Below, piece by piece: positions 1 through 64,000 of a DNA stretch of 64,000 nucleotides. The stretch is from a virus. Position 1 is the stretch's first letter; the number at the start of each line of letters is the position of its first letter. The translations under genes and the position numbers were made by a program. The DNA is taken from the IMG/VR virus record IMGVR_UViG_3300046694_000291, positions 1 to 64,000 of that record. One strand, given 5' to 3'. The notes beneath the pieces are model-generated. The model did no database searches and had not been told where the DNA came from. It worked only from the letters and a program-made list of their open reading frames with translations.

Positions 1-181
1 AGGCGTGCGGGTCCCCGATCGGCCGCAGGTGCGCCGGGTCCACCCAGACCCCGTCCGACTTGTACGCGGGCTTCACCATCAGGTCCCGGCCGCCGACCTC
101 GGCGATCTTGACTGCCATGCCGGTGCGGACGTCCCGGGCGTAACCGCCCCGCTTGAGCCCGTGCGTGTCGAGATCCACCAT
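1..181 (-). CDS. hypothetical protein (runs off window)
   Basis: ATG at 181 with upstream GGAGG; open frame MVDLDTHGLKRGG to the window edge. Confidence 0.55.
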   Translation of the reverse strand, partial: MVDLDTHGLKRGGYARDVRTGMAVKIAEVGGRDLMVKPAYKSDGVWVDPAHLRPIGDPHA

Positions 182-231
182 CTCGGTTCCTCCATCTGTG
201 GTCTGCCCCGGCCGGTCGGCCGAGGGCTGAG

Positions 232-326
232 TGGTCCGGGCGGACTTGAACCGCCTTCTCCGGAGCGAGCTGGGAACCGACCGAACAGCTCTGCCCCGGC
301 GTCCTTCCTGTTGGACGACCTGGACC
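232..326 (-). ncRNA. tRNA-like RNA with elongated anticodon arm
   Basis: Acceptor GGTCC(A)G/CGGACC+A; D arm GTCC-AACAGGAA-GGAC; T arm GGCGG-TTCAAGT-CCGCC; anticodon arm replaced by a 7+6 bp stem with 13-nt loop TTCGGTCGGTTCC. Confidence 0.7.
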
Positions 327-364
327 GTGACCGGGATTGGGCCCCCGGCGGCCGTGAGTGTGCT

Positions 365-643
365 TCAGCGGACGTTGATGCGCAGTAGGCGGGCGAGTGC
401 CCAGGGACCGCCGTGCAGGCCCTCAGGACGGCAGTCAGCCGATCCGAACCTCTCCTCCCCGCGCACCAGGCGCCAGGGGGTCCGGTCGCCCGCCTTCTCG
501 GGGTCGTGGGTAACCGGCTTGCCGTGGTGCTCGTCGTCCGGCCGGGAGACCCGGATGACCGCGCCCTCGGCCTGAGCCGCGAGCAGAGCCCGAGCGGTCC
601 AGGGGCTGCCGAGGCGCTTGTGCCCGAACGTCCCGTCGCCCAT
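365..643 (-). CDS. hypothetical protein
   Basis: MGDGTFGHK start overlaps the stop of the upstream gene. Confidence 0.55.
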   Translation of the reverse strand: MGDGTFGHKRLGSPWTARALLAAQAEGAVIRVSRPDDEHHGKPVTHDPEKAGDRTPWRLVRGEERFGSADCRPEGLHGGPWALARLLRINVR

Positions 644-1056
644 CAGATCGTCTCCTCCCCGATCCACTCCTTGAGCAGGTTGACGAACGCCAGCGGATCG
701 GCGTCGACCTTCTTGCGTAGCGCGCCGCGCAGTGTGTAGGTCCGGATGCCGTGCTCCGACATGAACGCCTCGACCTGCTTCTGCTTGAGCTTGTAGGCCA
801 GCGTCTCCGGGGTGTGAAGCTCCCACGCCTCATAGCTCCACCGCTTGTCCCAGGGCTTCTGGGACCGGATGTCGTACTCCTGACCCCACCAGGGCAGCTT
901 CTCGCCGTCGATGCCCTCCAGGACGACCCGGAACCGGGCCACTCCGATGACCCGGACCGGGATCCTCTGCTCGGGCTGGGTCCGCACGGCCCGCTTGAAC
1001 AGGATCAGCTCGTCACCGACCGAGGGGCGGGTGAACTCGGGCCTGGACTCAGCCAC
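643..1056 (-). CDS. hypothetical phage protein
   Basis: 137-aa ORF with globular composition, coupled to neighbours. Confidence 0.7.
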   Translation of the reverse strand: MAESRPEFTRPSVGDELILFKRAVRTQPEQRIPVRVIGVARFRVVLEGIDGEKLPWWGQEYDIRSQKPWDKRWSYEAWELHTPETLAYKLKQKQVEAFMSEHGIRTYTLRGALRKKVDADPLAFVNLLKEWIGEETI

Positions 1057-1429
1057 GGTCGGCCTCCAGGTCGTCGTTCTCGATGCCGGTCAGCCGGAAC
1101 GGGAGTACCGGGACGCCCTCGGGCTGCATGGCCTCGCTCAACTGACGCAGCCACGCGTACTCCGGCATCTTGGCCCAGTCGTAGTGGACTCCGCCGCCCC
1201 AGGTCGCCTTGCCCTCGGTGCCGTCGGACTTGAGGACGATGCCCGCCATGGAGAGGCCGGTCCAGCCCTCACGGGTCCACTCCCCGCCCTTGAGGCGGTA
1301 CTCGATCGTCACGTGATCAATACGGACCTTCTTGCCGGTGCTGCTGTTGGGGTGCGGCATGACCGGCCCGTCGGTGATGTTGACGGACCGTTGAATCCTG
1401 CCGTGACTGTTGTTGTGGATGAATTCCAT
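1049..1429 (-). CDS. hypothetical phage protein
   Basis: MEFIHNN start preceded by GACCACGGAAGGA. Confidence 0.7.
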   Translation of the reverse strand: MEFIHNNSHGRIQRSVNITDGPVMPHPNSSTGKKVRIDHVTIEYRLKGGEWTREGWTGLSMAGIVLKSDGTEGKATWGGGVHYDWAKMPEYAWLRQLSEAMQPEGVPVLPFRLTGIENDDLEADRG

Positions 1430-1611
1430 GGACGGTTCCTTCCGTGGTCGGTGCTCCGGGTGAGCGCCCCGAGGGGCCACACGTACGTCCGGGAACGGAC
1501 GTGGGGCCGACTGAGGCTCAGTACGGGAGCGGACGCCCCGAGGGCGTCCGCGTGTCGGGCTCGTCCTGCGGCCGGGGCCGGGACAGCTTCTTGATCCGGA
1601 CCTGGCGCACG

Positions 1612-1845
1612 TCAGTTCCAGACCGAGGTGGCGTGCTGCCGGTCGACGGCCTGAGACACGGCGTGGAAGAGCCGGTGGCCCTCGGGGCAGTAGCCGGAGC
1701 AGTCCGGCTCACCCACATCGAACTCCTCGGCGCACGGCTCGCATTCGTGCGTGTGCGACACGAAGCGGTCCAGGGTCACCCGGTAGGGCAGCGAGTCCAG
1801 GTGCTGGACGACCTTGAGAACGAGGGTCACCGGCTTGTGTGGCAT
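1612..1845 (-). CDS. small Cys/His-rich protein
   Basis: MPHKPVT...HTHECEPC...CSGYCPEG. Confidence 0.6.
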   Translation of the reverse strand: MPHKPVTLVLKVVQHLDSLPYRVTLDRFVSHTHECEPCAEEFDVGEPDCSGYCPEGHRLFHAVSQAVDRQHATSVWN

Positions 1846-1850
1846 GGTCC

Positions 1851-2318
1851 TCAGTCCTCCGAGAGGTAGTCGGCCGCGTACGCGGCGTCCTGGAAGGCCC
1901 AGGCGATCCGGGCCGCCTCCTCGTGGGTGACGACCTTGGGGGTGTTCATGTCGTCGCCCTCGGCCACGACCTTGCCCTTGACCGTGATCCGGTAGTTCCA
2001 CCGGCCGGTGTACCGCTTGCCGACCGTACCGCCTCCGGTCTTGCTGATCTCCACCATGACGTGGGTCCCGATCGGACGGCCGACCCACTCGTGCTCGGGG
2101 GTGCCGGTCTCCCGCAGGACGAACAGCTTCTGCGGGGCGAAGTCCTCGACGTAGCAGTCCCCGCCCATGAAGTAGACCCGGACCCACTCGTTCCGGACGT
2201 CCGGCCGGGCCGAGACGACCTGTCCCAGCTCCTCGGCCTCGAAGACGATGTCGCCCGGCTTGAGGGCCTCCCGGGCGTTCTCCAGAGTGAGCTGGACCTC
2301 GGTGAGCTTGCGTCCCAT
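1851..2318 (-). CDS. hypothetical phage protein
   Basis: 155-aa ORF, RBS AGGAG, upstream GACCAAGGAA. Confidence 0.7.
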   Translation of the reverse strand: MGRKLTEVQLTLENAREALKPGDIVFEAEELGQVVSARPDVRNEWVRVYFMGGDCYVEDFAPQKLFVLRETGTPEHEWVGRPIGTHVMVEISKTGGGTVGKRYTGRWNYRITVKGKVVAEGDDMNTPKVVTHEEAARIAWAFQDAAYAADYLSED

Positions 2319-2381
2319 GATCTCTCCTGTTCCTTGGTCTGCTGTTCAACTCGGCCCTACCCCGGTTGGGTTGAGCCTAAG

Positions 2382-2465
2382 CGCCCCCGGCCCGACTCGA
2401 ACGGGCCGTACTCCGACGTGGACCAGATCAGTGGCGACGCACGGCCGAAGCTCTGTAGCGGAGAC
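2382..2465 (-). ncRNA. degenerate tRNA-like element
   Basis: Acceptor GTCTCCG/CGGGGGC and canonical T arm GCCCG-TTCGAGT-CGGGC; D and anticodon arms non-canonical. Confidence 0.5.
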
Positions 2466-2498
2466 GGCCGGATCAAGGCTCCGGCCGGGCCGTGGTGC

Positions 2499-3179
2499 TC
2501 AACGCTCGTTCTGGCGCATCCTGATGCGCTCAGCTTCCATCTCGGCCTCTTCGGCCGCCGAGGTCTCCTGGGACTGCCTCAGGTCGTCCGGGGTGCGGGG
2601 GTGCCAGCCGATGTTGTGCGCGGCACAGTCGGCCTGGGTCAGGGCCCGGCGGGCCACGCGGTGCTCGCCGTAGGTCACCTCGCACTCCTCGGTGGCGTAG
2701 CAGACCTCGTCGCTGTGCGGGCTCCGGAAGGCGTGTCCGTGCTCCGGGAAGGCCGCCCGGACGACGTCCTCGGACCACTCACCGGCGTCCTCCGGGGCCG
2801 GGCGGAGCGTGTCGGTGCCGGGCACCCGCTCCAGCTTCCCGAGCCCGGAGGCGGCAGCGTAGCCCTGGTGCCGTGCCATGTCCGCCGACGTGGTGTCGCC
2901 CCACTCGGCCGGGTCGGGACCGTAGTCCGCACCCCGGTTGATGTCCTGGATCGTCCGGAACTCCTCGGGGGTCCGGCTCTGGGTCGTGATCTCGGCCAGG
3001 ATCTCCTCGGCCGACGCATAGTCGGTCTGCTCGTCCAGCCGGGCGAAGACGCCCGCGTTGTCCAGGGTGTCGATGGCCTGGGCGATACCGGCGTACGTGC
3101 CGATCTTACCGATCCTGGCGATCTCCCGGAGGACGGCCAGCGCCTCGATCACCTCGGGCTCGAACTCGTGCTGTGTCAT
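2499..3179 (-). CDS. hypothetical phage protein
   Basis: 226-aa acidic ORF with start motif and RBS. Confidence 0.7.
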   Translation of the reverse strand: MTQHEFEPEVIEALAVLREIARIGKIGTYAGIAQAIDTLDNAGVFARLDEQTDYASAEEILAEITTQSRTPEEFRTIQDINRGADYGPDPAEWGDTTSADMARHQGYAAASGLGKLERVPGTDTLRPAPEDAGEWSEDVVRAAFPEHGHAFRSPHSDEVCYATEECEVTYGEHRVARRALTQADCAAHNIGWHPRTPDDLRQSQETSAAEEAEMEAERIRMRQNER

Positions 3180-3261
3180 GATCGGTTCCTTCCGTGGTCG
3201 GCCCTGAATGGCCTCACAGGGGGTGCGGGCGGCAGGAGCCGACCGTACCCCCGAGCGGGAC

Positions 3262-3882
3262 TCAGTGCTGGCGCTCGTCCTTCTCCAGGTCGTAGTGGCT
3301 GTTGTTCCGGTCCAGCAGCGCGCGGTACTTGCCGTGCCGGTCCGAGCCGGTGATGTCGTCCGGGTCGAGGGCGATCACGTTGTCCGTGCGGGTCCCGTTC
3401 GGGGCCACCAGCACGTCGTTCAGCCGGGCGCCCTGGAACCCGTCCCGCCCGGCCAGCTTGCGGAGCAGGTAGTAGGCGTGCCGTGTGCCGGTCACCTCGT
3501 ACGTCTTCCAGCCCCGGTCCCAGCGGACCGCGAGGTCCAGGTGGTCCGGCCTGCCGGTCGTGGCGGCCAGGTGGTCCTCCCGGCGCATGCGGGCGAGGGT
3601 GTTGACGTCGGACGGCGCCGGGGCCTCGTCGGCCGTGTAGAGGTCGTCCGTCCGGATCCCGGCCAGGACCGTGGCGGCCAGGGCCTGGGGGATGTTCAGC
3701 CGCTCGGCGAGGTCCTGACGCAGCTCCCGCCGGGTGAACATCTCGTCCCGGGCGTTGCCCTGCTGGCGGGACAGGTTCGCCTGGTTGCGCTTGCGGGCGA
3801 TGAGTTCGAGGTCGCCCGCGTTCAGGGTCACGGTCTGGCCGTTGCTGACGGACACGGTCAGGTCGTCGGTGCGTACGTGCAT
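3262..3882 (-). CDS. hypothetical phage protein
   Basis: 206-aa ORF, upstream GACCAAGGAG. Confidence 0.7.
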   Translation of the reverse strand: MHVRTDDLTVSVSNGQTVTLNAGDLELIARKRNQANLSRQQGNARDEMFTRRELRQDLAERLNIPQALAATVLAGIRTDDLYTADEAPAPSDVNTLARMRREDHLAATTGRPDHLDLAVRWDRGWKTYEVTGTRHAYYLLRKLAGRDGFQGARLNDVLVAPNGTRTDNVIALDPDDITGSDRHGKYRALLDRNNSHYDLEKDERQH

Positions 3883-3969
3883 GGGGTGCTCCTTGGTCGG
3901 TTCCCGGGTGGCCGAGCGGCCGAGCCAGGGTCACGGGCCTCCCGGCCCGCGCCCTCGACTGCTGCTCGA

Positions 3970-4197
3970 TCAGTTGGTGGCGTGACCCGCCAGCTCCTGG
4001 AGGACCATGATGGCCTCGGTGCGGGTCATGTTGGAGGTGTCGTACCCGGGGTCCCCGTGGCCCTCCTTCAGGAGCCGGTACAGCTCCGCGAGCGGCGTGT
4101 CCCGGTGCAGTTCCAGCATCGCGTCCAGCGCCTTGAAGGTCGTCTGGTACGTGCCGTGTCCGGCGATCTCCGCCGTGATGTGGCCAGGCTTGCGCAT
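3970..4197 (-). CDS. hypothetical protein
   Basis: MRKPGHIT start with GAGGA RBS. Confidence 0.6.
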   Translation of the reverse strand: MRKPGHITAEIAGHGTYQTTFKALDAMLELHRDTPLAELYRLLKEGHGDPGYDTSNMTRTEAIMVLQELAGHATN

Positions 4198-4214
4198 GAT
4201 CGGTTCCTCTCGGT

Positions 4215-4577
4215 TCAGCGGGGGATGCGCGGGGACTGCTCGTCCAGCCGCGCCATGGTGCAGTCGGGGCACAGCTCGCTGGACCCCTTCAGCTCGGTGC
4301 CGCACTCGGTGCCGTAGCCCTTGCAGTGGGCGGGCGCTGCGGCCACGGCCACGATCGCGTCGTTCAGGTACGGGAAGGCCTGCTCCCCGTCCGGCGTGTG
4401 GAGCTGCTCGCCGCTCTTGTCGAACGCCTCGTGGCAGCCGAGGTGCGAGGTGGTGTAACCGACGAACCGGCCGTCCCGGTAGACGGCCCGCCGGAGGAAG
4501 CGGTGGCCCCGGCGGACGATCCGGGTGGAGACGTTGGACGGGACAGGGGCTGAGCGCCGGAATGCGGAGCTGCTCAT
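4215..4577 (-). CDS. hypothetical protein with C-terminal Cys cluster
   Basis: MSSSAFRR start after GACCACGGAAGAAGGA; HCKGYGTEC...CPDC. Confidence 0.65.
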   Translation of the reverse strand: MSSSAFRRSAPVPSNVSTRIVRRGHRFLRRAVYRDGRFVGYTTSHLGCHEAFDKSGEQLHTPDGEQAFPYLNDAIVAVAAAPAHCKGYGTECGTELKGSSELCPDCTMARLDEQSPRIPR

Positions 4578-4600
4578 GGTTCCTTCTTCCGTGGTCGGCT

Positions 4601-4654
4601 GGCTCATCAGGACCGGGGTGCCACCCCGGCCGACGGGGTCGCCCCCGTTTCGCC
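4601..4654 (-). ncRNA. hammerhead ribozyme, type II
   Basis: GGC-GAAAC-GGGG(GCGA)CCCC-GTC^-GGCCGGGG(TGGCA)CCCCGGTC-CTGATGA-GCC: complete catalytic core and three stems; predicted cut between 4632 and 4631. Confidence 0.92.
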
Positions 4655-4972
4655 TCAGCTCTGCGGCTTGTGGGCGCGCAGTCCGTTCGCCCCGACCTTG
4701 CCCTCGTAGCCGCACTCGCACTTGCGGTACAGCTTCCGGGGGTTGGCGGGGACCATCTGGCCGGTGCAGTAGACGTCGGCCTTGGAGGCCTGCTCCGCGT
4801 GCGCCTTGATGTCCGAGGGGGTGCAGCAGTCGCTGCACGGGGTCCAGCTCGCGGCCTCGTCGTCGCTCAGGGCGATGGGGTCGCCGGAGGCGATGGCCCG
4901 CTTGGCGTTGGCGCAGGAGTAGCTGGCGTGGCGGTGGTCGCCGTGCGTGGTGCGGTAGAACTTCGCGCTCAT
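4655..4972 (-). CDS. small Cys/His-rich (putative Zn-binding) protein bracketed by hammerheads
   Basis: 105 aa, H-x-x-x-x-C, CSDCC and CEC motifs; AAGGAG RBS. Confidence 0.75.
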   Translation of the reverse strand: MSAKFYRTTHGDHRHASYSCANAKRAIASGDPIALSDDEAASWTPCSDCCTPSDIKAHAEQASKADVYCTGQMVPANPRKLYRKCECGYEGKVGANGLRAHKPQS

Positions 4973-4992
4973 GGTCGGCTCCTTGTGTGCCT

Positions 4993-5045
4993 GGCATCGT
5001 CAGGACCGGGTGGCGCCCGGCCGACGCCCCGAGGGGCGTTTCGCC
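4993..5045 (-). ncRNA. hammerhead ribozyme, type II (one extra U after the core)
   Basis: GGC-GAAAC-GCCC(CTCG)GGGC-GTC^-GGCCGGG(CGCCA)CCCGGTC-CTGACGA-T-GCC; predicted cut between 5023 and 5022. Confidence 0.85.
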
Positions 5046-5426
5046 TTTGGTTGTTCGTTGCGCGCTGGTCGTACGGCGGCTCCGTTGCGTCTTCGACGTC
5101 TGCCGTCTGGTCGTCCGCTCTCGGTACGCTCCCGGGTTCTCTCCGACCGCTGGTGGGTTCCGTGTGTCCCTCACCTGCCGTCGGCCGTCCGCCGTTTTGC
5201 GATCTCGTCGGGTCTGGCCTGCCGTTTTCTTGGGGAGGGTCGGTGCCCTGTCTCCGGCGGCCCCTGGGGCCGATTCGGAGGGTCCGGAGTTCCGGGTCCC
5301 TCCGGGGCCTTACCGCCTGGCCCCTTGTTCTTTAACTAAATCATAGGGCTGGATCAGGCATCTGTATAGCCCCAGGCCAACGCTCTGACCTGGGGCTACA
5401 TAATTAATTTCATGATTCTTTAGGCC

Positions 5427-5645
5427 TCAGTGGCCCGCGATCACCATCTCCTGGACCGGGACCACCAGCTTCACGGGCCCGTCGCAGGCGCGCCCGCTCA
5501 CGTACGCGACCGGGAAGTCCTCGCCCCGGTACACCAGGACCCCGTACTCGGGCACTCCCTCGACCCGGACGACGCGCTGGCCGAGGCGGACGACCTCGCC
5601 CTCCTCCAGGCCGGTGACGGGGGTCAGCCGCAGGTGCATCAGCAT
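5427..5645 (-). CDS. hypothetical protein
   Basis: 72-aa ORF downstream of repeat copy 1, with start motif. Confidence 0.55.
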   Translation of the reverse strand: MLMHLRLTPVTGLEEGEVVRLGQRVVRVEGVPEYGVLVYRGEDFPVAYVSGRACDGPVKLVVPVQEMVIAGH

Positions 5646-5686
5646 GATCTGTTCCTTCTTCCGTGGTCCCCGCCATACGGCGGGCC

Positions 5687-5870
5687 GTATACCTACTCGG
5701 TTACTCTTCGTACGAATTGACCGAACCTACCGGTCCGTAGAGCTACGGATTGGCGAGGTTCCCTTCTGAGGAGCGAACCCGACCGGTCCCTCACACTCCC
5801 ACCACCCACTGCGAGTTCGCAGTCGCCCAGGTCAGGGGGTGGTTTTACTAAATCGGACATTGCGGGCGCC
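5687..5870. repeat. dispersed ~184-bp fixed-spacing element, copy 1
   Basis: Blocks CTACCGGTCCGTAG, GTTCCCTTCTGAGGAGCGAAC, GAGTTCGCAGT, CCCAGGTCAGG, GGTTTTACTAAATC shared with other copies. Confidence 0.9.
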
Positions 5871-5903
5871 GGGGCGGGCCGTATAAAGACCCGCCCCGAA
5901 CGC

Positions 5904-6242
5904 TCAGGCGGACTTGCCGGTCTTGCGCAGAGTGGTGACCTTGCGGCCCGAGCGGACCGCGTCGTGCAGCTTCCCGTTGAGGTGGAACCTGACGGTCTTG
6001 ACGGTCATGGCGCGCTCGACCCGGCCCCCGAGGGCGCCCTTGGCGACCCGGCGGCGGGACGGTTCCAGGGTGAAGGCGTTCGGCAGCTTGACCTTGAACC
6101 CGGCGGCCAGCGCCCGGCCCATGACGTCGATCACTGCCTGGACGGCCTCCCGGGCCGACTCGTCGGTCTGGCCGGTCTCGGCCGCGACCGCCCGGGACAG
6201 GGCGATGAAGTTGAGGTCGTTCTCGATCTTCGCTCGAACCAT
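5904..6242 (-). CDS. HU/IHF-family histone-like DNA-binding protein
   Basis: LSRAVAAETG...AREAVQAVIDVMGRALAAGFKVKLPNAFTL...VRF...KLHDAV matches the HU fold pattern. Confidence 0.8.
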   Translation of the reverse strand: MVRAKIENDLNFIALSRAVAAETGQTDESAREAVQAVIDVMGRALAAGFKVKLPNAFTLEPSRRRVAKGALGGRVERAMTVKTVRFHLNGKLHDAVRSGRKVTTLRKTGKSA

Positions 6243-6244
6243 GA

Positions 6245-6442
6245 TCAGTTCTCCTTGGTCTTCCTGGTCCGGGTCTTGCGGAACCCGAGCGGCCCCGGCA
6301 GATCGACCGAGGTGGTGCTCCGGCGGCGGCCGGTCGTGTGACTGACCGGTCCGACCTTGGTCGTGATGGAGACGCCGGTCTTGCCGAGGTTGAGGTACAG
6401 CCCCGGCATGACCTTGATGCGCTTCCGGAAGGTGAGCGGCAT
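6245..6442 (-). CDS. DUF4236-like small basic protein
   Basis: FRKRIKVMPGLYLNLGKTGVS signature. Confidence 0.75.
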   Translation of the reverse strand: MPLTFRKRIKVMPGLYLNLGKTGVSITTKVGPVSHTTGRRRSTTSVDLPGPLGFRKTRTRKTKEN

Positions 6443-6527
6443 GGCCGTCTCCCTTGATCGGTGAGGCCCAGTTGCCCCGTGGAACGCTCGGACGGACCGG
6501 AACCCGAGCGCTCACCGCGAACTGGAT

Positions 6528-6677
6528 CTACTTCTTGTCCTCGGGCTTCTCGTACGCCGTGCCGCCGTAGAGCTTGCGCTCCGTCTGGCGGCGCTTGCCC
6601 GCGCTCGACCGGCGCTGGTTGCCGGTGGGGCTCTGGCTGGCCGGGTCGTCGTCCGGCCGGGGCTTCTTCCGCGCCAT
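6528..6677 (-). CDS. small basic protein (49 aa, not in ORF track)
   Basis: MARKKPRPDDD...EKPEDKK*, start overlaps upstream stop. Confidence 0.5.
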   Translation of the reverse strand: MARKKPRPDDDPASQSPTGNQRRSSAGKRRQTERKLYGGTAYEKPEDKK

Positions 6678-7228
6678 CAGAATCCGTACCCTTCCCGCCA
6701 GGTCATCGGGTAGCTGTTGCCGTTGTTCCCGGACTCGTCGGCGTACCGGCCGAACGGGGTGGGACGGACCGTGGCCTCCAGCACCGTGTCACCGTCGGCA
6801 ATGCCGTCCAGGATCTCGTCCCAGCCGGTGTCGGTCCGCTCGGGGCCGCTGAAGTAGAAGACGTCGTGGCCGTCGGCCGCGTAGTCGGTGCCCCGGTCGA
6901 TGACGACCTCCAGGGTCCAGTCGACCCGGGACCCGGCGCCCTTGTGCCGGGTGAACTTCTCTTCGGGGACGTCGTGCTCCTCACCCAAGCGGCCGTCCAC
7001 CTCCTCGCGGATGTGGATGCCGTGGGCAGCCGTCACCCCGCACCGGAAGTTGCCCTTGCCGATATGCAGCTCGTTGTCCGGCGCCGGGGGCGTCATGCAC
7101 GTCCAGGAGCAGTCCTCGGCCGCCTTGGCGGCCAGGGCCCGCGCCTTCTCCAGGCTGTAGAAGGGCTTCTCGCCGGGGTTCATGATGAAGCCCGAGCCCT
7201 CGTCGCTCACCCAGTAGGTGGTCCTCAT
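6677..7228 (-). CDS. hypothetical phage protein
   Basis: MRTTYWVSD start, acidic globular ORF. Confidence 0.65.
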   Translation of the reverse strand: MRTTYWVSDEGSGFIMNPGEKPFYSLEKARALAAKAAEDCSWTCMTPPAPDNELHIGKGNFRCGVTAAHGIHIREEVDGRLGEEHDVPEEKFTRHKGAGSRVDWTLEVVIDRGTDYAADGHDVFYFSGPERTDTGWDEILDGIADGDTVLEATVRPTPFGRYADESGNNGNSYPMTWREGYGF

Positions 7229-7233
7229 GCTGT

Positions 7234-7572
7234 TCAGCTCCCCTCGGGCGCCTCGGCGCCCTCCACGGTCACGCTCTCGACGGCGGTGTTGTGCGTGCTC
7301 CACCGGCCGTCGCTGTCCTCGGTCACGAGGTACAGGCCGGTCAGGCACTCCGGGTCGGACTTGACGGCCGCCGCCCACAGCAGGTCGATGGTCTGGACCG
7401 CGAGGTCACGCTGGAAGCCGATCACCCGGGCGACCGAGCCCTGCCAGAAGTCCTGGCGCTGGACCGAGCCGTCCTCCTCGACGAAGTACGGGTACGGCTG
7501 CTTGGTGAACTCCTGGCCGTCGATGATCTGGTCGACGTAGGACGCGGGCTGCACCCGCAGGACCCTGCTCAT
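7234..7572 (-). CDS. hypothetical phage protein
   Basis: 112 aa, AGGAGG RBS. Confidence 0.7.
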   Translation of the reverse strand: MSRVLRVQPASYVDQIIDGQEFTKQPYPYFVEEDGSVQRQDFWQGSVARVIGFQRDLAVQTIDLLWAAAVKSDPECLTGLYLVTEDSDGRWSTHNTAVESVTVEGAEAPEGS

Positions 7573-7627
7573 GTGTCCTCCTGGACATCGGGGACGGGCC
7601 CGGCCGACCGGCCGGGCCCGAAGCGGA

Positions 7628-8509
7628 TCAGGCGTAGATCTTGACGTACCTGTGGCCCGAGGCGAACGCCTCAGCCAGCGTGTCCTGGACGCTCTCCGGG
7701 GCCTCCAGGGCCGCCGGGGTGTCCGGGTGGGTGTCGTAGAGGTGCCAGGACGCCGACTCCTCCACGGCCCGGCGAGGGGCCGGGAGCGCCACGACCCGGA
7801 GCAGCTCGCACTCCGCGTCCCGGACCGACCCGCTCGGGGTCAGGTGGGCGAACTCCGCGTCCAGCTCGATCACGACGCTCCAGCCCGAGGCGCTGAAGGC
7901 CCGGCTGCCCGGGACGACCGTGCCGCTGTAGGCCTTGCAGACGTTGTGGACGCGGCCGGTCATGCCCTCCTCGGCCTGGAACGCGGCGGCGAGCGCGGCC
8001 TTGGTCGGCCGGACGGGGGCGGTCGCGCGGTGCAGGGTCGCGTGGGAGATCCGGTCGGCCCGGAAGCTGCGGGTGTCGTCGGCCTTGCGGTCGAACGCCC
8101 GGACCACGACCTTCCCGGCCTTGGTCAGGCGGACCGAGGTGACCTCTACCTCGCGGAGGCTCACGTCACCCTCGGGCTTCACGTACCGGAGCTTCATGGT
8201 CCGGCCGGTGCGGGCGGCGGTGTGGTAGCGGGCGATGTCCGCCTCCTCGATCACGAACACCGAGGCGAGCTGGCCGTCGTTCAGCAGCGCGACCACGTAC
8301 AGTCCGGCCTCGCGGTACTCGAACACCTGCGGGTAGCCGAACTCCAGGACGTACTCGGTGCGGCGGGCGGCGGCCTCGTGCTGGTCGGCGTAGGCGTCGA
8401 TGACCCAGATGCTCTCCCGGACCTCGTCCTGCGTCCACTCGTGGGACGCGGCCTGGTCGTTCGCGAAGTTCACGGTGGTGATGATCTGGCGTCCGGTGTT
8501 CTCTCGCAT
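7628..8509 (-). CDS. WYL-domain protein
   Basis: MKLRYVKPEGDVSLREVE...RAFDRKADDTRSFRADRI WYL signature. Confidence 0.8.
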   Translation of the reverse strand: MRENTGRQIITTVNFANDQAASHEWTQDEVRESIWVIDAYADQHEAAARRTEYVLEFGYPQVFEYREAGLYVVALLNDGQLASVFVIEEADIARYHTAARTGRTMKLRYVKPEGDVSLREVEVTSVRLTKAGKVVVRAFDRKADDTRSFRADRISHATLHRATAPVRPTKAALAAAFQAEEGMTGRVHNVCKAYSGTVVPGSRAFSASGWSVVIELDAEFAHLTPSGSVRDAECELLRVVALPAPRRAVEESASWHLYDTHPDTPAALEAPESVQDTLAEAFASGHRYVKIYA

Positions 8510-8623
8510 GATCGGCTCCTGCTGGTCTGGTGGTCTGTGTTCGCCTTACGAGGTACAACCTACGCTGAGCAGGGCCGATCTAAACACCCCTTGGACAAGG
8601 GAGTTGAGACCGGCCCCTAATTG

Positions 8624-9553
8624 TTACAATTCCAGCGCCCGCCGGATCCCCTCCTCCAGGGTCACGGTCGGTGCGTAGATCGTCAGCATCCGGTCCGGGT
8701 CACCGACCCGGTACGCCACACCCTGCGGCATCTCTGGCATGAAGAGGACGCCCGGCAGGCCCCCGAGGTAGGTCCGGGGACGGAGCAGGACGGTCTCCCG
8801 GATCATCATCCGGACCAGGGTGCTGAACGGGGTCGGCTCACCGGTGCAGAGGTTCACCGGCGCCGCCGTCCCGTCCTCCGCGACCGCGAGCGTCCCGGCG
8901 ACGATGTCGTCCACGTGGATCCAGTCCCGGACACAGTCCCCGCACCAGACCGTGACCGGGTCCTCCCCGGCCTTGACCCGGTCGAGGATGGCCCGGAAGG
9001 GGTAGCTGGAGTCCTGGTCCTCGCCGTATCCGGAGAACGGCCGGACCACAGTGACCGGCACACCGGTCTTCCGCAGCCGGTCGGCCAGCAGCTCGCCGGT
9101 GACCTTGCTCCAGCCGTAGACCTCGTCCGGCTGACGGATCACATGGGGCAGGTCGATGTGATCTTCCATCAGACCTGTCGGTAGCCACCCGGGCCCCTGC
9201 TGAAGGTTGACCGGGTACGCGGCCGAGCTGCTGAAGTAGATCACCCGGCCCGGCCGCGCGACCGCCGCCCAGCGGAACATCTCCGCGTCGATGGACAGCG
9301 ACTCGGCCGTGGCCAGGGGGTCGTTCTCGATCGTCTCCCGGCCGCCGACCACGGCCGCGCAGTGGACCACGAGGTCGAAGTGCGGCCGGTAGGGGTTGCC
9401 GAGGTTGCGGATCTGGTGCCGGAAGTAGTCCCGGCAGTCCTGGGCGCTGGTCGCCTTGACGTCCAGGCCGAGGACGTCGTACCCCCGGCGCTTCAGCTCC
9501 GCCGAGAAGTGACGGCCGAGGAACCCCCGGTCGCCGGTGACGAGCGCCCTCAT
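8624..9553 (-). CDS. NAD-dependent nucleotide-sugar epimerase/dehydratase
   Basis: TGDRGFLG, HCAA, SSSAAY, YGWSK (YxxxK), VRPFSGYG, VRDWIHVDD. Confidence 0.92.
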   Translation of the reverse strand: MRALVTGDRGFLGRHFSAELKRRGYDVLGLDVKATSAQDCRDYFRHQIRNLGNPYRPHFDLVVHCAAVVGGRETIENDPLATAESLSIDAEMFRWAAVARPGRVIYFSSSAAYPVNLQQGPGWLPTGLMEDHIDLPHVIRQPDEVYGWSKVTGELLADRLRKTGVPVTVVRPFSGYGEDQDSSYPFRAILDRVKAGEDPVTVWCGDCVRDWIHVDDIVAGTLAVAEDGTAAPVNLCTGEPTPFSTLVRMMIRETVLLRPRTYLGGLPGVLFMPEMPQGVAYRVGDPDRMLTIYAPTVTLEEGIRRALEL

Positions 9554-9711
9554 CCCCGGACTCCCCGGAACTTGGGCTTCAGACCCTGGAGCACGCGTGC
9601 TGCGTCCTCCAGGCCCTGCCGGTAGCCCTGCTCCTCGTCGTCGGACCCGTCGGACTCGCCCAGCCGGGCCTTCAGCTTCTCGATCGTCTCCAGGTCCTCG
9701 TCGCTCACCAT
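9550..9711 (-). CDS. small hypothetical protein
   Basis: MVSDEDLE..., overlaps both neighbours. Confidence 0.5.
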   Translation of the reverse strand: MVSDEDLETIEKLKARLGESDGSDDEEQGYRQGLEDAARVLQGLKPKFRGVRG

Positions 9712-10301
9712 CGGTCGGTCCTCCCGCTCGTGTTGCCACCGTGCCAGTTCCAGACCCAGGTCCGGCGGTTCAGGTGCTCGATCTTCGCACCCTCCCCGAC
9801 CATGCGCTCCCAGGTCCCCCAGTCGTCGCAGGGGTTGTCCGGAGGTCCCTTCGGGGTGAAGCCGCCGACGTCCCACACCAGCTCGCTCCGCACCAGGACC
9901 GTGATCGGGATGTAGTTCTGGTACCGCAACGCCTCCTCGTTGAAGGGCTGGCCCTCGAACTGCGGGAACGGGTCCCAGCCCTGTGGGACGGTGAACCACG
10001 GGTACACCATGTCGGCCCCGGTCGCCTCCGCGTGCTCCATCAGCAGCCGGACGTGGTCGGTGTTCCACTGGTCGTCATCGTCGAGGAAGGCCATCCACTC
10101 CGTGTTGACGGCCGAGGCGGCGTGGGTGCGGTTGCGGGCCGACCCGGCGCGCTCGTGGTCGATGCGGATGCTGATCGCCTCGACCGGCCGCTCCTGCTGG
10201 AGGACCGAGTCGACGGCCCGGTGCAGGTGGGTCTGGACCCGGGGCGGGATGGCCGGGATGACCGCCGTGACCCCGGGCCGCAGGTGCCGCATACGGTTCA
10301 T
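9705..10301 (-). CDS. glycosyltransferase family 2
   Basis: AVDSVLQQ, ARNR, WMAFLDDDD, DDW motifs. Confidence 0.88.
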   Translation of the reverse strand: MNRMRHLRPGVTAVIPAIPPRVQTHLHRAVDSVLQQERPVEAISIRIDHERAGSARNRTHAASAVNTEWMAFLDDDDQWNTDHVRLLMEHAEATGADMVYPWFTVPQGWDPFPQFEGQPFNEEALRYQNYIPITVLVRSELVWDVGGFTPKGPPDNPCDDWGTWERMVGEGAKIEHLNRRTWVWNWHGGNTSGRTDRW

Positions 10302-10942
10302 CGATGGACCGCCATCCAGAGCTGGTAGGTGTACGGGTTGTGCATGTGCCGTGTCGACTCCGGCACCAGCAGGTGGACCTCCAGCGGGGACCAGCCGTTC
10401 AGCCAGAGCATCTCGTGGATGTCCACCTGCCCCCAGCCCCAGTAGTGCTCCTCGTTGCCGACCGAGGCGGGCTCGTCCAGCGGGGTGGACAGGAACAGGT
10501 ACCGGCTGATCCCGGCGAGCCTCCGCAGCAGGCCGTCCGGGTCGGTCACGTGCTCCAGGGTCTCGCTCAGCACGAACAGGTCGACCGGCAGCACCTCGGC
10601 CGGGAAGGACCCGAAGTCGTCCAGGCTCTCCGGCAGCGGGCCTGCCTTCATGACCCGGACGTGCTTCCGGAGGGGGTACTCTCCCCGGGCCCCGATCAGG
10701 TCGCCGACGTAGGCCTGCTCCAGAAGGTCGTCCAGGCCCTTGAGGATGGCCGCGTCTCCGCAGGACAGGTCGGCCGCCGTCTTGATGTTGTTGCCGTACC
10801 GGCGAATCAGCTCCACCGAGGCGGCCACACGCTCCACGTGGTCCGGCCAGACCTCGTGCCGGTACCCCCTCGGGTACCTGCGCTCGTAGAACGCGATCTC
10901 CTCGGCCTCGGTCCGGAACGGCCGGAGCTGGTTACGCGCCAT
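10298..10942 (-). CDS. class I SAM-dependent methyltransferase
   Basis: DLSCGDA motif I; SETLEHVTDP. Confidence 0.8.
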   Translation of the reverse strand: MARNQLRPFRTEAEEIAFYERRYPRGYRHEVWPDHVERVAASVELIRRYGNNIKTAADLSCGDAAILKGLDDLLEQAYVGDLIGARGEYPLRKHVRVMKAGPLPESLDDFGSFPAEVLPVDLFVLSETLEHVTDPDGLLRRLAGISRYLFLSTPLDEPASVGNEEHYWGWGQVDIHEMLWLNGWSPLEVHLLVPESTRHMHNPYTYQLWMAVHR

Positions 10943-11642
10943 CGCCGTACTCCTCCCGCACCAGCCGGAGGGCGGACTCGAAGCCGGTCCCGTCCCGGTA
11001 GGCGGTCCAGGCGTCCCGGTCGTGCCGGTCGGCCTCGGAGTCGTTGACCACCCGGTACCGCTCGTCCCACTCGGCCTTCCCGGCCACGGGGTGCAGATGC
11101 TCGATGATCACGTCGTCCCGGTAGACCAGGCCGCCGGTCCGCTCCCCCAGCTCCTTCCAGAAGTTGTCCAGGTAGAGGTGACGCATGACCTGCGGCGCCA
11201 TGCACCCGAGCGTCCGGATCATCCGGCTCTGCATGAAGACCGCCGTCGGCAGGTTGGCGCCCTGGAGCAGGTCGTTCCCGTAGACGATGCGGGGGCTGAG
11301 ACTGTCCAGCTCCCGGATCATCTCCGTGTCCCAGCCGTGCGTCCGGGGCAGGTGGTCGTCCCCCATGAAGCCCACATACTCGTACACCGAGGCACACCGG
11401 CGCGCAGCGAAGTTCAGCGGGTAGTTGAGCCCCCGGCCACCCCCCATGTCGGCGTAGACCAGCAGCCGGGGAATCAGGCCCGCACCCAACAGGCCCCGGT
11501 ACTCCGGCAGCTCGGGGTCATCCTGGTCGGCCACGAACAGCAGCGTGGTTCGCCCCAGGACGGTCTCTTCGAACGCCTCGGCCAGCCGGGCCGCGTTCTG
11601 CGGCCGTCCCCGGGTGGGGACGACCACGACAAGTTCGCTCAC
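10932..11642 (-). CDS. glycosyltransferase family 2
   Basis: VVVPTRGR, GFMGDDH, EHLHP. Confidence 0.82.
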   Translation of the reverse strand: MSELVVVVPTRGRPQNAARLAEAFEETVLGRTTLLFVADQDDPELPEYRGLLGAGLIPRLLVYADMGGGRGLNYPLNFAARRCASVYEYVGFMGDDHLPRTHGWDTEMIRELDSLSPRIVYGNDLLQGANLPTAVFMQSRMIRTLGCMAPQVMRHLYLDNFWKELGERTGGLVYRDDVIIEHLHPVAGKAEWDERYRVVNDSEADRHDRDAWTAYRDGTGFESALRLVREEYGDGA

Positions 11643-12046
11643 CGCTTCCTCCTCGGAGCAGCCCGCTCACGGGTCAGCTCCATGTTGATCTGGGATTCCC
11701 TGGTCGTCCTGATCAGGTGCGCGATCGCCGTCGCCGCGATGGCGATGCCGATCAGCCCGATCAGGAGTGCCGTCATCACGACGGCGAGGATCATGGCACA
11801 GATCGTGCCGATGATCAGAGCCCCGAGCGCCAGCCACATGTACGGCAGCGCCTGCTGCGCGAGCGTCGGCTTGGGCGGCGGAAGCGGCGGGGGCGGCGGC
11901 GCGTAGTGGTGGTGCTCGTGGAATTGGATCACCTGCGGTGCCCCCGGGCCTGACTCGGCTCCGGGGAGCGAGCTGGTCGGGTTCATCCGCAGGTACTCCA
12001 CGATGGCCGAGAGCCGGTCCGTGCTGTTCGTGTCTTCCGTGGTCAT
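11639..12046 (-). CDS. SpdD-like plasmid spread membrane protein
   Basis: His/Pro-rich linker then two TM helices, downstream of traB as in Streptomyces plasmids. Confidence 0.55.
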   Translation of the reverse strand: MTTEDTNSTDRLSAIVEYLRMNPTSSLPGAESGPGAPQVIQFHEHHHYAPPPPPLPPPKPTLAQQALPYMWLALGALIIGTICAMILAVVMTALLIGLIGIAIAATAIAHLIRTTRESQINMELTRERAAPRRKR

Positions 12047-12055
12047 GATCTCTCC

Positions 12056-12250
12056 TTACTTGATGCGGCGCCCGACCAGCAGCAGTGCTCCGCCGAGGAC
12101 TCCTCCGCACACGATGACGAACAGGGCCGCTCCGAGCGTCTGTGCGACGGTGAGCTTGCTGTCCGAGTCGGGGCCGACACCCGAGGCCACCATGAAGCCC
12201 GCGAGCAACAGCGCCGTCCACAGGACAGCCCTTCCGATCTTGCTGATCAT
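12056..12250 (-). CDS. small two-TM membrane protein (Spd-like)
   Basis: Two hydrophobic helices; AAGGAG RBS. Confidence 0.6.
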   Translation of the reverse strand: MISKIGRAVLWTALLLAGFMVASGVGPDSDSKLTVAQTLGAALFVIVCGGVLGGALLLVGRRIK

Positions 12251-12272
12251 CTCCTTCTCGCTTCCGTGAGGG

Positions 12273-12389
12273 GCCCTGACGCGTCAGGGCTGCGTGGCCA
12301 GAGAATGTCCCCAGGCCGGGACGGTCGTCAGGACCTTGATCAGACGTCTGATCAGCTCCTGACGGCCATCCTGATCAGGGGCTGATCAG
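12273..12389. repeat. candidate clt (cis-acting locus of transfer)
   Basis: Four TGATCA(G) copies at 12337-12389 plus palindrome GCCCTGACGCGTCAGGGC, immediately 3' of traB. Confidence 0.5.
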
Positions 12390-14377
12390 TCGCCTGACAC
12401 CTGCTGGGCGTCCGGGTACTGCCGGAGGATGGTGAAGATCTTTTTGCCCTTCGGGGGCCGGTACGCCCGCAGGACACCGGCCTCCACCAGCAGGTTGAGG
12501 TTGTTGTAGACCCAGCCGGGGGTCTTGCCGATCTCGGCCGGGAGGTCGGCCAGATCGTCGATCGTGATGTCCAGGTGGCCTCCCCTGGCCAGCACGTCCA
12601 GCCGGTTCATCAACCGGCGCCGGGCCTCCGCCACGTCCAGGCTGTTCTTGCTGGTGGGGGCTCCGAAATCGAAGCCGAGGCCCGGCGGGGGCGGTGTCAG
12701 GGGCTGTCCCGGGTCCGCTCCCGAGACCCCGGCGAACGGGTTCATCTCCTCTCCCTCCTCGTCGAACTCGTCTTCTTCCAGGTCAGCGTTCTCGTCCACC
12801 GGCATGAACCGGGGGTCGATGCCGTACGCCAGGCGCTCGTACGTGCCCGGGTCGATCTCGGCCCAGAACTGCCGGGAGCCCTCGATGCTGAACTGCTTCT
12901 CGGCCGGGGTCATGTAGATGGCCCGGCCGTCGACCGGCCAGTGGGTCTTGTCGGTGCCGACCACCTCGGCGTACAGGCTGCCCGGCGCGTCGCTCTTCCA
13001 CTTGGTCGGGTCGGCCCCGGCCTCCAGGCTCTCCCCCGAGAGGGCGTACTTGGCGTCCTGGTACTCGTTCTGGCCGTGCGCCAGGGACTCCACGAACTGC
13101 CCCCGGACCTTCCGGGGGATGTCGTCGTGCGGCATGGTCTGCATGCTGATGTTGAGCTTGACCCCGAGGCTGCGGAGCTTGCGGACCGCCTCGTAGACCT
13201 CCTCGTCCATCTCCATCAGCACGTCGGCCGCCTCCTCCACGTTCGCGAAGATGAACGGCACGCCGTGCAGCGTGTAGCACTCCGGTTCCCACTGCTTGTA
13301 ACCGGTGCCGCCGTCGGCCCTGACGAGAGAACCCAGCAGCTCGGAGCGGTACTGGACCACCGGCCCGGCCAGGTTCGTCAGGAGCTGACGGACCTGCTCA
13401 GCGTTCTGAGCCGTCAGCCCGAGCACCTCTTCGATGTCCCCGAAGGACTGCCGGAACTTGGCCGGGTCGCCGACCACCGGCACGATGTCCGTCCTCCAGC
13501 GCATGTCGAGGATCGCGGTGCAGATCGTCTCCGTCTTGCCCGAGCCGGTGACGCCGGTCGTCTTGCTGTGACCGACCGGCCGGGGGTTGTTGGGGTCGCT
13601 CGACCCGGGCATCCACCAGTTGATGTCCGAGCCGTCGGTCCGGCGGCCGAGGTACAGCGGAGCCGCCGCGCAGGACTGTCCCGGAGCCGAGGGGCCCCGG
13701 TACTTGACCGGCTTGGACGTGTCCGCCCGGCGGTTCATGACGACGTCGGCGACGCCCTCGTTCCCCGGGACACGAAGGATCTTCACCTGGTCCTTGTCCA
13801 CCCCCGCCACGGCCGCGACCTGGTCCCGTGTCCGCTGGGCGTCCCCGACCGTGTTGGGGGTGTCCAGGTGGTGACGGATGCGCAGCTCGTCCGGGGTGAC
13901 GGTGACGTCCCCCGGCGCGACCTTGGCGTTCTTGAACGCACCGATCTTGTCCCCGAGCCAGGACCCCGTGCTGTCCTTCGCCTTGTCCTTCTCGTGTCCT
14001 CCGGTGACACCGGCGTGCCGGATCATCCAGAAGCCGGACAGGGACACACCGCAGATGACATAGGCCTTGAGCATGTCCCCCGCCCACGGGACACCTGTCC
14101 CCGCGAACGCGATCCAGCTCAGGCCGAGGCCCACGGACAGCGTCGCGGTGACCCTCGTCTCGTGCTTCCGGCCCTGCCAAGTGCGCCAGGTGCCGTAGGT
14201 CATGCAGACGAAGATCCCGCCCAGGACCGCCATCCAGCGGCCGTCCCCACCCACTGTGAAGTGGATGGCCACGGCCACCGGAAAGGCAGCGAGCGTCAGC
14301 AGCCAGGGGGCCACGTACGGGGCTGCCTTCTCTCCGATGCGGAGCCCAAGAGAGCCCCGGCGGCCGTGACCAGCCAT
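12386..14377 (-). CDS. traB: TraB-type FtsK/SpoIIIE-like conjugative DNA translocase
   Basis: N-terminal TM helices, Walker A GVTGSGKT, Walker B-like NVEEAA, RSLG..L.ISMQ, C-terminal winged helix. Confidence 0.8.
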   Translation of the reverse strand: MAGHGRRGSLGLRIGEKAAPYVAPWLLTLAAFPVAVAIHFTVGGDGRWMAVLGGIFVCMTYGTWRTWQGRKHETRVTATLSVGLGLSWIAFAGTGVPWAGDMLKAYVICGVSLSGFWMIRHAGVTGGHEKDKAKDSTGSWLGDKIGAFKNAKVAPGDVTVTPDELRIRHHLDTPNTVGDAQRTRDQVAAVAGVDKDQVKILRVPGNEGVADVVMNRRADTSKPVKYRGPSAPGQSCAAAPLYLGRRTDGSDINWWMPGSSDPNNPRPVGHSKTTGVTGSGKTETICTAILDMRWRTDIVPVVGDPAKFRQSFGDIEEVLGLTAQNAEQVRQLLTNLAGPVVQYRSELLGSLVRADGGTGYKQWEPECYTLHGVPFIFANVEEAADVLMEMDEEVYEAVRKLRSLGVKLNISMQTMPHDDIPRKVRGQFVESLAHGQNEYQDAKYALSGESLEAGADPTKWKSDAPGSLYAEVVGTDKTHWPVDGRAIYMTPAEKQFSIEGSRQFWAEIDPGTYERLAYGIDPRFMPVDENADLEEDEFDEEGEEMNPFAGVSGADPGQPLTPPPPGLGFDFGAPTSKNSLDVAEARRRLMNRLDVLARGGHLDITIDDLADLPAEIGKTPGWVYNNLNLLVEAGVLRAYRPPKGKKIFTILRQYPDAQQVSGD

Positions 14378-14378
14378 C

Positions 14379-14888
14379 TCAGTGACCTCCGAAGGCGTCG
14401 AAACCGCCCTTACCGGACCGGTGCGGGCGCTTGACCTGCGAGGACTCCAGGCTGTCCAGGAAGTCCTCCATGATCGCCCACGTCTTGACGGCGCCGGTGG
14501 CGGAGCTGAGCAGGGCCTCGGCCGAGGCCGAGTTGAGCTGACGGCCCATCCGGCGCAGGACCAGCTTGAGCTGACCCTTCTGGACCAGCGTCAGCCGTCC
14601 GTCGTCGCTCCGGTCACGGGCCGCCTGACGGGCAGCGGCGTCGAGCTGGGAGGCCGCCGCGTGGCTGAAGAAGGCCAGGCCCTGGGACAGGGCGCGCAGG
14701 CTCTCCAGGAAGTCGTACAGCTCGGTGGGGTCCATCACCTCACCTGCGGCGATGGTCTCCAGGTGCTGCTCCATGGTCTTCCGGGTCGGCTGGGGTGCCC
14801 CGGTCGTCCGGGAGCCCGTGGCCGAAGTACCGGCGGGCCTGCGGGGGGACGCCTTAGCGCCGGTCCCCGTACTGGGTGCTGTGGTCAT
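14379..14888 (-). CDS. TraA-like accessory transfer protein
   Basis: Helical protein directly upstream of traB; assignment is positional. Confidence 0.45.
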   Translation of the reverse strand: MTTAPSTGTGAKASPRRPAGTSATGSRTTGAPQPTRKTMEQHLETIAAGEVMDPTELYDFLESLRALSQGLAFFSHAAASQLDAAARQAARDRSDDGRLTLVQKGQLKLVLRRMGRQLNSASAEALLSSATGAVKTWAIMEDFLDSLESSQVKRPHRSGKGGFDAFGGH

Positions 14889-14907
14889 CGTTCCTGGTTC
14901 CTCTCGA

Positions 14908-15762
14908 TCAGGGCCGAGGGTGCTTGCCCTCGGCCCGGCGGATTGCAACGGACAGGCTGTTCGCCTTGGGCGGTGTCCCGTCCGGGGACACGAACTCCGC
15001 CTTCAGCGTGTCCTTGATCTTGTCCTTGTCCCACCCGGACAGCCACAGTTCGACCGCCCGGGAGGACAGGGACACGGGGTTCTGTCCCGCCGGTTGTCCC
15101 GGGGACGCCGCTGTCTTCTGTCCCTTGGTGAGGGACAGGACATTGGACGCTGCCGGGACAACCGGACGGGACACCGGCGGGACACTCGCCGGTACCGGTG
15201 ACGGGACGGGACGGGGACGTATCCGTGTCACCGTCGCCACCGGAGTCTGGATGTCCTGTCCCGTGTCCCGCAGGACACGGACAGGACGGGTGCGCTCGGC
15301 CGCCCCGAGAGCGGCGAAGTGCAGGAGGTGTCCGAGGATCAGCGGGGGGACCGAGGACACCGACACGACCAGCCAGAGCGGCGGCCGGGGCTCGGCCGAG
15401 ATGTACCCGGTCACGAACAGGTGACTGACCGGCTGCGCGGCCATGGCCAGCAGCAGGCTCAGGAAGGCCCCCCAGACGGACGAGGTCTTGCCCCGGGCGC
15501 CCTTGGGGAGCTGGGTGCTGATGACGGCCGCCAGGCCCGCGTAGAGGGTGAAGAGGCCGCTCAGGCCCCAGCTCATGCGGTAGCCCCAGCCGCTCAGGTC
15601 ACCGAGGTGCTGCTCACCCGGGGCGCACAGCACCAGAACCAGGATCGCGGCCACCGGGACACCCCACTGGCGGAAGGCGGACACCCAGCCGGGGACGTCC
15701 TGCGGCTCGGGGGTGACGCTGTCCTCGCCGGACACCCGGCGGGACACGAACGGGATGTACAT
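14908..15762 (-). CDS. SpdB-like four-TM protein with C-terminal HTH-like domain
   Basis: Four TM segments, Pro-rich linker, C-terminal RAVELW...SLSVAIRR. Confidence 0.6.
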   Translation of the reverse strand: MYIPFVSRRVSGEDSVTPEPQDVPGWVSAFRQWGVPVAAILVLVLCAPGEQHLGDLSGWGYRMSWGLSGLFTLYAGLAAVISTQLPKGARGKTSSVWGAFLSLLLAMAAQPVSHLFVTGYISAEPRPPLWLVVSVSSVPPLILGHLLHFAALGAAERTRPVRVLRDTGQDIQTPVATVTRIRPRPVPSPVPASVPPVSRPVVPAASNVLSLTKGQKTAASPGQPAGQNPVSLSSRAVELWLSGWDKDKIKDTLKAEFVSPDGTPPKANSLSVAIRRAEGKHPRP

Positions 15763-15901
15763 GGTCCTGTCCTTCCGTGGTCCGATATTCCTAAATCGTG
15801 TAGGGAGGGTATGTCCCCGGGCCTGTCCCGTCAAACCCCCAGGACATGACGAAGGACCGGGGACATGTCCCCGGTCCTGTCACCTGCGGTGTCCTCGTCG
15901 G

Positions 15902-16219
15902 TCAGATGTCCCCGAGGACAGCGGCCCGAGCCGCTCGCCTGTCCTCCGTCACCCGGAACTGCTCCTCCTCGGACACGACCCGGGACATCTCCCCCAGGAT
16001 GAAGGACAGCAGCGCCCTGTCCTTCGGGGACATGTCCTGGATGATCTCCCGGGTCGCCTCGGTCTCGTCCCGCAGGAGCGCGACGAACGCGAGCACCATG
16101 TCCAGGTCCTCGGTCCGCTCCAGCCGGATGTTCTGTCCGCCGGTCCCGGACGCGGCCGGTGACTCGGCCGACTGGGGCTGGATCTGCCGGTTCACTTGCA
16201 GCATGCGGAAAATGCTCAT
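15902..16219 (-). CDS. hypothetical protein, first gene of the tra module
   Basis: 105 aa, upstream GACCAAGGAG. Confidence 0.6.
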   Translation of the reverse strand: MSIFRMLQVNRQIQPQSAESPAASGTGGQNIRLERTEDLDMVLAFVALLRDETEATREIIQDMSPKDRALLSFILGEMSRVVSEEEQFRVTEDRRAARAAVLGDI

Positions 16220-16249
16220 GATCAGTGCTCCTTGGTCGTGTGCTCGGGT

Positions 16250-16433
16250 GTATACCTACCCGGTTACCGTCCGTGTCATTTAGCTAAACCTACCTGTCCG
16301 TAGAGCTACGGATTGGCGAGGTTCCCTTCTGAGGAGCGAACCCGACCGGCCCCTCACACTCCCAGGGCCCAGGTTCCGTTCGCAGTCGCCCAGGTCAGGA
16401 AGTGGTTTTACTAAATCAGACATTGCGGGCGCC
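16250..16433. repeat. dispersed element, copy 2
   Basis: Near-identical to 5687-5870, same length and orientation. Confidence 0.9.
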
Positions 16434-16460
16434 GTATGCCTATACGGCGATCACGTATAT

Positions 16461-17108
16461 CTACACACCCCGACCGGCGGTCGCGTGCCGGTTCGGGCTC
16501 GCGTTCCAGTTCCAGGTCACCGCGTCCAGGTGCTCGAAGATGGCCTTGGCGTCGTCCATGAGACGGATCAGGTAGTCCTCGTCCTCGCCCCGGTAGCGCG
16601 GACGGCCGTCCGTGTCGACGTCGTACCCGGGGCGGAAGCCGCCGATCTGCCGCACCAGCTCGGTCCGCACCAGGTGCGTCATCGGGATGAACGACCCGTG
16701 CAGGCGCAGGTGCGCCGCGTGGTCGGACGACCAGCGCAGGCCCCACGGCGAGACCGGGAAGCGGCCCTGGTGGGTGAGCGCGGTCGGGTCGGCTCCGCCG
16801 ATCATCCTCGGCCTCGGGTACACGAGGTCCGGCCGCCACGGCGACTGCTCCAGCACCCGCATGCAGGCCATCAGGTGGTTCGGCCGGAGGGTGTCGTCGT
16901 CGTCGAGCCAGGCGATCACGTCGGTCCCCACGCGCTCCAGCGCCCGGTTGCGGGCCGCGTGCGCGCCGGTGCGCTCACTGTCCCGCTCGACCACGATCTG
17001 GTCCGGCTTGCGGCGCTGGGCACGGACGGACGTCAGGGCCCGGTCCAGCAGGGCCTCCCGGCCGGGGATGGTCGGGACCACGACGGCCACGGTCAGATGC
17101 TTCTTCAC
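16461..17108 (-). CDS. glycosyltransferase family 2
   Basis: VVVPT, ALTSVRAQ, AARN, WLDDDD, GEDE. Confidence 0.88.
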   Translation of the reverse strand: MKKHLTVAVVVPTIPGREALLDRALTSVRAQRRKPDQIVVERDSERTGAHAARNRALERVGTDVIAWLDDDDTLRPNHLMACMRVLEQSPWRPDLVYPRPRMIGGADPTALTHQGRFPVSPWGLRWSSDHAAHLRLHGSFIPMTHLVRTELVRQIGGFRPGYDVDTDGRPRYRGEDEDYLIRLMDDAKAIFEHLDAVTWNWNASPNRHATAGRGV

Positions 17109-17277
17109 GACAGGTCCCTCCTGGGGTGCCTCATGACCCAGCAGCCCCGGGTCCGGCAGTCCGTTCCGATGCAGGCACAGAGGCCGACGAAGTCCCGTAC
17201 CTCCTGGTTGAACTTCCGGGCCGTCATCCGGAGACGTCCCCGGTGCAACTGGTGCATCGCCTTGTCCCGCGTGGTCC

Positions 17278-18198
17278 TCAGGGGCATGACCTGATCTTCT
17301 CCTCGGGGTCCTCGGGCGGGGTCCAGCGGGACGTGCCCTCGGGTCCGGGCCAGATCCGGCCGTACTGGTACGGGTCGTGGGGGAACTCGGACAGGGTCGA
17401 CTCGATCAGCTCGTCATGAGCCGGGTCCGGGCCGATCAGCCCGGCCGGGATGCCGTACGCCTCCCGGACATACGCCCTGAAGTCCTCCGGGGCACATGAC
17501 TGCAAGGCCCGGTGGTTTTCCCGTACCTGGTCCATGGCCGCCCGTGCGTTGGCTGCGGTGAAGGATGCCTCTTCGGCCTCGGCCTCGATGGCCTGCTGCA
17601 TGGCCTGCCCGAGGAACCCGCAGCCCCGGGCTGCACGGTCGAGACCGCTCAGGGCCTCCCCAGCCTCCCGTATGCGCTCCCGGAGAGCGGCCCAGTCGAT
17701 CCGGTTCTGCTCGGCCCGGTTCATCCCAGGGAGAATCCCAAGGTCTGCCCGTACCTCCGGCCCGGACAGGACCCCGAAACCGAAGGACTGGCGGTACTGC
17801 TCCCGCCGGGCCTCGGCCGCCGCGCGCCTCTCCTCCGACGTCTCGAAGGACTGGTTCAGGATGTCGGCCAGCCAGCTCAGCTCGTCGGCCGGACGCTGGA
17901 TCACCAGTTCCGCGACCAGGTGAGGTTCCGGCACGGCCCAGGGCGGGACCACCGGCTCGTCCATCCACGCGGCTCTCATGTCCAGGGACCGTGGGCTGAA
18001 CCGGTACTCGGCCTGCACCTCGCGCAGGAACCCGGTCAGATCCAGCTCCCGGCCCCGGCTCTCAGTCGGCCGGGTCTCCATCTGCCGCAGCGCTATCCGG
18101 CGGGGATGGCGGTCGAGCTGATTGTCACTCTGCTCGATAATCAGCTCGCCCTCCCCCTCGTAGACCGTCTGGCCGTCCTGGCCGAGGATGCGGATCAC
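17278..18198 (-). CDS. hypothetical phage protein
   Basis: Long helical ORF; start uncertain. Confidence 0.55.
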   Translation of the reverse strand: MIRILGQDGQTVYEGEGELIIEQSDNQLDRHPRRIALRQMETRPTESRGRELDLTGFLREVQAEYRFSPRSLDMRAAWMDEPVVPPWAVPEPHLVAELVIQRPADELSWLADILNQSFETSEERRAAAEARREQYRQSFGFGVLSGPEVRADLGILPGMNRAEQNRIDWAALRERIREAGEALSGLDRAARGCGFLGQAMQQAIEAEAEEASFTAANARAAMDQVRENHRALQSCAPEDFRAYVREAYGIPAGLIGPDPAHDELIESTLSEFPHDPYQYGRIWPGPEGTSRWTPPEDPEEKIRSCP

Positions 18199-18449
18199 GG
18201 GCACGGCTGGTCCACCTCCGTGGTCCACAGGACGTGCGGCCCTCCCTTGGCGGTGCAGGTGCGGACCTGCCCGGCCCGGCGCAGCCGGTCCAGCGCGAGG
18301 TACGTGACCGTCTTGTCCAGCAGGAGGGAGGACGCGAGGTCGTTGCGGGTCTGCGGGCCGTTGGTCCGCAGGTAGGCCAGGATGGCCGCGTCACGGTCGA
18401 TGGTCTCCTGCGGCCGGGGACGTCCCCGAGGCCGCTTGGTCTCTGACAT
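18195..18449 (-). CDS. winged-helix DNA-binding protein with AT-hook
   Basis: PRGRPR then ILAYL...TRNDLASSL...TYLALDRLRRAGQV. Confidence 0.75.
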   Translation of the reverse strand: MSETKRPRGRPRPQETIDRDAAILAYLRTNGPQTRNDLASSLLLDKTVTYLALDRLRRAGQVRTCTAKGGPHVLWTTEVDQPCP

Positions 18450-18497
18450 GGGCTTTCTCCGTTCGTTCCGATTTACCTTAACCGGGATACCCCGGTT

Positions 18498-18776
18498 TCA
18501 GCTCCACGAACCGGCCGGTCCCTCCAGCAGTCCGCCTCGCCTGACCAGGGCCTCGGCCTTGTCCGGGTCCAGACCGGCCGTGGTGATGACGGGGATCTCC
18601 TCCGTCACGGCCCAGGACGGGACCGGCCGCCGGGGCCGGGGAGCCTCCAGCAGCGCGTCGTGGTTGTCGGCCAGAGCCCGGTAGTCCGCCAGCAGCTCCT
18701 CGTACTCGCGCCGGAGCACGAGGTACCTCCGTCGGCTGACGAACAGCCGGGGCCCCGGCCGCTTGTGCCTCGCCAT
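18498..18776 (-). CDS. hypothetical protein
   Basis: MARHKRPG start coupled to upstream stop. Confidence 0.5.
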   Translation of the reverse strand: MARHKRPGPRLFVSRRRYLVLRREYEELLADYRALADNHDALLEAPRPRRPVPSWAVTEEIPVITTAGLDPDKAEALVRRGGLLEGPAGSWS

Positions 18777-19666
18777 CAGCCGCTGTAGCGATAGCAGGTG
18801 AGCCAGGTGGTGTCGACGTTGACCGAGGTCGGCTGGCCCTTGACGTACGCGCTGCTGACTCCGAGCGCGCTCTCGTTCTGGAGCACCCACTCCGTGGTGT
18901 CCGGGTAGTCGGCCTTGACGGTCTTGAACAGCCGTCCGTCGAAGTAGAACCGCACCTGGCCGGGGACGATCTCCTGGCTGTAGGTGTGCCAGCCGGTCCA
19001 GGCGGAGTTGGGTGCGGCGTCCGCTCCCGACTCGGCGAACCCGTGCGTGAACTCGCTGATGGGGTCCTGGCCGAAGCTGCCGCCCGCCTCGGGGTAATCG
19101 ATCTCCTTGGGCGAGTAGTGCAGGTGCGCCATCTTGAACCGGCGCGCGAGTGAGCTGATCCGGGTCCGCTCGGTGAACTTGCCGTAGCGGAAGGTGCACT
19201 TCCGGGGCACCAGAGCGGCCACGTTGTTCGAGCTGCCGGTCGAGGTCATGTGGACCCGGAGCATGCCGTCGGTGACCTTCTGCACGCTCACCGTCTTCTC
19301 GGGGTGGTACTCACCGGGCACCGGCCCGGAGTTGTCGTCGGCCCCGCTCCCGGCCGTGTCGGGCCAGCCGGACGGGTACGCGCCCAGTCCGGCGTACAGG
19401 GCCGGGTACTTGGTCTTGAGGCCCGAGCAGGCGAACGAGCCGTCCACACAGCCGGAGAACGCTCCGACCGGCACGGCCGAGGCGTTGAAGGTCTCCCGGT
19501 AGACCTGGGTGAAGGCGCCGCAGTTGCCGGACGGGGCGCTGTTGTTGACCGTGTGGCAGGCGTCCTGCGCCGGGAAGATGTCGGCGGCCGGGGCCGGAGC
19601 GGCCAGGACCAGCAGAAGAGCCCCCACGGCGAGCATCGCCATGAGGGCCCTGCGGAGAAGGATCAT
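18776..19666 (-). CDS. secreted GH16-like glycoside hydrolase
   Basis: Signal peptide ending APA; catalytic EIDYPE; WHTY...VRFYFDG. Confidence 0.75.
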   Translation of the reverse strand: MILLRRALMAMLAVGALLLVLAAPAPAADIFPAQDACHTVNNSAPSGNCGAFTQVYRETFNASAVPVGAFSGCVDGSFACSGLKTKYPALYAGLGAYPSGWPDTAGSGADDNSGPVPGEYHPEKTVSVQKVTDGMLRVHMTSTGSSNNVAALVPRKCTFRYGKFTERTRISSLARRFKMAHLHYSPKEIDYPEAGGSFGQDPISEFTHGFAESGADAAPNSAWTGWHTYSQEIVPGQVRFYFDGRLFKTVKADYPDTTEWVLQNESALGVSSAYVKGQPTSVNVDTTWLTCYRYSG

Positions 19667-19805
19667 TGAGGTTCCTCGGGTCGGAGACGGTCCGGCCCGA
19701 GGTTAGCTCACCAGCCGCGCACTGCTGCGGTGACGACGAAGATGCCGATCAGGACCAGCCCGGTCAGGATCCCGTACCAGGCCGACGGGACCTGCCCGCC
19801 CACGG

Positions 19806-20393
19806 CTACTTGTCCTTGGCGAAGTTCAGGAGCGACTGCTCGTCGCCCTGACGGATCGTCCCGGACACGTCGAGCACCTGGAGAGACCAGCGGTCACCGG
19901 TCCGGGTCGCCTTGGCGACCGCGTTGATGTTGTGCCGACCTGCCAGGGACGGCCAGATGTCGGCCACCGGCTGGGAGGAGCCGCCGGTCGAGTCGTAGAC
20001 CTTGAAGGAGATGTTCCGGGCCTTGCTGAAGTCGGACCCCTTCTTGAAGGCGGCGGCCACGTAGATGATCTCGTCCACGGGGCTGGCGTTGACGGCCTTG
20101 AAGTCGACCGTGACCGTCTCGTCGTCCCCGGCACCGGCGCCGGTCTGGTTGTCCCCGGAGTGGATGATCGCACCCGTCTGGAGGGGGTCCAGGGAGTCGA
20201 GACCGGCGAGCCGCTTCGGGTCCCCGGCCACCTTGAGAATGGCGATCAGGTCCAGGTCGGTGCCCCGCTTGCGCTTGAGGAAGCCCATCGCGCCCCCGGA
20301 CGCACCGCTCGTCGGGTCCCAGGAGACCCCCACGGCCATGTGCGTCATGCCCTCCAGGTCGGCCGGGCCGTCTTCCTTCTTGAGCTGGATCAT
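19806..20393 (-). CDS. TerD-family stress protein
   Basis: VGVSWD, DLDL, HSGDNQTGAGAGDDE. Confidence 0.88.
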   Translation of the reverse strand: MIQLKKEDGPADLEGMTHMAVGVSWDPTSGASGGAMGFLKRKRGTDLDLIAILKVAGDPKRLAGLDSLDPLQTGAIIHSGDNQTGAGAGDDETVTVDFKAVNASPVDEIIYVAAAFKKGSDFSKARNISFKVYDSTGGSSQPVADIWPSLAGRHNINAVAKATRTGDRWSLQVLDVSGTIRQGDEQSLLNFAKDK

Positions 20394-20695
20394 TCCGTGT
20401 TCCCTTCGCTGAGCGATCCCATCACGTACACCGAGCACAGCTTGTCGAGCCGTGCCTCCTCGGCGGCCGTCAGACCTCCGAGGTCGTTCTTGAGGAGCAG
20501 CGCGCGCAGCTCGGCCCGGCGGCGGACCGTCCGGGATCCGAGCTGCGCTTCGAAGTCGATGCCCCGGCCCGGCTGGCACTCGGGGCAGGGGCAGGCACGG
20601 GGGTGGACGAGCTGCTCCCTCCGGACCGTGCAGCCGGGGCAGGCGCACTGCGGCCAGGGCACCTCCACCGGAGCGGGAGACGGCAGCTCAGGCAT
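20390..20695 (-). CDS. small Cys-rich protein
   Basis: CACPGC and HPRACPCPEC. Confidence 0.55.
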   Translation of the reverse strand: MPELPSPAPVEVPWPQCACPGCTVRREQLVHPRACPCPECQPGRGIDFEAQLGSRTVRRRAELRALLLKNDLGGLTAAEEARLDKLCSVYVMGSLSEGNTE

Positions 20696-21047
20696 CGCTG
20701 GCCCTCTTCTGTCCGGGGTGCAGGGGTACGACACCCGGGTGTCCTGCCAGGGCACAGACCTGGCGCATCTCAGGCGGGTCCCCAGGCTTGCACGTGCACT
20801 GCCCCCGGCCGTAGTTCGGGTCGAGGCCGACGCGCAGATTCTCCTTGCGACGCCACTGGTCCCGGCCCGCTTCCGAGCGGCAGTTCCAGCACCAGTGGCG
20901 GCCCAGCTTGTCCGGCGCGTTCCAGCCCCGGCGCCGGGCCTCCTTCTCCATCTCGGCCTTGGTCGGGGCACGGTCGCCACGTTCCGTGGCCCAGAGGATG
21001 GAAGCCCCGCACAGGGCGTTGCACTGAACGCCGTGGACCTGGCTCAT
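20688..21047 (-). CDS. small Cys-rich (Zn-ribbon-like) protein
   Basis: CNALC...GW...HWCWNC. Confidence 0.6.
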   Translation of the reverse strand: MSQVHGVQCNALCGASILWATERGDRAPTKAEMEKEARRRGWNAPDKLGRHWCWNCRSEAGRDQWRRKENLRVGLDPNYGRGQCTCKPGDPPEMRQVCALAGHPGVVPLHPGQKRASDA

Positions 21048-21171
21048 GCCCCACCCCCGGGCAGCCGGGCGATGATGCACATCGCGATCACCCCGATGAC
21101 CACCCAGCCGAACGGGCTGATGTGGAACAGGACCACCCTCTGGCGCGTGTGCCGCGCCCTGCGGCGCCCCA

Positions 21172-21636
21172 TCACGTCACCGGCGAGTTGATGTAGGCGT
21201 CCCGGACCTCTCGGTCGTGGGACGTGGCGGCGGCCAGCGCGCGCCGGGCAGGCATCGGGAGCACGGTCTGCCGGGTGCGCCGGTCGACCACGGTCAGGGA
21301 CTCCACCAGCTCGAACGGGGTCTCCACGAACGAGACCTGGATGAAGTCCCGCTCGCCGGGAACGTCCGAGGCGCCGCAGTTGACCACGTACAGCTTCCGG
21401 TCCTCGGCCCTGAAGAGCCGGACCTCCGTCCAGCGGCAGGTGGAGCAGTGGACCTTCTGCGGTGCCCACCCGGTGTCCGGGTGGCCCTTGTGCTCGGGCC
21501 GGTAGCTGGAGCCCATGCCGAGGAACGCGCCCGTGATCGTGTGCACGGTCCCGTCCCGGTCGGGGAAGACCCAGCGGGCGACGTCGCCGTGCTCGTCGGC
21601 CTCGGGCAGTTCGTTGCGGGTGTCGGGACTGGGCAT
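21172..21636 (-). CDS. hypothetical phage protein
   Basis: MPSPDTRN start with GAGGAG; CSTCRWTE. Confidence 0.65.
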   Translation of the reverse strand: MPSPDTRNELPEADEHGDVARWVFPDRDGTVHTITGAFLGMGSSYRPEHKGHPDTGWAPQKVHCSTCRWTEVRLFRAEDRKLYVVNCGASDVPGERDFIQVSFVETPFELVESLTVVDRRTRQTVLPMPARRALAAATSHDREVRDAYINSPVT

Positions 21637-21698
21637 GATCGTGACTCCTCGGTCCGTGGTCTCGTGATCCCTCGCAGGGATGGTACCCAGCGGGGTGC

Positions 21699-22547
21699 TC
21701 ATGACCGGGGTCCCTGGGCCTGGAGCTTGTAGCGGTCCGACTTGCGGCCGAGGTTGTAGAGGCGCAGCGCGTACCGGTACGCGGCCTCGGTGCGGTGGAT
21801 GGTGTCCGAGCCGTACAGCGCCAGCACACCGCCCTTGAACGTCTGCGGGGTGTCCAGACCGGCCAGCTTGCGGGCGAAGCCCACCGTGTCCACGGCCGCG
21901 CCGTGACGCTGGTAGAGCAGGCCGATGCCGTCGATGGCCTCGGCGGAGGCGACGTTGCGGCGGTGGCCCCACGCCCGCACCAGCAGATCGAACGCCCGGT
22001 TGAGGGAGTCGGGGCCGTCGGGCAGGCTCATGATCCGGCGGGCCGAGGCGACCGCCGTGAACCGGTGGGTCGGCCGAGCACCCCGGCCGATCTCGAAACC
22101 GTGCTGCTTGACCATGCGGTCCAGGTCCAGCGCCCAGGGCTCCCTGGCGACGATGGCCAGGCGGAACTTGTCGATGGTGCGGACGGCCGCGCGGTCGTTG
22201 TGGCTCAGGAAGGTCTCCGCCTCCTGCTGGCGGGTCAGGCCGTAGTAGACCTGGCAGATGACGGGCAGGGTGGTCTCGTCCGTCCCGGTGAACCGGCGGA
22301 TCGCGGCCAGGCGGGTCTGCCCGTCCAGCGTCACGTACCGGTAGCCGCTGGCGCCGGTCTCGGGGTCGAGGGTCCGGCGGGCCGAGACGGTGAAGATGCC
22401 CAGGGCGGACTCGTCGAAGTTGTCGGCCAGCCTGCGGACACGGTTCTCGTTCAGCATGCGCTGCACGTCCGGGTCCACGTCCAGCTCGTTGGCCGGGATG
22501 GTCCGCACCTCGAACCGGCGTCCGGACACCTCTCCAGGAATGCTCAT
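21699..22547 (-). CDS. ParB/Srx-like (DGQHR-type) domain protein
   Basis: VDPDVQR...LDGQTRLAA. Confidence 0.72.
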   Translation of the reverse strand: MSIPGEVSGRRFEVRTIPANELDVDPDVQRMLNENRVRRLADNFDESALGIFTVSARRTLDPETGASGYRYVTLDGQTRLAAIRRFTGTDETTLPVICQVYYGLTRQQEAETFLSHNDRAAVRTIDKFRLAIVAREPWALDLDRMVKQHGFEIGRGARPTHRFTAVASARRIMSLPDGPDSLNRAFDLLVRAWGHRRNVASAEAIDGIGLLYQRHGAAVDTVGFARKLAGLDTPQTFKGGVLALYGSDTIHRTEAAYRYALRLYNLGRKSDRYKLQAQGPRS

Positions 22548-22662
22548 GGTCTGTGATCCTTTGGTCTGTGGTCCCCGTCGGCCGGGGCCGTGGGTAGTAC
22601 GTCACAGAGGAGGGTACCTACCTTTAAGTAAATCGAAACATCCCGAGCGAGAGGACCACGGA

Positions 22663-23262
22663 ATGAAGATCATGGGAGTCGACCCGAGCATCACCCGGAC
22701 CGGCATCGGCCTGCCGGACCAGACGACGTTCACCGTCTCGTCCCCGAAGCAGGTCACCGGCGACGACCGGCTGGAGTACTACGCCGACCACATCGGGCTC
22801 GCGGCCCGGACCTGCGGCGCGGACCTGGTGGTGATGGAGGACGCGCCGACGGCCCTCCAGGGCAACGCGGGCCGGGTGCTGCTGCACCTCCAGGGCGTCC
22901 TCCGGCTGGAGCTGAAGCGCCAGCACATCCCGTACATGATCCTGAGCCCGAGCACGCTCAAGAAGTTCGCCACCGGCAACGGCTCGGCCGACAAGACGGC
23001 GATGGCGATCGCCGCGATCAAGCGCCTTGGCCGCGAGTACGCCACGAACGACGAGTGCGACGCCGACTGGCTGCGGATCGCGGGCCGGTTCGCATACGGC
23101 TACGGGGAGCCGGTGCCGATCTGGTCGACCAGCTACGTCACCCTGCCCCAGGTGAACCTGGAAGCCCTGCGCTGGGCGGGCACCGGCAAGAAGAGGCACG
23201 AGATCGTGTGGCCGGAGATCGGCGGCCACACGCCGTGGCCCTTGGTGACGCTCAGGGCCTGA
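22663..23262 (+). CDS. RuvC-like Holliday junction resolvase
   Basis: IMGVDPS, VVME, PSTLKKFATGNGSADK, NDECDA. Confidence 0.88.
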   Translation: MKIMGVDPSITRTGIGLPDQTTFTVSSPKQVTGDDRLEYYADHIGLAARTCGADLVVMEDAPTALQGNAGRVLLHLQGVLRLELKRQHIPYMILSPSTLKKFATGNGSADKTAMAIAAIKRLGREYATNDECDADWLRIAGRFAYGYGEPVPIWSTSYVTLPQVNLEALRWAGTGKKRHEIVWPEIGGHTPWPLVTLRA

Positions 23263-23267
23263 ACAGC

Positions 23268-23305
23268 CGAGAGCCCGGCCTCCCCCTAAGGAGCCGGGCT
23301 CTCGG
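23268..23305. terminator. hairpin terminator between convergent genes
   Basis: CCGAGAGCCCGGC...GCCGGGCTCTCGG. Confidence 0.7.
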
Positions 23306-23316
23306 TGCCTGGTGGA

Positions 23317-23760
23317 TCAGGCCTTGGCGAACGGGTCGGCGGGCTCCGCCTTCTTCCCTGCGAGGTAGTCGCGCGCAAGCTGCGCCTGCTCCGCGTTCGG
23401 CTCGGCCAGGACCCACGGGGCCGACTGGCCCGGCTTCTTCTGGGCCTCGTCCTGGATCAGGACCCCGAGGATCATCTTCGGGTGCCCGGTGGCCTCGTCC
23501 ACGCCGTGCTTCTCGTTGAAGAGCGCCTGGCGCTTCATGGCCGAGATGAGAACGCGCTGGAAGACCATCGTGTCCTCGACCTCCTCGACGCCGTCAGGAC
23601 CGTCCAGGACGACGAAGTCGACGCGTACCGCGTCCGTCTCGCCGTGGACCGTCTTCTGGGCCTGGACGTACTCCGTGGGGGTGACCAGCAGGAGCTGGTC
23701 GGCGTACTCGGTGATGCCCGCGCCCCCGGCGGAGCCGGACTTGAACGGGTCGTTGCCCAT
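23317..23760 (-). CDS. hypothetical protein, possibly ssDNA-binding
   Basis: Beta-rich, acidic DPF tail, next to exonuclease. Confidence 0.6.
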   Translation of the reverse strand: MGNDPFKSGSAGGAGITEYADQLLLVTPTEYVQAQKTVHGETDAVRVDFVVLDGPDGVEEVEDTMVFQRVLISAMKRQALFNEKHGVDEATGHPKMILGVLIQDEAQKKPGQSAPWVLAEPNAEQAQLARDYLAGKKAEPADPFAKA

Positions 23761-23926
23761 GAGCTTCCTCTTTCACTTGATCTTTGCTGGATGGTGAGGT
23801 GGAGGGCTGGACCAGGCGTACATCCGCCTGCCCTCACCGAGGTGGTTTGACCCGCCTGGCCCTCCTGTTGTGCACACCCTCAGCCTACCTGTCCCGGGGT
23901 TTGATTAAACCGGGTTCCGGTCCAGG

Positions 23927-26740
23927 TCAGGCACCTTTTTCCACCAGGCTGGCCAGCCTGGACTGCATGATCTGGACCAGCTTGTCGACCTCGGCCTTGG
24001 GGGTGCGGGCCGCGACCGCCTCCTTCCACACGGCCGAGGCCGCCTGCTGGGTGGTGACGATGCGTGCCTTGTCCTCCAGGGTCACCGGCCGGGACGCGAC
24101 CACAGTCGAGACACGGGAGGCGGGCTCCTCCCCGTCATGGTCCCCGCCGACCGGCGCCCGGCGCACGACCTGAGCCGCGCTCTCCTCCACGTCCGCCACG
24201 CTCAGCGGGGTGGCCAGGCCACCGAGCTTGCGGGTGGCGCGGACCTGGCCGCACAGCACCGCCGCCGCCCACCCGGCGTCCAGGTCGATGGCATACAGGG
24301 TGGCGAGGTCGTCCTCGGGCTTGCGGTCGACCGGCAGGTGCGGCACGAGCGCGACGTCCGTACGCACCTTGAGCAGGACGTCCGGGTTGTCGGGCAGGGT
24401 CGGCTTGCCCCAGGTGCCGGTCTCCCAGCTCCACACACCCGAGGTGTTGAGGCCCTGGGCGTAGATGGCGAGCTGGATGCAGATCTCCACCCAGCCGTAG
24501 CTCAGGTCCGCGCCCGTCTTGACGTCGCCGATCACGTACTCACCGGCGTACAGGGTGACGGTCCGCTTGTTGAGCGTGAAGGTGATGTCCCGCGTCACCC
24601 GGTAGCAGCGGTCCGAGGTGCCCGCGATCTCGTACTGGACGACGCCGGTGGTGAACTCGATCAGTCCCGGGACGGGCTCCAGCCCGAAGTCGCGCAGCAG
24701 CAGCTCGTACGCGTCCACGGTCGGCCGCAGCTTGTCCGGGATGACCTTGGCCTTGACCGGCTGGCCGACCAGGGCCTTGTCCCGGTCCTCGGTGAAGGCG
24801 TGGACGGCCGTGCCGAGGTTGGCCGCGACCTTGTTGCCCGCTGCCTTCTTCGCGTCCTCGACGAGGGTGTTGACCTTGTCCTTGTCCTCCTTGACGTCCA
24901 GGGTGGACACGGCGGCCACGATGTCCGGCCGCAGGGCCGCGCCCTTGAGCGTCATCCGCTGCGCCCACTGGGACAGCGCGAACGTGTCCTGGATGGACTT
25001 GGCGTAGGTGGTGGCGCGGGTCCAGTTGACCGCCTTGCCGGTGACGGGGTGCAGGAGCTTGTACCGGCCGTAGCGGTCGTACTTGTCGGACTCGCTGGTG
25101 GCCTGCTTGGCGGTGCTGAAGGCGTCGGCCACCTCAGTCCTCTTCCGCGCACTCGGAGTGGATGAAGCCGCCCTCGCCGTCGGCCCGGATGAGGTCGCCC
25201 TCTTGGATCCGGCCTCCTTCGGCGCAGTCGTCGGCGTCGCAGTCGGAGTCGTAGGTGGCGTAGAACTCGGGGCCGAGCTGCGGTCCGGTGTCCCCGGAAC
25301 CGAGAGCGAAGGGGTTGGGGACTGCTGCGGGCCGGGGCTGCTCGGCGAGGTGCCGCCGGTAGCGCGGTCCCGCCGGGGGCGCGGCGTTCCGTTCAGATCC
25401 GTGCATGTGATCTCCTCACTCAGGTCGGTCAGCTCACCGGTACGGCCAGCATGGGCCCCGGCACTGACAACCATGACTTGGACGCAGAAGTCGGTGACGG
25501 CCTGCACCCGGTAGACGAGCTGGTTGAGCGGCGGCCGGGCGGTGTGCCGGACGAAGAGCATGCCCTCAGCCAGGTTGCCGAGGCGGTCCTGGTAGCTGAG
25601 CTGAGGACGGCAGAACTGAGCCGTCTCGTCTGGACCGTGAGCACGGCAACCCACTCCGACCGAACAGCCCCAGACGACGTGCTTCACCGAACCGTCCGGC
25701 TCGAACCGGTCGGCCAGTGGGGTCACCTCGTGCCCGCAGTCCCAGCACTCCGGGTTGAGCGCGGCAGTGCGCTGGACGTCCTCGGGCATCTTCTCCAGGA
25801 TGTCCGGCGGGCAGTGCCAGTCGACCGGGCCGGGCTCGGGCTCGTCGGCTCCGCAGATCATGCACACGCTGCCGCTGTGTCCATTGCCGTCGTCCCCGTA
25901 GGTGAAGCCACCGGGGTGGGTGCAGCAGCCCGGGAGACGGCAGTCTCCGGCCTCTCCGGGGTGGATCTCGGGGCCGAGGTCGGTCGTGAGGACGTGCGTG
26001 GGGTCGAACAGGGCCGCGTCGCTCTGGCTCCGCAGTTCGTCCCGGTCGGCGTCCCGCATCTCCATGGCAGCGGCGGCACTGGAGGCGAGACGGTACTCGC
26101 CTTCTGCCTTGGCCAGGTCGGTCAGGTCGGCCCGGTTCAGCATCCGGAGCCGGGACTCGGCCAGGCCGTCCCGGAGGGCCTGGTCATAGTCGGCGTCCTC
26201 CTCGTTCCGGATACGCTCGACCTCGGCGATGGCGATGTCGGCCTCGTGCCGGTGAGGGTCCGGCTGCCGGTCGTGCGGCAGGCCGACGTCCTCCACGCGT
26301 CGGGTGGCCGGGGTGCCGGAGGGCCAGTGCAGTCCACGGGCGTCGGCCTGCTCCGGGGTCAGCAGCGCGCGCATCCAGTCCTCCTCGGACCACTCCGCCG
26401 TGTCGGCCCGGTATCCGTCCGGCCCGACCGCGATCGGGAAGGCGCTGCCGCCTTCGGCACACGGCTCACCGTGCGGGGTGAGGTGGCTGCGGGCGCGGTG
26501 GTTCGAGGTGAGCTGGACCTGGTGACCGCAGCCGGTCGGTCCGCTCGGCACCCGGCACAGGAACCGGACGTCCCCGGCGAGCTGTGCCTTGGCGCCCTCC
26601 GGGGGCTGGCCGACGCCCCGGCACTTCCGACTGTCCGGGGACTCGTGGCACTCCGGGTCGGTAGCCAGGTGGTACCTGACGGTGCCATCGGCGTTGACGT
26701 TGTACTCGTTCTTGCAGCAAGGGCAGTTACCGCGTGCCAT
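23927..26740 (-). CDS. large protein: N-terminal Cys/His motifs, C-terminal PD-(D/E)XK (Cas4/RecB-like) exonuclease
   Basis: GTAVH, AGTSDR, IGDVKTG, QLAIYA; probable internal GTG start at 25132. Confidence 0.75.
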   Translation of the reverse strand: MARGNCPCCKNEYNVNADGTVRYHLATDPECHESPDSRKCRGVGQPPEGAKAQLAGDVRFLCRVPSGPTGCGHQVQLTSNHRARSHLTPHGEPCAEGGSAFPIAVGPDGYRADTAEWSEEDWMRALLTPEQADARGLHWPSGTPATRRVEDVGLPHDRQPDPHRHEADIAIAEVERIRNEEDADYDQALRDGLAESRLRMLNRADLTDLAKAEGEYRLASSAAAAMEMRDADRDELRSQSDAALFDPTHVLTTDLGPEIHPGEAGDCRLPGCCTHPGGFTYGDDGNGHSGSVCMICGADEPEPGPVDWHCPPDILEKMPEDVQRTAALNPECWDCGHEVTPLADRFEPDGSVKHVVWGCSVGVGCRAHGPDETAQFCRPQLSYQDRLGNLAEGMLFVRHTARPPLNQLVYRVQAVTDFCVQVMVVSAGAHAGRTGELTDLSEEITCTDLNGTPRPRRDRATGGTSPSSPGPQQSPTPSLSVPGTPDRSSAPSSTPPTTPTATPTTAPKEAGSKRATSSGPTARAASSTPSARKRTEVADAFSTAKQATSESDKYDRYGRYKLLHPVTGKAVNWTRATTYAKSIQDTFALSQWAQRMTLKGAALRPDIVAAVSTLDVKEDKDKVNTLVEDAKKAAGNKVAANLGTAVHAFTEDRDKALVGQPVKAKVIPDKLRPTVDAYELLLRDFGLEPVPGLIEFTTGVVQYEIAGTSDRCYRVTRDITFTLNKRTVTLYAGEYVIGDVKTGADLSYGWVEICIQLAIYAQGLNTSGVWSWETGTWGKPTLPDNPDVLLKVRTDVALVPHLPVDRKPEDDLATLYAIDLDAGWAAAVLCGQVRATRKLGGLATPLSVADVEESAAQVVRRAPVGGDHDGEEPASRVSTVVASRPVTLEDKARIVTTQQAASAVWKEAVAARTPKAEVDKLVQIMQSRLASLVEKGA
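25134..25406 (-). CDS. overlapping small Cys/His protein in an alternate frame
   Basis: GAGGAG RBS, GC-rich third positions, FYATYDSDC...C...IQEGDLIRADGEGGFIHSEC. Confidence 0.7.
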   Translation of the reverse strand: MHGSERNAAPPAGPRYRRHLAEQPRPAAVPNPFALGSGDTGPQLGPEFYATYDSDCDADDCAEGGRIQEGDLIRADGEGGFIHSECAEED

Positions 26741-27071
26741 CGTTCTTCGTCCTGTCCTCGAAGGGGTTCTCGGGCTCGGGCACCGGAGCACCGCACCGGC
26801 GGCACGTGTCCCGGGGCTCGTCCCAGATGCTCTTGAAGGTGTGCCCCTCGGTCCAGCACTCCTTCAGCTCCCTGAGCGCCTGCTGGGCCACCTGCCGCCC
26901 GGCCTGGTACGCACGGGCGTCCAGCTCCGGGGTCTCGTAGTCGTCCAGGTCGTGCGCCGCGAGGTCCAGCGCCCCGAGGGCCTGGGCGATCTCCTCGCGC
27001 ACGATGGCCCGGATGCGGACCGCCTCGGCCTCCTGTGCCAGAGCCTGCACGTTGTCGTCGTTCAGCCTCAT
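26727..27071 (-). CDS. hypothetical protein
   Basis: Start motif GACCAAGGAAGAAGGA; C-terminal CRRCG. Confidence 0.65.
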   Translation of the reverse strand: MRLNDDNVQALAQEAEAVRIRAIVREEIAQALGALDLAAHDLDDYETPELDARAYQAGRQVAQQALRELKECWTEGHTFKSIWDEPRDTCRRCGAPVPEPENPFEDRTKNDGTR

Positions 27072-27113
27072 GTTCCTTCTTCCTTGGTCCAGTTGAGTGA
27101 GGACCTACCCTGG

Positions 27114-28808
27114 TTACTGCTTGACGAACCGGTCGACCCGGCGGCTCGCCAGACCGACGGAGATCAGGTCGCCGACCTCTCCGGCGCGCATACTCTCGGT
27201 GATCTTCTGGTGGAGGTTGGTGGCGTAGCGGATCTGCGCCTCGGAGGCGGGCTTGCGGCGCCAGGAGGCGTTCTTGCCGGTGTTGATGGCGGAGCGCTCG
27301 TCGGCCTCCGACTCACCCCAGGCCATCGCCATGCCGAGGTCAAGGCAGGTGTGCAGCCGCTGCCAGGGCTTCTTGTCCTCGGGCACGTGGACGACGTCCC
27401 ACAGGCCCTCCTGGTCCACGCACGGCCAGAGCAGGAGAAGACCGTTGCCCCCGAGGGGGATGAACTGCACGCCCTTGTCGGTGCGGAGCCACTGGTACGC
27501 GGCCGAGGCACCGAACAGGTCGAGGTCCTTGTGCTTCAGCTCGAACCGGACCGACCCGGCGGGCGCCTTGGCCTCCTTGCGCTCCTCCTCCCGCTCGTAC
27601 GCCTCGGCCAGCGACTCGCCGTCCCTGACGCTGGGCACCTCGTCGGGGTCCAGGTCGACCAGGGTGGAGATCCGGCCGCCGCCGTCGGACATGATGAGCA
27701 CCAGCGCGTCGGACTTGCCGGTCACCCGGCTCGGCCGCAGCACCCGCCCGACCATCTGGACGAACAGGGCCTGGTTCGAGGTCGGCCGGGCGATGACCGC
27801 GCAGTCCGCGAACGGGAAGTCGGCCCCCTCGGTCAGCACCATGCAGTTGACAATCACCCGGACCCGGCCGGTGCGGAACTGCTCGTAGGTGTGCAGCCGC
27901 TCCTCCCTCGGGGTGTGCCCAGCCACGACCTCTGTAGGGACTCCCGAGTGCACCAGGTGGTCGGCCGTCTCGTGCGCCATCGCCACCGTCGGCACGAACA
28001 CCAGCACCGAGCGCCGGTCGCGCGCCTGCGTCTGGAGCACCTGCCGGATGATCTCCGGCGCCCCTGCCGCCTGCATGGCCTCGCCGAGGGACTTGGCCTG
28101 GTAGTCCCCGCCGGAGCGCTTGACCGACTTCAGGTCCAGGTCGGCCATCTCGATCTGCCGGGCCCGGACGTCGACCAGGTACCCGTCGGCGATCATCTTG
28201 AGGATCGAGCGGGTGAAGACGACGTCCTCCCACACACCGCCAAGACCGCGTCCGTCGCCCCGGGCGAGCGTGGCCGTGAAGCCGACCGCGTGCCGGTTGG
28301 GCGCGCCGCTGTAGCAGCCCAGCGCCGCCATGATGTTCCGGTAGCTGACCGCCACGGCGTGATGGCACTCGTCGACGATCGTGAGCCCGATGGCCCCGGC
28401 GTACGACTGCGCGTCCAGCAGCTCCTGAGCGCGCTTCTCCCGCGCCAGGGTCTGCACCGAGCACACCATCACGTCGGCGAACAGGTCGTTGTCGGCCGCC
28501 TTGACCTTGCCGAGGGACAGGTGCGGGGCGATGACGCGGAGCTTGGCGAGGGTCTGGTCGGCCAGTTCGTCCCGGTGCACCAGGATGACCACCCGGCCGC
28601 CCTTGATCCGGCGGCCGTCGACCACGGACCGGGTCCACTCCATGTACTGACTCGCCAGGTGGCTGAAGACGACCGTCTTGCCCGAGCCGGTGGGCAGCAC
28701 GACCGCCGGGCGCTGCATGCCCTCGGTCCAGGAGGAGAACACGGCCGTGATCGCCTGCTCCTGGTAGGGCCGCAGCCGGAGCATGTCCTTGGGTGCGGTG
28801 GTGGTCAC
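27114..28808 (-). CDS. superfamily 2 DEAH-type helicase
   Basis: LRPYQ, PTGSGKT, DECHH, TAT, LTEGAD, QMVGRVLR. Confidence 0.93.
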   Translation of the reverse strand: MTTTAPKDMLRLRPYQEQAITAVFSSWTEGMQRPAVVLPTGSGKTVVFSHLASQYMEWTRSVVDGRRIKGGRVVILVHRDELADQTLAKLRVIAPHLSLGKVKAADNDLFADVMVCSVQTLAREKRAQELLDAQSYAGAIGLTIVDECHHAVAVSYRNIMAALGCYSGAPNRHAVGFTATLARGDGRGLGGVWEDVVFTRSILKMIADGYLVDVRARQIEMADLDLKSVKRSGGDYQAKSLGEAMQAAGAPEIIRQVLQTQARDRRSVLVFVPTVAMAHETADHLVHSGVPTEVVAGHTPREERLHTYEQFRTGRVRVIVNCMVLTEGADFPFADCAVIARPTSNQALFVQMVGRVLRPSRVTGKSDALVLIMSDGGGRISTLVDLDPDEVPSVRDGESLAEAYEREEERKEAKAPAGSVRFELKHKDLDLFGASAAYQWLRTDKGVQFIPLGGNGLLLLWPCVDQEGLWDVVHVPEDKKPWQRLHTCLDLGMAMAWGESEADERSAINTGKNASWRRKPASEAQIRYATNLHQKITESMRAGEVGDLISVGLASRRVDRFVKQ

Positions 28809-29248
28809 TGCTCGTCTCCTGACTCGGGAGCACGCCGGTGGTTGCCTGCCTTCAAAGCAGCTAGCCGGTTCGCTGTCCGCTCACCCACGCCGTCCCGGGC
28901 GTAGTGCCCGGACTCGAACCAGCCGCAGGAGCAGCGCACGAACCAGTCCCCGCCCGGCTGGTCCGGGTCGGGGTCCGTGCCGTGCTCGGTGATGTGCCGG
29001 GGGTTCTGCTGCTCCTCGGTGAAGGGGTGGAGGTCGATCGTACGGGCCGAGTCGGCCGGGACGGACAGGTGCGGCAGGCGTCCCGAGGGGTGCCGGTCCA
29101 TGGCCTGCTGGAGGGGGTCGGGCCGGACAGGAAGATCTGCCGGGGCCCGGAACGCCTCCAGGAGCAGGGCACGGCACTTGGGGCAGTCGGTCTCCAGGCC
29201 GAGACGGTCCTCACCGTCCAGGCAGGTGTGCCGGAAGATCATGTCCAT
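28805..29248 (-). CDS. hypothetical protein
   Basis: CPKC and CSCGW motifs. Confidence 0.55.
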   Translation of the reverse strand: MDMIFRHTCLDGEDRLGLETDCPKCRALLLEAFRAPADLPVRPDPLQQAMDRHPSGRLPHLSVPADSARTIDLHPFTEEQQNPRHITEHGTDPDPDQPGGDWFVRCSCGWFESGHYARDGVGERTANRLAALKAGNHRRAPESGDEQ

Positions 29249-29628
29249 TCCTCCTCGGGCAGCTCATCGACGAAGGTGACCCCGAGCGCCTGGGCAACAG
29301 CGTCCCTCATGTACCACCAGGGCTGCTCCGCGTTGCCGTCCCGGTCCTTCTCCAGCTCCAGCCGGTTCAGGTCCCGCAGCAGCTCCACCACAGGCGGCTC
29401 GGGCACCCGGCCCCAGCCGAGCCAGTTCTTGAGGTAGACGGCGAAGTACGACACGGTCCCGATCAGGAAGCCGAACTGGAGCGTGCCGATGGCGTAGAAG
29501 GCCCACAGCGCCTGAGTGGTCATGGACAGGACCCACCCCCAGCGCTTCTTGAGGCCGACCACGTACATGCCGAGCAGGCCGAACGGCGCCAGGCACCAGC
29601 TTCCGTAATGGATCAGCCAGTCAGCCAT
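29239..29628 (-). CDS. PnuC-like small membrane protein
   Basis: KKRWGW...QALW..YAI...YLKNWLGW three-TM pattern. Confidence 0.6.
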   Translation of the reverse strand: MADWLIHYGSWCLAPFGLLGMYVVGLKKRWGWVLSMTTQALWAFYAIGTLQFGFLIGTVSYFAVYLKNWLGWGRVPEPPVVELLRDLNRLELEKDRDGNAEQPWWYMRDAVAQALGVTFVDELPEEEWT

Positions 29629-29824
29629 GGTCCATGTCCTCCGTACGCACGACGACGTCGGACCCCGGTTCCTCGGCCAGCCTCTGGAGGATCTCGGCGA
29701 CCGCCTCGTAGCCCCGGTACTCGATCGCCCGGCGGAGCCGGAGCGCGGCCCGGTACAGGCGCCAGGCCTGCCACAGGGACAGCCCGCCGGAGGGGAAGAC
29801 GTGGATGCGGATGCGCTGTTTCAC
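29621..29824 (-). CDS. hypothetical protein
   Basis: Coupled small ORF. Confidence 0.45.
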   Translation of the reverse strand: MKQRIRIHVFPSGGLSLWQAWRLYRAALRLRRAIEYRGYEAVAEILQRLAEEPGSDVVVRTEDMDHG

Positions 29825-30165
29825 GTCAGGCCCCCGATCAGGTCCGTGAGCGCGCTCAGGTGCATCTCGAACACCGCGCGCTCGGTGTAGGTCATGGACG
29901 CGATGATCCCCCGGGCCCGGTCGGGGTCACTGTTCATGACCGCCCACAAGGCGTTCGTCTCGTCGAAAGCGGTGACCTTGGGGACGACGGCCGACGGGGC
30001 CGGGTCGCGCTTGAGCAGCCGGTCCGCCTCGAACAGGCGCTCCGGATCCGTCCGGGACGGATCGGTGTGGTTCACATAGATGTGCCTGATGAACGCGTCC
30101 CAGCCCGTGATCGGCTCACAGACGTCCGGGGTGACGGGGCACTGACGGGTCTTCATGGTCTTCAC
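29821..30165 (-). CDS. hypothetical protein (C2H2-like N-terminus)
   Basis: CPVTPDVC...HIYVNH. Confidence 0.5.
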   Translation of the reverse strand: MKTMKTRQCPVTPDVCEPITGWDAFIRHIYVNHTDPSRTDPERLFEADRLLKRDPAPSAVVPKVTAFDETNALWAVMNSDPDRARGIIASMTYTERAVFEMHLSALTDLIGGLT

Positions 30166-30413
30166 GATCCGTACCTCCGCAGTTCCTCGATCACCTCGGG
30201 GCTGATCTCGATCTCCCGGTACATGCGCTCCTGGAGGGCCGCCTGCTCCGGGGTCATCGGCAGGTGCGGCCGGATGCCGTCGATCGTGTGACTGGCCTCG
30301 GCCGTGTCGTGCATCCGGTGCAGGTCGACGGCGATGTCCGGGTCGTGGTCCTCGATCTCGTCCGAGCCGAGCAGGTTGAGCCACCCGGCATAGACGGCGT
30401 CCTCGCCGGTCAC
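30162..30413 (-). CDS. hypothetical protein
   Basis: GTGA overlap with upstream gene. Confidence 0.5.
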   Translation of the reverse strand: MTGEDAVYAGWLNLLGSDEIEDHDPDIAVDLHRMHDTAEASHTIDGIRPHLPMTPEQAALQERMYREIEISPEVIEELRRYGS

Positions 30414-30595
30414 AGCGACCACGACCCACGCCGGTCCTCGGTCAGGCTGACGAGCTGGAGCGCTACGTTGCGCAGCCGGGCGATCTGCTTCTCGCTCAGG
30501 GCGGCCAGGGCCTGACGGACCTCGGTCTCCCCGCCGGTCAACGCGGCCCTGAGCAGGTTGAGGTACGGGTTCAGGTACCCCTCGGACTGGGGCAT
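30410..30595 (-). CDS. hypothetical protein
   Basis: AAGGAG RBS; last leftward gene before the strand switch. Confidence 0.55.
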   Translation of the reverse strand: MPQSEGYLNPYLNLLRAALTGGETEVRQALAALSEKQIARLRNVALQLVSLTEDRRGSWSL

Positions 30596-30709
30596 GGGGT
30601 GCTCCTTCTTCCGGGATCGGTGGTCTGTACCCGCAGCGTACCCTTACGTGTGCCGATGCACACATCCGGGTATGCCCGGGTAACCATGATTATCGCTGAG
30701 GAGGCGAGC

Positions 30710-30934
30710 ATGCCGAAGGAAGACGACTTCATCACCGTGGCGGGGGCGGCCCGGCTGGCCGGGGAGATCCGCCGCACCCCGGTGAGCCAGGGCACCATCC
30801 GCCGCTGGATGGACGACCCGGCGGTCAAGGTCCAGAAGTACCGGGACGGCTCGGGCCGCGTCTGGGTCGACCGCGAGGACATCATCAAGCACTGCACCCC
30901 GCAGCCGGTGCCGGTGACCGGAGCCGGGTCGTGA
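30710..30934 (+). CDS. MerR/excisionase-like HTH protein
   Basis: ITVAGAARLAG...VSQGTIRRW...GRVWVDRED. Confidence 0.72.
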   Translation: MPKEDDFITVAGAARLAGEIRRTPVSQGTIRRWMDDPAVKVQKYRDGSGRVWVDREDIIKHCTPQPVPVTGAGS

Positions 30935-31230
30935 GGGAGTACCAGATCCGGATGACCGTCCGGACCAACGAGAACGACGTCCCCGGGGCCGACACCTACT
31001 TCGGCGACCAGGAGATGCCCCAGCGGCTGGCCGAGTGGTTCGCCTCGGCGCTGTTCGACCAGGACGACTCGCCGTACATCGTCTGGTCGGAGATCACGCT
31101 GCGGCCGACCGTGGCCGACCACACGCACGAGTTCAAGCTGCCGGTCAGGGGCGAGGACACGTGCGCTGCGTTCCCCGGCTGCACGGTGACCTGGAACCAG
31201 GAGCGGGCACGACAGGCGGCCCAGTCATGA
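30931..31230 (+). CDS. hypothetical protein
   Basis: Coupled ORF. Confidence 0.55.
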   Translation: MREYQIRMTVRTNENDVPGADTYFGDQEMPQRLAEWFASALFDQDDSPYIVWSEITLRPTVADHTHEFKLPVRGEDTCAAFPGCTVTWNQERARQAAQS

Positions 31231-31724
31231 CCAATCCCCGCATCCCGGCGATCGAGACCCGGGCGTACGGCTGCCGGTTCCGGTCCCGGCTGGAGGCACG
31301 CTGGGCGATCTTCCTGACCGAGGCGGGGTTCGACTGGGAGTACGAGCCCGAGGGCGCGCAGCTCGACGCGGGCCGGTACCTGTGCGACTTCCGGGTCAAG
31401 GGACCGAACGGGGTCCAGGTCTGGCTGGAGGTGAAGCCGCCGGTCGACACGGAGGACGATCCGCGCTGGGCGGAGCTGGCTGCCCGGTCGGGCATGATGC
31501 TCTTCACCGTCCGGGGGATGCACCGGCGGGGCGACCGGTGCGAGAGCGCGCACTCGTGCCGGGTGTGGCTGCCGGACGGCCAGGTGGCCGACGTGCACAG
31601 GCTGTGGCAGGGCACGGCGTACGAGCAGGCATGGGACAGGGCCTCGGAGGCCCGGTTCGACGGCACAGACGGGCTGAAGCACAAGCCGGGACGTGGGCCC
31701 CGGCGCCGCAGTCGCAGGAAGTAG
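31227..31724 (+). CDS. PD-(D/E)XK endonuclease
   Basis: FRSRLEARWA...WEYEPE...YLCDF...WLEVKP. Confidence 0.8.
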   Translation: MTNPRIPAIETRAYGCRFRSRLEARWAIFLTEAGFDWEYEPEGAQLDAGRYLCDFRVKGPNGVQVWLEVKPPVDTEDDPRWAELAARSGMMLFTVRGMHRRGDRCESAHSCRVWLPDGQVADVHRLWQGTAYEQAWDRASEARFDGTDGLKHKPGRGPRRRSRRK

Positions 31725-31735
31725 GGAGACAGACG

Positions 31736-32035
31736 ATGGACTGGAGTGAGCGACTGCTCACCGTGGTCGGACCGGGGGCTTCTGTGAGCGGTCTGGAGAC
31801 AGACCCCTTCACCGGAGCGGGGCTGACGATCTCTGTTCCCGAGCACTTTCCTGACAAGGACGAGGTGCTCTCGATCGCCCCGAATCACCCGTGCAGGCAT
31901 GGCGAAGGTACGGGCTGTGACTGTGTCTGGTGCCATGCCTGCTGGAAGTGGAGCCGGGACAACGGTGCGGTGGATGAGAACGGTTGGCACTACCTGAGCT
32001 GTATGCACCGGACAGGGTGGAGGAGCGAACCGTGA
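31736..32035 (+). CDS. hypothetical Cys-rich protein
   Basis: CDCVWCHAC. Confidence 0.5.
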   Translation: MDWSERLLTVVGPGASVSGLETDPFTGAGLTISVPEHFPDKDEVLSIAPNHPCRHGEGTGCDCVWCHACWKWSRDNGAVDENGWHYLSCMHRTGWRSEP

Positions 32036-35000
32036 CCACAGTAGAGGCACCTCCGGAGCTGTACGACTTCCACCAGCGTGAGCTGGAGGAGAGCTGCATC
32101 TCGGCCGAGGTGCAGACGGCCCGGCGGTACGAGACCCTGTACGGCACCGACGAGGACAAGGCCCGGCTCAAGGAGCTGCGGGTCCCGAGATGGGCCTGGC
32201 GGGACGAGACGGCGTTCCCGGCCCTGCTGCTGCCCATGTACCGGGTGACCGGCGAGGAGATCGGGGTCCAGTTCAAGCCCGCACTCCCGCAGGAGGCCCC
32301 CGGCGGCAAGCTCCAGAAGTACGCCAGCCAGTCCGGCACCCCGAACCGGCTGGACGTGCCGCCGGGCGTGGCGGACCTGGTGCGGGACCCGAGCGTGCCG
32401 CTCTGGATCACCGAGGGGATCAAGAAGGCGGACTGCCTGGCCAGTCACGGCAAGGCAGCGCTGACACTGACCGGCGTGTTCAACTGGCGCAGCAAGATGG
32501 GCACGCTGGGGGACTGGGAGGACGTCCCGCTCCAGGGCCGTGACGTGGTGATCTGCTTCGATGCCGACACCCGGGACAAGCGCACTGTCATGCTCGCGAT
32601 GCAGCGCCTCGGCCGCTGGCTGGAGAGCAAGCAGGCCCGGCCGCTGTACCTGATCGTGCCCCCCGAGGTGGAGCGGGAGGGCGGAGCCCGGGTCGCGGTC
32701 AAGGGGGTGGACGACTTTCTGTACGCGGGCGGGACGATGGACGGCCTGCGGGACGCGGCCGTGCGGCAGCTCGCCACCGGTACGCAGGACGCCGCGTTCA
32801 CCGACGCGATGCTGACGGACACCGTGGTCAACGAGACGCTGGAGGGCCGCTTCAAGTGGGCCAAGGGCCTCGGGTGGATGCAGTGGACAGGCAAGCTGTG
32901 GGAGGAGGCGAGCGACGCCTCCGTGGTGGAGGCAGTACGGCAGTGGGGGCTGGAGCAGTTCCAGCTCGTGCTGGACGAGCAGCGGCGCGACGCCAACCGT
33001 GACCTCGGGGCACAGATCGAGGGCTGGCGGTCCACCCTGAGCAAGGCCAAGATCAGCAACCTGGTCAGCCTGGCGCGGGGACCGCTGGAGTGCGCGGCGG
33101 TGGACTTCGACGCGGACCCGGACAAGCTCAACTGCCCCAACGGGATCGTCGACCTGCGCACGGGGACACTGACCCCGGCCGACCCCGACGCCCTGATGAC
33201 GAAGATCACGGGAGCGGACTTCGTCAGGAACGCCCGGCACCCGGACTGGGACAAGGCACTGAAGGCCCTGCCGCCGGAGGTCGTGGACTGGTTCCAGATC
33301 CGCATCGGGCAGGCGATCACCGGTCACACGACGAGCGACGGCAAGGTGCTCGTGTGCCAGGGCGGCGGCGCGAACGGGAAGAGCACGGTGTACGACGGCA
33401 TCGCCATGAGCGTCGGCAAGTACGCCGTCCAGGTGAGTGACCGGGCGATGCTCGGCGGGGCGAGCGACAACCACCCGACCGAGATCATGGACCTGATGGG
33501 CGCGCGGTACGCGGTTCTGGAGGAGACGCCCGAGGCGCGCAGGCTCGACACCAACCGGCTCAAGAAGCTCGCCGACACCCGGGAGATCACCGGCAGGCGT
33601 ATCCGGCAGGACCCGGTGACGTTCGAGGCCACGCACAGCCTGTTCATCAACTCCAACTACCGGCCGGTGGTCGACGAGACCGACCACGGCACCTGGAGGC
33701 GGCTGGCGCTGGTGGTGTGGCCGTACACCTTCCGGGAGCACCGGGGGCAGCTCAGGGGCCCGAACGACCGGCTCGGCGACCCGACCCTGCGGGAACGTAT
33801 CAAGCTCGACCCGCAGGCCCTTGAGGCGGCGCTCGCGTGGGCGGCCGAGGGGGCCAGGCGCTGGTACGAGCTGGAGAAGATCATGCCCCACCTGCCGGAG
33901 CGGGTGGAGGCCGACACCCTGGCGTGGCGCAAGGAGTCGGACCTGATCCTGGCGTTCATCGACGACCATCTCCAGTTCGACCTGGAGGCGTGCGTACAGG
34001 GCACGGAACTACGGACCGTGTTCAACACCTGGGTCAAGGAGAAGGGCGGCCGGGAGTGGGGCGACAAGACGTTCAACACCCGGTTCGGCGGTCATGACCT
34101 GTGCGCCCAGAACAACGTCGAATACAAGGTCATGAAGAACCCCCGGGACCTCAGCTCGCTCGGGGGCCGGGGGCCGCACCAGGGGATGGTCCGAGCGTGG
34201 CTCGGAGTGGCCTGGAGGGCTGAAGAGCCCGGATCAGGCGAAAGTAATGGGCAGGTAAAAGACCCGTTCAGCGGCCCTAACCATGATCGGGTTACGGGAG
34301 TTACACCTCCAGGTATAACGGAAAAGTTTCCTACGCGGGGAGCCGTTAACTCTCAAGGTGTAACTCCCGTAACCGGTAACAGTTGTACACCGAAAAACGA
34401 GGACCCGATGACCAAGGAAACCGACTACGGGACCGACCCGTTCGCGCCCGTCCAGGCGGCCCCGGAGGCCCCCTCTCCCGCCGTCTCCCGGCCTGCGCTC
34501 CCCGTCCTGGCCGGACCGGTCGGCTGGGACATCGAGGCCCCCTCGTCCAAGAAACTGTTCACGTTCCGTAGTCAGCCAGGTGCGCCGTACGCCCGGCTGA
34601 ACGGACTCGTGGACGAGAACGGACAGGAGGTGATCACCAACGACCCGGCCGAGCTGATCGAACTGCTGGAGCGGGCCCCGATGATCTACGGCCACAACAT
34701 CTTCCGGTTCGACCTGATGGCACTGGCGTGGCACCACGGGGCCGACTACGACCGGCTGGCGAAGAAGGCCTGGGACTCCTACGTGGACGAGGCGACCTGC
34801 GACCCCTCGGGCGGGCAGTACCTCGCCCCCTGGAACCAGAAGGGCTACTACGGGCTGAACGACGCCCTGGTGCGCCGGGGCGAGCCCGGCAAGACCGACC
34901 ACCTGCCCGAGCTGGCGAGGGAGTACGGTGACCCGTCCCTGGCGGGCAAGGCACGGGAGGAGGACGGGTACGAGAAGATCCCGCCGGACAACGAGCGTTA

Positions 35001-36399
35001 CCGGTCGTACCTGTCCGGTGACCTTGGGGCCACCGGCCGCCTGTACCGCAAGCAGCAGGCCGAGCACCCCGAGCGTATGGACTACCGGCGCCGGGAGATG
35101 AAGGTCGCCTGGATCCAGAACCGGATGACGCTGTCCGGCTGGAAGATCGACGTACCCCTGCTGCGGGCCCGGGTGGCCGAGGAGGCGGAGAAGAAGCAGG
35201 CCAGCCTCCAGTGGCTGGCCGAGAACGCGGGCGTCCCCCTGACCGAGACCAAGAGCCGTGGACGCGGCTCCAGGAAGGAGTTCTACGAGGAGGCGCGCAA
35301 GAGCCCCCTCGGCTCGAACGCCGGACGTGAGGCGCTGGAGCGGGCGTTCAGGGACCGGGGCCTGCCGTACGTGCTCACCACGGAGAGCGGCGTGCTCGCG
35401 CTCAACAAGGACGCCATGGGCGTGGGGAGCTACATGGTCGGCAAGGGCGCCAGTGGCCAGGTTCTGCCCGGCCTGCTGAACCCGCTGCGGAAGGAGCGCA
35501 CCCCGGACGCCGACTGGAACGCGATCGACGAGATGGCCGGTCATATCCGGACCGTCACCACCGCCGTGGCCAAGTACCAGGAGATCATGGACCACCTGAC
35601 CGGCGACCGGGTGCACGGCCACGTCGGCGAGACCCAGGGCTCGGGCCGGTGGGCGATGGTGAAGCCGAGCGTGACCAACCTCGGCAAGCGCGGCGGCAAG
35701 GTGATCCAGCGGGCGCCGTTCATCGCCGACGACGGCTGCGTGCTGATCGCCTTCGACCTCGACCAGGTGGACATGCGGGCGTTCGCCGGACACTGCGGCG
35801 ACCCCGAGTACGCGGGCATGTTCATCCGGGGCGAGGACCCGCACTCCATGATCGCCACGATGGTGTTCGGACGGGCCGACGGCGAATGGCGCGACCGGGC
35901 CAAGGCCTCCGGTCACGGCTGGAACTACGGCCTGAGCGTGAACGGGCTCGTGAACCAGGGCATCGAGCGGTCGCTGGCGGAGCGGTTCGACGCCGGTATG
36001 AACGAGAGCTACCCGGCCCTGTGCTCCTGGCGCAGCGAGGTGCGCAGCCGGGGCGAGTCCGGGGAGCTGCTGGACAACGGCTTCGGGCGCCTGATGCGGG
36101 TGGACCCCCGCCGGGCCTACACCCAGGCACCGGCCCTGATGGGCCAGGGAACGGCGAGGGACATCCTGGTCGAGGGGCTGCTGCGGCTGCCGGACGAGTA
36201 CGTGCCGTGGATGCGCGGCGTGGTGCATGACGAAGTGATCTTCAACGTTCCGGAGGACCGGGTGGAGGAGTGCATCACCACCGTGACCGCCGCCCTGACG
36301 TTCGACCTGGCCGAGGTGAGCACGCTGCACCCGGTGCCGATCACGACCGGGGCCAGCAAGGCCGCACACAGTTGGGACGGTTGCTATGTCAAGGACTGA
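32032..36399 (+). CDS. fused Toprim-type primase / D5 SF3 helicase / family A DNA polymerase
   Basis: ITEGIKKAD, ICFDAD, KGVDD; GGGANGKST; exonuclease WDIE, GHN..FD; Pol motifs DLDQVDMR, R..AK...G.NYG, VHDE. Confidence 0.9.
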   Translation: MTTVEAPPELYDFHQRELEESCISAEVQTARRYETLYGTDEDKARLKELRVPRWAWRDETAFPALLLPMYRVTGEEIGVQFKPALPQEAPGGKLQKYASQSGTPNRLDVPPGVADLVRDPSVPLWITEGIKKADCLASHGKAALTLTGVFNWRSKMGTLGDWEDVPLQGRDVVICFDADTRDKRTVMLAMQRLGRWLESKQARPLYLIVPPEVEREGGARVAVKGVDDFLYAGGTMDGLRDAAVRQLATGTQDAAFTDAMLTDTVVNETLEGRFKWAKGLGWMQWTGKLWEEASDASVVEAVRQWGLEQFQLVLDEQRRDANRDLGAQIEGWRSTLSKAKISNLVSLARGPLECAAVDFDADPDKLNCPNGIVDLRTGTLTPADPDALMTKITGADFVRNARHPDWDKALKALPPEVVDWFQIRIGQAITGHTTSDGKVLVCQGGGANGKSTVYDGIAMSVGKYAVQVSDRAMLGGASDNHPTEIMDLMGARYAVLEETPEARRLDTNRLKKLADTREITGRRIRQDPVTFEATHSLFINSNYRPVVDETDHGTWRRLALVVWPYTFREHRGQLRGPNDRLGDPTLRERIKLDPQALEAALAWAAEGARRWYELEKIMPHLPERVEADTLAWRKESDLILAFIDDHLQFDLEACVQGTELRTVFNTWVKEKGGREWGDKTFNTRFGGHDLCAQNNVEYKVMKNPRDLSSLGGRGPHQGMVRAWLGVAWRAEEPGSGESNGQVKDPFSGPNHDRVTGVTPPGITEKFPTRGAVNSQGVTPVTGNSCTPKNEDPMTKETDYGTDPFAPVQAAPEAPSPAVSRPALPVLAGPVGWDIEAPSSKKLFTFRSQPGAPYARLNGLVDENGQEVITNDPAELIELLERAPMIYGHNIFRFDLMALAWHHGADYDRLAKKAWDSYVDEATCDPSGGQYLAPWNQKGYYGLNDALVRRGEPGKTDHLPELAREYGDPSLAGKAREEDGYEKIPPDNERYRSYLSGDLGATGRLYRKQQAEHPERMDYRRREMKVAWIQNRMTLSGWKIDVPLLRARVAEEAEKKQASLQWLAENAGVPLTETKSRGRGSRKEFYEEARKSPLGSNAGREALERAFRDRGLPYVLTTESGVLALNKDAMGVGSYMVGKGASGQVLPGLLNPLRKERTPDADWNAIDEMAGHIRTVTTAVAKYQEIMDHLTGDRVHGHVGETQGSGRWAMVKPSVTNLGKRGGKVIQRAPFIADDGCVLIAFDLDQVDMRAFAGHCGDPEYAGMFIRGEDPHSMIATMVFGRADGEWRDRAKASGHGWNYGLSVNGLVNQGIERSLAERFDAGMNESYPALCSWRSEVRSRGESGELLDNGFGRLMRVDPRRAYTQAPALMGQGTARDILVEGLLRLPDEYVPWMRGVVHDEVIFNVPEDRVEECITTVTAALTFDLAEVSTLHPVPITTGASKAAHSWDGCYVKD
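34290..34374. repeat. perfect 19-bp inverted repeat in AT-rich interdomain linker (candidate origin)
   Basis: GGTTACGGGAGTTACACCT (34290-34308) and AGGTGTAACTCCCGTAACC (34356-34374). Confidence 0.7.
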
Positions 36400-36604
36400 G
36401 CGCTGGTGGGGTCAGAGGACCCTCGCCGAGGTCACCACGCTGCTGTGCCCGCTGTGCCGGGCGCCGCTGTACCTGGTCGTCTGGAGGGACGAGACCATGC
36501 TGCCCGGCCACCTGACCGAGTCCCTGGTCACCTGCTCGGGCAGTGGCAAGACCCTGGAAGCCGCCCGGGAGCTGGCCGCGCTCCGGCTCCGGGCTCACCC
36601 CTGA
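36386..36604 (+). CDS. small CxxC-H-C protein, paralog 1
   Basis: CPLC...LPGH...CSGSG, ends RAHP. Confidence 0.65.
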   Translation: MSRTERWWGQRTLAEVTTLLCPLCRAPLYLVVWRDETMLPGHLTESLVTCSGSGKTLEAARELAALRLRAHP

Positions 36605-36632
36605 ATCACCGACCAAGGAAAGGAAACTGACC

Positions 36633-36878
36633 ATGCATCGTGCCAAGTGCCCTTTGTGCAAAGGGTATGTGATAACGGTCTACGACAAGGACCACTTCGG
36701 GATCAAGGGCGTGATCCTGGCCGGGCACACCCCGAGCCGCTTCACCGACCGCCGGTACCAGGTCACGCACGCCGGGCAGTACCAGGGACTGTGCCTCGGC
36801 TCGGCCCTGACCCCGGACTTCGCTCAGGCCGTGGCGGACATGCGGGCCGAGGGGCGGCACCTGGCGGCGCACCCGTGA
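36633..36878 (+). CDS. small CxxC-H-C protein, paralog 2
   Basis: CPLC...LAGH...CLGS, ends AAHP. Confidence 0.65.
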   Translation: MHRAKCPLCKGYVITVYDKDHFGIKGVILAGHTPSRFTDRRYQVTHAGQYQGLCLGSALTPDFAQAVADMRAEGRHLAAHP

Positions 36879-37096
36879 CCGGGATCCGGGGCGACGTGGT
36901 GTCGCGCATCTGCCCCGAGTGCGGGATGGAGATGTGGGTGTGGTCCGGGGAGGCGACCTCCCTCCATCGCATCCCCCTGCACGGGCCGACCCAGTCGCCC
37001 TGCTGGATCTCGGGAGTGACCTGGGAGGAGGCCCGGGAGATGATCCGGATGCGCACCGAGAACGGGGGCGCGCTGCTCCGGGCGGCGCATCCGTGA
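36875..37096 (+). CDS. small CxxC-H-C protein, paralog 3
   Basis: CPEC...LH...CWISG, ends AAHP. Confidence 0.6.
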   Translation: MTGIRGDVVSRICPECGMEMWVWSGEATSLHRIPLHGPTQSPCWISGVTWEEAREMIRMRTENGGALLRAAHP

Positions 37097-37109
37097 CCGT
37101 ATGGTCATA

Positions 37110-37293
37110 CGGCACCGGCCGGGGTAACGCTCCGGACACCCACGCTGACCAGCCACACTGCGAACTCGGGCCGGGTGGTACGAGGCCACCACCGGGTCCG
37201 GGTTCGCTCCTCAGAAGGGAACCTCCGGACTCCGCTACGCTACGGACCGGTAGGTTTAGGTAAATCGTACGGACGGTAACCGAGTAGGTATAC
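37110..37293. repeat. dispersed element, copy 3 (inverted)
   Basis: Reverse complement of the shared blocks: CTGCGAACTC, GTTCGCTCCTCAGAAGGGAAC, CTACGGACCGGTAG, GTAGGTATAC. Confidence 0.88.
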
Positions 37294-37324
37294 GGCCCCG
37301 AACATGGACCAAGGAAGGACGATC

Positions 37325-37582
37325 ATGGCCGGACTCATCCGCAAGATCCTGCGCGCGGCCGTGGCGCAGCCGTGGGAGTACGTCGGCGACGGTGCGCCGG
37401 ACGACTGGGAGTTCCGTATCAGCCCGGACGAGGAGACCCTGGCGGTCTACAACCCGAGCCGTGGCAAGTGGTACCTGTTCCACGACGTGATCATGCTGGC
37501 CGAGGTGACGAGCCTGGACGAGATGGACCGCAACACCACCCACTGGCGCCAGTTCCTGAGCGTGGAGGACCCGGATGACTGA
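37325..37582 (+). CDS. hypothetical protein
   Basis: Upstream GACCAAGGAAGGA. Confidence 0.65.
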   Translation: MAGLIRKILRAAVAQPWEYVGDGAPDDWEFRISPDEETLAVYNPSRGKWYLFHDVIMLAEVTSLDEMDRNTTHWRQFLSVEDPDD

Positions 37583-37979
37583 CCCGTTCTGTCCCGAGGC
37601 CGGACCTTCCGGGGCGCTGTGCGGCGTGCTGGCCCGCATTACCCACTCCGAGCACTTCGCCCGGGACGGCTCGACCTGGACCACCGGCCGCGTCCATTCC
37701 GCTCCTGTGGTCCAGCCCGCTGACTGGCTCTGGGACAAGCTGGGCATCGACCCCGACCGCATCAGCCGGACGGAGTTCGGTGTCCTTCTGCGGGGGTATC
37801 TCCGGCGCATGAACCAGCAGGCCTCGGCTCCTCCCCAGGTGCTGATCCCCACCATCCAGGGAAAAGTCGGACGTGTCCCGATGATGCTGCGCCCGTGCAT
37901 CTGCTGCCGCTGCACCGGCACCACCATGTGCTGGCACGCCGACGAGGGCGGCTGCCACTGGGGCGGACCCGGACGGTGA
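37575..37979 (+). CDS. hypothetical Cys-rich protein
   Basis: Coupled ORF, CICCRC...CWH...CH. Confidence 0.55.
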   Translation: MTDPFCPEAGPSGALCGVLARITHSEHFARDGSTWTTGRVHSAPVVQPADWLWDKLGIDPDRISRTEFGVLLRGYLRRMNQQASAPPQVLIPTIQGKVGRVPMMLRPCICCRCTGTTMCWHADEGGCHWGGPGR

Positions 37980-38028
37980 CCGGTGCAGCGTGTCATCATC
38001 TGTCCCGAGGCCGGACGAGAGGAACAGC

Positions 38029-38787
38029 ATGACCACGGAGTACATCGAGACCAGGATGATCCCGCTCAGTGAGCTGACCCTGTTCCCGGGCAACGCCCGG
38101 CGGGGCAACCGGAAGAAGCTCCTGGAGTCCCTGGAGGCCAACGGCCAGTACCGCTCCCTGATCGTGCGGGACACGGGTGGTGAGCTGATCGTGCTCGCGG
38201 GCAACAACACCATGCAGGCCCTGGAGGAGCGCGGCGACGACCGGGCCCGCTGCGAGGTGGTCGAGTGCGATGATCAGACCGCGCTCCGGGTCAACCTGGT
38301 CGACAACAAGGCCAACGACGAGGCCACCTACGACGACCGGGCGCGCGCCGAGCTGCTCGGCATGCTGGACGGGCTGGAGGGCACCGGCTACGACGAGGAA
38401 GAGGTCGACACGCTGGTCGCCCGGTTCGAGGAGGAGGAGTTCACCGAGGTCGCCGAGCCGGAGGTCGCCGAGTTCAACGACGACGCCGAGGAGCGCCAGG
38501 CCCGGGTCCGCTCCCACGGCGGGGACGACAGCAAGACCATGGAGTCCCGGGGTATCCGGGACATCTTCATCCCCCTGCCGGTGGCACAGGCCGACGAGCT
38601 GGGACGTCTGATCATGAAGCTGCGTGAGACCTGGGGCGCGGCACCACAGGGCGAAGTGCTGCTCAAGGCGGCACGGGTGGCGCTCGGGGTAGCGGTCCAC
38701 GCCGGGGACAACCGGGCCGAGGCACCTCGGCCGGACGAGCTGATGAGCGCGGCCGAGGTCGTGTTCGACCCCCAGGACCCCGAGTGA
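38029..38787 (+). CDS. ParB/Srx N-terminal domain protein
   Basis: IPLSEL..FPGNARRG, SL..NGQYRSLIV, VLAGN, LVDNK. Confidence 0.82.
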   Translation: MTTEYIETRMIPLSELTLFPGNARRGNRKKLLESLEANGQYRSLIVRDTGGELIVLAGNNTMQALEERGDDRARCEVVECDDQTALRVNLVDNKANDEATYDDRARAELLGMLDGLEGTGYDEEEVDTLVARFEEEEFTEVAEPEVAEFNDDAEERQARVRSHGGDDSKTMESRGIRDIFIPLPVAQADELGRLIMKLRETWGAAPQGEVLLKAARVALGVAVHAGDNRAEAPRPDELMSAAEVVFDPQDPE

Positions 38788-39878
38788 TCGAGCTGACCGA
38801 GGGCATGGACTTCCGGCGCATCGAGCTGCGTCAGGAGGTCTTCCTGCGCTTCTACGAGTGGAGCGTGAAGTACAACAGCTTCCCCGGCGGGGTGCACTAC
38901 GTGCTCCCGTACGTGGCCGAGGCCCTGGAGCTGGACACAGAGAGCCGTTACTGGCTGGCCTGGCTCAACGCCAACACCCAGAACCCTGTCACCTCCCTCC
39001 TGCTCCTCCAGGCCGCCCCCCGGCCCCGGGACTGGAAGGCGGCCGTCGACTTCTGGCGCGCCAACTACCGCTCGCTCGACTGGGACACCGACCGCCGGTA
39101 CCACAAGGCCCGCTTCGAGGACGCGCTCACCGGCTATGCCTCGGCCACGGACTGCTCCTGCTCCATGCCGCAGCACCGGTACTTCCGCTCGGCCGGGGGC
39201 GACTGGACCGGCTGGTGGGAGCGGGCGTTCGCTCTGCCGACCATGGGCCGTCTGAGCACGTGGTCGTACCTGGAGTACCTGCGCATCCTGCTCGGCCCGG
39301 CTGTCGTGCCCGACGCCGACACGCTGATGGTCGAGGACATCCAGGGCAGCCGGTCGCACCGCAACGGGCTCGCACTCGTGCTCGGGCACGACCACCTGAT
39401 CGTGGACAAGCAGCTCGGTCGGCCCGGCATCACGGACGCGGTCTACGACCGGGACGTGCTGGAGTACCTGGGCGAGGAGGCGCACAGTCTGTTCTCCGTG
39501 GCGCAGCAGCGCATCGGGGCCGGGGCCGACCTGCTCTCCCTGGAGTCCGCTCTCTGCACGTACAAGAGCTGGCACAAGCCCAACCGCCGCTACCCCGGCG
39601 TCTACAACGACATGCTGTACAACCGGCTGGTGGGGGCGGAGAACAGGTTCGGCTACCGGTTCGGTCTCATCTGGGAGGCACGGGCCGCGTCCCTGCCGGA
39701 GCGCCTGCTGCTGGAGAAGCAGACGTACGACCCGGGCCTGAGCCCGGTCAAGCAGAACTGGTACCTCCAGACGGGCCAGGTCATCAACATGACGGAGGAC
39801 TGGTCATGCTTCCGGAACGACTTCGAGCAGAAGGTGGCGCTCCACGAGTTCGGAAACCGGGGCCGTCCGTGGATCTGA
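38784..39878 (+). CDS. amino acid:DNA transferase (aGPT-Pplase family)
   Basis: GRLSTWSYLEYL, GSRSHRNGL, LESALCTYK resemble thymine-hypermodification transferases. Confidence 0.75.
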   Translation: MIELTEGMDFRRIELRQEVFLRFYEWSVKYNSFPGGVHYVLPYVAEALELDTESRYWLAWLNANTQNPVTSLLLLQAAPRPRDWKAAVDFWRANYRSLDWDTDRRYHKARFEDALTGYASATDCSCSMPQHRYFRSAGGDWTGWWERAFALPTMGRLSTWSYLEYLRILLGPAVVPDADTLMVEDIQGSRSHRNGLALVLGHDHLIVDKQLGRPGITDAVYDRDVLEYLGEEAHSLFSVAQQRIGAGADLLSLESALCTYKSWHKPNRRYPGVYNDMLYNRLVGAENRFGYRFGLIWEARAASLPERLLLEKQTYDPGLSPVKQNWYLQTGQVINMTEDWSCFRNDFEQKVALHEFGNRGRPWI

Positions 39879-40735
39879 GGCACTGGATGAGCCCGGTGCA
39901 GGAGCGCGACGGCCGCTGGTACAAGCGCGAGGACCTCTGCGCCCTCCCCGCCGGAGTCAACGGCGCCAAGCTCCGCGCCTGCGACCACCTGATCCGGCAG
40001 GGCGCCGCAGCGGGCAAGACCCGCGTCATCTCCGCCGCCTCGGTCCTGAGCCCGCAGAACGCCATGGCCTCGGTGCTCGCGCGCCGGTACGGCATGCGCT
40101 GCACGGTCGTGCTCGGAGGGGTCGGCCCCGGCTCCTGGCGCAAGCACACCGCCGTCCAGGTCGCCATCGACCACGGCGCCACCTTCGACTTCATCCGGGT
40201 GGGGTACAACCCGGCGCTCCAGCGGCGCGCCCGGGACCTGCATGAGCTGGACCCGCAGGCCTACTGGCTCCAGTACGGCATCACCACCCCCGAGGACGCC
40301 TCGGCCCGGGAGCTGCGCGCCTTCCACCAGATCGCCGCAGACCAGGTCGCCAACCTGCCCGAGCAGATCAAGACGTTGGTCATCCCGTTCGGCTCGGGCA
40401 ACACGGCCGCCGGGGTGCTCATGGGCCTGAACCAGCACCGTCCCCCGGCCCTGGAACGTGTCGTGCTCGTCGGCATCGGGCCCGACCGGCGCCGCTGGCT
40501 GCGCGACCGCTTCGACTTCATGGGCGTGAGCCTGCCGGTGTTCCGTCACCTCGATCTGCACGGCACCGGCTACGCCCAGTACTCGGACAAGATGCCTGGC
40601 CAGGCCGATGGCATCGTGCTCCACCCGACCTACGAGGGCAAGGTCGTCCGCTACCTGGACGAGAAGGCACCCGACTGGTGGGTGCGCAGGGACGGCACCA
40701 CTTGTCTCTGGATCGTAGGAGGGCCGCTCAAGTGA
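39869..40735 (+). CDS. fold-type II PLP-dependent enzyme
   Basis: YKREDL...NGAKLR (PLP lysine), PFGSGNT, LHPTYEGK. Confidence 0.82.
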   Translation: MDLRHWMSPVQERDGRWYKREDLCALPAGVNGAKLRACDHLIRQGAAAGKTRVISAASVLSPQNAMASVLARRYGMRCTVVLGGVGPGSWRKHTAVQVAIDHGATFDFIRVGYNPALQRRARDLHELDPQAYWLQYGITTPEDASARELRAFHQIAADQVANLPEQIKTLVIPFGSGNTAAGVLMGLNQHRPPALERVVLVGIGPDRRRWLRDRFDFMGVSLPVFRHLDLHGTGYAQYSDKMPGQADGIVLHPTYEGKVVRYLDEKAPDWWVRRDGTTCLWIVGGPLK

Positions 40736-40817
40736 TCGAGTGCCGTTGCCCCCGCTGGCCGACCCCGGCCGAGGGCCACCGCCATAACTGCCCGATGAAG
40801 ATCCTGGAGAGTCAGTG

Positions 40818-40961
40818 ATGACCAAGCAGAAGACCCTCGTACCGATGTCGCCGGAGCGCCGGGCAGCCGTCTACGCCCGGACCAACGGCACCGACCAGCG
40901 CCTGACCCCGGCGCAGGACCGCCGCATCCGCAAGGCAGCCCGGAAGGCGCAGCGCTCATGA
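40818..40961 (+). CDS. small basic protein
   Basis: MTKQKT...LTPAQDRRIRK; not in ORF track. Confidence 0.45.
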   Translation: MTKQKTLVPMSPERRAAVYARTNGTDQRLTPAQDRRIRKAARKAQRS

Positions 40962-41119
40962 CGAAAGCAGGCACCCACGGAACCAAGGTCAAGCGCCTCG
41001 CACGCGAACTCCAGAAGCGCGAAGAGATCCCGTACACCGAGGCGTTGCGGCGCGTACTGGCCGCAGGCCCGAAGGAGAGTCCAGTGGTGAACCTCAGTCC
41101 GACCAAGGCGCAGCGATGA
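40958..41119 (+). CDS. small basic protein
   Basis: KRLARELQKREEIPYTEALRR; ATGA overlaps on both sides. Confidence 0.5.
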   Translation: MTKAGTHGTKVKRLARELQKREEIPYTEALRRVLAAGPKESPVVNLSPTKAQR

Positions 41120-41658
41120 CCTACCTTCCGCAGCCCGGGGACATCGGGCTCACCGTCATCACTGGCTGGGGGCGGTTCATCCGCCTCGGCCAGTGGCTCA
41201 ACGGGGACGGCTTCGCCGACTATGAACACGCCTTCGTCGTGTCCGAGTCCAGCAGCAAGTTCCAGGACAAGATGATCGTGGAGGCGATGCCCGGCGGGGC
41301 GCAGCACGTGCGTAACTGGCACGACCCGGAGCACACGGTCTACCTGCGCTGCCCCGACCGGTACCGGGAGGCGGTCGCTGCCTCGGCCCGGGGGTTCGTG
41401 GGCGTGCCGTACTCCGTGGCCGACTACTTCGCGCTCGCCGCGCACCGGCTGCACATCCCCGCGCCCCACCTCAAGAAGTTCGTCCGCAGCTCCGGCCACA
41501 TGATCTGCTCCCAGCTCGCCGACACTGCGGCGGCCGAGGGCGGCTGGCACCTGTTCGAGGACGGCCGCTGGCCCGGGGACGTCACGCCCGGCGACCTCTA
41601 CCGGCTGTACCAGGCGCAGCGCGCTCAGCGCATGAGGACCGGGGACGTGTCACGGTGA
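41116..41658 (+). CDS. permuted papain-like NlpC/P60 hydrolase
   Basis: QPGDI, EHAF, VEA, GVPY, ICSQL. Confidence 0.78.
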   Translation: MTYLPQPGDIGLTVITGWGRFIRLGQWLNGDGFADYEHAFVVSESSSKFQDKMIVEAMPGGAQHVRNWHDPEHTVYLRCPDRYREAVAASARGFVGVPYSVADYFALAAHRLHIPAPHLKKFVRSSGHMICSQLADTAAAEGGWHLFEDGRWPGDVTPGDLYRLYQAQRAQRMRTGDVSR

Positions 41659-41912
41659 CTGAGGATTGGAAGCGCTACGTCGTCACGGCAGGGGATCTGC
41701 GTGCGCAACTCTCCGCTGTACCCGATGACACCCCCGTCATCCTGAGCAAGGACGCGGAGGGCAACAGCTACTCGCCGCTCAGCTCGGTGGACGCGATCCA
41801 TGTCTACGAGCCTGAGAGCACCTGGTCCGGTGAAGTGCGCGACACCACGGACCCGGACTATGAGGCGGACCCCGGGGACACCCGGGTCGTACTGCTGGGA
41901 CCGGTGAACTGA
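41655..41912 (+). CDS. hypothetical phage protein
   Basis: VILSKDAEGNSYSPL. Confidence 0.6.
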   Translation: MTEDWKRYVVTAGDLRAQLSAVPDDTPVILSKDAEGNSYSPLSSVDAIHVYEPESTWSGEVRDTTDPDYEADPGDTRVVLLGPVN

Positions 41913-52541: not shown

Positions 52542-54395
52542 ATGTCCTGGTACGACGTCTTCCGGCGGAGCAGCCCCGCACTCACGGCCGCCGGACTGCC
52601 GCAGGCGCCTCAGCCCGAGGCGCTCACCGCCGCCGCCGCCCCGCCCAAGGGACCCCAGGCCCAGTTCCTCCGCCACACCGACAAGTGGCAGAACGAAGTC
52701 TGGGCCTACTACGACAACCTCGGCGAGTTCAACTTCGGGGTCGGCTGGCAGGCGTCCATGCTCAGCCGGGTACGGCTGCGCGCCGCCCGGCTCCAGCCCG
52801 ACGCCGACGAGCCGGACATCCAGATGGAGGGTCCGGCGGCCGAACTGATGATGAACTTCGGGGGCGGTGTCACCGGCCAGGCGCAGCTCATGAAGCGTCT
52901 CACCGTCGGCCTCCAGGTCCCCGGCGAGTGCTACCTGATCGGCGAGGAGCAGTCCGACAAGACCGAGAAGTGGATGGTCCGGTCGGTCGACGAGATCCGC
53001 TCCCAGTCCAAGACCTACTACGTCATGGACGAGGAGTCGGTCAACGCGGGACAGGACTGGCGGGAGATCGCCAAGAACGCCCTCGTCACCCGGGTGTGGC
53101 GCCCGCACGACCGGTACTACCACCTCGCCGACTCCCCGGCCCGCTCGGCCCGGGAGATCATGCGGGAGCTGGAGCTGGTCAACCGGAAGATCCAGGCTGA
53201 GTACCTGTCCCGGCTCGCCTCGGCCGGGCTGCTCGGTATCCCGGACGAGCTGACGTTCCCGGTGCGCGAGGAGTTCGCCGACGCGCCCAACCCGCTCGTC
53301 GCCGAGTTCATCGAGATCGCTGCCACGGCCATCGAGAAGCCCGGCACGGCCAGCTCCGTCATCCCGATCCCGATCATGGGCCCGGCCGAGGCCATCGACA
53401 GCCTCAAGCTGATCGACTTCACGCTCAAGCTGGACGAGAAGATCATCGAGAAGCGGGACAGCGCCATCAAGCGCCTGGCCACGAAGCTCGACATGCCCGC
53501 CGAGATCCTGCTGGGCATGGGCGACGTGAACCACTGGGGGGCCTGGCAGCTCGAAGAGGGCGCGCTCAAGACGCACATCGCGCCGGTGGCGGAGCTGATC
53601 TGCGACTCCCTCACCCGGGGCTACCTCAAGCCCCGGCTCGAAGCCTCCCACCAGGACCCCACCGGCTGGGTCGTCTGGTACGACATGAGCGAGCTGGCCC
53701 TCCAGCCGGACCGCAGCGCGAACGCCACCGAGGCCTACGACCGGATGGAGCTGTCGGGCTCCTCGTTCCGGCGCGAGCTGGGCTTCGACGAGGACGACAT
53801 GCCCGAGGGGGACGATCTGAAGGAGCAGGTGCTCAAGAACCTGATCCGCAACGCCCCGCAGGCAGCGCCCTCGGCCGCCAACGAGCTGCTCGGGTCCGAG
53901 GTGCTGGACGTCGGAGCCTCTTCCACCTCCGGGGCCGAGGACGAGAAGGCCGACAACGACGCCAAGCAGGCGCAGCAGGAGGCTGCCGCTCCCGGGACCG
54001 GGAAGAACGCGCCCAAGGCAGCGCCACCCGGCGGCCCTCCGGGGTCCGGAGGCGGGAAGGAGAGCACGCCTCCCGCCAAGGCCGCCGCCCAGGCCAAGTA
54101 CCTCGAACAGGCGCGCACCCAGCACATGGTCAGGTTCCCGGCCGTCGGGCACGAATGGGAGCTGATCCACCCCCAGCTCTGCCACGACCACGAGTACACC
54201 TGCCCGTACACGCACGTCGTGTCCCGGCGGGCGCCCGAGCAGGTTCCCGGATCTCCGGGCACGTACCTCGTCCACCTGGACGGCCTCGGTCTGCTGCGCA
54301 TCGACGGGCGCGCGCCGTTCATCGACACCCGGAACCTGATCAGCACCCGTCTCCGTCCCCGGGACACGAACCGGATGGAGGCCGTCCGTGGCTGA
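52542..54395 (+). CDS. portal protein
   Basis: LTAAA, WQNEVW, VWRPH...ADSPAR, NHWGAWQ; position between terminase and protease. Confidence 0.8.
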   Translation: MSWYDVFRRSSPALTAAGLPQAPQPEALTAAAAPPKGPQAQFLRHTDKWQNEVWAYYDNLGEFNFGVGWQASMLSRVRLRAARLQPDADEPDIQMEGPAAELMMNFGGGVTGQAQLMKRLTVGLQVPGECYLIGEEQSDKTEKWMVRSVDEIRSQSKTYYVMDEESVNAGQDWREIAKNALVTRVWRPHDRYYHLADSPARSAREIMRELELVNRKIQAEYLSRLASAGLLGIPDELTFPVREEFADAPNPLVAEFIEIAATAIEKPGTASSVIPIPIMGPAEAIDSLKLIDFTLKLDEKIIEKRDSAIKRLATKLDMPAEILLGMGDVNHWGAWQLEEGALKTHIAPVAELICDSLTRGYLKPRLEASHQDPTGWVVWYDMSELALQPDRSANATEAYDRMELSGSSFRRELGFDEDDMPEGDDLKEQVLKNLIRNAPQAAPSAANELLGSEVLDVGASSTSGAEDEKADNDAKQAQQEAAAPGTGKNAPKAAPPGGPPGSGGGKESTPPAKAAAQAKYLEQARTQHMVRFPAVGHEWELIHPQLCHDHEYTCPYTHVVSRRAPEQVPGSPGTYLVHLDGLGLLRIDGRAPFIDTRNLISTRLRPRDTNRMEAVRG

Positions 54396-57174
54396 CGACC
54401 ACCTCAACGGATGCATGATCGCCCTCATGCCGACGGCCGAGGACGCTGCCCGGCTCAAGGTCCCGGGCGGTGAGGCGGCCGGGGACCTCCACCTGACGCT
54501 GCACTTCCTCGGGGAGCAGGACGTCTGGGACGAGGACGCCAAGGCCGACCTGCTGATGTGCATGCGGTACGCCCTCGACTGGTACGACGGCGGAGACATC
54601 ACCGCGAACATCTTCGGCGTGGCGCACTGGGGAGCCAACACCACCAAACCGTCCTGGGTGTGGAACGTCGGCTCGGGACAGGTCGGCTCCTGGGAGGACC
54701 AGCTCCAGTGGATCAAGTCGGTGGCCACGTGCGCCCTGGAGGACATGCACAGGCAGCCCGAACTGCCCCAGCAGTACTGCCCGTGGGTGGCGCACATCTG
54801 CGCCTGGTACACCGCTGACCTGACCCCCGTCCGCAACCTGGAGAAGCGCCTCGGCCCGGTCACGTTCGACCGGCTGCGGGTCTCCTTCGGGCCGGAGGAC
54901 CACGACTTCCCGCTCAAGCCACCGGAGCCCGTCACGGCCGCCGGGATGCTGCGCCGACAGACCAAGCCCTACGAGGAGCACGTCAACTTCGCCGAGCAGA
55001 ACAGGCAGTGGACCGAGGCCGTCAACAGCACCACCAACCGCCTGCACACGGAGCTGGCCGACTGGCGGCAGCAGATCCGCAACCAGCTCGCGGCCGGGCC
55101 GGACAACCCCGCCACGCTGGCCTCCCTGCACGTCGACACCACGGCCGCCGCCCACGTCCTGCACGACGAGATGAAGTCCCTCGCCGAGCAGGCCGGACGG
55201 TCCGTGGAGCGGGAAGCGGAGGCACAGGGCGTCCAGGTGCCCGACTGGTCCCTGCCGGAGGATGCCTCCGAGGAAAGCCTCACGGCCGCCCTCGGCGGAA
55301 AAGCGCTGCTCCGGGGCATGTCCCAGATGACGGCCGACCTGATGGCGTCCAACATGGTCCAGAGCGCCAAGCGCTACACCATCGGGCTCATCACCCAGCG
55401 CCGGAGCGGGGACGACATCGCCGGGGCGGTCGACCGGCAGCTCCAGGCCGGACAGGAGCGCGCGGTCCAGGCGCCGGTCAAGGCGTCCATGTCCGCCGCC
55501 CAGACCCTCGGCCGCAACACCGTGCTCAGTGCGGCGCCGGAGGCGGAGAGCTACACCGCCTCCGAGTCCCTCGACCAGAACACCTGCAAGGCCTGCATCG
55601 CCGTGGACGGCCAGGTGTTCACCGGGCTCGCTGCGGCCATCAGCGCGTACCCCGTCATGGGCTACGCCGGGTGCGCGGGCTCCGCTCACGGCAATCCCTG
55701 CCGGGGCTTCATCGTGGCGAACTGGGGCTCCGGCTCGGCCGCCACTGCCTCTGCGGCTATCCTGCGCGCAGATGATCGGCCCGAGGAGGCCCCCGTGACA
55801 ACCGAGACCGAGGCCCTGAAGAAGGGTGACCCCAACCCGGGGACCGACAAGGACAAGCGGCTCAAGGAGAACCAGAAGTCGGGCTCCGAGGAGACCGAGG
55901 AGTTCGCCGAGACGGCCGAGGCGAAGCCCTTCAGCGGCGCGACCCGGCCGTGGCGCGGCCCGCTCACCGTGGAGGGCATCGAGACCGGCGACGGCCGCGA
56001 GTTCGACACCGACTCCCTCACGTGGGCCGACCTCCCGCTCCCGCTGCGCTGGAACCGCGTCGACTCCCACGGCGGTGAGGCGCGCACCGAGGCCGTCAAC
56101 GTCGGCAACATCACCCGGATCTGGCGCGAGGACAGCGGCCTGATCATGGGGGAGGGTCTGCTCGACCTCGGGGACGACGACGGCCGCAACGTGGAGCGCA
56201 AGATCGAGGGCGAGTTCCTGCGGGGCGTCTCGGTGGACGTCGACTCCATCAAGGACGCCGACATGGAGCTGGTCTGGCCCGAGGCGCCGGATGGTGAGGA
56301 CGCCGACACCGACCCCTTCGCGCAGCTCTTCGCGTCTCCCGAGAAGGTCATCTTCCACAAGGGCCGTATCCGGGCCGCCACGCTGGTGGACATCCCGGCC
56401 TTTGCCGAGGCGTACATCGCCCTGCTGGACGAGGCGGGCGCGGTCGTCGCCGGGGGCACGCCGATCGGCTCGCTGCGGGAGTCCCGCCCGGTCAAGCACC
56501 GGACGCTGGGCGTCGAGGTCCGGGAGCGGCCGAGCCGGGACTGGTTCACCAACCCGGACCTGTCCGTCCCGACCGGCATCACCGTCACCCCCGAGGGCCG
56601 GGTCTACGGCCACGCCGCTCTGTGGGGGACCTGCCACATCGGGCAGGCCGGACTGTGCGTCACCCCGCCGCAGGAGGACGCCCACCCGTACTTCATGACC
56701 GGGGCGGTCTACACCGACGAGGGCGACATGGTGAGCGTCGGCTCGATCACCCTCGGTACCGGGCACGCGGACATCACCGCCGGGCACCGGGCCGCCACGG
56801 AGCACTACGACAACACCGGCACGGCCGTGGCGGACGTCGCCGTCGGCAACGACGCGCACGGCATCTGGGTCGCCGGGTCGGTCCGGCCGGGCACGGCGCC
56901 GGAGCGCATCCACGAACTGCGCGCCTCGGGCCAGGTCTCCGGTGACTGGCGCAACATCGGCGGCAAGCTCCGCCTCGTCGGCCTGCTCGCGGTCAACGTG
57001 CCCGGGTTCCCGGTGCCGAAGATCAAGGCCCAGTACACCGGTGGGCACCAGCTCGCGCTGGTGGCGGCCGGGCTCCCGGCCCTCACCGAGGGCTGGACGG
57101 AAGAGGATCTGGATCAGTGGGCCTACGCTCGTATCCTGAGCAGGCTCGGTGACCGGGTGCACGGGAAGGGATGA
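54388..57174 (+). CDS. 2H-phosphoesterase / MuF-like / capsid maturation protease fusion
   Basis: HLTL and AHIC 2H motifs; LDQNTCKAC...CRG; ETGDGREF...GVSVD...VYGHAALWGTCH...SGDWR. Confidence 0.75.
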   Translation: MADDHLNGCMIALMPTAEDAARLKVPGGEAAGDLHLTLHFLGEQDVWDEDAKADLLMCMRYALDWYDGGDITANIFGVAHWGANTTKPSWVWNVGSGQVGSWEDQLQWIKSVATCALEDMHRQPELPQQYCPWVAHICAWYTADLTPVRNLEKRLGPVTFDRLRVSFGPEDHDFPLKPPEPVTAAGMLRRQTKPYEEHVNFAEQNRQWTEAVNSTTNRLHTELADWRQQIRNQLAAGPDNPATLASLHVDTTAAAHVLHDEMKSLAEQAGRSVEREAEAQGVQVPDWSLPEDASEESLTAALGGKALLRGMSQMTADLMASNMVQSAKRYTIGLITQRRSGDDIAGAVDRQLQAGQERAVQAPVKASMSAAQTLGRNTVLSAAPEAESYTASESLDQNTCKACIAVDGQVFTGLAAAISAYPVMGYAGCAGSAHGNPCRGFIVANWGSGSAATASAAILRADDRPEEAPVTTETEALKKGDPNPGTDKDKRLKENQKSGSEETEEFAETAEAKPFSGATRPWRGPLTVEGIETGDGREFDTDSLTWADLPLPLRWNRVDSHGGEARTEAVNVGNITRIWREDSGLIMGEGLLDLGDDDGRNVERKIEGEFLRGVSVDVDSIKDADMELVWPEAPDGEDADTDPFAQLFASPEKVIFHKGRIRAATLVDIPAFAEAYIALLDEAGAVVAGGTPIGSLRESRPVKHRTLGVEVRERPSRDWFTNPDLSVPTGITVTPEGRVYGHAALWGTCHIGQAGLCVTPPQEDAHPYFMTGAVYTDEGDMVSVGSITLGTGHADITAGHRAATEHYDNTGTAVADVAVGNDAHGIWVAGSVRPGTAPERIHELRASGQVSGDWRNIGGKLRLVGLLAVNVPGFPVPKIKAQYTGGHQLALVAAGLPALTEGWTEEDLDQWAYARILSRLGDRVHGKG

Positions 57175-57179
57175 CCGAC

Positions 57180-57260
57180 ATGTGTGGCTGCAACCAGAAC
57201 CCTCCGCCCCCGCCTCCGCCCCCTCCGGGGCCCGGCGGTGCCGGAGGCACGAACGGCTGA
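57180..57260 (+). CDS. 26-aa MCGCN poly-Pro peptide
   Basis: MCGCNQNPPPPPPPPPGPGGAGGTNG* between protease and capsid genes. Confidence 0.5.
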   Translation: MCGCNQNPPPPPPPPPGPGGAGGTNG

Positions 57261-57368
57261 CCAGGCATTTACGCGTGCCGGTCCAAAGATATCGATCTTT
57301 GGCCGGTACGCGTTCTTGTGTTACCTTCCGGCCGACGTAGATCATTCCGGTCGCCCCTGGAGGTTGCA

Positions 57369-59162
57369 GTGCCGGAGCCTGAGCTTTTCGAAGCACCCGC
57401 AGACCTCACGCTCTCGGGTGACACGGAACTGGCTGAGCTGGAGACGCAGGCCGTAGCGGCCTACGACAGCATCAACGCGCGCGGTTCGTACACCGCCGAC
57501 GACGTGGCGTACGCGCAGCGTCTCGCCAAGGATCTGGACCGTATCCGGGCCGAGCTGCGGGTGCGCGCCACCCGGGCCCAGGAGCAGGCCACCCTCGCGC
57601 AGCAGGAGACCGAGCGCCAGATGGCGGCTCTGCGCCAGCGGGTGCACGGCGACGCCGAGGGCACCGAGCCCGTGACGGCCGCCGCTGCCGCCGGAGGCCA
57701 GACCATCGACATGAGCGAGATCGCCAAGGCGACCGCCGCCGGTGTCGCCATGGCCCTGTTCGGCGACGACGAGTCGAAGATCCAGAAGGCGCAGCAGCGC
57801 TTCGCGAGCCTCGGGGACACGGCCGCCAAGGCGCCCAAGCCCCGGGTCCAGGAGGGCGTCCCGAACGCGGTCACCGCGTCCATCGACATCCCCGGCGTCG
57901 CGCACGGCACCGAGCTGGGCGACCTCGCCGCGCTGAGCGAGGCCTTCCAGCGCAAGGCCAAGGCCATCCCGATCACCCGGGACGGCAAGGGAGCCCCGCA
58001 CCACCTCGTCGCCTCGGTCCGCAACTCGTTCGAGCACACGCTGGACGACCGCACCGACGCCGCCAAGGTCGAGAAGCTCTACCAGGAGATGACCAAGCCC
58101 GAGAACCAGCGGGCCCTGGTCGCCGGTGGTGGCTGGTGCGCCCCGAGCCAGATCATGTACGACTTCTTCAACATCGCCGAGGCGAGCGACGGTCTCATCG
58201 ACCTGCCCACCGTCGGCGTCAGCCGGGGCGGTATCCGCTTCCCGGTCAGCCCGGCCATCGGGGACGTGTTCTTCCAGAACGCGGGCTCCAGCCCGGCCTC
58301 GGGCTTCGGCGGCTTCGCGTTCAGCATGAGCAACGCGACCGATCCCTGGCTCTGGACGGAGACCGACGACCAGCTCACGGTCACCGGCTCGGTCAACAAG
58401 CCGACCCTCCGGGTCCCCTGCCCGACCTTCAGCGAGCAGCGCCTGGAGTGCTACGGCATCTCCCTCACGGCGGGCAACCTGACGGACGACGCCTACCCCG
58501 AGAGCACCCAGAACTTCATCCGCCTGCTCCGGGCCGCGTACAGCCACGCGATCAACGCGCGCCTGATCGGCCTCATGGACACGGCGGCCGGTGGCGCGAC
58601 CACCGTGGGCGCGGTCGCCACCGACGGCCCGGCCACCCGCTTGCTCAACGCGGTCGCGCTCGCCGCGATGGACTACCGGGCGAAGTTCGCCATGGGCACC
58701 ACCTCGGTCCTCGAAGTGGTCATGCCGTACTGGATCCGGGACATCATCCGGGCCGACCTCACGCTCCGGCCGCTCACCGACCTGAGCGCTCTGGCCGTGG
58801 CGGACGCGCAGATCGGCGCGTTCTTCTCGGCCCGCAACGTCCGCGTCCAGTGGGTCAACGACTACCAGGTGCGCGGCGCCAACCAGCCCGGCGCCAGCTC
58901 CAACCTCACGGTCTGGCCCGCCACGGTGAACTTCCTCGTCTACGCGGCGGGGACGTTCCTCCACGGCACCGGCCTCCAGCTCGACCTCGGTGTCATCCGG
59001 GACTCGGTCCTGAACGCGGAGAACGACTACACCGCGCTCTGGGCGGAGGAGTGCCACCTGATCGCTCAGGTCGGCCACTCGGCCCGCAAGTACACCTGCG
59101 CCTTCGCGGTCTCCGGCCAGGTCGGCGGAACAGTCGCAACCCCGAACGTCGCCCACGTCTGA
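57369..59162 (+). CDS. major capsid (hexamer) protein with N-terminal scaffold-like region
   Basis: ALVAGGGWCAPS..YD...IDLPTV..SRGG pattern; GGAGG RBS. Confidence 0.82.
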   Translation: MPEPELFEAPADLTLSGDTELAELETQAVAAYDSINARGSYTADDVAYAQRLAKDLDRIRAELRVRATRAQEQATLAQQETERQMAALRQRVHGDAEGTEPVTAAAAAGGQTIDMSEIAKATAAGVAMALFGDDESKIQKAQQRFASLGDTAAKAPKPRVQEGVPNAVTASIDIPGVAHGTELGDLAALSEAFQRKAKAIPITRDGKGAPHHLVASVRNSFEHTLDDRTDAAKVEKLYQEMTKPENQRALVAGGGWCAPSQIMYDFFNIAEASDGLIDLPTVGVSRGGIRFPVSPAIGDVFFQNAGSSPASGFGGFAFSMSNATDPWLWTETDDQLTVTGSVNKPTLRVPCPTFSEQRLECYGISLTAGNLTDDAYPESTQNFIRLLRAAYSHAINARLIGLMDTAAGGATTVGAVATDGPATRLLNAVALAAMDYRAKFAMGTTSVLEVVMPYWIRDIIRADLTLRPLTDLSALAVADAQIGAFFSARNVRVQWVNDYQVRGANQPGASSNLTVWPATVNFLVYAAGTFLHGTGLQLDLGVIRDSVLNAENDYTALWAEECHLIAQVGHSARKYTCAFAVSGQVGGTVATPNVAHV

Positions 59163-59195
59163 TCACCCCTCCTCACCCGGAGGGGGTGACCACCG

Positions 59196-59486
59196 ATGGC
59201 AGCCTTCACCAGTGCCGAAGTCAGCGTGGCTACCGCCACGCCGGTCAAGGTCGCGGACTCGGACGACTTCGCTCGACGGGTCTACACCTCGGACAACACG
59301 GCTGCTTTCAGGCTGGCGTTCTCCAGCGGAACCGCCTCGACCGGGGCGTTCGTCAGCAAGCTGTCCGGCTTCAACTCGGGGGCTGTCGACTTCCTGCTCC
59401 CGGCCGGACAGGAGCTGTGGGTGTTCCAGGCTTCCGGGTCCACCCAGACGATCAACGTGCTCGTGACTACGGACGGGGAGGTGTGA
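59196..59486 (+). CDS. putative virion protein
   Basis: Beta-rich ORF in the head module. Confidence 0.55.
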   Translation: MAAFTSAEVSVATATPVKVADSDDFARRVYTSDNTAAFRLAFSSGTASTGAFVSKLSGFNSGAVDFLLPAGQELWVFQASGSTQTINVLVTTDGEV

Positions 59487-59489
59487 CCT

Positions 59490-60404
59490 GTGGCCGGAGT
59501 ACGGCAGATCGTCGAGGGGCCGGGATTCGTCCCGCTCCCCAATTTCCTGTGGGACGCAGCGGAGCACCCGACGGCCGACGCGCACTGGCAGCAGGGCATC
59601 ACCTGGATCGAGCGCTGCGGCGGCGGAGGCACCGTCTACGACGAGTGCATCGCCGTCACAGGCACCGGGGGCACCCCGGGGGCCCAGGCGTCCATGGCCA
59701 GCAACGTCAACCAGGTCAACCGGGGCGCGACGCCGTTCACCGTCTACGCGGAGTTCGACTGCGCCCCGGTCGGCAACGGCCTGACCCAGGCAGATCTGAC
59801 CGACAGGGCCGAGGAGGCCCTGCTCCGGATGGAGCCCTACATCGTCAGCCGGGCCTTCTGGACCGGCTCGGCGGGCAAGTCATCCACCACCCCGCAGAAC
59901 ACCGTCTGGCCCCACCTGGCCTCGAACTCCACCCTGGACGACACCTCGTCCATCCGCCTCCAGACGGCTGCGACCCAGCTCGTCACCGGCGGGGACGATG
60001 TGGCGATCGCGCTCGGGGCGGTGGAGGCACAGCTCGCGAGCTGCTACGGCGGCCAGGGCGCCATCCACATCCCGTACGCGGCCCTGCCGACCTTCGTGGC
60101 CCGGGGCCTGGTGAAGCAGGAGTCGGTCGGCGGACCGATCTACACCACGGCCGGGAACCGGGTCATCCCGGGCCTCGGCTACTCCGGCTCGGGACCGGAC
60201 GGCTCCGCCGCTGCCGCCGGAACGAGCTGGATCTACGGCACCGGCCCGGTGTTCGCCTACCGGTCGGACGTGTTCGCCCGGCCGTTCCCGAGCACCTTCG
60301 ACCGGTCCGAGAACACAGTGAAGTACCTCGCCAGCCGGACGTACCTGCTCGGATTCGGGTGCTGCCACGTGGCAGCGCTCACCACGCTCGGCGTTCCCAC
60401 GTAA
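59490..60404 (+). CDS. second capsid (pentamer-type) protein
   Basis: HWQQGI..., PFTVYA..DC, T.AGN.V..G.GY, N....ASRTY. Confidence 0.68.
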   Translation: MAGVRQIVEGPGFVPLPNFLWDAAEHPTADAHWQQGITWIERCGGGGTVYDECIAVTGTGGTPGAQASMASNVNQVNRGATPFTVYAEFDCAPVGNGLTQADLTDRAEEALLRMEPYIVSRAFWTGSAGKSSTTPQNTVWPHLASNSTLDDTSSIRLQTAATQLVTGGDDVAIALGAVEAQLASCYGGQGAIHIPYAALPTFVARGLVKQESVGGPIYTTAGNRVIPGLGYSGSGPDGSAAAAGTSWIYGTGPVFAYRSDVFARPFPSTFDRSENTVKYLASRTYLLGFGCCHVAALTTLGVPT

Positions 60405-60414
60405 GGGGTGAACA

Positions 60415-61113
60415 GTGGTAGCTACCGTTTCTACGTGCGTGACCCCGATCAAGGGAACGCACTACCGGGTCGTCAAGCTCGACGTCTGCGGCAACCCGGT
60501 GACCGGCACCGGGTCCATGCAGATCGTCAGCAAGGGCTTCGTCCAGGTCCAGATGGAGCCGCAGTACGAGGACGGCGAGGAGTTCTTCGAGCGCACCGCC
60601 GACGGCACCCCCTGCGTCAACCAGAAGGACGACCCGGTCCTCAAGCGTATGCAGCTCACGATCGACTTCTGTGAGATCAACTCGACAGGTACCGCGTACC
60701 TGTCCAGTGCTCGCGAGCTGACCGTGAACGCGGCCGGGGTCACCGGCTCGGGCTTCGCCGTGGCCGAGGGCCAGCCCACCAACCGGTACTCCCTGGAGGT
60801 GTGGCAGAAGGTCGCCGGATCGTCCGCCTGCGACGCCACCGGTGCGCAGCGGTACATCTACAACGCCTGGCCCAACTGCGGCGCCTCCAAGTTCGGCACG
60901 TACACCGTGGAGAACGCCCGCTCGACGCTCCAGATCATGTCCGAGACCCAGGCCGGGTCGACCTCGGCCACCATCGGCTGGCTCCGGGGACCGGACGGCG
61001 CCACCTCCTGGCTCCCGACCGGGGACACCCTCGGCGCCGGAGAGCACTGGCTCTGGAACGTCACCACGACTGCTCCGCCCTCGCCTCAGTGCAACCCGAG
61101 TTCGGTCGCCTGA
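60415..61113 (+). CDS. major tail protein-like
   Basis: RVVKLDVCGNP...GFVQV...YSLEVW pattern. Confidence 0.62.
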   Translation: MVATVSTCVTPIKGTHYRVVKLDVCGNPVTGTGSMQIVSKGFVQVQMEPQYEDGEEFFERTADGTPCVNQKDDPVLKRMQLTIDFCEINSTGTAYLSSARELTVNAAGVTGSGFAVAEGQPTNRYSLEVWQKVAGSSACDATGAQRYIYNAWPNCGASKFGTYTVENARSTLQIMSETQAGSTSATIGWLRGPDGATSWLPTGDTLGAGEHWLWNVTTTAPPSPQCNPSSVA

Positions 61114-61415
61114 TGGGTGCGGTCCTTCATGCGGAGCAGCGGTGGGTCTGCCCCAACTGTCCGGCTGCCGTACGGACGGCGGGGCAGCCCAACCGCTTCC
61201 ACAACTGCTCGGGGCTCGGGGGCCTCTCGGCTCCCATGGTCCTGGAGGGCGTGGACTGCAAGGTCGTCATGGTCGAGCGGGAAGACTACCTCGGCAACGA
61301 GGACGCCAGGCTCGTCAACGGGCGGCCGGTCATGGCCGTCAAGGTCGAACGGGCAGACGGCTCCAGCGACTGCGTCGTCTACGCCCCCACGGCGAAGGCG
61401 GTAGGGGAGAACTGA
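61113..61415 (+). CDS. hypothetical protein
   Basis: WVCPNC...FHNC...EREDY. Confidence 0.6.
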   Translation: MGAVLHAEQRWVCPNCPAAVRTAGQPNRFHNCSGLGGLSAPMVLEGVDCKVVMVEREDYLGNEDARLVNGRPVMAVKVERADGSSDCVVYAPTAKAVGEN

Positions 61416-61416
61416 G

Positions 61417-61923
61417 ATGGCCTTCACCAGCAGCAGCATGTTCCGGGCCTGGACGGCCGCTGTCCTGGGCCAGGGGCAGACCGCCGCCGTGCTCCCGGCC
61501 GCGTACGCGGGCCTCGGGGCCGACACGGTCAACGTGGCGCTCTTCAACAACACGGGCACGCCGGACAAGGACGCCGCCCTCACCAGCACCGGCTACAACA
61601 CCGGTCAGTGGGTCACGGCGAACGAGGTCACCGGCTCGGGTATCTGGGCTGCGGCCGGTCGGCCCCTGGCAGGCAAGACCATCACCAACCCGGCCACCGG
61701 CGTCACCATGTTCGACGCCACGGACCTGGCCGGTGCGGGCACCGGCACCCTGGCCAACGTCTACGGCTGCCTGGTGTACGACGACACGATCACCGCCGGG
61801 ACCGGCGGCGTAGCCGACGAGGGGATCTGCTTCAACTACTTCGGCGGTGCGCAGTCGGTGACCTCCGGCACTTTCACGATCGTCTGGAACGCCAACGGCA
61901 TCGCCCGGATTACCTCGTCCTGA
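61417..61923 (+). CDS. putative virion/tail protein
   Basis: NVALF...NEVTG...FDATD...FGG...GTFTIVWNANGI. Confidence 0.65.
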   Translation: MAFTSSSMFRAWTAAVLGQGQTAAVLPAAYAGLGADTVNVALFNNTGTPDKDAALTSTGYNTGQWVTANEVTGSGIWAAAGRPLAGKTITNPATGVTMFDATDLAGAGTGTLANVYGCLVYDDTITAGTGGVADEGICFNYFGGAQSVTSGTFTIVWNANGIARITSS

Positions 61924-61941
61924 TCGGTCGGGGGTGATGTC

Positions 61942-63516
61942 GTGACGAGCTTCAGCGACGACTTCAACCGAGCCAACGGAGCCCCCGGAGCAAACTGGGT
62001 CGACGGAACCGGCCTGTGGACCATCGTCTCCAACCAGCTCAGCTCTGGATCAGCAGGCGGCACAATCGTCATCCGTGCCGCTACTGCGATGGCCACCAAC
62101 GACAACAGCGCCCAGATCACGATCCCTGCTACTGCGGCCCTCAGCCACGGCGTCTGGTGCCGGGGCAACACCGGTTTCACCCAGGGCTACCTGTGGCGCA
62201 ACGACGGCACCTCATGGAACCTCTTCAGCAACGTCGGCGGCTCGTTCACATCGATCGGGTCCTTTGCCGGAGCGGCCGTTGCAGGCGACATCGCCAAGGT
62301 GCAGGCCGTCGGCTCCACCATTAAAGGCTTCGTCAACGGTGTCGAGCGGGTCAGCGTTACGAATACTGCTGTCACGACCGGAACATCCGTTGGTCTCCGG
62401 GCAGAGTCGTCCAACTCTCTCCGGTTCGATGACTTCAGCGCGGCGGATGTCTCCAGCGGGACCACAGCCAACGCGGACGTGGCCGCTGCGACCGTCACCG
62501 GGTACGACGCCACGGGGGCGGTCTCCGGTCTGCCCGGACAGGCAGCGACGGCAGCGGACGCGGGTGCGGCCCCAGCCTCCATCGGAGCATTGGCCGGGCA
62601 AGCCGCTGGAGCCGCTGACGCCAGTGTCTCAGGAGCCTCCTCGGGAGCCCAGGCCGGGATCTCCGGGGCTGCGGCGGACGCCCTGGCCCCGTCGGCCGCC
62701 CTGACCGTCCTGCCTCCGGAGACGGCCGCTCAGGCCGTTTCTCCCGGAATCGGGAACACGGACGCTACGGTGCAGGGGACCGAGGTTGCCGTGGTCGGCT
62801 CCTCCGCCCTGGATTCCTCGGTCGCGCTCGGGGTGTCGGCCGGTGCTGTGACCGTGTCGGCCGACGCCTACGACGCCACCACGACCTCCGCCCCGATCGT
62901 CAATGCCAGCGCGGAGGCCGCAACAGCCGGAGCCGCCGCTCTCGACGCCTCGGCCGCCGTGTCCGCCTCGGCAGGGACGGCCGCCGGGACAGCGGACGGA
63001 CAGGACGCCGGAACGTCCGTCACGGTCCAGGGCACCGGGACAACGGCCGGGACAGCCGACGCCGGGCAGGGGACACCCCTGGTGGGGGCGGTTCCTCCGG
63101 CCGGGAGTGCCACTGCCGCCGTGGACAACGCACTCGCGGCCGTTACCGTCCTCGCCGAAGCAGCTCAGGTGGTCGCCTCGGCCTGGGACGTGTCCTTTTC
63201 CACGCACCTGGACGTGTCCGCCGGAGTGTCCCTGGTGTCCGCGTCCGCGTCCCCGGCACTGTCCGCCCACGGAGCTGTCCCCGGGACAGCAGGCGCGGTC
63301 GTCTCGGCCGGGGACATCAGTCTTCTGGAGCACGGCACGGACAGCCGGGAGCGTGTGTCCGGCACAGAGCCGGGTCCGGCGCGCGGCAGGGAGCCCGCCG
63401 CCTCGGCCGCCGGAACGGAACCGGGCGGGAGCAGGGGGCGGGCGCCGGTATCTTCGGTGCAGGGCGTCCGGCCGGTCGGCCGGGTCAGCGGAAGGGAACC
63501 GGGCAGTGGCCAGTGA
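61942..63516 (+). CDS. putative minor tail protein (lectin-like head, Ala/Ser/Thr-rich repeats)
   Basis: FSDDFNRA...FDDF domain followed by low-complexity repeats. Confidence 0.6.
   Translation: MTSFSDDFNRANGAPGANWVDGTGLWTIVSNQLSSGSAGGTIVIRAATAMATNDNSAQITIPATAALSHGVWCRGNTGFTQGYLWRNDGTSWNLFSNVGGSFTSIGSFAGAAVAGDIAKVQAVGSTIKGFVNGVERVSVTNTAVTTGTSVGLRAESSNSLRFDDFSAADVSSGTTANADVAAATVTGYDATGAVSGLPGQAATAADAGAAPASIGALAGQAAGAADASVSGASSGAQAGISGAAADALAPSAALTVLPPETAAQAVSPGIGNTDATVQGTEVAVVGSSALDSSVALGVSAGAVTVSADAYDATTTSAPIVNASAEAATAGAAALDASAAVSASAGTAAGTADGQDAGTSVTVQGTGTTAGTADAGQGTPLVGAVPPAGSATAAVDNALAAVTVLAEAAQVVASAWDVSFSTHLDVSAGVSLVSASASPALSAHGAVPGTAGAVVSAGDISLLEHGTDSRERVSGTEPGPARGREPAASAAGTEPGGSRGRAPVSSVQGVRPVGRVSGREPGSGQ
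62960..63370. repeat. second GGACA/TGTCC cloud
   Basis: More than a dozen copies inside the tail-gene 3' half. Confidence 0.6.
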
Positions 63517-63847
63517 CCGCATCACCATCGGGCCGTACGTCGTCGGGGAGAAACCGGCTCCGCTGGAGTACACCTTCCTGGACTCGGACGGCGTGCCGAT
63601 AGACCTCTCCGGTTACACAGCGAAGTTCATCGTGCGGCCGGTCGACAGCGACATCTCCGTCACCTACAACGCGACCGTCACGACCCCGGCCGCCGGGGAG
63701 GTGACCTACACCTGGGACGGAACGGAGTTCGCGGAGCAGGGCCCGCACTGGTCCGAGTTCTGGGTCGGCAACAGCACGAACCGCTTCGCGAGCCTGCGCC
63801 TGGAGTACTCGGTCAGGGCCTCGGTCGGCCCGGTTCCTGCTGTTTAA
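63506..63847 (+). CDS. BppU-like baseplate/tail domain protein
   Basis: LDSDGVPIDLSGYTAKF...GEVTYTW. Confidence 0.6.
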   Translation: MASDRITIGPYVVGEKPAPLEYTFLDSDGVPIDLSGYTAKFIVRPVDSDISVTYNATVTTPAAGEVTYTWDGTEFAEQGPHWSEFWVGNSTNRFASLRLEYSVRASVGPVPAV

Positions 63848-63874
63848 CTTATTCGGTCCGACGAATACACATAC

Positions 63875-64000
63875 GGTTCCGGAGAGCTACATTCCTTGAA
63901 ACTACCGGTCCGTAGCGTAACAACTTCCTCAGATTCCCTTCTGAGGAGCGAACTTCGAGGAGTGGCCCACTCGTACCACCCACTCCGAGTTCGCAGTCAC
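63875..64000. repeat. dispersed element, copy 5 (truncated by window end)
   Basis: CTACCGGTCCGTAG, TTCCCTTCTGAGGAGCGAAC, GAGTTCGCAGTC. Confidence 0.88.

What the first reader, a model, noticed from the sequence alone, without database searches (positions are those of the whole stretch)
182..5340. Accessory operon punctuated by RNA-processing elements at most intergenic gaps
Seen: the leftward 5.3-kb operon of small unknown genes has a structured element in most gaps: hammerheads (5045-4993, 4654-4601), tRNA-like elements (2465-2382, 326-232) and multi-hairpin motifs (about 3965-3890, 3255-3195, 1515-1445). Each lies a short distance upstream of a GACC-type start motif. A WYL gene lies upstream; WYL genes are a reported neighbour of self-cleaving ribozymes. 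Inference: one transcript is cut into separately stabilised or translated units by ribozymes plus host RNase P/Z or RNase III. This is my best candidate for an undescribed system here.
Basis: partly seen in the sequence, partly recalled or inferred. Interest (0 to 1): 0.85.

Follow-up and report, generated by a model that had tools for sequence, protein, structure and literature searches.

The report
RNA cassettes punctuating a phage operon
In this Streptomyces-type phage, every sizeable gap in an operon of small unknown genes holds a conserved folded RNA (a self-cutting hammerhead, a tRNA look-alike or a newly defined hairpin), and related phages swap these types at the same gene junction, so they probably cut or protect the long message gene by gene.

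Summary
All seven elements sit at the stated coordinates and are conserved RNAs.
- Two are type II hammerheads above Rfam's cut-off.
- Two are tRNA look-alikes. Their acceptor and T arms covary, but tRNA finders reject them. Each follows a conserved hairpin that I call H5.
- The three "multi-hairpin motifs" belong to one family absent from Rfam, which I call R1. It has 25 copies in this phage group; 99% of its pair cells are paired and 13 of 16 pairs show compensatory changes. The upstream gene's UGA stop lies in or next to the basal helix in 25 of 25 copies. A start codon follows 22-36 nt later in 25 of 25.

In relatives, the junction before one orthologous gene holds a hammerhead (3 contigs), R1 (2) or a true tRNA (1).

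The processing reading is partly supported. I found one promoter-like site, no U-tract terminators and swappable cassettes, but no transcript data exist. Cleavage at anything other than the hammerheads is inferred.

Clustered phage hammerheads have been known since 2011. The mix with tRNA mimics and the R1/H5 families looks unpublished. This scan has noted similar hammerhead/tRNA-mimic punctuation on other phage DNA.

The WYL gene is real, but I found no report linking WYL genes to ribozymes.

The parts
5340..5368 (-). Promoter-like site (TATACA-17-TATGAT); start of the operon
   Evidence: The only sigma-70-like match on the minus strand in 1-6600. It follows a hairpin at 5400-5365.
5047..5339 (-). 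About 290-nt purine-rich leader with a conserved core of about 150 nt
   Evidence: Conserved in L007, L008 and the cultured phage Rooney. No Rfam match.
4985..5046 (-). Type II hammerhead HH1. Predicted cut after C5023. Core CUGACGA, with an extra U before stem II.
   Evidence: RF02276, 43.9 bits against a cut-off of 37.
4655..4972 (-). Gene A, 105 aa, unknown function
   Evidence: ORF. No Pfam or PHROGs match.
4593..4655 (-). Type II hammerhead HH2. It begins at the last base of gene A's TGA. Predicted cut after C4632.
   Evidence: RF02276, 51.2 bits.
4215..4577 (-). Gene B, 120 aa, unknown function
3970..4197 (-). Gene C, 75 aa (phrog_34528, unknown function)
3910..3970 (-). R1 stop-codon hairpin (copy a)
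   Evidence: Model R1, 51.6 bits. Structure counts.
3262..3882 (-). Gene D, 206 aa, unknown function
3204..3266 (-). R1 stop-codon hairpin (copy c, the CGCUC/GUGAGG subtype)
   Evidence: Model R1, 31.8 bits. Homologue in L008 at another junction.
2499..3179 (-). Gene E, 226 aa, unknown function; used as the anchor for finding relatives
2465..2493 (-). H5 hairpin: ACGGCC flank, 8-bp stem, loop GCCUUGA
   Evidence: 16-sequence alignment; 6 of 8 stem pairs show compensatory changes.
2382..2465 (-). tRNA-like element T1 (acceptor stem plus T arm; variable middle)
   Evidence: Not called a tRNA.
1851..2318 (-). Gene F, 155 aa, unknown function
1612..1845 (-). Gene G, 77 aa, Cys-rich, unknown function
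1529..1551 (-). Unclassified GC hairpin in the 182-nt gap
   Evidence: Minimum-free-energy fold. Conservation not tested.
1458..1522 (-). R1 stop-codon hairpin (copy b)
   Evidence: Model R1, 62.7 bits. Same junction in L007.
1049..1429 (-). Gene H, 126 aa
643..1056 (-). Gene I, 137 aa
365..643 (-). Gene J, 92 aa
330..355 (-). H5 hairpin before T2
232..326 (-). tRNA-like cloverleaf T2 with a long third arm and a 13-nt loop
   Evidence: Homologue in L007 at 8482-8577.
1..181 (-). Gene K, last gene of the operon. It runs past the window's start to 83792 of the genome.
7628..8509 (-). WYL-domain gene upstream, in a separate transcription unit
   Evidence: Pfam WYL, 31.2 bits.

Best explanation
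The operon (promoter near 5340, twelve small genes, ending past the window's start) is most likely made as one transcript. Modular RNA cassettes punctuate it. Each cassette runs from the upstream gene's UGA stop to the next gene's ribosome-binding site (GACCA[AC]GGAG).

The cassettes come in three interchangeable kinds:
1. Type II hammerheads that cut themselves. This is inferred from intact cores.
2. An H5 hairpin followed by a tRNA or tRNA look-alike. Host RNase P would cut flush with the hairpin, and RNase Z or another nuclease would cut at the 3' side. This is inferred from shape.
3. The R1 hairpin, an irregular helix of about 25 bp with a conserved purine-purine mismatch. It would act either as an RNase III-type site or as an uncut block against 3' exonucleases. 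This is inferred.

In each case the upstream message would keep its stop codon and end in a stable hairpin. The downstream message would start a few tens of bases before its start codon. The expected result is separately stabilised and separately translated single-gene messages.

Shown here: the existence, the structure and the exchangeability of the elements. Not shown: any cut.
For: - Hammerheads are above the Rfam cut-off and have the full core.
- R1 has 25 hits (24 distinct). Of its pair cells, 99.0% are paired, against 77.5% in shuffles and at most 48.8% when the partners are slid. 13 of 16 pairs have compensatory changes. An independent MAFFT alignment of 7 copies gave 98.2% paired and 9 of 16.
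- A UGA stop lies at the base of R1 in 25 of 25 hits, and a start codon follows 22-36 nt after it in 25 of 25.
- R1 hits occur only in this operon: 3 of 3 in G000; 3 in G001; 3 strong and 1 weak in G002; 2 in G006.
- Covariation supports H5, T1 and T2.
- Same-junction exchange among 19 distinct contigs. Before gene E: hammerhead 3, R1 2, true tRNA 1, none recognised 13. After gene E: T1 in 6 complete and 2 cut-off copies, H5 alone 2, R1 1, another large element 3, none 3, contig end 2.
- Relatives range from six hammerheads in 3 kb (phage Tefunt) to none, with four R1 copies instead (L037).
- Degenerate tRNAs occupy such junctions.
- One promoter-like site and no U-tract terminators on the transcribed strand.
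- Perreault et al. 2011 showed cleavage of clustered prophage hammerheads in about 2-kb transcripts and proposed polycistron processing (PMC3088659).
Against: - There is no transcript evidence of any kind; no RNA run is listed.
- Folding energies are not significantly better than shuffles, with z from -0.34 to -1.98.
- R1 and H5 have few invariant unpaired bases, and nothing identifies the nuclease. The phage encodes no RNase III or RtcB.
- 13 of 19 relatives have no recognised element before gene E, so punctuation there is dispensable.
- T2 rests on only two sequences; 19 of 500 shuffles reach its score.
- Alignments A4 and A9 were fitted to the model and lean towards its structure.
- Some copies are close relatives, so the shuffle counts are not probabilities.
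- The fixed stop-to-RBS boundaries fit a recombination-linker role equally well.
Confidence: 0.55

Rival explanations
1. The cassettes are mainly recombination linkers. In this reading they are conserved stop-to-RBS boundary sequences that let small accessory genes be shuffled between phages, like the PeSL cassettes of T4-type phages. Their RNA folds would be secondary, serving insulation or 3' protection.
For: Gene order and content differ between G000, G001 and G002, while the cassettes recur next to different genes. Every module starts at a UGA and ends in the same RBS motif. PeSLs are described in PMC2839356 and PMC4122927 (search listing and abstract starts only).
Against: DNA linkers do not need RNA pairing to be kept. 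Yet 13 of 16 R1 pairs, 6 of 8 H5 stem pairs and the tRNA-like arms keep pairing through compensatory changes. Hammerhead cores are intact. Only one promoter-like site was found, so the promoter half of a PeSL is missing. This reading does not exclude processing.
Confidence: 0.2
2. R1 and H5 are not cut at all. They are passive blocks against 3' exonucleases, translation insulators, or partial terminators without U-tracts. Only the hammerheads and the tRNA(-like) elements create ends.
For: R1 and H5 are GC-rich hairpins placed directly after stop codons. H5 always sits 5' of a tRNA(-like) element or stands alone. No nuclease signature can be read from the sequence.
Against: R1 occupies the same junctions as the cutters, and L037 has R1 but no hammerhead. 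There is no U-tract, and mycobacterial RNA polymerase needs one (PMC3993855, title and abstract start only).
Confidence: 0.2
3. The tRNA look-alikes are made to be released as small RNAs with a job of their own. For example, T2's 13-nt loop could pair with the stretch between the ribosome-binding site and the AUG of several phage genes. Marking a cut site would be secondary.
For: The T2 loop is complementary to GGAACCGA(C/U)C. That sequence occurs 4 times on the coding strand of G000, 3 of them directly before an ATG. The L007 loop is complementary to its own cassette; AACCGATCATG occurs 5 times in L007 and 0 times in L008, and L008 lacks T2 at that junction.
Against: There are only two T2 copies, and they are homologous, so this counts as one observation. 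A pattern scan of viral contigs found no further copy: 10 stretches matched, of which 9 looked like chance and 1 was L007's own contig. Only 3 to 6 genes carry the target.
Confidence: 0.12
4. The structures are chance folds of GC-rich intergenic DNA and have no function.
For: z-scores of single folds are weak.
Against: Rfam-significant hammerheads. Covariation in four families. Strict strand and position rules. Conservation across contigs whose proteins are only 37-62% identical.
Confidence: 0.02

Closest known systems
Clustered hammerhead ribozymes flanking genes in prophages and phages (Perreault et al. 2011, PMC3088659; passages read)
   Same: Several hammerheads sit between small genes of one phage transcript. 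The paper proposed processing into gene-length mRNAs and showed cleavage in vitro for three arrays. Type II topology with a loop-tail pseudoknot.
   Different: Here the hammerheads share the junctions with tRNA look-alikes, true or degenerate tRNAs and two hairpin families absent from Rfam. Relatives swap the kinds at one orthologous junction. Streptomyces phages are not mentioned in that paper ('streptomyces' occurs 0 times).
tRNA punctuation and t-elements of mitochondrial transcripts (Forner et al. 2007, PMC1920247; listing and abstract start only)
   Same: tRNAs and tRNA-like structures inside long transcripts define mRNA 5' and 3' ends through the tRNA-processing enzymes.
   Different: That is an organelle system. 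No phage or bacterial case with H5-type leader hairpins is described there. Cutting is not shown here.
RNase III sites between the early genes of phage T7 (recalled, not looked up)
   Same: Irregular hairpins with an internal loop lie between genes of one early transcript. After the cut, the hairpin stays as a protective 3' end.
   Different: R1 has its own consensus, with the stop codon in the basal helix. The host is an actinobacterium, and no cleavage data exist.
PeSL promoter/stem-loop cassettes of T4-type phages (PMC2839356, PMC4122927; listing and abstract starts)
   Same: Conserved intergenic cassettes flank variable small genes in a plastic region and go along with gene shuffling.
   Different: A PeSL carries an early promoter. 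Here only the operon start has a promoter-like site, and the cassettes include ribozymes and tRNA mimics.
Theta (HDV-like) ribozymes next to phage tRNAs (Kienbeck et al. 2024, PMC10879173; listing and abstract start)
   Same: A self-cleaving ribozyme and a tRNA occur in one phage transcript.
   Different: There the ribozyme serves tRNA maturation. Here ribozyme and tRNA(-like) element replace each other between protein genes.

Membership tests
Hammerhead ribozyme type II (RF02276) | Covariance-model score at or above Rfam's gathering score | tested here: met
   51.2 and 43.9 bits against 37.
Hammerhead ribozyme type II (RF02276) | Catalytic core CUGANGA, GAAA and a GUH cleavage triplet, with stems I and III closed and stem II open | tested here: met
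   Alignments. HH2 has CUGAUGA. HH1 has CUGACGA (position 7 is free in the model) and one extra U before stem II.
Hammerhead ribozyme type II (RF02276) | Loop I to 3'-tail tertiary pairing | tested here: inconclusive
   Read by eye: a GGC/GCC pairing in HH2 and a GCC/GGC pairing in HH1. It agrees with note e1-6129471. There is no statistical test.
Hammerhead ribozyme type II (RF02276) | Self-cleavage | not testable with these tools
   No RNA run is listed.
tRNA (RF00005 / ARAGORN) | Recognised by tRNA models, with a 7-nt anticodon loop and a normal D arm | tested here: not met
   0 genes in the window. No RF00005 match at E<=10 in 1-6600. T1 and T2 homologues are not called in L007, L008, L024, L026 or L027. 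T2's third arm has a 13-nt loop.
tRNA-like processing elements (t-element type) | Acceptor stem stacked on a T arm with a UUCRANN loop | tested here: met
   T1: 12 pairs, 98.6% paired, 3 compensatory. T2: 96.4% of 56 cells paired, 5 compensatory. Loops are UUCGAGU and UUCAAGU.
tRNA-like processing elements (t-element type) | Cleavage by RNase P and RNase Z | not testable with these tools
   Inferred only.
RNase III processing hairpin (T7 early type) | An intergenic helix of about two turns, interrupted by an internal loop | tested here: met
   R1 has 16 modelled pairs plus a variable apical stem, a 2x3 internal loop and a purine-purine mismatch.
RNase III processing hairpin (T7 early type) | Cut by RNase III | not testable with these tools
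   No phage RNase III gene was found. The role of the host enzyme is untested.
Intrinsic terminator | GC hairpin followed by a U-tract | tested here: not met
   0 terminator-like sites on the minus strand in 1-6600. The 3' flanks of R1 are C/G-rich.
PeSL-type mobile regulatory cassette | A promoter inside each cassette | tested here: not met
   One promoter-like site in 6.6 kb, at the operon start.
Known self-cleaving ribozyme classes other than hammerhead (twister, twister-sister, pistol, hatchet, HDV-like, hairpin) | Match to the Rfam model | tested here: not met
   Apart from the 2 hammerheads and 5 chance-level hits, nothing matched at E<=10 in 1-6600.

The most novel reading that the evidence does not exclude
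Hammerheads, tRNAs and R1 replace one another at the same junctions. R1 could therefore itself be a cutter: either a new class of self-cleaving RNA, or a dedicated signal for a host nuclease. This is the same guilt-by-association logic that led to twister-sister, pistol and hatchet. The excised tRNA look-alike T2 could then act in trans on the phage's own start regions through its 13-nt loop.
Probability: 0.1. Interest if true: 0.85.

Novelty: new variant of a known kind. Interest (0 to 1): 0.6.

Why it matters
What self-cleaving ribozymes do in bacteria and phages is still open. [quoted passage not shown]

This phage group makes that idea concrete. A ribozyme, a tRNA and a plain structured hairpin stand in for each other at one orthologous gene junction. 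That points to 'make an RNA end here' as the selected function.

It also supplies three RNA families absent from Rfam (R1, H5 and the T1/T2 mimics), with testable cut sites.

Cultured relatives give a wet-lab entry: phage Tefunt has six hammerheads in 3 kb, and phage Rooney has the leader and one H5 copy. The arrangement is the natural counterpart of the ribozyme and tRNA insulators used in synthetic operons (recalled, not looked up).

Tried and rejected
- Megablast of 1-6600 against phage records: no match.
- tblastn of gene D: 3 weak hits in non-syntenic Streptomyces phages.
- Single-protein scan with gene D in viral contigs: none confirmed.
- An 18-nt leader pattern in viral contigs: 5 stretches. 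Of these, 2 were the known relatives and 3 looked like chance matches in unrelated DNA. Those three contigs had no hammerhead.
- Scan of genome contigs with alignment A1: 47 pattern matches, none confirmed.
- A T2 pattern in viral contigs: 10 stretches. Of these, 9 looked like chance and 1 was L007's own contig.
- Sequencing runs: 24 listed, all DNA. No RNA holder is listed. Read laying was not used, because DNA contigs cannot show RNA ends.
- Single-sequence folding: z from -0.34 to -1.98, not decisive.
- RNAalifold on T1 proposed pairing the 5' flank with the T-arm strand instead of a T hairpin. Three near-identical sequences cannot decide this. The six-sequence count favoured the acceptor/T-arm reading.
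- MAFFT misaligned the T2 acceptor strand, so I re-aligned trimmed sequences.
- A pseudoknot between ACGGC and the H5 loop has no covariation: 3 pairs are invariant and the outer 2 are broken in 3-7 of 16 sequences. It is unproven.
- Phage-encoded RNase III or RtcB: none found.
- WYL-ribozyme link: searches returned only unrelated papers, and 'WYL' occurs 0 times in PMC6765202. Supplementary files of papers are closed. Gene-context tables in the supplements of the ribozyme papers might bear on this claim.
- Paper searches for Streptomyces-phage hammerheads or a ribozyme/tRNA-like swap found no such report.

Full report
**Setting**

The window is the first 64 kb of an 84,106-bp virus record with 127-bp terminal repeats and about 69% G+C. 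Weak protein and DNA matches all point to Streptomyces phages. By codon-position G+C, genes on the minus strand run from about 30.6 kb down to 1 and continue, across the record's ends, from 84.1 to 79.6 kb.

The finding's stretch is one block of small genes:
- A: 4972-4655
- B: 4577-4215
- C: 4197-3970
- D: 3882-3262
- E: 3179-2499
- F: 2318-1851
- G: 1845-1612
- H: 1429-1049
- I: 1056-643
- J: 643-365
- K: 181 onwards

Of the ten genes A to J that I submitted, none matched Pfam. One matched a PHROG of unknown function.

The only sigma-70-like promoter match on that strand in 1-6600 is at 5368-5340, directly after a hairpin. No hairpin-plus-U-tract site lies on that strand. The next promoter-like AT-rich motif follows gene K at about 83,720 of the genome. 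A single transcript of about 5.7 kb is therefore the simplest reading, but it is an inference.

**Checking the observation**

*Hammerheads.* Rfam finds two type II hammerheads above its cut-off of 37 bits: 4593-4655 (51.2 bits) and 4985-5046 (43.9 bits). It finds nothing else at gathering level in 64 kb. At E<=10 in 1-6600 it adds only five chance-level hits of 16.6-17.9 bits. The cores are complete. HH1 has C at the free position of CUGANGA and one extra U before stem II. HH2 begins at the last base of gene A's TGA.

*tRNA-like elements.* ARAGORN finds no tRNA in the window. The tRNA model finds only two true tRNAs, at 82,380-82,450 and 82,025-82,097 on the same strand in the next transcription unit. 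Even so, the two 'tRNA-like elements' are real.
- T2 (326-232) folds by minimum free energy into a cloverleaf. Against its homologue in a related phage it keeps 96.4% of 56 pair cells, with 5 compensatory pairs.
- T1 (2465-2382) has a 7-bp acceptor stem and a 5-bp T arm with a UUCGAGU loop. In six sequences these 12 pairs are 98.6% paired, with 3 compensatory pairs. The middle of T1 varies from about 40 to 110 nt.

*H5 hairpin.* Both mimics are preceded by a conserved hairpin that I call H5. It has an ACGGCC flank, a 6-8-bp stem and a loop starting GCC. In 16 copies, 6 of 8 stem pairs show compensatory changes. A possible flank-to-loop pseudoknot has no covariation and stays unproven.

**The three 'multi-hairpin motifs' are one family**

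By eye, the junction RNAs at 3970-3910 and 1522-1458 and five RNAs in two related phages share a layout: a basal helix, a conserved CAGUC strand, a variable hairpin and a UCGG strand.

A MAFFT alignment of the seven gave 98.2% paired cells and 9 of 16 pairs with compensatory change. A covariance model built from it, R1, also captured the third motif (3266-3204, 31.8 bits) and its homologue in L008.

Over 17 sources it found 25 hits, 24 of them distinct:
- 99.0% of 384 cells are paired, against 77.5% in shuffles and at most 48.8% when the partners are slid.
- 13 of 16 pairs have compensatory changes.

This last alignment is fitted to the model, and some copies are close kin. The independent MAFFT result is therefore the cleaner control.

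Features of R1:
- The basal helix reads CUGAKC/GMUCAG.
- An A.G mismatch switches to G.A together with a G-C to C-G switch of the neighbouring pair.
- C14, C10-G104 and G4-C113 are invariant.
- There is no U-tract.

Position is strict. In 25 of 25 hits, a UGA that closes an upstream open frame lies at +2 (21 hits) or at -2/-3 (4 hits) of the hit start. That frame is 60 codons or longer in 23 hits; the other two hits lie at a contig edge. A start codon with a ribosome-binding motif follows 22-36 nt after the hit in 25 of 25.

R1 hits are confined to this operon: 3 in G000; 3 in G001; 3 strong and one weak in G002; 2 in G006; none in the phages Rooney and Tefunt.

In total, 7 of the operon's 11 junctions carry an element. 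These are all the gaps of 60 nt or more. The other four gaps are 17 nt, 5 nt or overlaps. GACCA[AC]GGA is strongly strand-biased, with 16 copies against 6 in G000, 11 against 0 in L007 and 9 against 0 in L008. GACCA follows 6 of the 7 elements.

**Relatives and exchange**

Gene E served as the anchor. Scans of viral and metagenome collections gave 19 distinct contigs. A scan of prokaryote genomes gave none.

| Junction | Element | Number of contigs (of 19) | Which |
|---|---|---|---|
| Before E | Hammerhead | 3 | G002/L008, L024, L029 |
| Before E | R1 | 2 | window, L035 |
| Before E | True tRNA-Leu | 1 | L020 |
| Before E | None recognised | 13 | |
| After E | H5 + T1, complete | 6 | window, G001, G002, L024, L026, L027 |
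| After E | H5 + T1, cut off by the contig end | 2 | L025, L035 |
| After E | H5 alone | 2 | L028, L029 |
| After E | R1 | 1 | L037 |
| After E | Another large conserved element | 3 | L030, L034, L036 |
| After E | Nothing | 3 | |
| After E | Contig end | 2 | |

- Before gene K, the window and G001 have T2, while G002 has a long plain hairpin.
- L008 carries a true tRNA behind the same H5-type leader.
- Some 'true' tRNAs at such junctions are degenerate. One in L037 has a 2-base anticodon call, and one in L007 has a 13-nt insert.
- Whole operons differ in their mix. The window has 2 hammerheads, 3 R1 and 2 mimics. L037 has no hammerhead and 4 R1.
- The cultured phage Tefunt has six hammerheads above the cut-off in about 3 kb of small genes.

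**How it most likely works**

Shown: the elements, their folds, their fixed placement from stop codon to ribosome-binding site, and their exchangeability.

Inferred:
1. The hammerheads cut after C5023 and C4632. The upstream RNA then ends in stem III plus one base, and the downstream RNA begins with the stem I hairpin, 50 and 54 nt before its start codon.
2. RNase P cuts at the 5' side of T1 and T2. Because H5 abuts the acceptor stem, the upstream message is left with a nearly blunt terminal hairpin. A 3' nuclease frees the downstream message.
3. R1 is either cut by a double-strand-specific nuclease, as at the T7 early sites (recalled), or only blocks exonucleases.

In every case the stop codon stays on the upstream product. 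The phage encodes no RNase III or RtcB, so host enzymes would be needed.

Against this reading:
- No RNA data exist.
- Fold energies are unremarkable.
- Many relatives lack an element before E.

The fixed boundaries also fit a role as recombination linkers, like PeSLs. I treat that as a compatible rival, because DNA linkers would not need compensatory base changes.

**What is known**

Perreault et al. 2011 reported multiple hammerheads flanking genes in prophages. They proposed processing of long phage transcripts and showed cleavage in vitro for three arrays. A 2019 review still calls the function open and notes that the exact motif seems unimportant.

My searches found no paper on Streptomyces-phage hammerheads, on ribozyme/tRNA-mimic exchange, or on a WYL-ribozyme association. 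The library lacks most subscription journals, and supplements are closed.

Earlier notes of this scan describe hammerhead plus tRNA-mimic punctuation, with swapping, in other phage genomes. Those are unchecked AI notes, not publications. One of them led me to the t-element paper. R1, H5, T1 and T2 have no Rfam match.

**Verdict**

The general kind has been known since 2011. New here are three RNA families, a strict stop-codon rule for R1, and direct same-junction exchange between a ribozyme, tRNAs and a hairpin.

Interest is moderate to high, because the exchange bears on an open question and can be tested in cultured Streptomyces phages.

Noticed in passing
window 5047-5339 (-); L007 4600-4930; L008 3960-4300; L015 (phage Rooney) 4001-4123: The operon's leader of about 290 nt has a core of about 150 nt. 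That core is conserved in two related uncultured phages, and parts of it in the cultured Streptomyces phages Rooney, Wentworth, Gibson, Dryad and phiRKBJ001 at unannotated positions. It has no Rfam match. It could be a structured leader or a released RNA, for example a read-through signal.
   Followed up: partly
window 232-326 (-) loop; window 3189, 4207, 3904 and genome 83695 (-): The 13-nt loop of T2 is complementary to GGAACCGA(C/U)C, which sits directly before the ATG of three genes. L007's loop matches its own cassette (5 copies). L008 has neither. I recall a resemblance to the anti-Shine-Dalgarno end of 16S rRNA, but I did not test it. Lead from note e1-6129473.
   Followed up: partly
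window 5345, 5865, 15790, 16260, 16400, 18480, 22600, 23900; genome 83720 (all minus strand): A recurring AT-rich motif of the type GATTTAGTTAAA stands out in 69%-GC DNA at the heads of leftward transcription units. It is also present in L007 and L008 and is probably the phage's promoter signature.
   Followed up: no
window 5646-5903 and 16220-16460 (-): Two copies of a promoter-plus-leader segment of about 250 nt with long identical blocks. This agrees with note e1-6129477 on dispersed copies.
   Followed up: no
genome 82380-82450 and 82025-82097 (-), outside the window: Two true tRNAs (Trp-CCA and Leu-CAA by ARAGORN) sit between protein genes of the next leftward unit. Each is directly preceded by a GC hairpin.
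   Followed up: partly
L016 (Streptomyces phage Tefunt, NC_054665) 1567-4664: Six type II hammerheads above the cut-off in about 3 kb. Several overlap annotated CDS (gp79, gp75), so those gene calls may be wrong.
   Followed up: partly
L030 about 1840-2070; L034 about 2335-2560; L036 about 1088-1149: A conserved GC-rich element of more than 200 nt follows the gene E homologue in three contigs. It has no Rfam match at gathering level, and its kind is unknown.
   Followed up: no
L034 minus strand at 3255, 2951, 1098, 808: Four copies of a short hairpin cassette (ATGGCCA, a 6-7-bp stem, a 4-nt loop, then GACCAAAGATGATCAG) on the opposite strand. This is another repeated junction module.
   Followed up: no
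window 1518-1610 (-): A 30-codon GTG frame fills the gap between gene G and R1 copy b and ends at the UGA inside R1. It may be a tiny gene or the remnant of a lost one.
   Followed up: no
L015 (phage Rooney) 4488-4530 and 5619-5679: One H5-type hairpin lies after gene 92. A hammerhead-like match below the threshold (26.2 bits) lies between genes 90 and 89.
   Followed up: partly

What the first reader, a model, noticed from the sequence alone, without database searches (positions are those of the whole stretch)
232..326. tRNA mimic whose 13-nt 'anticodon' loop is complementary to the phage's start-associated motif
Seen: normal acceptor, D and T arms, but the anticodon arm is a 13-bp interrupted stem with loop TTCGGTCGGTTCC. 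The loop plus the next C is the exact complement of GGGAACCGACC, found just 5' of the RBS of gene 3882-3262. Its GGTCGG core matches the CCGACC motif before several other genes. Inference: it cannot decode a codon. It may be a processing signal, a decoy for anticodon nucleases, or a guide that recognises phage translation starts. An 11-nt match in GC-rich DNA could be chance.
Basis: partly seen in the sequence, partly recalled or inferred. Interest (0 to 1): 0.75.

Follow-up and report, generated by a model that had tools for sequence, protein, structure and literature searches.

The report
tRNA-shaped antisense RNA against phage leaders
This Streptomyces-type phage encodes a small tRNA-shaped RNA that cannot read codons; the tip of its long extra hairpin is the base-pairing partner of the private sequence that sits just before the start codon of many of the phage's own early genes, so it probably controls their translation, though nothing has been tested at the bench.

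Summary
Bases 326-232 (minus strand) fold as a cloverleaf with canonical D and T arms. The anticodon arm is replaced by a 13-bp hairpin with the 13-nt loop TTCGGTCGGTTCC. No tRNA, tmRNA or Rfam model accepts it.

The idea behind it survives stronger tests:
- The genome has a start-associated leader, GACCA[AC]GGA ... GGAACCGA[TC]C-ATG, at 19 of 122 starts (17 of 59 leftward genes, 2 of 63 rightward).
- The loop pairs with positions -10..-1 of that leader: at least 10 bp in 6 of 122 start regions against 8 of 5300 coding windows. Only 2 of 500 shuffled loops do as well.
- There are two homologues, in an uncultured phage (G001) and in the named Streptomyces plasmid pS1D4-14.2. They keep all four helices through 9 compensatory pairs of 28.
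- The longest invariant block across the three (TCGGTTCCC) lies in the apical loop. Each loop matches its own genome's leader (pS1D4-14.2: 30 of 150 starts against 11 of 5997 windows).

Best reading (0.55): a tRNA-scaffolded antisense RNA that blocks ribosome binding. Expression, processing and direction of control are untested.

This scan has reported the same class on other DNA (seven earlier notes on Streptomyces phage-plasmids). I found nothing on it in print.

The parts
232..326 (-). tRNA-shaped RNA gene, 95 nt: acceptor, D arm, long hairpin in place of the anticodon arm, 4-nt variable region, T arm, discriminator A, no encoded CCA
   Evidence: The cloverleaf is the minimum-free-energy fold. 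Covariance model hits: 111.3 bits here, 102.3 bits in G001, 46.8 bits in pS1D4-14.2. Across the three members 9 of 28 pairs change on both sides and 96.3% of cells pair; 0 of 500 shuffles reach this. Non-coding.
273..285 (-). Apical 13-nt loop TTCGGTCGGTTCC, the proposed antisense part. TCGGTTCC plus the next C is invariant in all three members.
   Evidence: It holds the longest invariant block of the three-way alignment. Complementarity to start regions peaks only here along the element. Two G-C pairs inside the loop are predicted with high probability; the other 9 loop bases are unpaired at 0.95 or more.
260..299 (-). Long arm: 7 bp, a bulged A, 6 bp, plus the loop
   Evidence: Helix 3 has 4 pairs with changes on both sides among the three members.
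301..316 (-). D arm, with A14, G18 G19 and A21 equivalents in the loop
   Evidence: 2 compensatory pairs.
239..255 (-). T arm, GGCGG / TTCAAGT / CCGCC
   Evidence: 2 compensatory pairs.
331..348 (-). GC hairpin 4 nt upstream of the element (CCGGG-N8-CCCGG). Like hairpins precede tRNA-Trp, tRNA-Leu and the second tRNA-like element, and the homologues in G001 and pS1D4-14.2.
3180..3189 (-). Leader box GGAACCGATC at -10..-1 of gene 3179-2499: 10 bp with the loop, one of them G.U
4198..4207 (-). Leader box GGAACCGATC at -10..-1 of gene 4197-3970: 10 bp with the loop
4973..4982 (-). Leader box GGAGCCGACC at -10..-1 of gene 4972-4655: 10 bp with the loop, one G.U
9711..9721 (-). GGACCGACCGA at -10..0 of gene 9711-9550: 11 bp with the loop, one G.U
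8510..8519 (-). GGAGCCGATC at -10..-1 of gene 8509-7628 (WYL-domain protein): 10 bp, two G.U
3891..3905 (-).

Best explanation
The element is a small non-decoding RNA built on a tRNA body.

How it is made: it is transcribed as part of the leftward, non-structural operon. Its acceptor/T-arm stack and its D/T-loop elbow let the host's tRNA-processing enzymes (RNase P at the 5' end, a 3' end-maker) cut it out and keep it stable.

How it acts: the anticodon arm has been replaced by a long GC hairpin that displays a loop with the invariant core TCGGTTCC. This loop base-pairs with the phage's own start-associated leader. In this genome the main site is GGAACCGA[TC]C at -10..-1, touching the start codon. 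A weaker site is the CCGACC box upstream of the Shine-Dalgarno sequence. The duplex covers part of the ribosome-binding site and the whole spacer, so the most likely effect is to block 30S binding. That would throttle a set of the phage's early or accessory genes as the RNA accumulates.

Shown here: the fold, its conservation with compensatory changes, the leader motif, and the loop-leader complementarity and its recurrence in three genomes.

Inferred: that the RNA is made and processed, that pairing occurs in cells, and that the effect is repression.
For: Structure:
- The cloverleaf is the minimum-free-energy fold.
- Across the three members 9 of 28 pairs are compensatory and 96.3% of cells pair; 0 of 500 shuffles reach this. 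With two members the figures were 5 of 28, none broken.

Leader:
- GATC fills -4..-1 of 14 of 122 starts against 0.8 expected, and AAGGAAC has all 7 genome copies in start regions.
- GACCA[AC]GGA lies in -30..-1 of 15 starts, out of 22 genome copies.
- Box 1 or box 2 marks 17 of 59 minus-strand starts against 2 of 63 plus-strand starts.

Loop-leader match in this genome:
- At least 8 Watson-Crick bp: 7 of 122 start regions against 9 of 5300 coding windows (p 2e-8).
- At least 10 bp with at most one G.U: 6 of 122 against 8 of 5300 (p 3e-7). Of 500 shuffled loops, 2 reach 6.
- Along the element, the match peaks only at the loop.
- AACCGA[CT]C has 6 genome copies: 4 are leaders, 1 is this loop.

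G001 (79 kb, flanking genes only 38-46% identical in protein):
- Loop TTCTGATCGGTTC makes at least 10 Watson-Crick bp with 3 of 107 starts against 0 of 4939 windows. One of 500 shuffles matches the observed count.
- The only 2 intergenic antisense copies of recurrent leader 9-mers lie in this loop.

pS1D4-14.2 (NZ_CP041606.1, terminase 69% identical):
- It carries a 95-nt homologue on a different tRNA body with the loop CATCCTTGGTCGGTTCC.
- At least 9 Watson-Crick bp with 30 of 150 starts against 11 of 5997 windows (p 5e-41); 0 of 300 shuffles reach this.

Across members:
- TCGGTTCCC in the loop is the longest invariant block.
- Loop GATC goes with CCGATC starts in G001 (4 against 1 CCGACC). 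Loop GGTC goes with CCGACC starts in pS1D4-14.2 (6 against 1 CCGATC). In this phage the loop is GGTC and both forms occur (4 and 2).
- Among GATC-type starts, CC at -6,-5 occurs in 8 of 20 in the two phage genomes with the element tested in that call (this phage and G001) against 2 of 41 in two complete relatives without it (p 0.0012).

Other:
- A GC hairpin precedes all four tRNA or tRNA-like genes of the arm, which fits tRNA-type processing.
- Strain variants in 4 public runs show 0 changes in 232-326, against 8 substitutions and 2 indels in one contig spanning 100-449.
Against: - No expression data: no listed run holding this DNA is RNA.
- Only three members were found.
- In this genome the loop's good matches cover only 6-9 of 122 starts, so any regulon here is small. 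The loop lacks the part that pairs with GACCAAGGA in pS1D4-14.2.
- If G.U pairs are allowed without limit, the loop is not enriched at starts: at least 10 bp in 8 of 122 against 277 of 5300. Duplex energies at -12 or -14 kcal/mol do not separate starts from coding windows. At -17 the enrichment is modest: 9 of 122 against 107 of 5300, and 9 of 500 shuffles reach it.
- Two complete relatives (G004, G006) have the GATC-ATG leader at 20 of 125 and 21 of 133 starts but no such element. The leader therefore does not need this RNA.
- The 385-aa orthologue has the box in this phage but not in G001.
- Two other long-arm tRNA-like RNAs, in G004 and at pS1D4-14.2 17117-17209, show no match to starts.
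- Two G-C pairs inside the loop are predicted to form.
- Gene starts are my own calls, made with a codon model plus a Shine-Dalgarno bonus.
- The three genomes are related, so their tests are not independent.
Confidence: 0.55

Rival explanations
1. Processing punctuation only. The tRNA-like body serves as an RNase P/RNase Z cleavage signal that splits the polycistronic transcript. The long arm and its loop have no role in trans, and the match to the leader is coincidence or shared ancestry.
For: The operon is full of processing elements: two hammerhead ribozymes, a second tRNA-like element at 2465-2382 whose middle part is not conserved in its homologues, and GC hairpins before every tRNA or tRNA-like gene. 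RNase P is known to cut non-tRNA substrates, including operon mRNAs (passages of PMC11143913). Two other long-arm tRNA-like RNAs have no leader match.
Against: RNase P and Z need only the acceptor/T-arm domain. Yet the long arm keeps its pairing through 4 compensatory pairs, and the loop holds the longest invariant block of the molecule on three different bodies. Shuffled loops almost never match the leaders: 2 of 500, 1 of 500 and 0 of 300.
Confidence: 0.2
2. Activator or private initiation adaptor. The loop-leader helix at -10..-1 takes the place of the Shine-Dalgarno helix, or opens the leader, and the tRNA body docks on the ribosome. Leader-bearing phage genes are then translated preferentially.
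For: The helix lies exactly where the Shine-Dalgarno helix and spacer lie and abuts the ATG in fixed register. The scaffold has a tRNA elbow, which ribosomes bind.
Against: An arm 8 bp longer than a tRNA's does not fit a normal tRNA site (inference). The leaders keep ordinary GGAGG/GGAAGG boxes. Known loop-to-RBS RNAs repress (abstract of PMC6486639).
Confidence: 0.1
3. A DNA-level site. GGAACCGA[TC]C is the operator of a DNA-binding protein, and the copy in the element is simply one more site, in reverse orientation.
For: On duplex DNA the orientation would not matter. Asymmetric repeated sites near gene starts are known in other actinophages; passages of PMC3203893 mention the stoperators of cluster A.
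Against: The box keeps a fixed register to the ATG and one orientation, which points to an RNA-level role. The reverse copy sits exactly in the apical loop of a covarying hairpin in three genomes.
Confidence: 0.07
4. A decoy for tRNA-targeting defences, or a decayed tRNA without function.
For: Phages of this group carry several odd or degenerate tRNA-like genes.
Against: The loop resembles no anticodon loop. All helices are kept by compensatory change, and no pair is broken between this phage and G001. The element is 76 of 95 nt identical to G001's, while the flanking genes are about 60% identical in DNA.
Confidence: 0.05

Closest known systems
C4 antisense RNA of phages P1 and P7 (Rfam family C4)
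   Same: A phage-encoded small antisense RNA that is cut from a longer transcript by RNase P. PMC11143913 lists 'bacteriophage-derived antisense C4 RNA' among RNase P substrates (passages). From memory, its loops pair with the ribosome-binding region of genes on the same transcript and repress them.
   Different: No sequence or structure match: Rfam gave nothing here. C4 is not a full cloverleaf and controls one operon junction. Here a whole tRNA body carries one loop aimed at a leader shared by many genes. The primary paper (Hartmann et al. 1995) is not held; I saw only its reference entry.
Start-associated sequences (SAS/ESAS) of cluster K mycobacteriophages
   Same: A conserved motif in place of, or around, the ribosome-binding site. 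It lies immediately upstream of start codons, in one orientation, mostly at non-structural genes, and its function is unknown. The authors leave open whether a host or phage factor binds it (passages of PMC3203893; PMC12699233).
   Different: The sequence differs: their consensus is GGGATAGGAGCCC, while here it is GACCA[AC]GGA ... GGAACCGA[TC]C. No complementary RNA is mentioned in the passages I read. Supplementary tables were closed.
6C sRNA of Mycobacterium and Streptomyces (C-rich loop sRNAs)
   Same: [quoted passage not shown] A 10-bp loop-to-leader helix is therefore a plausible working unit.
   Different: No Rfam match. 6C is a host RNA and has no tRNA body.
tRNA-like processing signals and stable tRNA-like phage RNAs (tRNA punctuation; T4 RNA species 1 and 2, recalled)
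   Same: A tRNA-shaped, non-decoding element inside a polycistronic transcript that the tRNA-processing enzymes recognise.
   Different: Those have no known antisense loop. Here the non-tRNA part is the most conserved.
Natural tRNAs with elongated anticodon stems (tRNA-Pyl, tRNA-Sec, mt-tRNA-Ser)
   Same: A cloverleaf with a longer anticodon stem.
   Different: The review gives 6 bp as the elongated form and a 7-nt loop with an anticodon (passages of PMC7609411). This RNA has 13 bp and a 13-nt loop.

Membership tests
Decoding tRNA (ARAGORN; Rfam tRNA models) | 7-bp acceptor stem | tested here: not met
   5 bp plus an AG bulge or A.C mismatch plus 1 bp here; 6 bp in G001.
Decoding tRNA (ARAGORN; Rfam tRNA models) | D arm with the GG loop motif and T arm with a TTCRANY loop | tested here: met
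Decoding tRNA (ARAGORN; Rfam tRNA models) | 5-bp anticodon stem, 7-nt loop with U33 and an anticodon | tested here: not met
   13-bp arm with a 13-nt loop; 17-nt loop in pS1D4-14.2.
Decoding tRNA (ARAGORN; Rfam tRNA models) | Accepted by the standard detectors | tested here: not met
   ARAGORN at default settings finds 0 in the window and only Leu and Trp in the genome. Rfam gives no tRNA-type match up to E 10.
Intron-bearing tRNA | Removing the insert restores a 7-nt anticodon loop; a recognisable intron type | tested here: not met
   ARAGORN's intron mode at default finds nothing. At a relaxed threshold it forces a 12-nt 'intron' with a poor stem. In G001 excising the hairpin leaves 3 nt (sequence). 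No Rfam intron match.
tmRNA | tRNA-like domain plus a tag reading frame | tested here: not met
   ARAGORN -m at a relaxed threshold finds nothing. Rfam gives none.
C4 antisense RNA (Rfam) | Match to the family model | tested here: not met
   No match.
C4 antisense RNA (Rfam) | Loop complementary to the ribosome-binding region of co-transcribed phage genes | tested here: met
   This shows it works like C4, not that it is a member.
C4 antisense RNA (Rfam) | Matured by RNase P | not testable with these tools
   Only context speaks for it: tRNA body and upstream hairpins.
Cluster K SAS | Conserved motif immediately upstream of start codons, one orientation, mostly non-structural genes | tested here: met
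Cluster K SAS | Consensus GGGATAGGAGCCC (PMC12699233) | tested here: not met
   The leaders read GACCA[AC]GGA ... GGAACCGA[TC]C.
tRNA-shaped anti-leader RNA of Streptomyces phage-plasmids (this scan's earlier notes; unpublished) | tRNA body whose anticodon arm is a long GC hairpin with a conserved loop antisense to the element's own leader | tested here: met
   This phage, G001 and pS1D4-14.2.
tRNA-shaped anti-leader RNA of Streptomyces phage-plasmids (this scan's earlier notes; unpublished) | Loop antisense to the leader GACCAAGGAA | tested here: inconclusive
   Met in pS1D4-14.2: GACCAAGGA in 26 of 150 starts, and the loop contains its complement. This phage's loop lacks that part and pairs with the second box only.
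tRNA-shaped anti-leader RNA of Streptomyces phage-plasmids (this scan's earlier notes; unpublished) | Homology to the RNAs of the earlier notes | not testable with these tools
   The notes show no sequences, and sequence and relatives look-ups found no look-alike windows.

The most novel reading that the evidence does not exclude
The RNA is not a repressor but a private initiation adaptor. Its loop forms, at -10..-1, a helix that stands in for the Shine-Dalgarno helix, while its tRNA body docks on the small ribosomal subunit. Leader-bearing phage messages are then started by a route the host's own messages cannot use, for example when the host's start machinery is damaged or shut off during infection.
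Probability: 0.08. Interest if true: 0.95.

Novelty: new variant of a known kind. Interest (0 to 1): 0.72.

Why it matters
Start-associated sequences of actinophages have had no known partner since 2011, and a 2025 survey still calls their role unverified (passages of PMC3203893 and PMC12699233). Here a conserved small RNA carries the exact complement of such a leader. One family member sits on a plasmid of a cultured strain, Streptomyces sp. S1D4-14. The question therefore becomes directly testable with Northern blots, leader reporters and compensatory mutations.

It would also add a new design to bacterial riboregulation: a full tRNA body used as the scaffold and processing handle for one antisense loop aimed at a whole set of genes. 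Annotators would also learn not to discard such 'failed tRNA' calls.

Tried and rejected
Readings rejected:
- True tRNA, tmRNA or intron-bearing tRNA.
- Protein-coding.
- Cis control of the next gene only. Its start region has 8 complementary nt here, but G001's next gene has about 5.
- A general rule that long-arm tRNA-like RNAs of this phage group carry anti-leader loops. The G004/G003 element (loop GTTTGACA) and pS1D4-14.2 17117-17209 show no peak.
- pCQ3 (NC_013449.1) as a further member. It gave only a 17.5-bit hit, and it has another leader, AGGAGACCC, in 9 of 123 starts.

Measures that did not discriminate:
- Helices with unlimited G.U pairs.
- Duplex energies at -12 and -14 kcal/mol.

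Searches that found no further member:
- Named phages and plasmids: megablast and blastn against phages; blastn against plasmids and phages with the pS1D4-14.2 element.
- IMG/VR patterns. All 8 scans are used.
- GTDB genome contigs (checked with the model).
- Model R1 on 90 sources, on 10 further loci around DUF932-type neighbours, and on 10 whole records.
- Model R2 on 151 Streptomyces genomes. Nothing at E 1e-7, but only 27 of about 3000 candidates per genome were scored, so this says little.

Lost or blank steps:
- The single metagenome scan and one viral scan were wasted on a pattern I mis-specified: three N where two were needed. Their hits were chance or unrelated.
- No RNA holder is listed among the 24 runs that hold this DNA. 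The reads laid were DNA contigs only.
- The host's 16S rRNA could not be fetched. The resemblance I suspected between the leader or loop and the 16S 3' tail rests on memory and is not used as evidence.

Literature:
- Searches found no description of such an RNA.

Full report
**Where the window lies.** The window is bases 1-64000 of an 84,106-bp IMG/VR virus record. Its ends overlap by 127 nt, so it is a circular assembly. G+C is 68-71%. My codon-model gene calls give 122 genes. A minus-strand arm of non-structural genes runs from about 30.6 kb down through base 1 and on to 79.4 kb. A plus-strand arm holds packaging and virion genes. A DUF397 protein and a terminase 69% identical to that of Streptomyces sp. 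S1D4-14 plasmid pS1D4-14.2 point to a Streptomyces host. The public runs that hold the DNA are root, rhizosphere and soil metagenomes.

**The object.** The minus-strand sequence 326->232 has a cloverleaf as its minimum-free-energy fold (-48.8 kcal/mol, z -3.2).
- The D arm and T arm are canonical.
- The acceptor is weak: 5 bp, then an AG bulge or A.C mismatch, then one G-C pair.
- The variable region has 4 nt.
- The anticodon arm is replaced by 7 bp + a bulged A + 6 bp, closed by the loop TTCGGTCGGTTCC.

ARAGORN at default settings and Rfam reject it. ARAGORN recognises the frame only at relaxed thresholds, and then with a forced arm. The stretch is non-coding. Two ordinary tRNA genes, Trp-CCA and Leu-CAA, lie about 2 kb downstream on the same strand. 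All four tRNA or tRNA-like genes of this arm are directly preceded by a GC hairpin. This suggests they share one way of being cut out of the transcript.

GGGAACCGACC occurs exactly at 3895-3905 (-), just before AAGGAG-N6-ATG of gene 3882-3262. On its own that is what chance gives. CCGACC is about twofold enriched before starts: 12 of 122 against 5.5 expected.

**The leader.** Listing all start regions shows a much stronger signal. Many leftward genes begin behind (C)CGACCA[AC]GGA[AG]G...GGAACCGA[TC]C-ATG.
- GATC fills -4..-1 of 14 of 122 starts against 0.8 expected.
- GACCA[AC]GGA has 15 of its 22 genome copies in -30..-1 of starts.
- One or both boxes mark 17 of 59 minus-strand starts against 2 of 63 plus-strand starts.

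By position this is a start-associated sequence of the kind described for cluster K mycobacteriophages, whose function is still open (passages of PMC3203893 and PMC12699233).

**Loop against leader in this genome.** The loop pairs with -10..-1 of the leader, either GGAACCGATC with one G.U or GGAGCCGACC.
- At least 8 Watson-Crick bp: 7 of 122 start regions against 9 of 5300 coding-sense windows.
- At least 10 bp with at most one G.U: 6 of 122 against 8 of 5300 (p 3e-7).
- Only 2 of 500 composition-matched shuffled loops do as well.

Sliding a window along the element puts the peak on the apical loop. Results against: with unlimited G.U pairs there is no enrichment. Weak energy cut-offs do not discriminate. 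Only about 5-7% of starts are good targets.

**Homologues.** A neighbour protein (385 aa, phrog_1362, named DUF932 in plasmid records) led to five related IMG/VR contigs.

*G001 (79 kb).* It has a 95-nt homologue at the same place. The flanking genes are only 38-46% identical in protein and about 60% in DNA, while the element has 76 of 95 nt identical. Every helix is kept, and 5 of 28 pairs changed on both sides. Its loop, TTCTGATCGGTTC, makes at least 10 Watson-Crick pairs with 3 of 107 of its own starts (GAGAACCGATCATG) and with 0 of 4939 coding windows. In that genome the only two intergenic antisense copies of recurrent leader 9-mers lie in this loop.

*pS1D4-14.2.* After this scan's earlier notes pointed to Streptomyces phage-plasmids, I searched named plasmids with the terminase and found pS1D4-14.2 (NZ_CP041606.1, 98.8 kb, with portal, capsid, tape measure, ParA/ParB). 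Model R1 finds a 95-nt homologue at 89437-89343 (46.8 bits). It has:
- a different, more ordinary tRNA body;
- the same upstream hairpin;
- an arm of 4 bp + a 2-nt bulge + 7 bp;
- the 17-nt loop CATCCTTGGTCGGTTCC.

Its leaders read GACCAAGGAA-N3-5-(G)AGGAACCGACC-ATG. The left half of the loop is antisense to the first box and the right half to the second. The loop makes at least 9 Watson-Crick pairs with 30 of 150 starts against 11 of 5997 coding windows (p 5e-41), and 0 of 300 shuffled loops reach this.

**The three members together.** 9 of 28 pairs are compensatory and 96.3% of cells pair; 0 of 500 shuffles reach this. The longest invariant block, TCGGTTCCC, is in the apical loop.

One loop position changes with the leaders:

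| Genome | Loop | CCGATC starts | CCGACC starts |
|---|---|---|---|
| G001 | GATC | 4 | 1 |
| pS1D4-14.2 | GGTC | 1 | 6 |
| This phage | GGTC (pairs with either) | 4 | 2 |

. Among GATC-type starts, CC at -6,-5 is seen in 8 of 20 in this phage and G001, which carry the element, against 2 of 41 in G004 and G006, which lack it. These genomes are related and the genes within a genome are not independent. I read this as consistent with co-evolution, not proof of it.

**Limits.**
- No further member turned up in IMG/VR, GTDB contigs, named phages or plasmids, or 151 Streptomyces genomes. One metagenome scan was lost to my own pattern error.
- G004 and G006 have the GATC-ATG leader without the RNA.
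- Other long-arm tRNA-like RNAs of the group have no leader match.
- No RNA data exist for this DNA.
- In strain variants from four runs the element is unchanged while its flanks vary. That is weak support only.

**Mechanism.** I take the element to be a tRNA-scaffolded antisense RNA. The tRNA body gives processing and stability. The loop pairs with the leader next to the start codon and most likely hinders 30S binding, as loop-to-RBS RNAs of high-GC Gram-positives do (abstract of PMC6486639). The closest precedent is the C4 RNA of P1/P7, listed as an RNase P substrate in PMC11143913; its biology I recall from memory. I reached C4 before reading the scan's notes, which name the same precedent. 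The rivals are processing only, activation, a DNA operator, and a decoy or decayed tRNA. They are listed with their odds.

**Novelty.** Six literature searches found no description. The scan itself has reported the same class on other DNA, in seven notes that I could not compare by sequence. I therefore rate it a new variant of a known kind, antisense control of ribosome binding. It stands out for its tRNA scaffold, its regulon-wide leader, and the fact that it offers a testable partner for start-associated sequences.

Noticed in passing
window 4593-4655 (-) and 4985-5046 (-): Two type II hammerhead ribozymes (51.2 and 43.9 bits, gathering score 37). Each ends a few bases before the leader of the next gene (4577-4215 and 4972-4655). 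G001 has a like arrangement.
   Followed up: partly
window 2382-2465 (-); L003 3490-3563; L004 3683-3775: A second tRNA-like element: acceptor and T arm intact, middle part irregular and not conserved in length (84, 74 and 93 nt). It is preceded by the same kind of GC hairpin and looks like a pure processing signal.
   Followed up: partly
G004 and G006 (whole records); window start regions: GATC directly before the start codon is a trait of the whole phage group: 14 of 122 starts here, 6 of 107 in G001, 20 of 125 in G004, 21 of 133 in G006. It is present with or without the tRNA-shaped RNA. The reason is unknown.
   Followed up: partly
genome 82451-82510 and 82098-82157 (-); window 331-348 and 2466-2486 (-): Every tRNA or tRNA-like gene of the leftward arm is preceded, 0-5 nt upstream, by a strong GC hairpin. 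The hairpin may protect the 3' end of the upstream message after RNase P cleavage.
   Followed up: partly
L005 7277-7368, L006 4331-4422; L155 17117-17209 (-): Other tRNA-shaped RNAs with 11-12-bp 'anticodon' arms (loops GTTTGACA and TCACCCCCGTG) on perfect tRNA bodies. Neither shows a match to start regions. Function unknown.
   Followed up: partly
This could be a second anti-RBS motif.
   Followed up: no
L157+L158 (pCQ3, NC_013449.1) 53278-53286 and 7940: pCQ3 has its own leader, AGGAGACC(C), at 9 of 123 starts (11 genome copies). It also has intergenic antisense copies of that leader, which I did not examine for structure.
   Followed up: no
L016 about 2230-2350; L017 about 1090-1210: Unrelated viral contigs with arrays of tRNA-like genes that have an encoded CCA and no D arm. 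They were hit by a mis-specified pattern.
   Followed up: no
genome 82528-83685 (-): The 385-aa neighbour (phrog_1362; 'DUF932 domain-containing protein' in plasmid records) is unusually conserved: 90% identical to G001's copy while its neighbours are 38-72%. It has 150 relatives at E <= 1e-30 in metagenomes.
   Followed up: partly

What the first reader, a model, noticed from the sequence alone, without database searches (positions are those of the whole stretch)
4601..5045. Two type II hammerhead ribozymes bracket a single small ORF: a self-excising, possibly circularising mRNA cassette
Seen: on the minus strand both elements carry the full core GAAAC / GUC / CUGANGA with three stems. Their stem III sequences differ but both pair. 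Loop I and the 3' tail covary: loop TGGCA with tail AGCC in one, loop CGCCA with tail AGGC in the other. The ORF stop abuts the second ribozyme. Established: type II hammerheads use a loop I-tail pseudoknot, and cleavage leaves 5'-OH and 2',3'-cyclic phosphate ends, which RtcB-type ligases join. Inference: double cleavage releases a 391-nt RNA (5022 to 4632) with the RBS and whole 105-aa Cys/His ORF. Ligation would give a coding circle with a rebuilt hammerhead at the junction.
Basis: partly seen in the sequence, partly recalled or inferred. Interest (0 to 1): 0.88.

Follow-up and report, generated by a model that had tools for sequence, protein, structure and literature searches.

The report
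Hammerhead ribozymes flanking a phage gene
Two genuine self-cutting hammerhead RNAs sit on either side of a small zinc-protein gene in a soil Streptomyces-type phage, but this is one ordinary example of a known phage habit of placing a ribozyme in front of each early gene, not a special circular-RNA device.

Summary
Rfam finds exactly two matches in the window, both type II hammerheads on the minus strand: 5046-4985 (43.9 bits) and 4655-4593 (51.2 bits), against a cut-off of 37.

The "cassette" reading is only partly supported. In 87 related hammerheads from phage contigs, 79 lie just upstream of a ribosome-binding site and start codon, at a median of 18 nt. So each ribozyme belongs to the gene after it. 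Related phages carry 1 to 24 such ribozymes at varying junctions. The first hammerhead follows a leader that is conserved in cultured Streptomyces phages such as Rooney and Wentworth. The one reachable homologue of the ORF has no hammerheads.

Nothing specific supports circularisation:
- The phage has no RtcB.
- Neighbouring ribozymes show no selected compatibility.
- No RNA data cover the site.

Perreault et al. 2011 already described hammerheads flanking single prophage genes. They raised the circle idea and did not detect circles. This scan has noted phage hammerheads on much other DNA.

Verdict: a new member of a known kind, of modest interest.

The parts
5340..5368 (-). Promoter-like site TATACA-17 nt-TATGAT in the AT-rich gap after the upstream gene. 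This is the likely start of the operon's transcript.
   Evidence: 1 site found against 0.1 expected in shuffles. It is a consensus match only.
5047..5339 (-). Non-coding leader of about 290 nt. Its core, 5259-5104, is conserved in related phages and in Streptomyces phages Rooney, Wentworth, Gibson, Dryad and phiRKBJ001. Cleavage by HH1 would release it.
   Evidence: No credible ORF. Identity is 93.5% to G001 over 154 nt, against 81% and 76% for the flanking genes. Searches show the wider conservation. Contigs from four RNA-labelled libraries match 5112-5259 at 90-99%, which does not prove transcription.
4985..5046 (-). Type II hammerhead HH1. Stem II GGC (5045-5043) pairs with GCC (4995-4993). 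GAAAC, then a 6-bp stem III with loop CUCG, then GUC 5025-5023. The cut is at 5023/5022. Stem I is 5022-5016 with 5010-5004. CUGACGA is 5003-4997. There is an extra U at 4996. The 3-bp pseudoknot joins 5014-5012 to 4991-4989.
   Evidence: Rfam RF02276, 43.9 bits, cut-off 37. Sequence. Found by the descriptor.
4979..4984 (-). Shine-Dalgarno AAGGAG of the 105-aa ORF, 4 nt after the pseudoknot tail (GGC, 4991-4989).
   Evidence: Sequence. The same placement is seen in 79 of 87 relatives.
4655..4972 (-). Gene for a 105-aa Cys/His-rich protein (P0001). Invariant residues are H13, H15, C20, C46, C49, C50, C69, C85, C87 and H101, so it probably binds two zinc ions. Function unknown.
   Evidence: GC3 0.98. 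13 homologues at 51-76% identity. No Pfam or PHROG family and no PDB relative. A weak Atlas lead links residues 1-55 to Ada-type zinc domains, TM 0.35-0.40.
4593..4655 (-). Type II hammerhead HH2. It starts at the last base of the ORF's TGA. Stem III is 6 bp with a GCGA loop. GUC is 4634-4632 and the cut is at 4632/4631. Stem I is 4631-4624 with 4618-4611. CUGAUGA is 4610-4604. Stem II is GCC 4603-4601. The 4-bp pseudoknot joins 4623-4620 to 4599-4596.
   Evidence: Rfam RF02276, 51.2 bits. Sequence.
4215..4577 (-). Next gene (120 aa, with a Cys-rich C-terminus). Its RBS leader GACCACGGAAGAAGGAAC (4596-4579) overlaps, at 4596, the end of the HH2 tail. HH2 is this gene's 5'-UTR ribozyme.
   Evidence: Translation. 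HH2 stem II ends 23 nt before the start codon. No Pfam or PHROG family.

Best explanation
The two hammerheads are the first two punctuation marks of a leftward early or accessory operon of an 84-kb, high-GC phage. The phage has direct terminal repeats and comes from root and rhizosphere metagenomes. Its leader is shared with Streptomyces phages.

Proposed sequence of events:
1. Transcription starts near 5335 and produces a conserved leader of about 290 nt.
2. HH1 folds as it is made and cuts at 5023/5022, separating the leader from the first message.
3. HH2 cuts at 4632/4631, separating the 105-aa gene from the next gene.

Each ribozyme belongs functionally to the gene downstream of it. A type II hammerhead leaves stem I, the core and the tail on the downstream product. 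That message therefore begins with a 5'-OH and a stable hairpin a fixed 20-23 nt (measured from the end of stem II) before its start codon. The upstream message ends in the stem III hairpin with a 2',3'-cyclic phosphate.

The likely benefit is a defined, insulated 5' untranslated region for every small gene, independent of the host. Message stability and translation are then uncoupled from the neighbouring genes.

Shown here: the ribozyme identity, the geometry, and the conserved placement before RBSs across many phages. Inferred: cleavage in vivo, co-transcription, and the stability and insulation benefit.
For: - Rfam scores are above the cut-off and the cores are complete.
- A scan for the shared stem I motif found 37 IMG/VR stretches.
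- My descriptor finds 87 type II hammerheads (80 unique) in the loci used. They form same-strand arrays of 7-9 in L012, L024, L025 and L034. Record G005 has 24 Rfam hits above the cut-off within 7.6 kb.
- 79 of 87 have a Shine-Dalgarno motif, a start codon and an ORF of at least 30 aa within 80 nt. 71 of these lie at 13-29 nt, with a median of 18.
- Among 9 records carrying the leader core, 7 have a hammerhead 190-310 nt after it, and most have further ones downstream.
- Cultured phages Rooney and Wentworth show the same layout. In Rooney, annotated gene 90 lies between two hammerhead-like elements.
- Relatives place hammerheads at different junctions of the same operon.
- The 3000-7000 scan found no terminator-like site on the minus strand.
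- Literature: Perreault 2011 showed that all ribozymes of three triple arrangements cleave in about 2-kb transcripts in vitro, and one set cleaves in E. coli (PMC3088659, passages). Three type II hammerheads near phage-like genes cleave in Desulfovibrio vulgaris (PMC8782182, passages).
Against: - No cleavage or transcript data exist for this phage. The RNA-labelled contigs cover only 5112-5259 of the leader and may be DNA or come from relatives.
- HH1 has only a 3-bp pseudoknot and an extra U. Perreault 2011 reports that trimming a 6-bp pseudoknot to 4 bp slowed their test ribozyme about 20-fold (passage). HH1 may therefore be slow.
- The Rooney and Wentworth elements score below Rfam's cut-off (18.7-29.5 bits) and were not listed by cmscan at E<=0.1.
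- 8 of 87 hammerheads lack a nearby start by my criteria.
- The stability and insulation benefit rests on general knowledge of 5'-end-dependent RNases and of engineered ribozyme insulators. Both are recalled and not tested here.
- The 2019 review still calls the bacterial role undefined (PMC6765202, passage).
- The 87 exclude the hammerheads of G001-G004, because I dropped loci L040-L059, L014, L026, L029, L033 and L038 as duplicates.
Confidence: 0.62

Rival explanations
1. Circular mRNA. After both cuts, the 391-nt RNA is sealed into a translatable circle, either by a host RtcB-type ligase or by the reverse hammerhead reaction. A chimeric hammerhead then sits at the junction.
For: - The ends have the right chemistry (established for hammerheads).
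- Both ribozymes share a GGC/GCC stem II, so a chimeric ribozyme could form.
- The predicted fold of the excised RNA pairs its first and last 17 or so nucleotides. The duplex energy is -24.8 kcal/mol, second strongest of 60 adjacent pairs.
- Ribozyme-flanked RNAs with paired ends are sealed by RtcB in engineered systems (recalled, not checked here).
Against: - The phage has no RtcB, while the control search detected it in 10 of 14 genomes.
- The fold is no more stable than shuffles (z -0.58).
- The duplex energy falls only in the top 8% of 7569 ordered pairs.
- Across arrays, adjacent pairs pair no better than others: -15.4 against -17.2 and -16.7 kcal/mol.
- Stem II compatibility is generic, and 5 of 60 neighbouring pairs are incompatible.
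- Relatives have a single hammerhead, and the ORF's homologue has none.
- A rebuilt active hammerhead would cut the circle open again.
- Only 3 bp of stem II would hold the two halves together across about 300 nt.
- Perreault 2011 looked for circular or spliced products and found none (passage).
- An earlier circle reading in this scan fell on checking (e1-2575356).
Confidence: 0.08
2. Recombination boundaries or selfish modules. The hammerhead plus RBS leader is mainly a short conserved patch at gene borders. It lets phages swap small early genes, or it spreads by itself. Cleavage would be tolerated rather than selected for.
For: - Gene content between the leader and the conserved 226-aa gene differs in every relative, while junction elements recur.
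- The G003 hammerhead combines the outer flanks of HH2 with the loop and tail of HH1.
- The 18-nt tail/RBS string after HH2 recurs exactly before another gene at 5668-5651 and with one mismatch at 27089-27072. There are 5 matches with up to 3 mismatches against 0.04 expected.
- Neighbouring hammerheads in arrays are near-duplicates.
Against: - Cores are intact, and stems and the pseudoknot covary. This shows selection on the fold, not only on the DNA.
- Placement relative to start codons is tight.
- This reading is compatible with the best explanation rather than exclusive of it.
Confidence: 0.15
3. Translation-gated cleavage. HH2 starts at the ORF's stop codon, so a terminating ribosome would cover stem II, GAAAC and part of stem III. 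Cutting, and so the fate of the downstream message, would depend on translation of the upstream gene.
For: - The TGA at 4657-4655 abuts HH2.
- Of 29 hammerheads where I could place an upstream high-GC3 ORF stop, 9 have it within 1 nt of the ribozyme's first base.
- TGA fused to GCGAAAC recurs in many relatives.
Against: - HH1 follows a non-coding leader, so this cannot apply to it.
- In 20 of the 29 cases the stop lies 2-27 nt upstream.
- Hammerheads usually cut while being transcribed. Abutment may simply reflect tight packing.
Confidence: 0.1

Closest known systems
Clustered hammerhead ribozymes flanking single genes or short gene blocks in prophages (Perreault et al. 2011, PLoS Comput Biol, PMC3088659; passages read)
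   Same: - Several same-strand hammerheads, including type II with the loop I to tail pseudoknot, lie a few hundred nt apart around individual phage genes of varying identity.
- The proposed role is cutting long phage transcripts into single-gene messages.
- The circle or splice idea was already raised there.
   Different: - This case is in a free 84-kb soil phage related at the leader level to Streptomyces phages.
- The first ribozyme follows a conserved non-coding leader.
- Related contigs here reach 24 ribozymes in 7.6 kb, against triplets in the passages I read.
- I could not see that paper's supplementary lists.
Rfam Hammerhead_II, RF02276
   Same: Both copies match all 66 model positions above the gathering score. 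They have the core, a hairpin-closed stem I and stem III, an open stem II and a 3' tail pseudoknot.
   Different: HH1 uses a GCC/GGC pseudoknot instead of the consensus UGGY/RCCA, and has an extra U after the CUGANGA box. This insertion is shared by 20 of 87 relatives.
RNase III processing sites between the early genes of coliphage T7 (recalled from textbooks, not checked here)
   Same: Intercistronic structured RNA elements cut a long early transcript into single-gene messages that end in a protective hairpin.
   Different: T7 depends on a host enzyme. Here the RNA cuts itself and leaves a 5'-OH and a cyclic phosphate.
Hammerhead-bearing circular RNAs: viroids, satellite RNAs, retrozymes (PMC6765202, passages read; PMC4918200, PMC7761336, listing only)
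   Same: Two hammerhead cuts release a unit-length RNA whose ends a tRNA ligase or RtcB-type enzyme can join.
   Different: - Those are type I or III ribozymes in replicating or retrotransposing, largely non-coding RNAs with rod-like folds that bring the ends together.
- Here there are type II ribozymes in a DNA phage operon.
- There is no repeat-unit structure, no evidence of circles and no ligase gene.
5'-UTR self-cleaving ribozymes needed for translation initiation in RNA mycoviruses (Lopez-Galiano et al. 2026, PMC13725137; abstract read)
   Same: The ribozyme sits in the 5' UTR directly before an ORF, and cleavage creates the translated message's 5' end.
   Different: That system is eukaryotic cap-independent translation in RNA viruses. 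Here there is an ordinary bacterial Shine-Dalgarno site, so no initiation role need be invoked.

Membership tests
Type II hammerhead ribozyme (RF02276) | Covariance-model score at or above Rfam's gathering score (37 bits) | tested here: met
   51.2 and 43.9 bits, over the full model 1-66. The result is the same in the whole record.
Type II hammerhead ribozyme (RF02276) | Conserved core: CUGANGA, GAAA, the A15.1-U16.1 pair and a cleavable H17 | tested here: met
   HH1 has CUGACGA, GAAAC and GUC. HH2 has CUGAUGA, GAAAC and GUC. HH1 has one inserted U after the A of CUGACGA.
Type II hammerhead ribozyme (RF02276) | Topology: stems I and III closed by loops, stem II open | tested here: met
   Stem III is 6 bp in both. 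Stem I is 7 bp (HH1) and 8-9 bp (HH2). Stem II is 3 bp, GGC/GCC.
Type II hammerhead ribozyme (RF02276) | Pseudoknot between loop I and the tail 3' of stem II (4 or more bp in most members, per Perreault 2011) | tested here: met
   HH2 has 4 bp including one G.U. HH1 has only 3 bp. Across the family, 93.3% of cells are paired over 4 pairs and every pair shows double changes. The shuffle and slide controls are clean, as is the partner-swap test.
Type II hammerhead ribozyme (RF02276) | Self-cleavage at the predicted site | not testable with these tools
   No transcript ends are available. The RNA-library contigs do not cover the ribozymes.
Clustered phage/prophage hammerheads (Perreault 2011) | Two or more same-strand hammerheads within a few kb, flanking a gene or short gene block in phage DNA | tested here: met
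   The two copies are 391 nt apart (cut to cut) around one ORF, in a virus record with direct terminal repeats that CheckV rates 100% complete.
Clustered phage/prophage hammerheads (Perreault 2011) | Both lie on one transcript | tested here: inconclusive
   Both are on the same strand with tight gene spacing. There is one promoter-like site upstream and no minus-strand terminator-like site in 3000-7000. These are consensus scans only.
Ribozyme-derived circular RNA (viroid-like, retrozyme, engineered ribozyme/RtcB circles) | Detected back-joined (circular) RNA | not testable with these tools
   Only contigs of four RNA-labelled runs could be laid. None covers 4593-5046, and no joints were reported.
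Ribozyme-derived circular RNA (viroid-like, retrozyme, engineered ribozyme/RtcB circles) | A ligase able to join 5'-OH and 2',3'-cyclic phosphate ends is available | tested here: inconclusive
   No RtcB (PF01139) is found in the 84-kb phage. The host genome is unknown and was not searched.
Ribozyme-derived circular RNA (viroid-like, retrozyme, engineered ribozyme/RtcB circles) | Selected structure that brings the two ends together | tested here: inconclusive
   The termini pair in the predicted fold, but z is -0.58. The duplex energy is in the top 8% of all pairs. Adjacent pairs are not enriched across 60 cases.

The most novel reading that the evidence does not exclude
In infected Streptomyces-type hosts that carry RtcB, the 391-nt RNA released by the two hammerheads has its ends presented by the predicted imperfect terminal helix of about 17 bp. 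It is sealed into a covalently closed, RBS-bearing circular mRNA for the 105-aa zinc protein. The circle is exonuclease-proof and outlasts the rest of the early transcript. This would be the first natural coding circular mRNA made by a DNA phage.
Probability: 0.08. Interest if true: 0.85.

Novelty: new member of a known kind. Interest (0 to 1): 0.3.

Why it matters
As described, the finding adds one more example to a pattern published in 2011, so it changes little by itself.

The comparative work is more useful. It shows that in this group of high-GC phages a type II hammerhead is a standard 5'-UTR part placed about 18 nt before start codons. It occurs in arrays of up to 24. It follows a conserved leader RNA. 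The same layout, unannotated and below Rfam's cut-off, is present in cultured, freely available Streptomyces phages such as Rooney and Wentworth.

That gives a tractable system for the long-open question of what bacterial and phage hammerheads are for. Candidate roles are message insulation and stability, leader release, and circles. A relative that carries a different repeated RNA element at the same junctions hints that other, unclassified processing elements can stand in for the ribozyme.

Tried and rejected
**Contexts of the ORF's 13 homologues.** I used the search for related loci with alignment A1 instead. Viral contigs and genome contigs gave nothing, and metagenome contigs gave one locus, L060. 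So 1 of 13 homologue contexts could be seen. A single-protein scan of viral contigs and tblastn against phages also found nothing.

**Phage relatives.** Megablast of 3000-7000 against phages found no match. tblastn of the 663-aa ORF against phages found no match, so the phage has no close cultured relative in that collection.

**ORF function.**
- A PDB profile search gave only E 0.74.
- The Atlas gave a weak Ada-zinc-domain lead, TM 0.35-0.40, with its own model at pLDDT 0.58.
- Pfam on all 14 members gave no shared family.

**RNA evidence.** One run search and one lay were made. Four RNA-labelled runs hold only 5112-5259 of the leader, as short contigs at 90-99% identity. None covers the ribozymes or the ORF, there are no joints, and no ends can be read from contigs. 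This says nothing on cleavage, circles or expression. The DNA holders are root, rhizosphere and soil metagenomes, and three may be the source sample.

**Circle-specific tests that gave no signal.** These were chimeric stem II compatibility, end-to-end duplex energy of neighbours, and the fold of the excised RNA.

**Motif X.** This is the element that replaces the hammerheads in L060. No Rfam family matches it. A strict pattern found nothing in IMG/VR. A looser one found 11 stretches that lack the motif's other parts and look like chance matches. The resemblances to hairpin, HDV-like and hammerhead cores that I considered by eye did not hold. It is left unclassified.

**tRNA-like junction elements.** Another note on this genome proposes them. 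ARAGORN finds 0 tRNAs in the window, and Rfam finds no tRNA match at E<=5 in 150-4000.

**Literature.**
- "hammerhead" with "Streptomyces phage": 2 papers hold both terms. Judged from title and abstract start only, neither appears to be about ribozymes.
- I found no paper describing hammerhead arrays in actinophages, within that library only.
Full report
**What is at the site.** The window is the first 64 kb of an 84,106-bp IMG/VR virus record with direct terminal repeats, rated 100% complete by CheckV. It is about 69% G+C. At gathering thresholds Rfam finds exactly two matches in the window, both Hammerhead_II on the minus strand: 4655-4593 (51.2 bits) and 5046-4985 (43.9 bits), against a cut-off of 37. 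A sensitive scan of 1-20000 adds nothing, and the whole record has only these two.
- Both have GAAAC and 6-bp stem III hairpins that differ by three compensated pairs.
- Cleavage after GUC falls at 5023/5022 and 4632/4631.
- Both have stem I hairpins, CUGANGA boxes and a 3-bp GGC/GCC stem II.
- The 391-nt interval carries AAGGAG (4984-4979) and the 105-aa ORF 4972..4655, whose TGA abuts the second ribozyme.

The ORF is a real gene. Its GC3 is 0.98. It has 13 homologues at 51-76% identity, with ten invariant Cys/His residues. No Pfam, PHROG or PDB relative was found.

**The pseudoknot.** HH2 can pair UGGC of loop I with GCCG of the tail, giving 4 bp with one wobble. HH1 pairs only GCC with GGC, giving 3 bp, and carries an extra U after the core box. 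To judge the covariation claim on more than two sequences I took three steps:
1. I scanned IMG/VR for the stem I motif the two copies share, which gave 37 stretches.
2. I wrote a descriptor for type II hammerheads. It finds 87 instances, 80 of them unique, in the loci used.
3. I aligned the 3' halves of 73 of the 80. The seven from Rooney and Wentworth were left out because they lack this tail type.

On that alignment, stem I plus a 4-pair pseudoknot is 93.8% paired, against 70.0% in shuffles (0 of 500 reach it) and at most 56% when slid. The pseudoknot helix alone is 93.3% paired, with double changes at every pair. Swapping tails between ribozymes lowers the mean pairing from 3.74 to 3.43 (0 of 1000 reach it). 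Distinct covarying classes are visible: GCCA/UGGU, GCGA/UCGC, ACCC/GGGU and UGCCCA/UGGGCA. The shuffles ignore relatedness, so they overstate significance, but the slide control does not.

**What the arrangement is.** The descriptor shows that these ribozymes come in same-strand arrays in many high-GC phage contigs. L012, L024, L025 and L034 have 7-9 each. One 57-kb record has 24 Rfam matches above the cut-off within 7.6 kb. In 79 of 87 cases a Shine-Dalgarno motif, a start codon and an ORF of at least 30 aa follow within 80 nt. In 71 of those the start lies 13-29 nt after stem II, with a median of 18. In the window the distances are 20 nt (HH1 to the 105-aa gene) and 23 nt (HH2 to the next, 120-aa gene). 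The repeating unit is therefore "ribozyme + RBS + gene". The "bracket" is two such units in a row.

**Surroundings and relatives.** Upstream of HH1 lies a gene-free stretch of about 380 nt. It holds a promoter-like site at 5368-5340 and a leader whose core, 5259-5104, is better conserved than the neighbouring genes. The core is 93.5% identical to record G001, against 81% and 76% for the flanking genes. The leader core also occurs in Streptomyces phages Rooney, Wentworth, Gibson, Dryad and phiRKBJ001 and in further IMG/VR contigs. Of 9 records with the core, 7 have a hammerhead 190-310 nt after its start. L060 has none. L077, of which only 927 nt are held, has none.

In Rooney and Wentworth the descriptor finds 4 and 3 type II hammerhead-like elements at unannotated intergenic gaps. 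Annotated gene 90 of Rooney sits between two of them. Rfam scores these elements at only 18.7-29.5 bits, below the cut-off, and cmscan at E<=0.1 missed them, so they are candidates.

The closer relatives G001, G002 and G003 (76-79 kb) share the flanking 233-aa and 226-aa genes. Each has one hammerhead, and the positions differ:
- In G001 it follows a 29-codon ORF after the leader.
- In G003 it lies directly before the 226-aa gene.

None of these three has the 105-aa gene. The only homologue of that gene whose context I could reach is L060 (58% identity, same leader and flanking genes). It has no hammerhead at E<=0.1. There the gene is flanked by two copies, of three in the locus, of another element of about 80 nt. 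That element starts at the preceding stop codon and ends before the next RBS.

**Mechanism.** The best-supported reading is self-processing of a polycistronic early transcript. HH1 removes the leader and HH2 separates the first two genes. In type II ribozymes the downstream product keeps stem I and the core. Each message therefore starts with a 5'-OH and a hairpin at a fixed short distance from its start codon. The upstream product ends with the stem III hairpin and a cyclic phosphate. That these ends protect or insulate messages rests on general knowledge, not on data here. Published work supports activity of such clusters:
- In vitro cleavage of three triple arrangements, and in vivo cleavage of one in E. 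coli (PMC3088659, passages).
- In vivo cleavage of three type II hammerheads in Desulfovibrio (PMC8782182, passages).

The 2019 review still treats the biological role as open (PMC6765202, passage).

**The circle idea.** It is chemically sound and geometrically possible, but nothing here singles this pair out:
- The phage lacks RtcB. The host is unknown.
- A chimeric stem II forms in 55 of 60 neighbouring pairs but also in 541 of 622 non-neighbours. Where stem II types differ within an array, the neighbours are incompatible, in 5 cases.
- The excised RNA's ends pair in the predicted fold, but the fold is no better than shuffles (z -0.58).
- The -24.8 kcal/mol end duplex is in the top 8% of 7569 pairs.
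- Neighbours in general pair no better than random: -15.4 against -16.7 kcal/mol.
- RNA-labelled libraries cover only part of the leader.
- Perreault et al. proposed spliced or circular products and did not detect them.

I put the circle at about 0.08.

**Comparison, novelty and score.** The elements are members of Rfam Hammerhead_II. The arrangement is a member of the clustered phage hammerheads of Perreault 2011. It works like T7's RNase III punctuation (recalled) but cuts itself. It is not shown to belong with ribozyme-derived circular RNAs. This scan has already logged phage hammerheads widely: 2514 notes in at least 1462 genomes. These include a leader RNA ending in a hammerhead in another Streptomyces phage and, on this same genome, notes on the punctuated operon and the leader.

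The finding is a new member of a known kind. I score it 0.3. The modest value comes from the comparative picture and the cultured test system, not from the pair itself.

Noticed in passing
L063 (G005:C1:9000-19000; IMG/VR record of 57,338 bp): Rfam finds 24 type II hammerheads above the cut-off (45-72 bits) on one strand within 7.6 kb, spaced about 160-780 nt start to start, with very small ORFs between them. My descriptor finds 21 of them. This is far denser than the triplets in the passages of Perreault 2011 that I read.
   Followed up: partly
L060 about 2911-3000, 3312-3395 and 4680-4735 (+): In the one reachable relative that carries the 105-aa gene, the junctions hold three copies of an unclassified element ("motif X") instead of hammerheads. 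The preceding stop codon lies inside CUGAUC, which can pair with a downstream GAUCAG. Between them lie conserved internal-loop sequences and a GC hairpin whose sequence differs between copies but still pairs. No Rfam family matches it, and no copies were found in IMG/VR. It could be a nuclease site or another kind of processing element.
   Followed up: partly
window 5104-5259 (-); also L042 1193-1346, L060 2484-2630, L061 3501-3623, L062 3501-3541: The core of the non-coding leader before HH1 is more conserved than the neighbouring genes. It is shared with cultured Streptomyces phages. It appears in short contigs of four RNA-labelled libraries (soil twice, wastewater and one coded organism) at 90-99% identity. 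It has no Rfam match. It may be a discrete RNA released by the hammerhead.
   Followed up: partly
L061 (Streptomyces phage Rooney) 3709-3764, 4742-4807, 5123-5170, 6106-6150; L062 (Wentworth) 3698-3754, 4715-4780, 6031-6075: These are unannotated type II hammerhead-like elements in intergenic gaps of cultured phages. Each lies 13-17 nt before a start codon, with a GAC/GUC or GGAC/GUCC stem II and no consensus tail. Rfam scores are below the cut-off (18.7-29.5 bits for those it lists).
   Followed up: partly
window 4579-4596, 5651-5668, 27072-27089 (-): The 18-nt string that forms the HH2 tail and the next gene's RBS recurs exactly before the 72-aa gene at 5645, and with one mismatch at 27072-27089, in both cases without a hammerhead. 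There are 5 matches with up to 3 mismatches, against 0.04 expected. It is a shared translation-start leader, possibly a recombination patch.
   Followed up: no
window 2455-2504 (-); L042 2982-3027, L043 1039-1089, L044 919-955, L060 5018-5061: A 37-51-nt stretch spanning the 3' end of the 226-aa gene and the start of the gap after it is conserved at 86-91% across relatives. Another note on this genome calls the neighbouring stretch tRNA-like. ARAGORN and Rfam find no tRNA in the window. L043 does carry a true tRNA (48.4 bits), and L060 carries a tRNA-like 3' piece scored under the tmRNA model (33.3 bits, below the cut-off).
   Followed up: partly

Follow-up and report, generated by a model that had tools for sequence, protein, structure and literature searches.

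The temperate Streptomyces phage phiC31 possesses an operator that belongs to its repressor and occurs as conserved inverted repeats in intergenic regions near early promoters; these promoters are non-canonical and highly conserved, with terminator-like hairpins alongside. Looping repressors, e.g. the gal repressosome with HU, employ phased operator pairs 100-200 bp apart. According to Arbiol et al. 2010 (PMC2839356) and Comeau et al. 2014 (PMC4122927), T4-type phages contain mobile regulatory cassettes, the PeSLs (promoter-early stem-loop), which combine an E. coli sigma-70 consensus promoter with a proven terminator and occur in large numbers, clustered around orphan genes in hyperplastic regions. 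In plasmid RK2, the two operator kinds of KorA and KorB are dispersed at operon heads, and one of the two partners belongs to the ParB family (PMC2680271; see also PMC11790492); the sequence TTTAGCTAAA is the KorA operator, overlapping a -10 region there (PMC2680271).

The 84,106 bp record of an uncultured soil phage contains exactly five copies of a cassette of a kind undescribed so far. It is non-coding, ~200-290 bp long and sits in the gap separating two co-directional gene blocks. Four copies lie wholly in the window, i.e. the whole analysed stretch of 64,000 nucleotides, and the fifth crosses its end, to ~64,068 of the record (Table 1). Every copy is intergenic, and together they part the functional blocks of replication, TraB-like, small genes, DNA modification, packaging/head and tail. 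Copies 1 and 2 share one direction, copies 3 and 4 have the opposite one, and copy 5 reverts to the first. The repeat finder aligned 5687-5871 with 16250-16434 (86% identity over 185 nt) and returned 37199-37304 (82-84%) and 44338-44410 (90-94%) as inverted matches to these, besides a match at 63892-63953 (79-81%). BLAST of copy 1 against the whole record yielded the same five places and no others. A covariance model built from 10 copies gave five full-length matches in the record and none in bases 64,028-84,106, and the two-box pattern AGAAGGGAAYCT-N15-CTACGGACNGGTA occurs five times with 0 mismatches (expectation from 100 shuffles: 0.00). All five places named by the initial annotation are thus borne out, as are its 17 nt between the first two blocks (5/5 copies), its dyad interior of 36 nt (35 in copy 5) and its restriction of the CCCAGGTCAGG and TTTTACTAAATC blocks to copies 1, 2 and 4. 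Its element size of ~184 bp has to be enlarged, as the true unit includes a 16-bp palindrome at either end.

Table 1. Positions of the cassette copies, their parts and associated features in the window
Feature	Position	Strand	Context
Cassette copy 1	5680..5897	(-)	between HU-like gene (5904-6242) and 72-aa gene starting 5645
Copy 1, end palindrome	5685-5700
Copy 1, two-box motif	5728-5767
Copy 1, 48-nt dyad	5773-5820
Copy 1, AT-rich box	5842-5854
Copy 1, G+C hairpin	5871-5897		with ATACGG half-site
Cassette copy 2	16245..16450	(-)	between glycosyltransferase gene (16461-17108) and 105-aa gene starting 16219
Copy 2, AT-rich palindromic box	16278-16289		ATTTAGCTAAAC
Copy 2, two-box motif	16291-16330
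Copy 2, perfect palindrome	16432-16447
Cassette copy 3	37097..37295	(+)	upstream of 85-aa gene starting 37325; head of DNA-modification block
Copy 3, perfect palindrome	37097-37112
Copy 3, two-box motif	37213-37252
Copy 3, AT-rich box	37254-37265
Copy 3, second palindrome	37280-37295
Cassette copy 4	44318..44535	(+)	upstream of 102-aa gene starting 44556; head of packaging/head block; left half resembles copies 1 and 2, right half is another module
Copy 4, two-box motif	44445-44484
Cassette copy 5	63858..64000	(-)	inverted relative to plus-strand neighbours 63506-63847 and head-tail adaptor gene starting 64080
Copy 5, end palindrome	63861-63876
Copy 5, two-box motif	63903-63942
Stand-alone AT-rich box GTTTAGGTAAAT	44888..44899	(+)	CGGACACCGG ahead; ~30 nt before the ribosome-binding site of the next gene
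Other AT-rich box	5330-5341
Other AT-rich box, weaker	near 22620-22632
Candidate partner protein	21699..22529	(-)	276-aa DUF6551 protein, ParB/Noc/KorB-like fold

Read toward the downstream gene, as in four of the five copies, the cassette starts with the palindrome O1 (CCGTAT-N4-ATACGG, 16 bp) directly past the upstream stop codon. It is followed by an AT-rich box or by an alternative left module, then a ~78-nt imperfect hairpin with a variable top, the invariant pair AGAAGGGAAC-CT / 15 nt / CTACGGACCGGTA, usually a TANNNT hexamer overlapping an AT-rich palindromic box, and finally a second palindrome (O2), 20-30 nt ahead of the ribosome-binding site. The AT-rich boxes sit inward of the two end palindromes. 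Without exception the gap is 15 nt, also in the copies found via protein or model rather than pattern. Past the second box, the hexamer keeps T, A and the final T and varies in its middle (TAGGTT, TAAGTT, TAGATT, TAGTTT, TAATTT, TAACTT); copy 4 and its relatives lack it in their right-hand module. A co-oriented start codon lies 55-72 nt past the core in 18 of the 29 copies examined, and at 164-169 nt in three further copies, with a tiny ORF in between.

CCGTATA occurs six times in the record, each time within a cassette, and the palindrome half-sites are conserved around variable 4-nt centres. Counted from the second box, O2 lies at +39/+40 in 21 of 33 copies, with one further copy at +60. O1, recognised in 22 of the 33, is located at -143/-144 (3 copies), -153 to -155 (16) or -163/-164 (3), so that the 22 positions form three classes spaced by 10 bp. 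Both sites are present in 13 copies, at distances of 183, 183, 192-194 (nine copies), 202 and 202 bp; the palindromes of copy 3 are 183 bp apart, start to start. Since the O1-O2 distance is limited to 183, ~193 and ~202 bp, it changes in whole helical turns only, as expected of a looping operator pair. The kept half-sites, variable centres and ~10-bp steps support the multi-site nucleoprotein platform first suggested from the single genome. The gal-type systems are similar in having two operators with helical phase kept, and an HU-like gene adjoins copy 1; the likeness is one of geometry only, and this gene is missing from the cassette-bearing relative G005. With phiC31 the phage shares one palindromic operator, here a putative one, repeated in many intergenic regions of an actinophage, but no repressor or integrase is evident here, the unit is far larger and the operators form phased pairs.

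The consensus of the AT-rich box includes the 10-bp core TTTAGCTAAA, which is identical to the KorA operator core of RK2 (PMC2680271). The exact core is present in 13 of the 31 sequences listed and in three of four copies of the relative G011. An operator-like site with this core near a -10 element, the RK2 KorA/KorB arrangement, was found, as were two kinds of putative operator dispersed at the heads of operons; the protein that may correspond to the ParB-family partner is a candidate, and the 10-bp identity may be coincidence. In contrast to RK2, the outer palindromes are unlike the KorB operator sequence and a KorA-family protein is lacking (no match to PF16509 at E <= 10 in the record); the phage host, furthermore, is a high-G+C actinobacterium and not a proteobacterium. 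AT-rich boxes occur outside cassettes too, as the stand-alone box of Table 1 demonstrates, and in a relative without a cassette at the corresponding junction the box follows a TTGACG-N17-TACCTT promoter. No sigma-70-type promoter was detected in the two cassettes scanned (0 sites in 5550-6000, 0 in 36900-37400), and no sigma-70 region 2 or region 4 domains in the record; the missing match to a single-subunit RNA polymerase domain in the record is uninformative, as the family control was blank everywhere too. The complex promoter of the initial annotation is weakened by the lack of a sigma-70-type site and by the inversion of about a quarter of the copies relative to the genes, but a promoter role of the cassette is possible.

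Related uncultured phages possess the cassette at the same gene junctions, with 0, 2, 4 or 5 copies in near-complete relatives. Filled and empty sites are clean at junctions 65783|65815 and 63847|64080, and a target-site duplication was not definable in three filled/empty comparisons. Left, central and right modules are recombined among copies into mosaics, and copies are homogenised within one genome: the G011 paralogues are 85-94% identical to each other, but only 49-53% identical to this record at the same junctions. Recombination between copies, as in PeSLs, was recognised by genome comparison alone, and the comparisons indicate that cassettes are copied, lost and reshuffled among related phages. 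The suggested analogy to PeSL-like shuffling cassettes gains support from the filled and empty sites, the mosaic modules and the homogenised paralogues. Both kinds of cassette are small non-coding composites with a stem-loop, a promoter-type signal and an AT-rich part; they recur between genes, may be found in one phage and be missing from a close relative, and are exchanged between copies, which results in cassette-bounded indels. PeSLs are shorter and carry a sigma-70 promoter, whereas the phage cassette shows no sigma-70-type promoter in the two copies scanned, occurs in only 0-5 copies at major module borders, has helically phased paired palindromes and can be inverted. Approximately a quarter of all copies are inverted relative to the flanking genes, among them copy 5 and its counterparts in four other contigs (L009, L046, L040 and G011) and at least three of four copies in the distant relatives G022 and G023. 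The complete and syntenic genome G004 has no cassette and its genes are contiguous at the corresponding junctions; the cassette is therefore dispensable.

Within the hairpin, 83.9% of the stem cells are paired, compared to 78.3 +/- 0.7% in shuffles (0 of 500 reach this value), with 50 cells of double changes (20.5 +/- 3.7 in shuffles) and 474 Watson-Crick pairs (428 +/- 6); the alignment behind these counts had been fitted to the structure in the model and is biased towards it. Sliding the partner by 1-3 columns reduced pairing to 35-51%. A-C mismatches are depleted (11 vs 19.3 +/- 2.8) and G-U pairs are not (60 vs 63.4 +/- 3.1), a pattern that fits pairing in the RNA of the gene-facing strand. 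Of 30 copies, only 11 have a strong hairpin top (z <= -3) and 14 have none (z > -2), and whole cassettes fold with inconsistent stability (z -0.9, -2.5, -2.6, +1.0 and -3.2). Of the self-complementary dyads announced for copies 3-5, those of copies 3 and 5 stand (fold z -6.3 and -4.5), but not that of copy 4 (z 0.0). The dyad of copy 5 folds on both strands, at -27.4 kcal/mol (z -4.5) and -21.7 kcal/mol (z -4.1). The hairpin has no U-tract. Rfam returned no cassette-overlapping match at gathering score, and none at E <= 1 for copies 1 and 3.

For the DUF6551 protein a structure with pLDDT 85 was predicted; it possesses a DGQTR motif, and its top Foldseek chains are Noc, ParB and KorB (E 1e-3 to 6e-2, TM 0.3-0.4). 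Among nine genomes at least 90% complete, cassette and ParB-fold gene occur together in three (G000, G005, G011), the gene without the cassette in one (G010), neither in five (G004, G012-G015) and the cassette without the gene in none. Fisher's exact test gives p ~0.05 for this link, a hand calculation on nine related genomes with kinship uncorrected and one exception.

We tentatively read the cassette, with a probability of roughly 45%, as a protein-bound terminator, operator and promoter unit at the borders of transcription units. A dimeric phage protein would bind O1 and O2, and the two complexes may touch across a phase-locked loop of ~190 bp; the ParB-fold protein is the best candidate for binding the palindromes. 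Transcribed at the end of the upstream message, the hairpin would act as RNA to stop or trim it, and the boxed region between hairpin and O2 would start or gate transcription of the next block, helped by a phage factor, which is invoked because the boxed region is not a host-type promoter. Spread, loss and module exchange would proceed via recombination between copies, as in T4-type PeSLs. It appears improbable that all this amounts to plasmid-style global control in a lytic DNA-hypermodifying actinophage, in which the DUF6551 ParB-superfamily protein would load the phase-locked palindrome pairs, a partner would read the KorA-operator-like AT-rich box, whole transcription units would be gated or insulated, and mobile, homogenising cassettes would co-evolve with the regulator by lineage. 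If true, such a circuit with its portable cis-element would be the first long-range transcription control of ParB/KorB type described in a phage; binding by the ParB-fold protein would in itself extend KorB-type control from plasmids to phages. How uncultured high-G+C soil phages programme their transcription is essentially unknown, and the cassette provides a concrete cis-element with an unusually rich internal grammar (phased operator pairs, covarying hairpin, invariant two-box motif) and a short list of candidate trans-factors. Should it prove a regulated promoter/terminator unit, Streptomyces engineering would gain a portable regulatory part, and mobile regulatory cassettes, documented to date in T4-type phages, would be seen to shape actinophage genomes too.

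Comparable repeats exist as MITEs and as bacterial BIME and BOX elements, and a selfish mosaic intergenic repeat, persisting through self-copying by recombination with no benefit to the phage, would agree with the occurrence in both orientations, the varying copy numbers with clean filled and empty sites, the mosaic modules, the homogenised G011 paralogues and the palindromic ends. We nevertheless rate this origin as improbable: phages whose major capsid proteins share only 52-68% identity have the very same two boxes, different lineages carry the cassette at the same junctions (in five contigs also at the inverted copy 5 position), and helical phasing is preserved. Of the MITE-type features, palindromic ends are present, a duplication was not definable in the three comparisons, and the searches for integrase and resolvase domains found none. 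The search of the record for tyrosine and serine recombinase domains, run with positive controls, was negative, and this record shares its gene order between cassettes with G004 and G005. Inversion, excision or a shufflon at a site-specific recombination site, as proposed in the initial annotation and in keeping with dyad symmetry, direct and inverted copies and mosaic copies, is accordingly not supported and very improbable. More doubtful than a selfish repeat is a function of the palindromes as ParB-family loading or centromere-like sites, or as guides of a TraB/FtsK-like translocase, in condensation, partition or transfer and not in transcription. The co-occurrence of the ParB-fold protein, a second ParB/Noc-like gene (38029-38787), a TraB/FtsK-like gene (12386-14314) and copy directions (1, 2 / 3, 4 / 5) as polar genome-scale signals would show them point that way, and Streptomyces TraB recognises short direct repeats (PMC4447253). 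Yet the cassette-free G004 retains the TraB-like (62% identity) and Noc-like (68%) genes, the 25 matching Pfam families listed (of 48) include none of ParA type, and the cassette greatly exceeds a loading site in complexity and keeps a fixed distance to start codons.

Coding capacity is hardly credible, even though left-type-A copies could encode a 47-55-aa peptide, MSDL(V/I)KPLPDLGDCE...LRREPR...LRTG. Its ATG is conserved in 15 of the 31 listed copies, each of these 15 has an open frame of 47-91 codons that extends through the second box, and the length from ATG to second box is constant in all 15, save an in-frame 9-nt insertion in three. However, GC3 is 0.51-0.66 (0.84-1.0 in called genes), substitutions lack codon-position bias (16/13/19 in conserved blocks, 23/21/21 in the variable part), a ribosome-binding site is missing, and so is the start codon in copies 3 and 5 and in the whole G011, G005, G022 and G023 lineages. 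It is unlikely, though less so, that the cassette acts mainly as RNA, its hairpin being a processing, stabilising or termination signal in a polycistronic message and its DNA features secondary; RNase III sites between phage T7 genes offer the comparison. Compensatory stem changes and the selective depletion of A-C mismatches agree with such a signal, and an inverted cassette can still form a hairpin, as the copy 5 dyad folds on both strands. On the other hand, the hairpin top is absent in nearly half of the copies, sequence conservation of the end palindromes and the two boxes comes without covariation, length steps of ~10 bp are meaningless for RNA, and Rfam gave no match even at E <= 1 for copies 1 and 3. 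Hammerhead ribozymes, present in other gene gaps of the same phage, also favour a role as RNA. A separate terminator-like hairpin is located at ~44257-44291, just upstream of copy 4.

The five repeat copies described in the initial annotation are all present where it placed them, and they form a real, undescribed family of mosaic intergenic cassettes. Across the whole record, a covariance model built from 10 copies returns five full matches and no more, and the invariant two-box pattern is found five times where 0.00 are expected. The fixed gap is real, with 15 nt separating AGAAGGGAAYCT and CTACGGAC, as is the 36 nt inner gap (35 in copy 5) of the GCGAAC/GTTCGC dyad; the extent first given is too small, the actual unit being bigger. 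All copies are read here toward the following gene, i.e. copies 1, 2 and 5 as the reverse complement of the orientation first described. They begin right behind the upstream gene's stop codon and end 20-45 nt ahead of the next start codon. In order, a cassette comprises a 16-bp palindrome (CCGTAT-N4-ATACGG), a left module of several types (type A with the AT-rich box GATTTAGTAAAAC), the strands CCCTGACCTGGGnGACTGCGAAC and GTTCGCTCCTCAGAAGGG, which together with the variable 36 nt between them form an imperfect hairpin, then AACCT, 15 nt and the invariant second box CTACGGACCGGTA, a right module (in type R1, TAGGTT overlapping an AT-rich palindromic box of consensus GTTTAGCTAAAT, then GGTAACC), and a second palindrome. 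All six occurrences of CCGTATA in the record fall within the five cassette gaps. A coding ORF inside the cassette was rejected, and so was long-range pairing between the two AT-rich boxes, since the left box is missing from copy 3 and the right one from copy 4.

Positions of the cassettes and of other features in the record
Feature	Position	Strand	Remark
Cassette copy 1	5680-5897	minus	
Cassette copy 2	16245-16450	minus	
Cassette copy 3	37097-37295	plus	
Cassette copy 4	44318-44535	plus	
Cassette copy 5	63858-64000	minus	extends to about 64,068 of the record
AT-rich box standing alone	44888-44899, 5330-5341, near 22620		ahead of other genes
Candidate binder gene	21699-22529		DUF6551; weak ParB-like PHROG match
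Gene block	38029-44261		ParB/Noc-like, amino-acid:DNA transferase, PLP-enzyme, P-loop kinase and TET/JBP genes
Type II hammerhead ribozymes	4593-4655, 4985-5046	minus	51.2 and 43.9 bits, exceeding the Rfam gathering score
Inverted repeat	34290-34374		84% complementary; 32-nt arms, 21-nt centre; within primase-helicase/PolA gene (32032-36399)
CCGACCACGGAAGGAACC-type start word	1427-1451, 3177-3201, 15760-15784		at minus-strand gene starts
Long gaps in gene call	45817-46713, 61923-63506		probably missed genes

The 84,106-bp IMG/VR record possesses direct terminal repeats and is rated complete; the window covers its bases 1-64,000 and has a G+C of 69%. A GC3-based gene call places minus-strand genes from 30,595 to 1 and plus-strand genes from 30,710 to 79,443. 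Domain matches comprise a primase-helicase/PolA fusion, a helicase, the large terminase, an amino-acid:DNA transferase, an HU-like protein, TET/JBP, WhiB, an FtsK/TraB-like protein and the major head protein. The closest terminase of a named phage, Streptomyces phage mu1/6, is just 45% identical, and the record represents an uncultured actinophage lineage.

Searches of GenBank phages with copy 1 (blastn) and with the downstream 85-aa protein (tblastn) found nothing, and none of 185,579 species genomes contains the two-box pattern, so that prophage copies were not detected. Searching by pattern and by protein yielded the cassette in IMG/VR and in soil or rhizosphere metagenome contigs, where the model gives 45 matches at 40 loci (34 distinct rows). 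More diverged copies were obtained from contigs located through the capsid protein and are thus independent of the two-box pattern. Searches of the literature outside subscription journals and supplementary files turned up no account of comparable actinophage elements; the motif words led to no relevant paper, and neither the second-box 13-mer nor the left AT-rich box has any occurrence.

Several phages are occupied at the same junctions, e.g. the gaps ahead of the homologues of the 85-aa gene (37325) and the 72-aa gene (5645). Among near-complete genomes of related uncultured phages, G011 (76 kb) has four copies and G005 (82 kb) two, whereas none is found in G004 (79 kb, syntenic, about 66-80% DNA identity in aligned segments), in G010 (96% complete) or in G012-G015 (each at least 90% complete). 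Junctions of G004 are short gaps or abutting genes. G005 has a cassette ahead of its homologue of 65815-66288, where the present record has a 31-nt gap, and its copy-5 junction is empty. The types of left, central, spacer and right module combine freely with one another. Paralogues are closer than same-junction copies of other genomes, with 85-94% identity among G011 paralogues against 49-53% when G011 is compared with the present record at a shared junction; the G005 pair has 66 identical bases in common. By these comparisons the cassettes appear to spread and homogenise through recombination. The same properties of gain, loss and exchange are described for the PeSL cassettes of T4-type phages (PMC2839356), but PeSLs bear a sigma-70 consensus promoter, which the present cassette lacks.

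No recombinase of the tyrosine or serine type was found encoded in the record. Logan contigs of four DNA runs, compared with 4500-17500, break at the repeats (record ends 5762, 5757-16325, 16320) and, being blind to rare forms, contain no deletion or circle junction; a single apparent joint at 5874/5682 proved to be two paralogues (copies 3 and 4) from a different contig, aligned to copy 1. Contig L031/L053 combines the left half of locus L042 with the right half of L050 and the gene downstream of it, the switch lying inside the shared core. This join is either a natural recombinant or a chimera, and is not counted as recombination since short-read assembly may produce such an artefact. Copy 2 is flanked by direct repeats such as GTAG(A/G)TATAC; these were rejected as target-site duplications, since additional operator half-sites explain them.

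The palindromes at the two ends keep regular distances from the second box in 33 copies. In 21 of these the downstream palindrome begins at +39/+40, and in one at +60; the upstream one, recognised in 22 with at most two mismatches, starts at -143/-144 (three copies), -153 to -155 (16) or -163/-164 (three) and at no other position. Each of the three classes has left modules of different sequence, so module length varies in multiples of about 10 bp. Thirteen copies have both palindromes, at distances of 183, 183, 192-194 (nine copies), 202 and 202 bp. Half-sites are conserved in sequence and the 4-nt centre is free to vary, which is a hallmark of dimeric DNA-binding proteins and not of an RNA stem; the pattern is likewise a hallmark of face-of-the-helix constraints between the two ends. 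Evidence for these predicted protein-bound, helically phased end sites is clear.

Evidence for an RNA hairpin in the cassette is reasonable. On a model-fitted alignment, with the caveat that the alignment is fitted to the structure, 83.9% of the cells of the predicted central hairpin are paired compared with 78.3 ± 0.7 in shuffles, and double changes occur in 50 cells compared with 20.5 ± 3.7; in controls where the partner was shifted by 1-3 columns, 35-51% are paired. The closing stem is swapped for different complementary words between lineages (CAACGAAC/GTTCGTTG in G011, TTCCTAGAA/TTCTGGAA in G005). A-C mismatches are rarer than expected (11 against 19.3 ± 2.8) and G-U pairs are not depleted (60 against 63.4 ± 3.1), a pattern that fits RNA pairing on the strand read toward the downstream gene. 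The variable hairpin top is strong in 11 of 30 copies, intermediate in five and missing from 14, copies 1 and 4 among them. Global RNA folds of the entire cassette were dropped over inconsistent z-scores, stability not being uniform, and no Rfam family matches the cassette.

From anatomy and comparison, the most likely role of the cassettes would be control of transcription-unit borders, combining terminator, operator and phage-specific promoter; its probability is put below one half because some copies are inverted and a canonical promoter is missing. In 18 of 29 copies surveyed a co-oriented start codon lies 55-72 nt past the core, in three it lies at 164-169 nt behind a tiny ORF, and four left unassigned by the filter show a start codon by eye. 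The remaining four, of the copy-5 type, are inverted, with the start of a head-tail adaptor gene 52-66 nt from the other end; this position is found again in G011. Two distantly related phages, G022 and G023, have at least three of four copies inverted with respect to the genes on either side. A promoter acting in one direction only therefore cannot account for every copy; for the inverted ones the explanation would have to be an antisense transcript, a function as insulator or terminator, or a protein platform that works in either orientation. No sigma-70-type site was found in copies 1 and 3, the two cassettes scanned; the single one in 22,000-41,900 lies near 30,700 in the divergent early region. 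GGGAAC-N17-CTACGG could be read as an ECF-type or other sigma site, but no sigma domain was found and the second box is unlike a -10 element. Behind the second box, R1, copy-5-type and G022 copies have a hexamer T-A-N-N-T/N-T of variable middle; the copy-4-type right module lacks it and reads TAACCA or TAACCG. A leftward mirror promoter in the left half was rejected by eye, the mirrored hexamer being GTGGTT and not TANNNT. No RNA runs are listed among the 24 runs containing the stretch.

The AT-rich box shares its 10-bp core with the KorA operator of plasmid RK2, where this operator sits across a -10 region (PMC2680271); no KorA-family protein was found encoded by the phage. In G010 the box lies directly downstream of a TTGACG-N17-TACCTT promoter, which fits an operator near the transcription start. 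The G010 copy-2 junction (L124, G010:31700-32600, about bases 460-580) possesses a different signal set: first a single end-type palindrome, then a terminator-like hairpin, a tandem array of five 24-nt repeats (GAGACGCTGCAACGCAACGGCCCC), this promoter, and last the AT-rich box in the leader.

Ten genes of the record have a homologue in G005 and none in G004, among them the DUF6551 gene of the table. Its protein has an invariant VLDGQTRL motif with sub-threshold DGQHR matches, and its model (pLDDT 85) gives Noc, ParB and KorB as top fold matches. Over nine genomes at least 90% complete, gene and cassettes occur together in three and are both absent from five; G010, which keeps one palindrome at the copy-2 junction, has the gene only, and no genome has cassettes only. 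The gene is also present in four of five cassette-bearing fragments. This co-occurrence is a lead to the ParB-fold protein as candidate binder and falls short of proof; the genomes are few and related. The HU-like gene was rejected as obligatory partner, since G005 has cassettes but no HU-like gene, and a TraB clt reading was rejected, the TraB-like gene being kept in cassette-free G004.

Copies 3 and 4 bracket the gene block of the table, whose content points to DNA hypermodification. The two hammerhead ribozymes flank a small gene. A start-associated word (reverse complement CCGACCACGGAAGGAACC..CATG) recurs ahead of several start codons, and a related word, GACCA(C/A)GGAAGGA, is present ahead of the genes downstream of copies 1 and 3.
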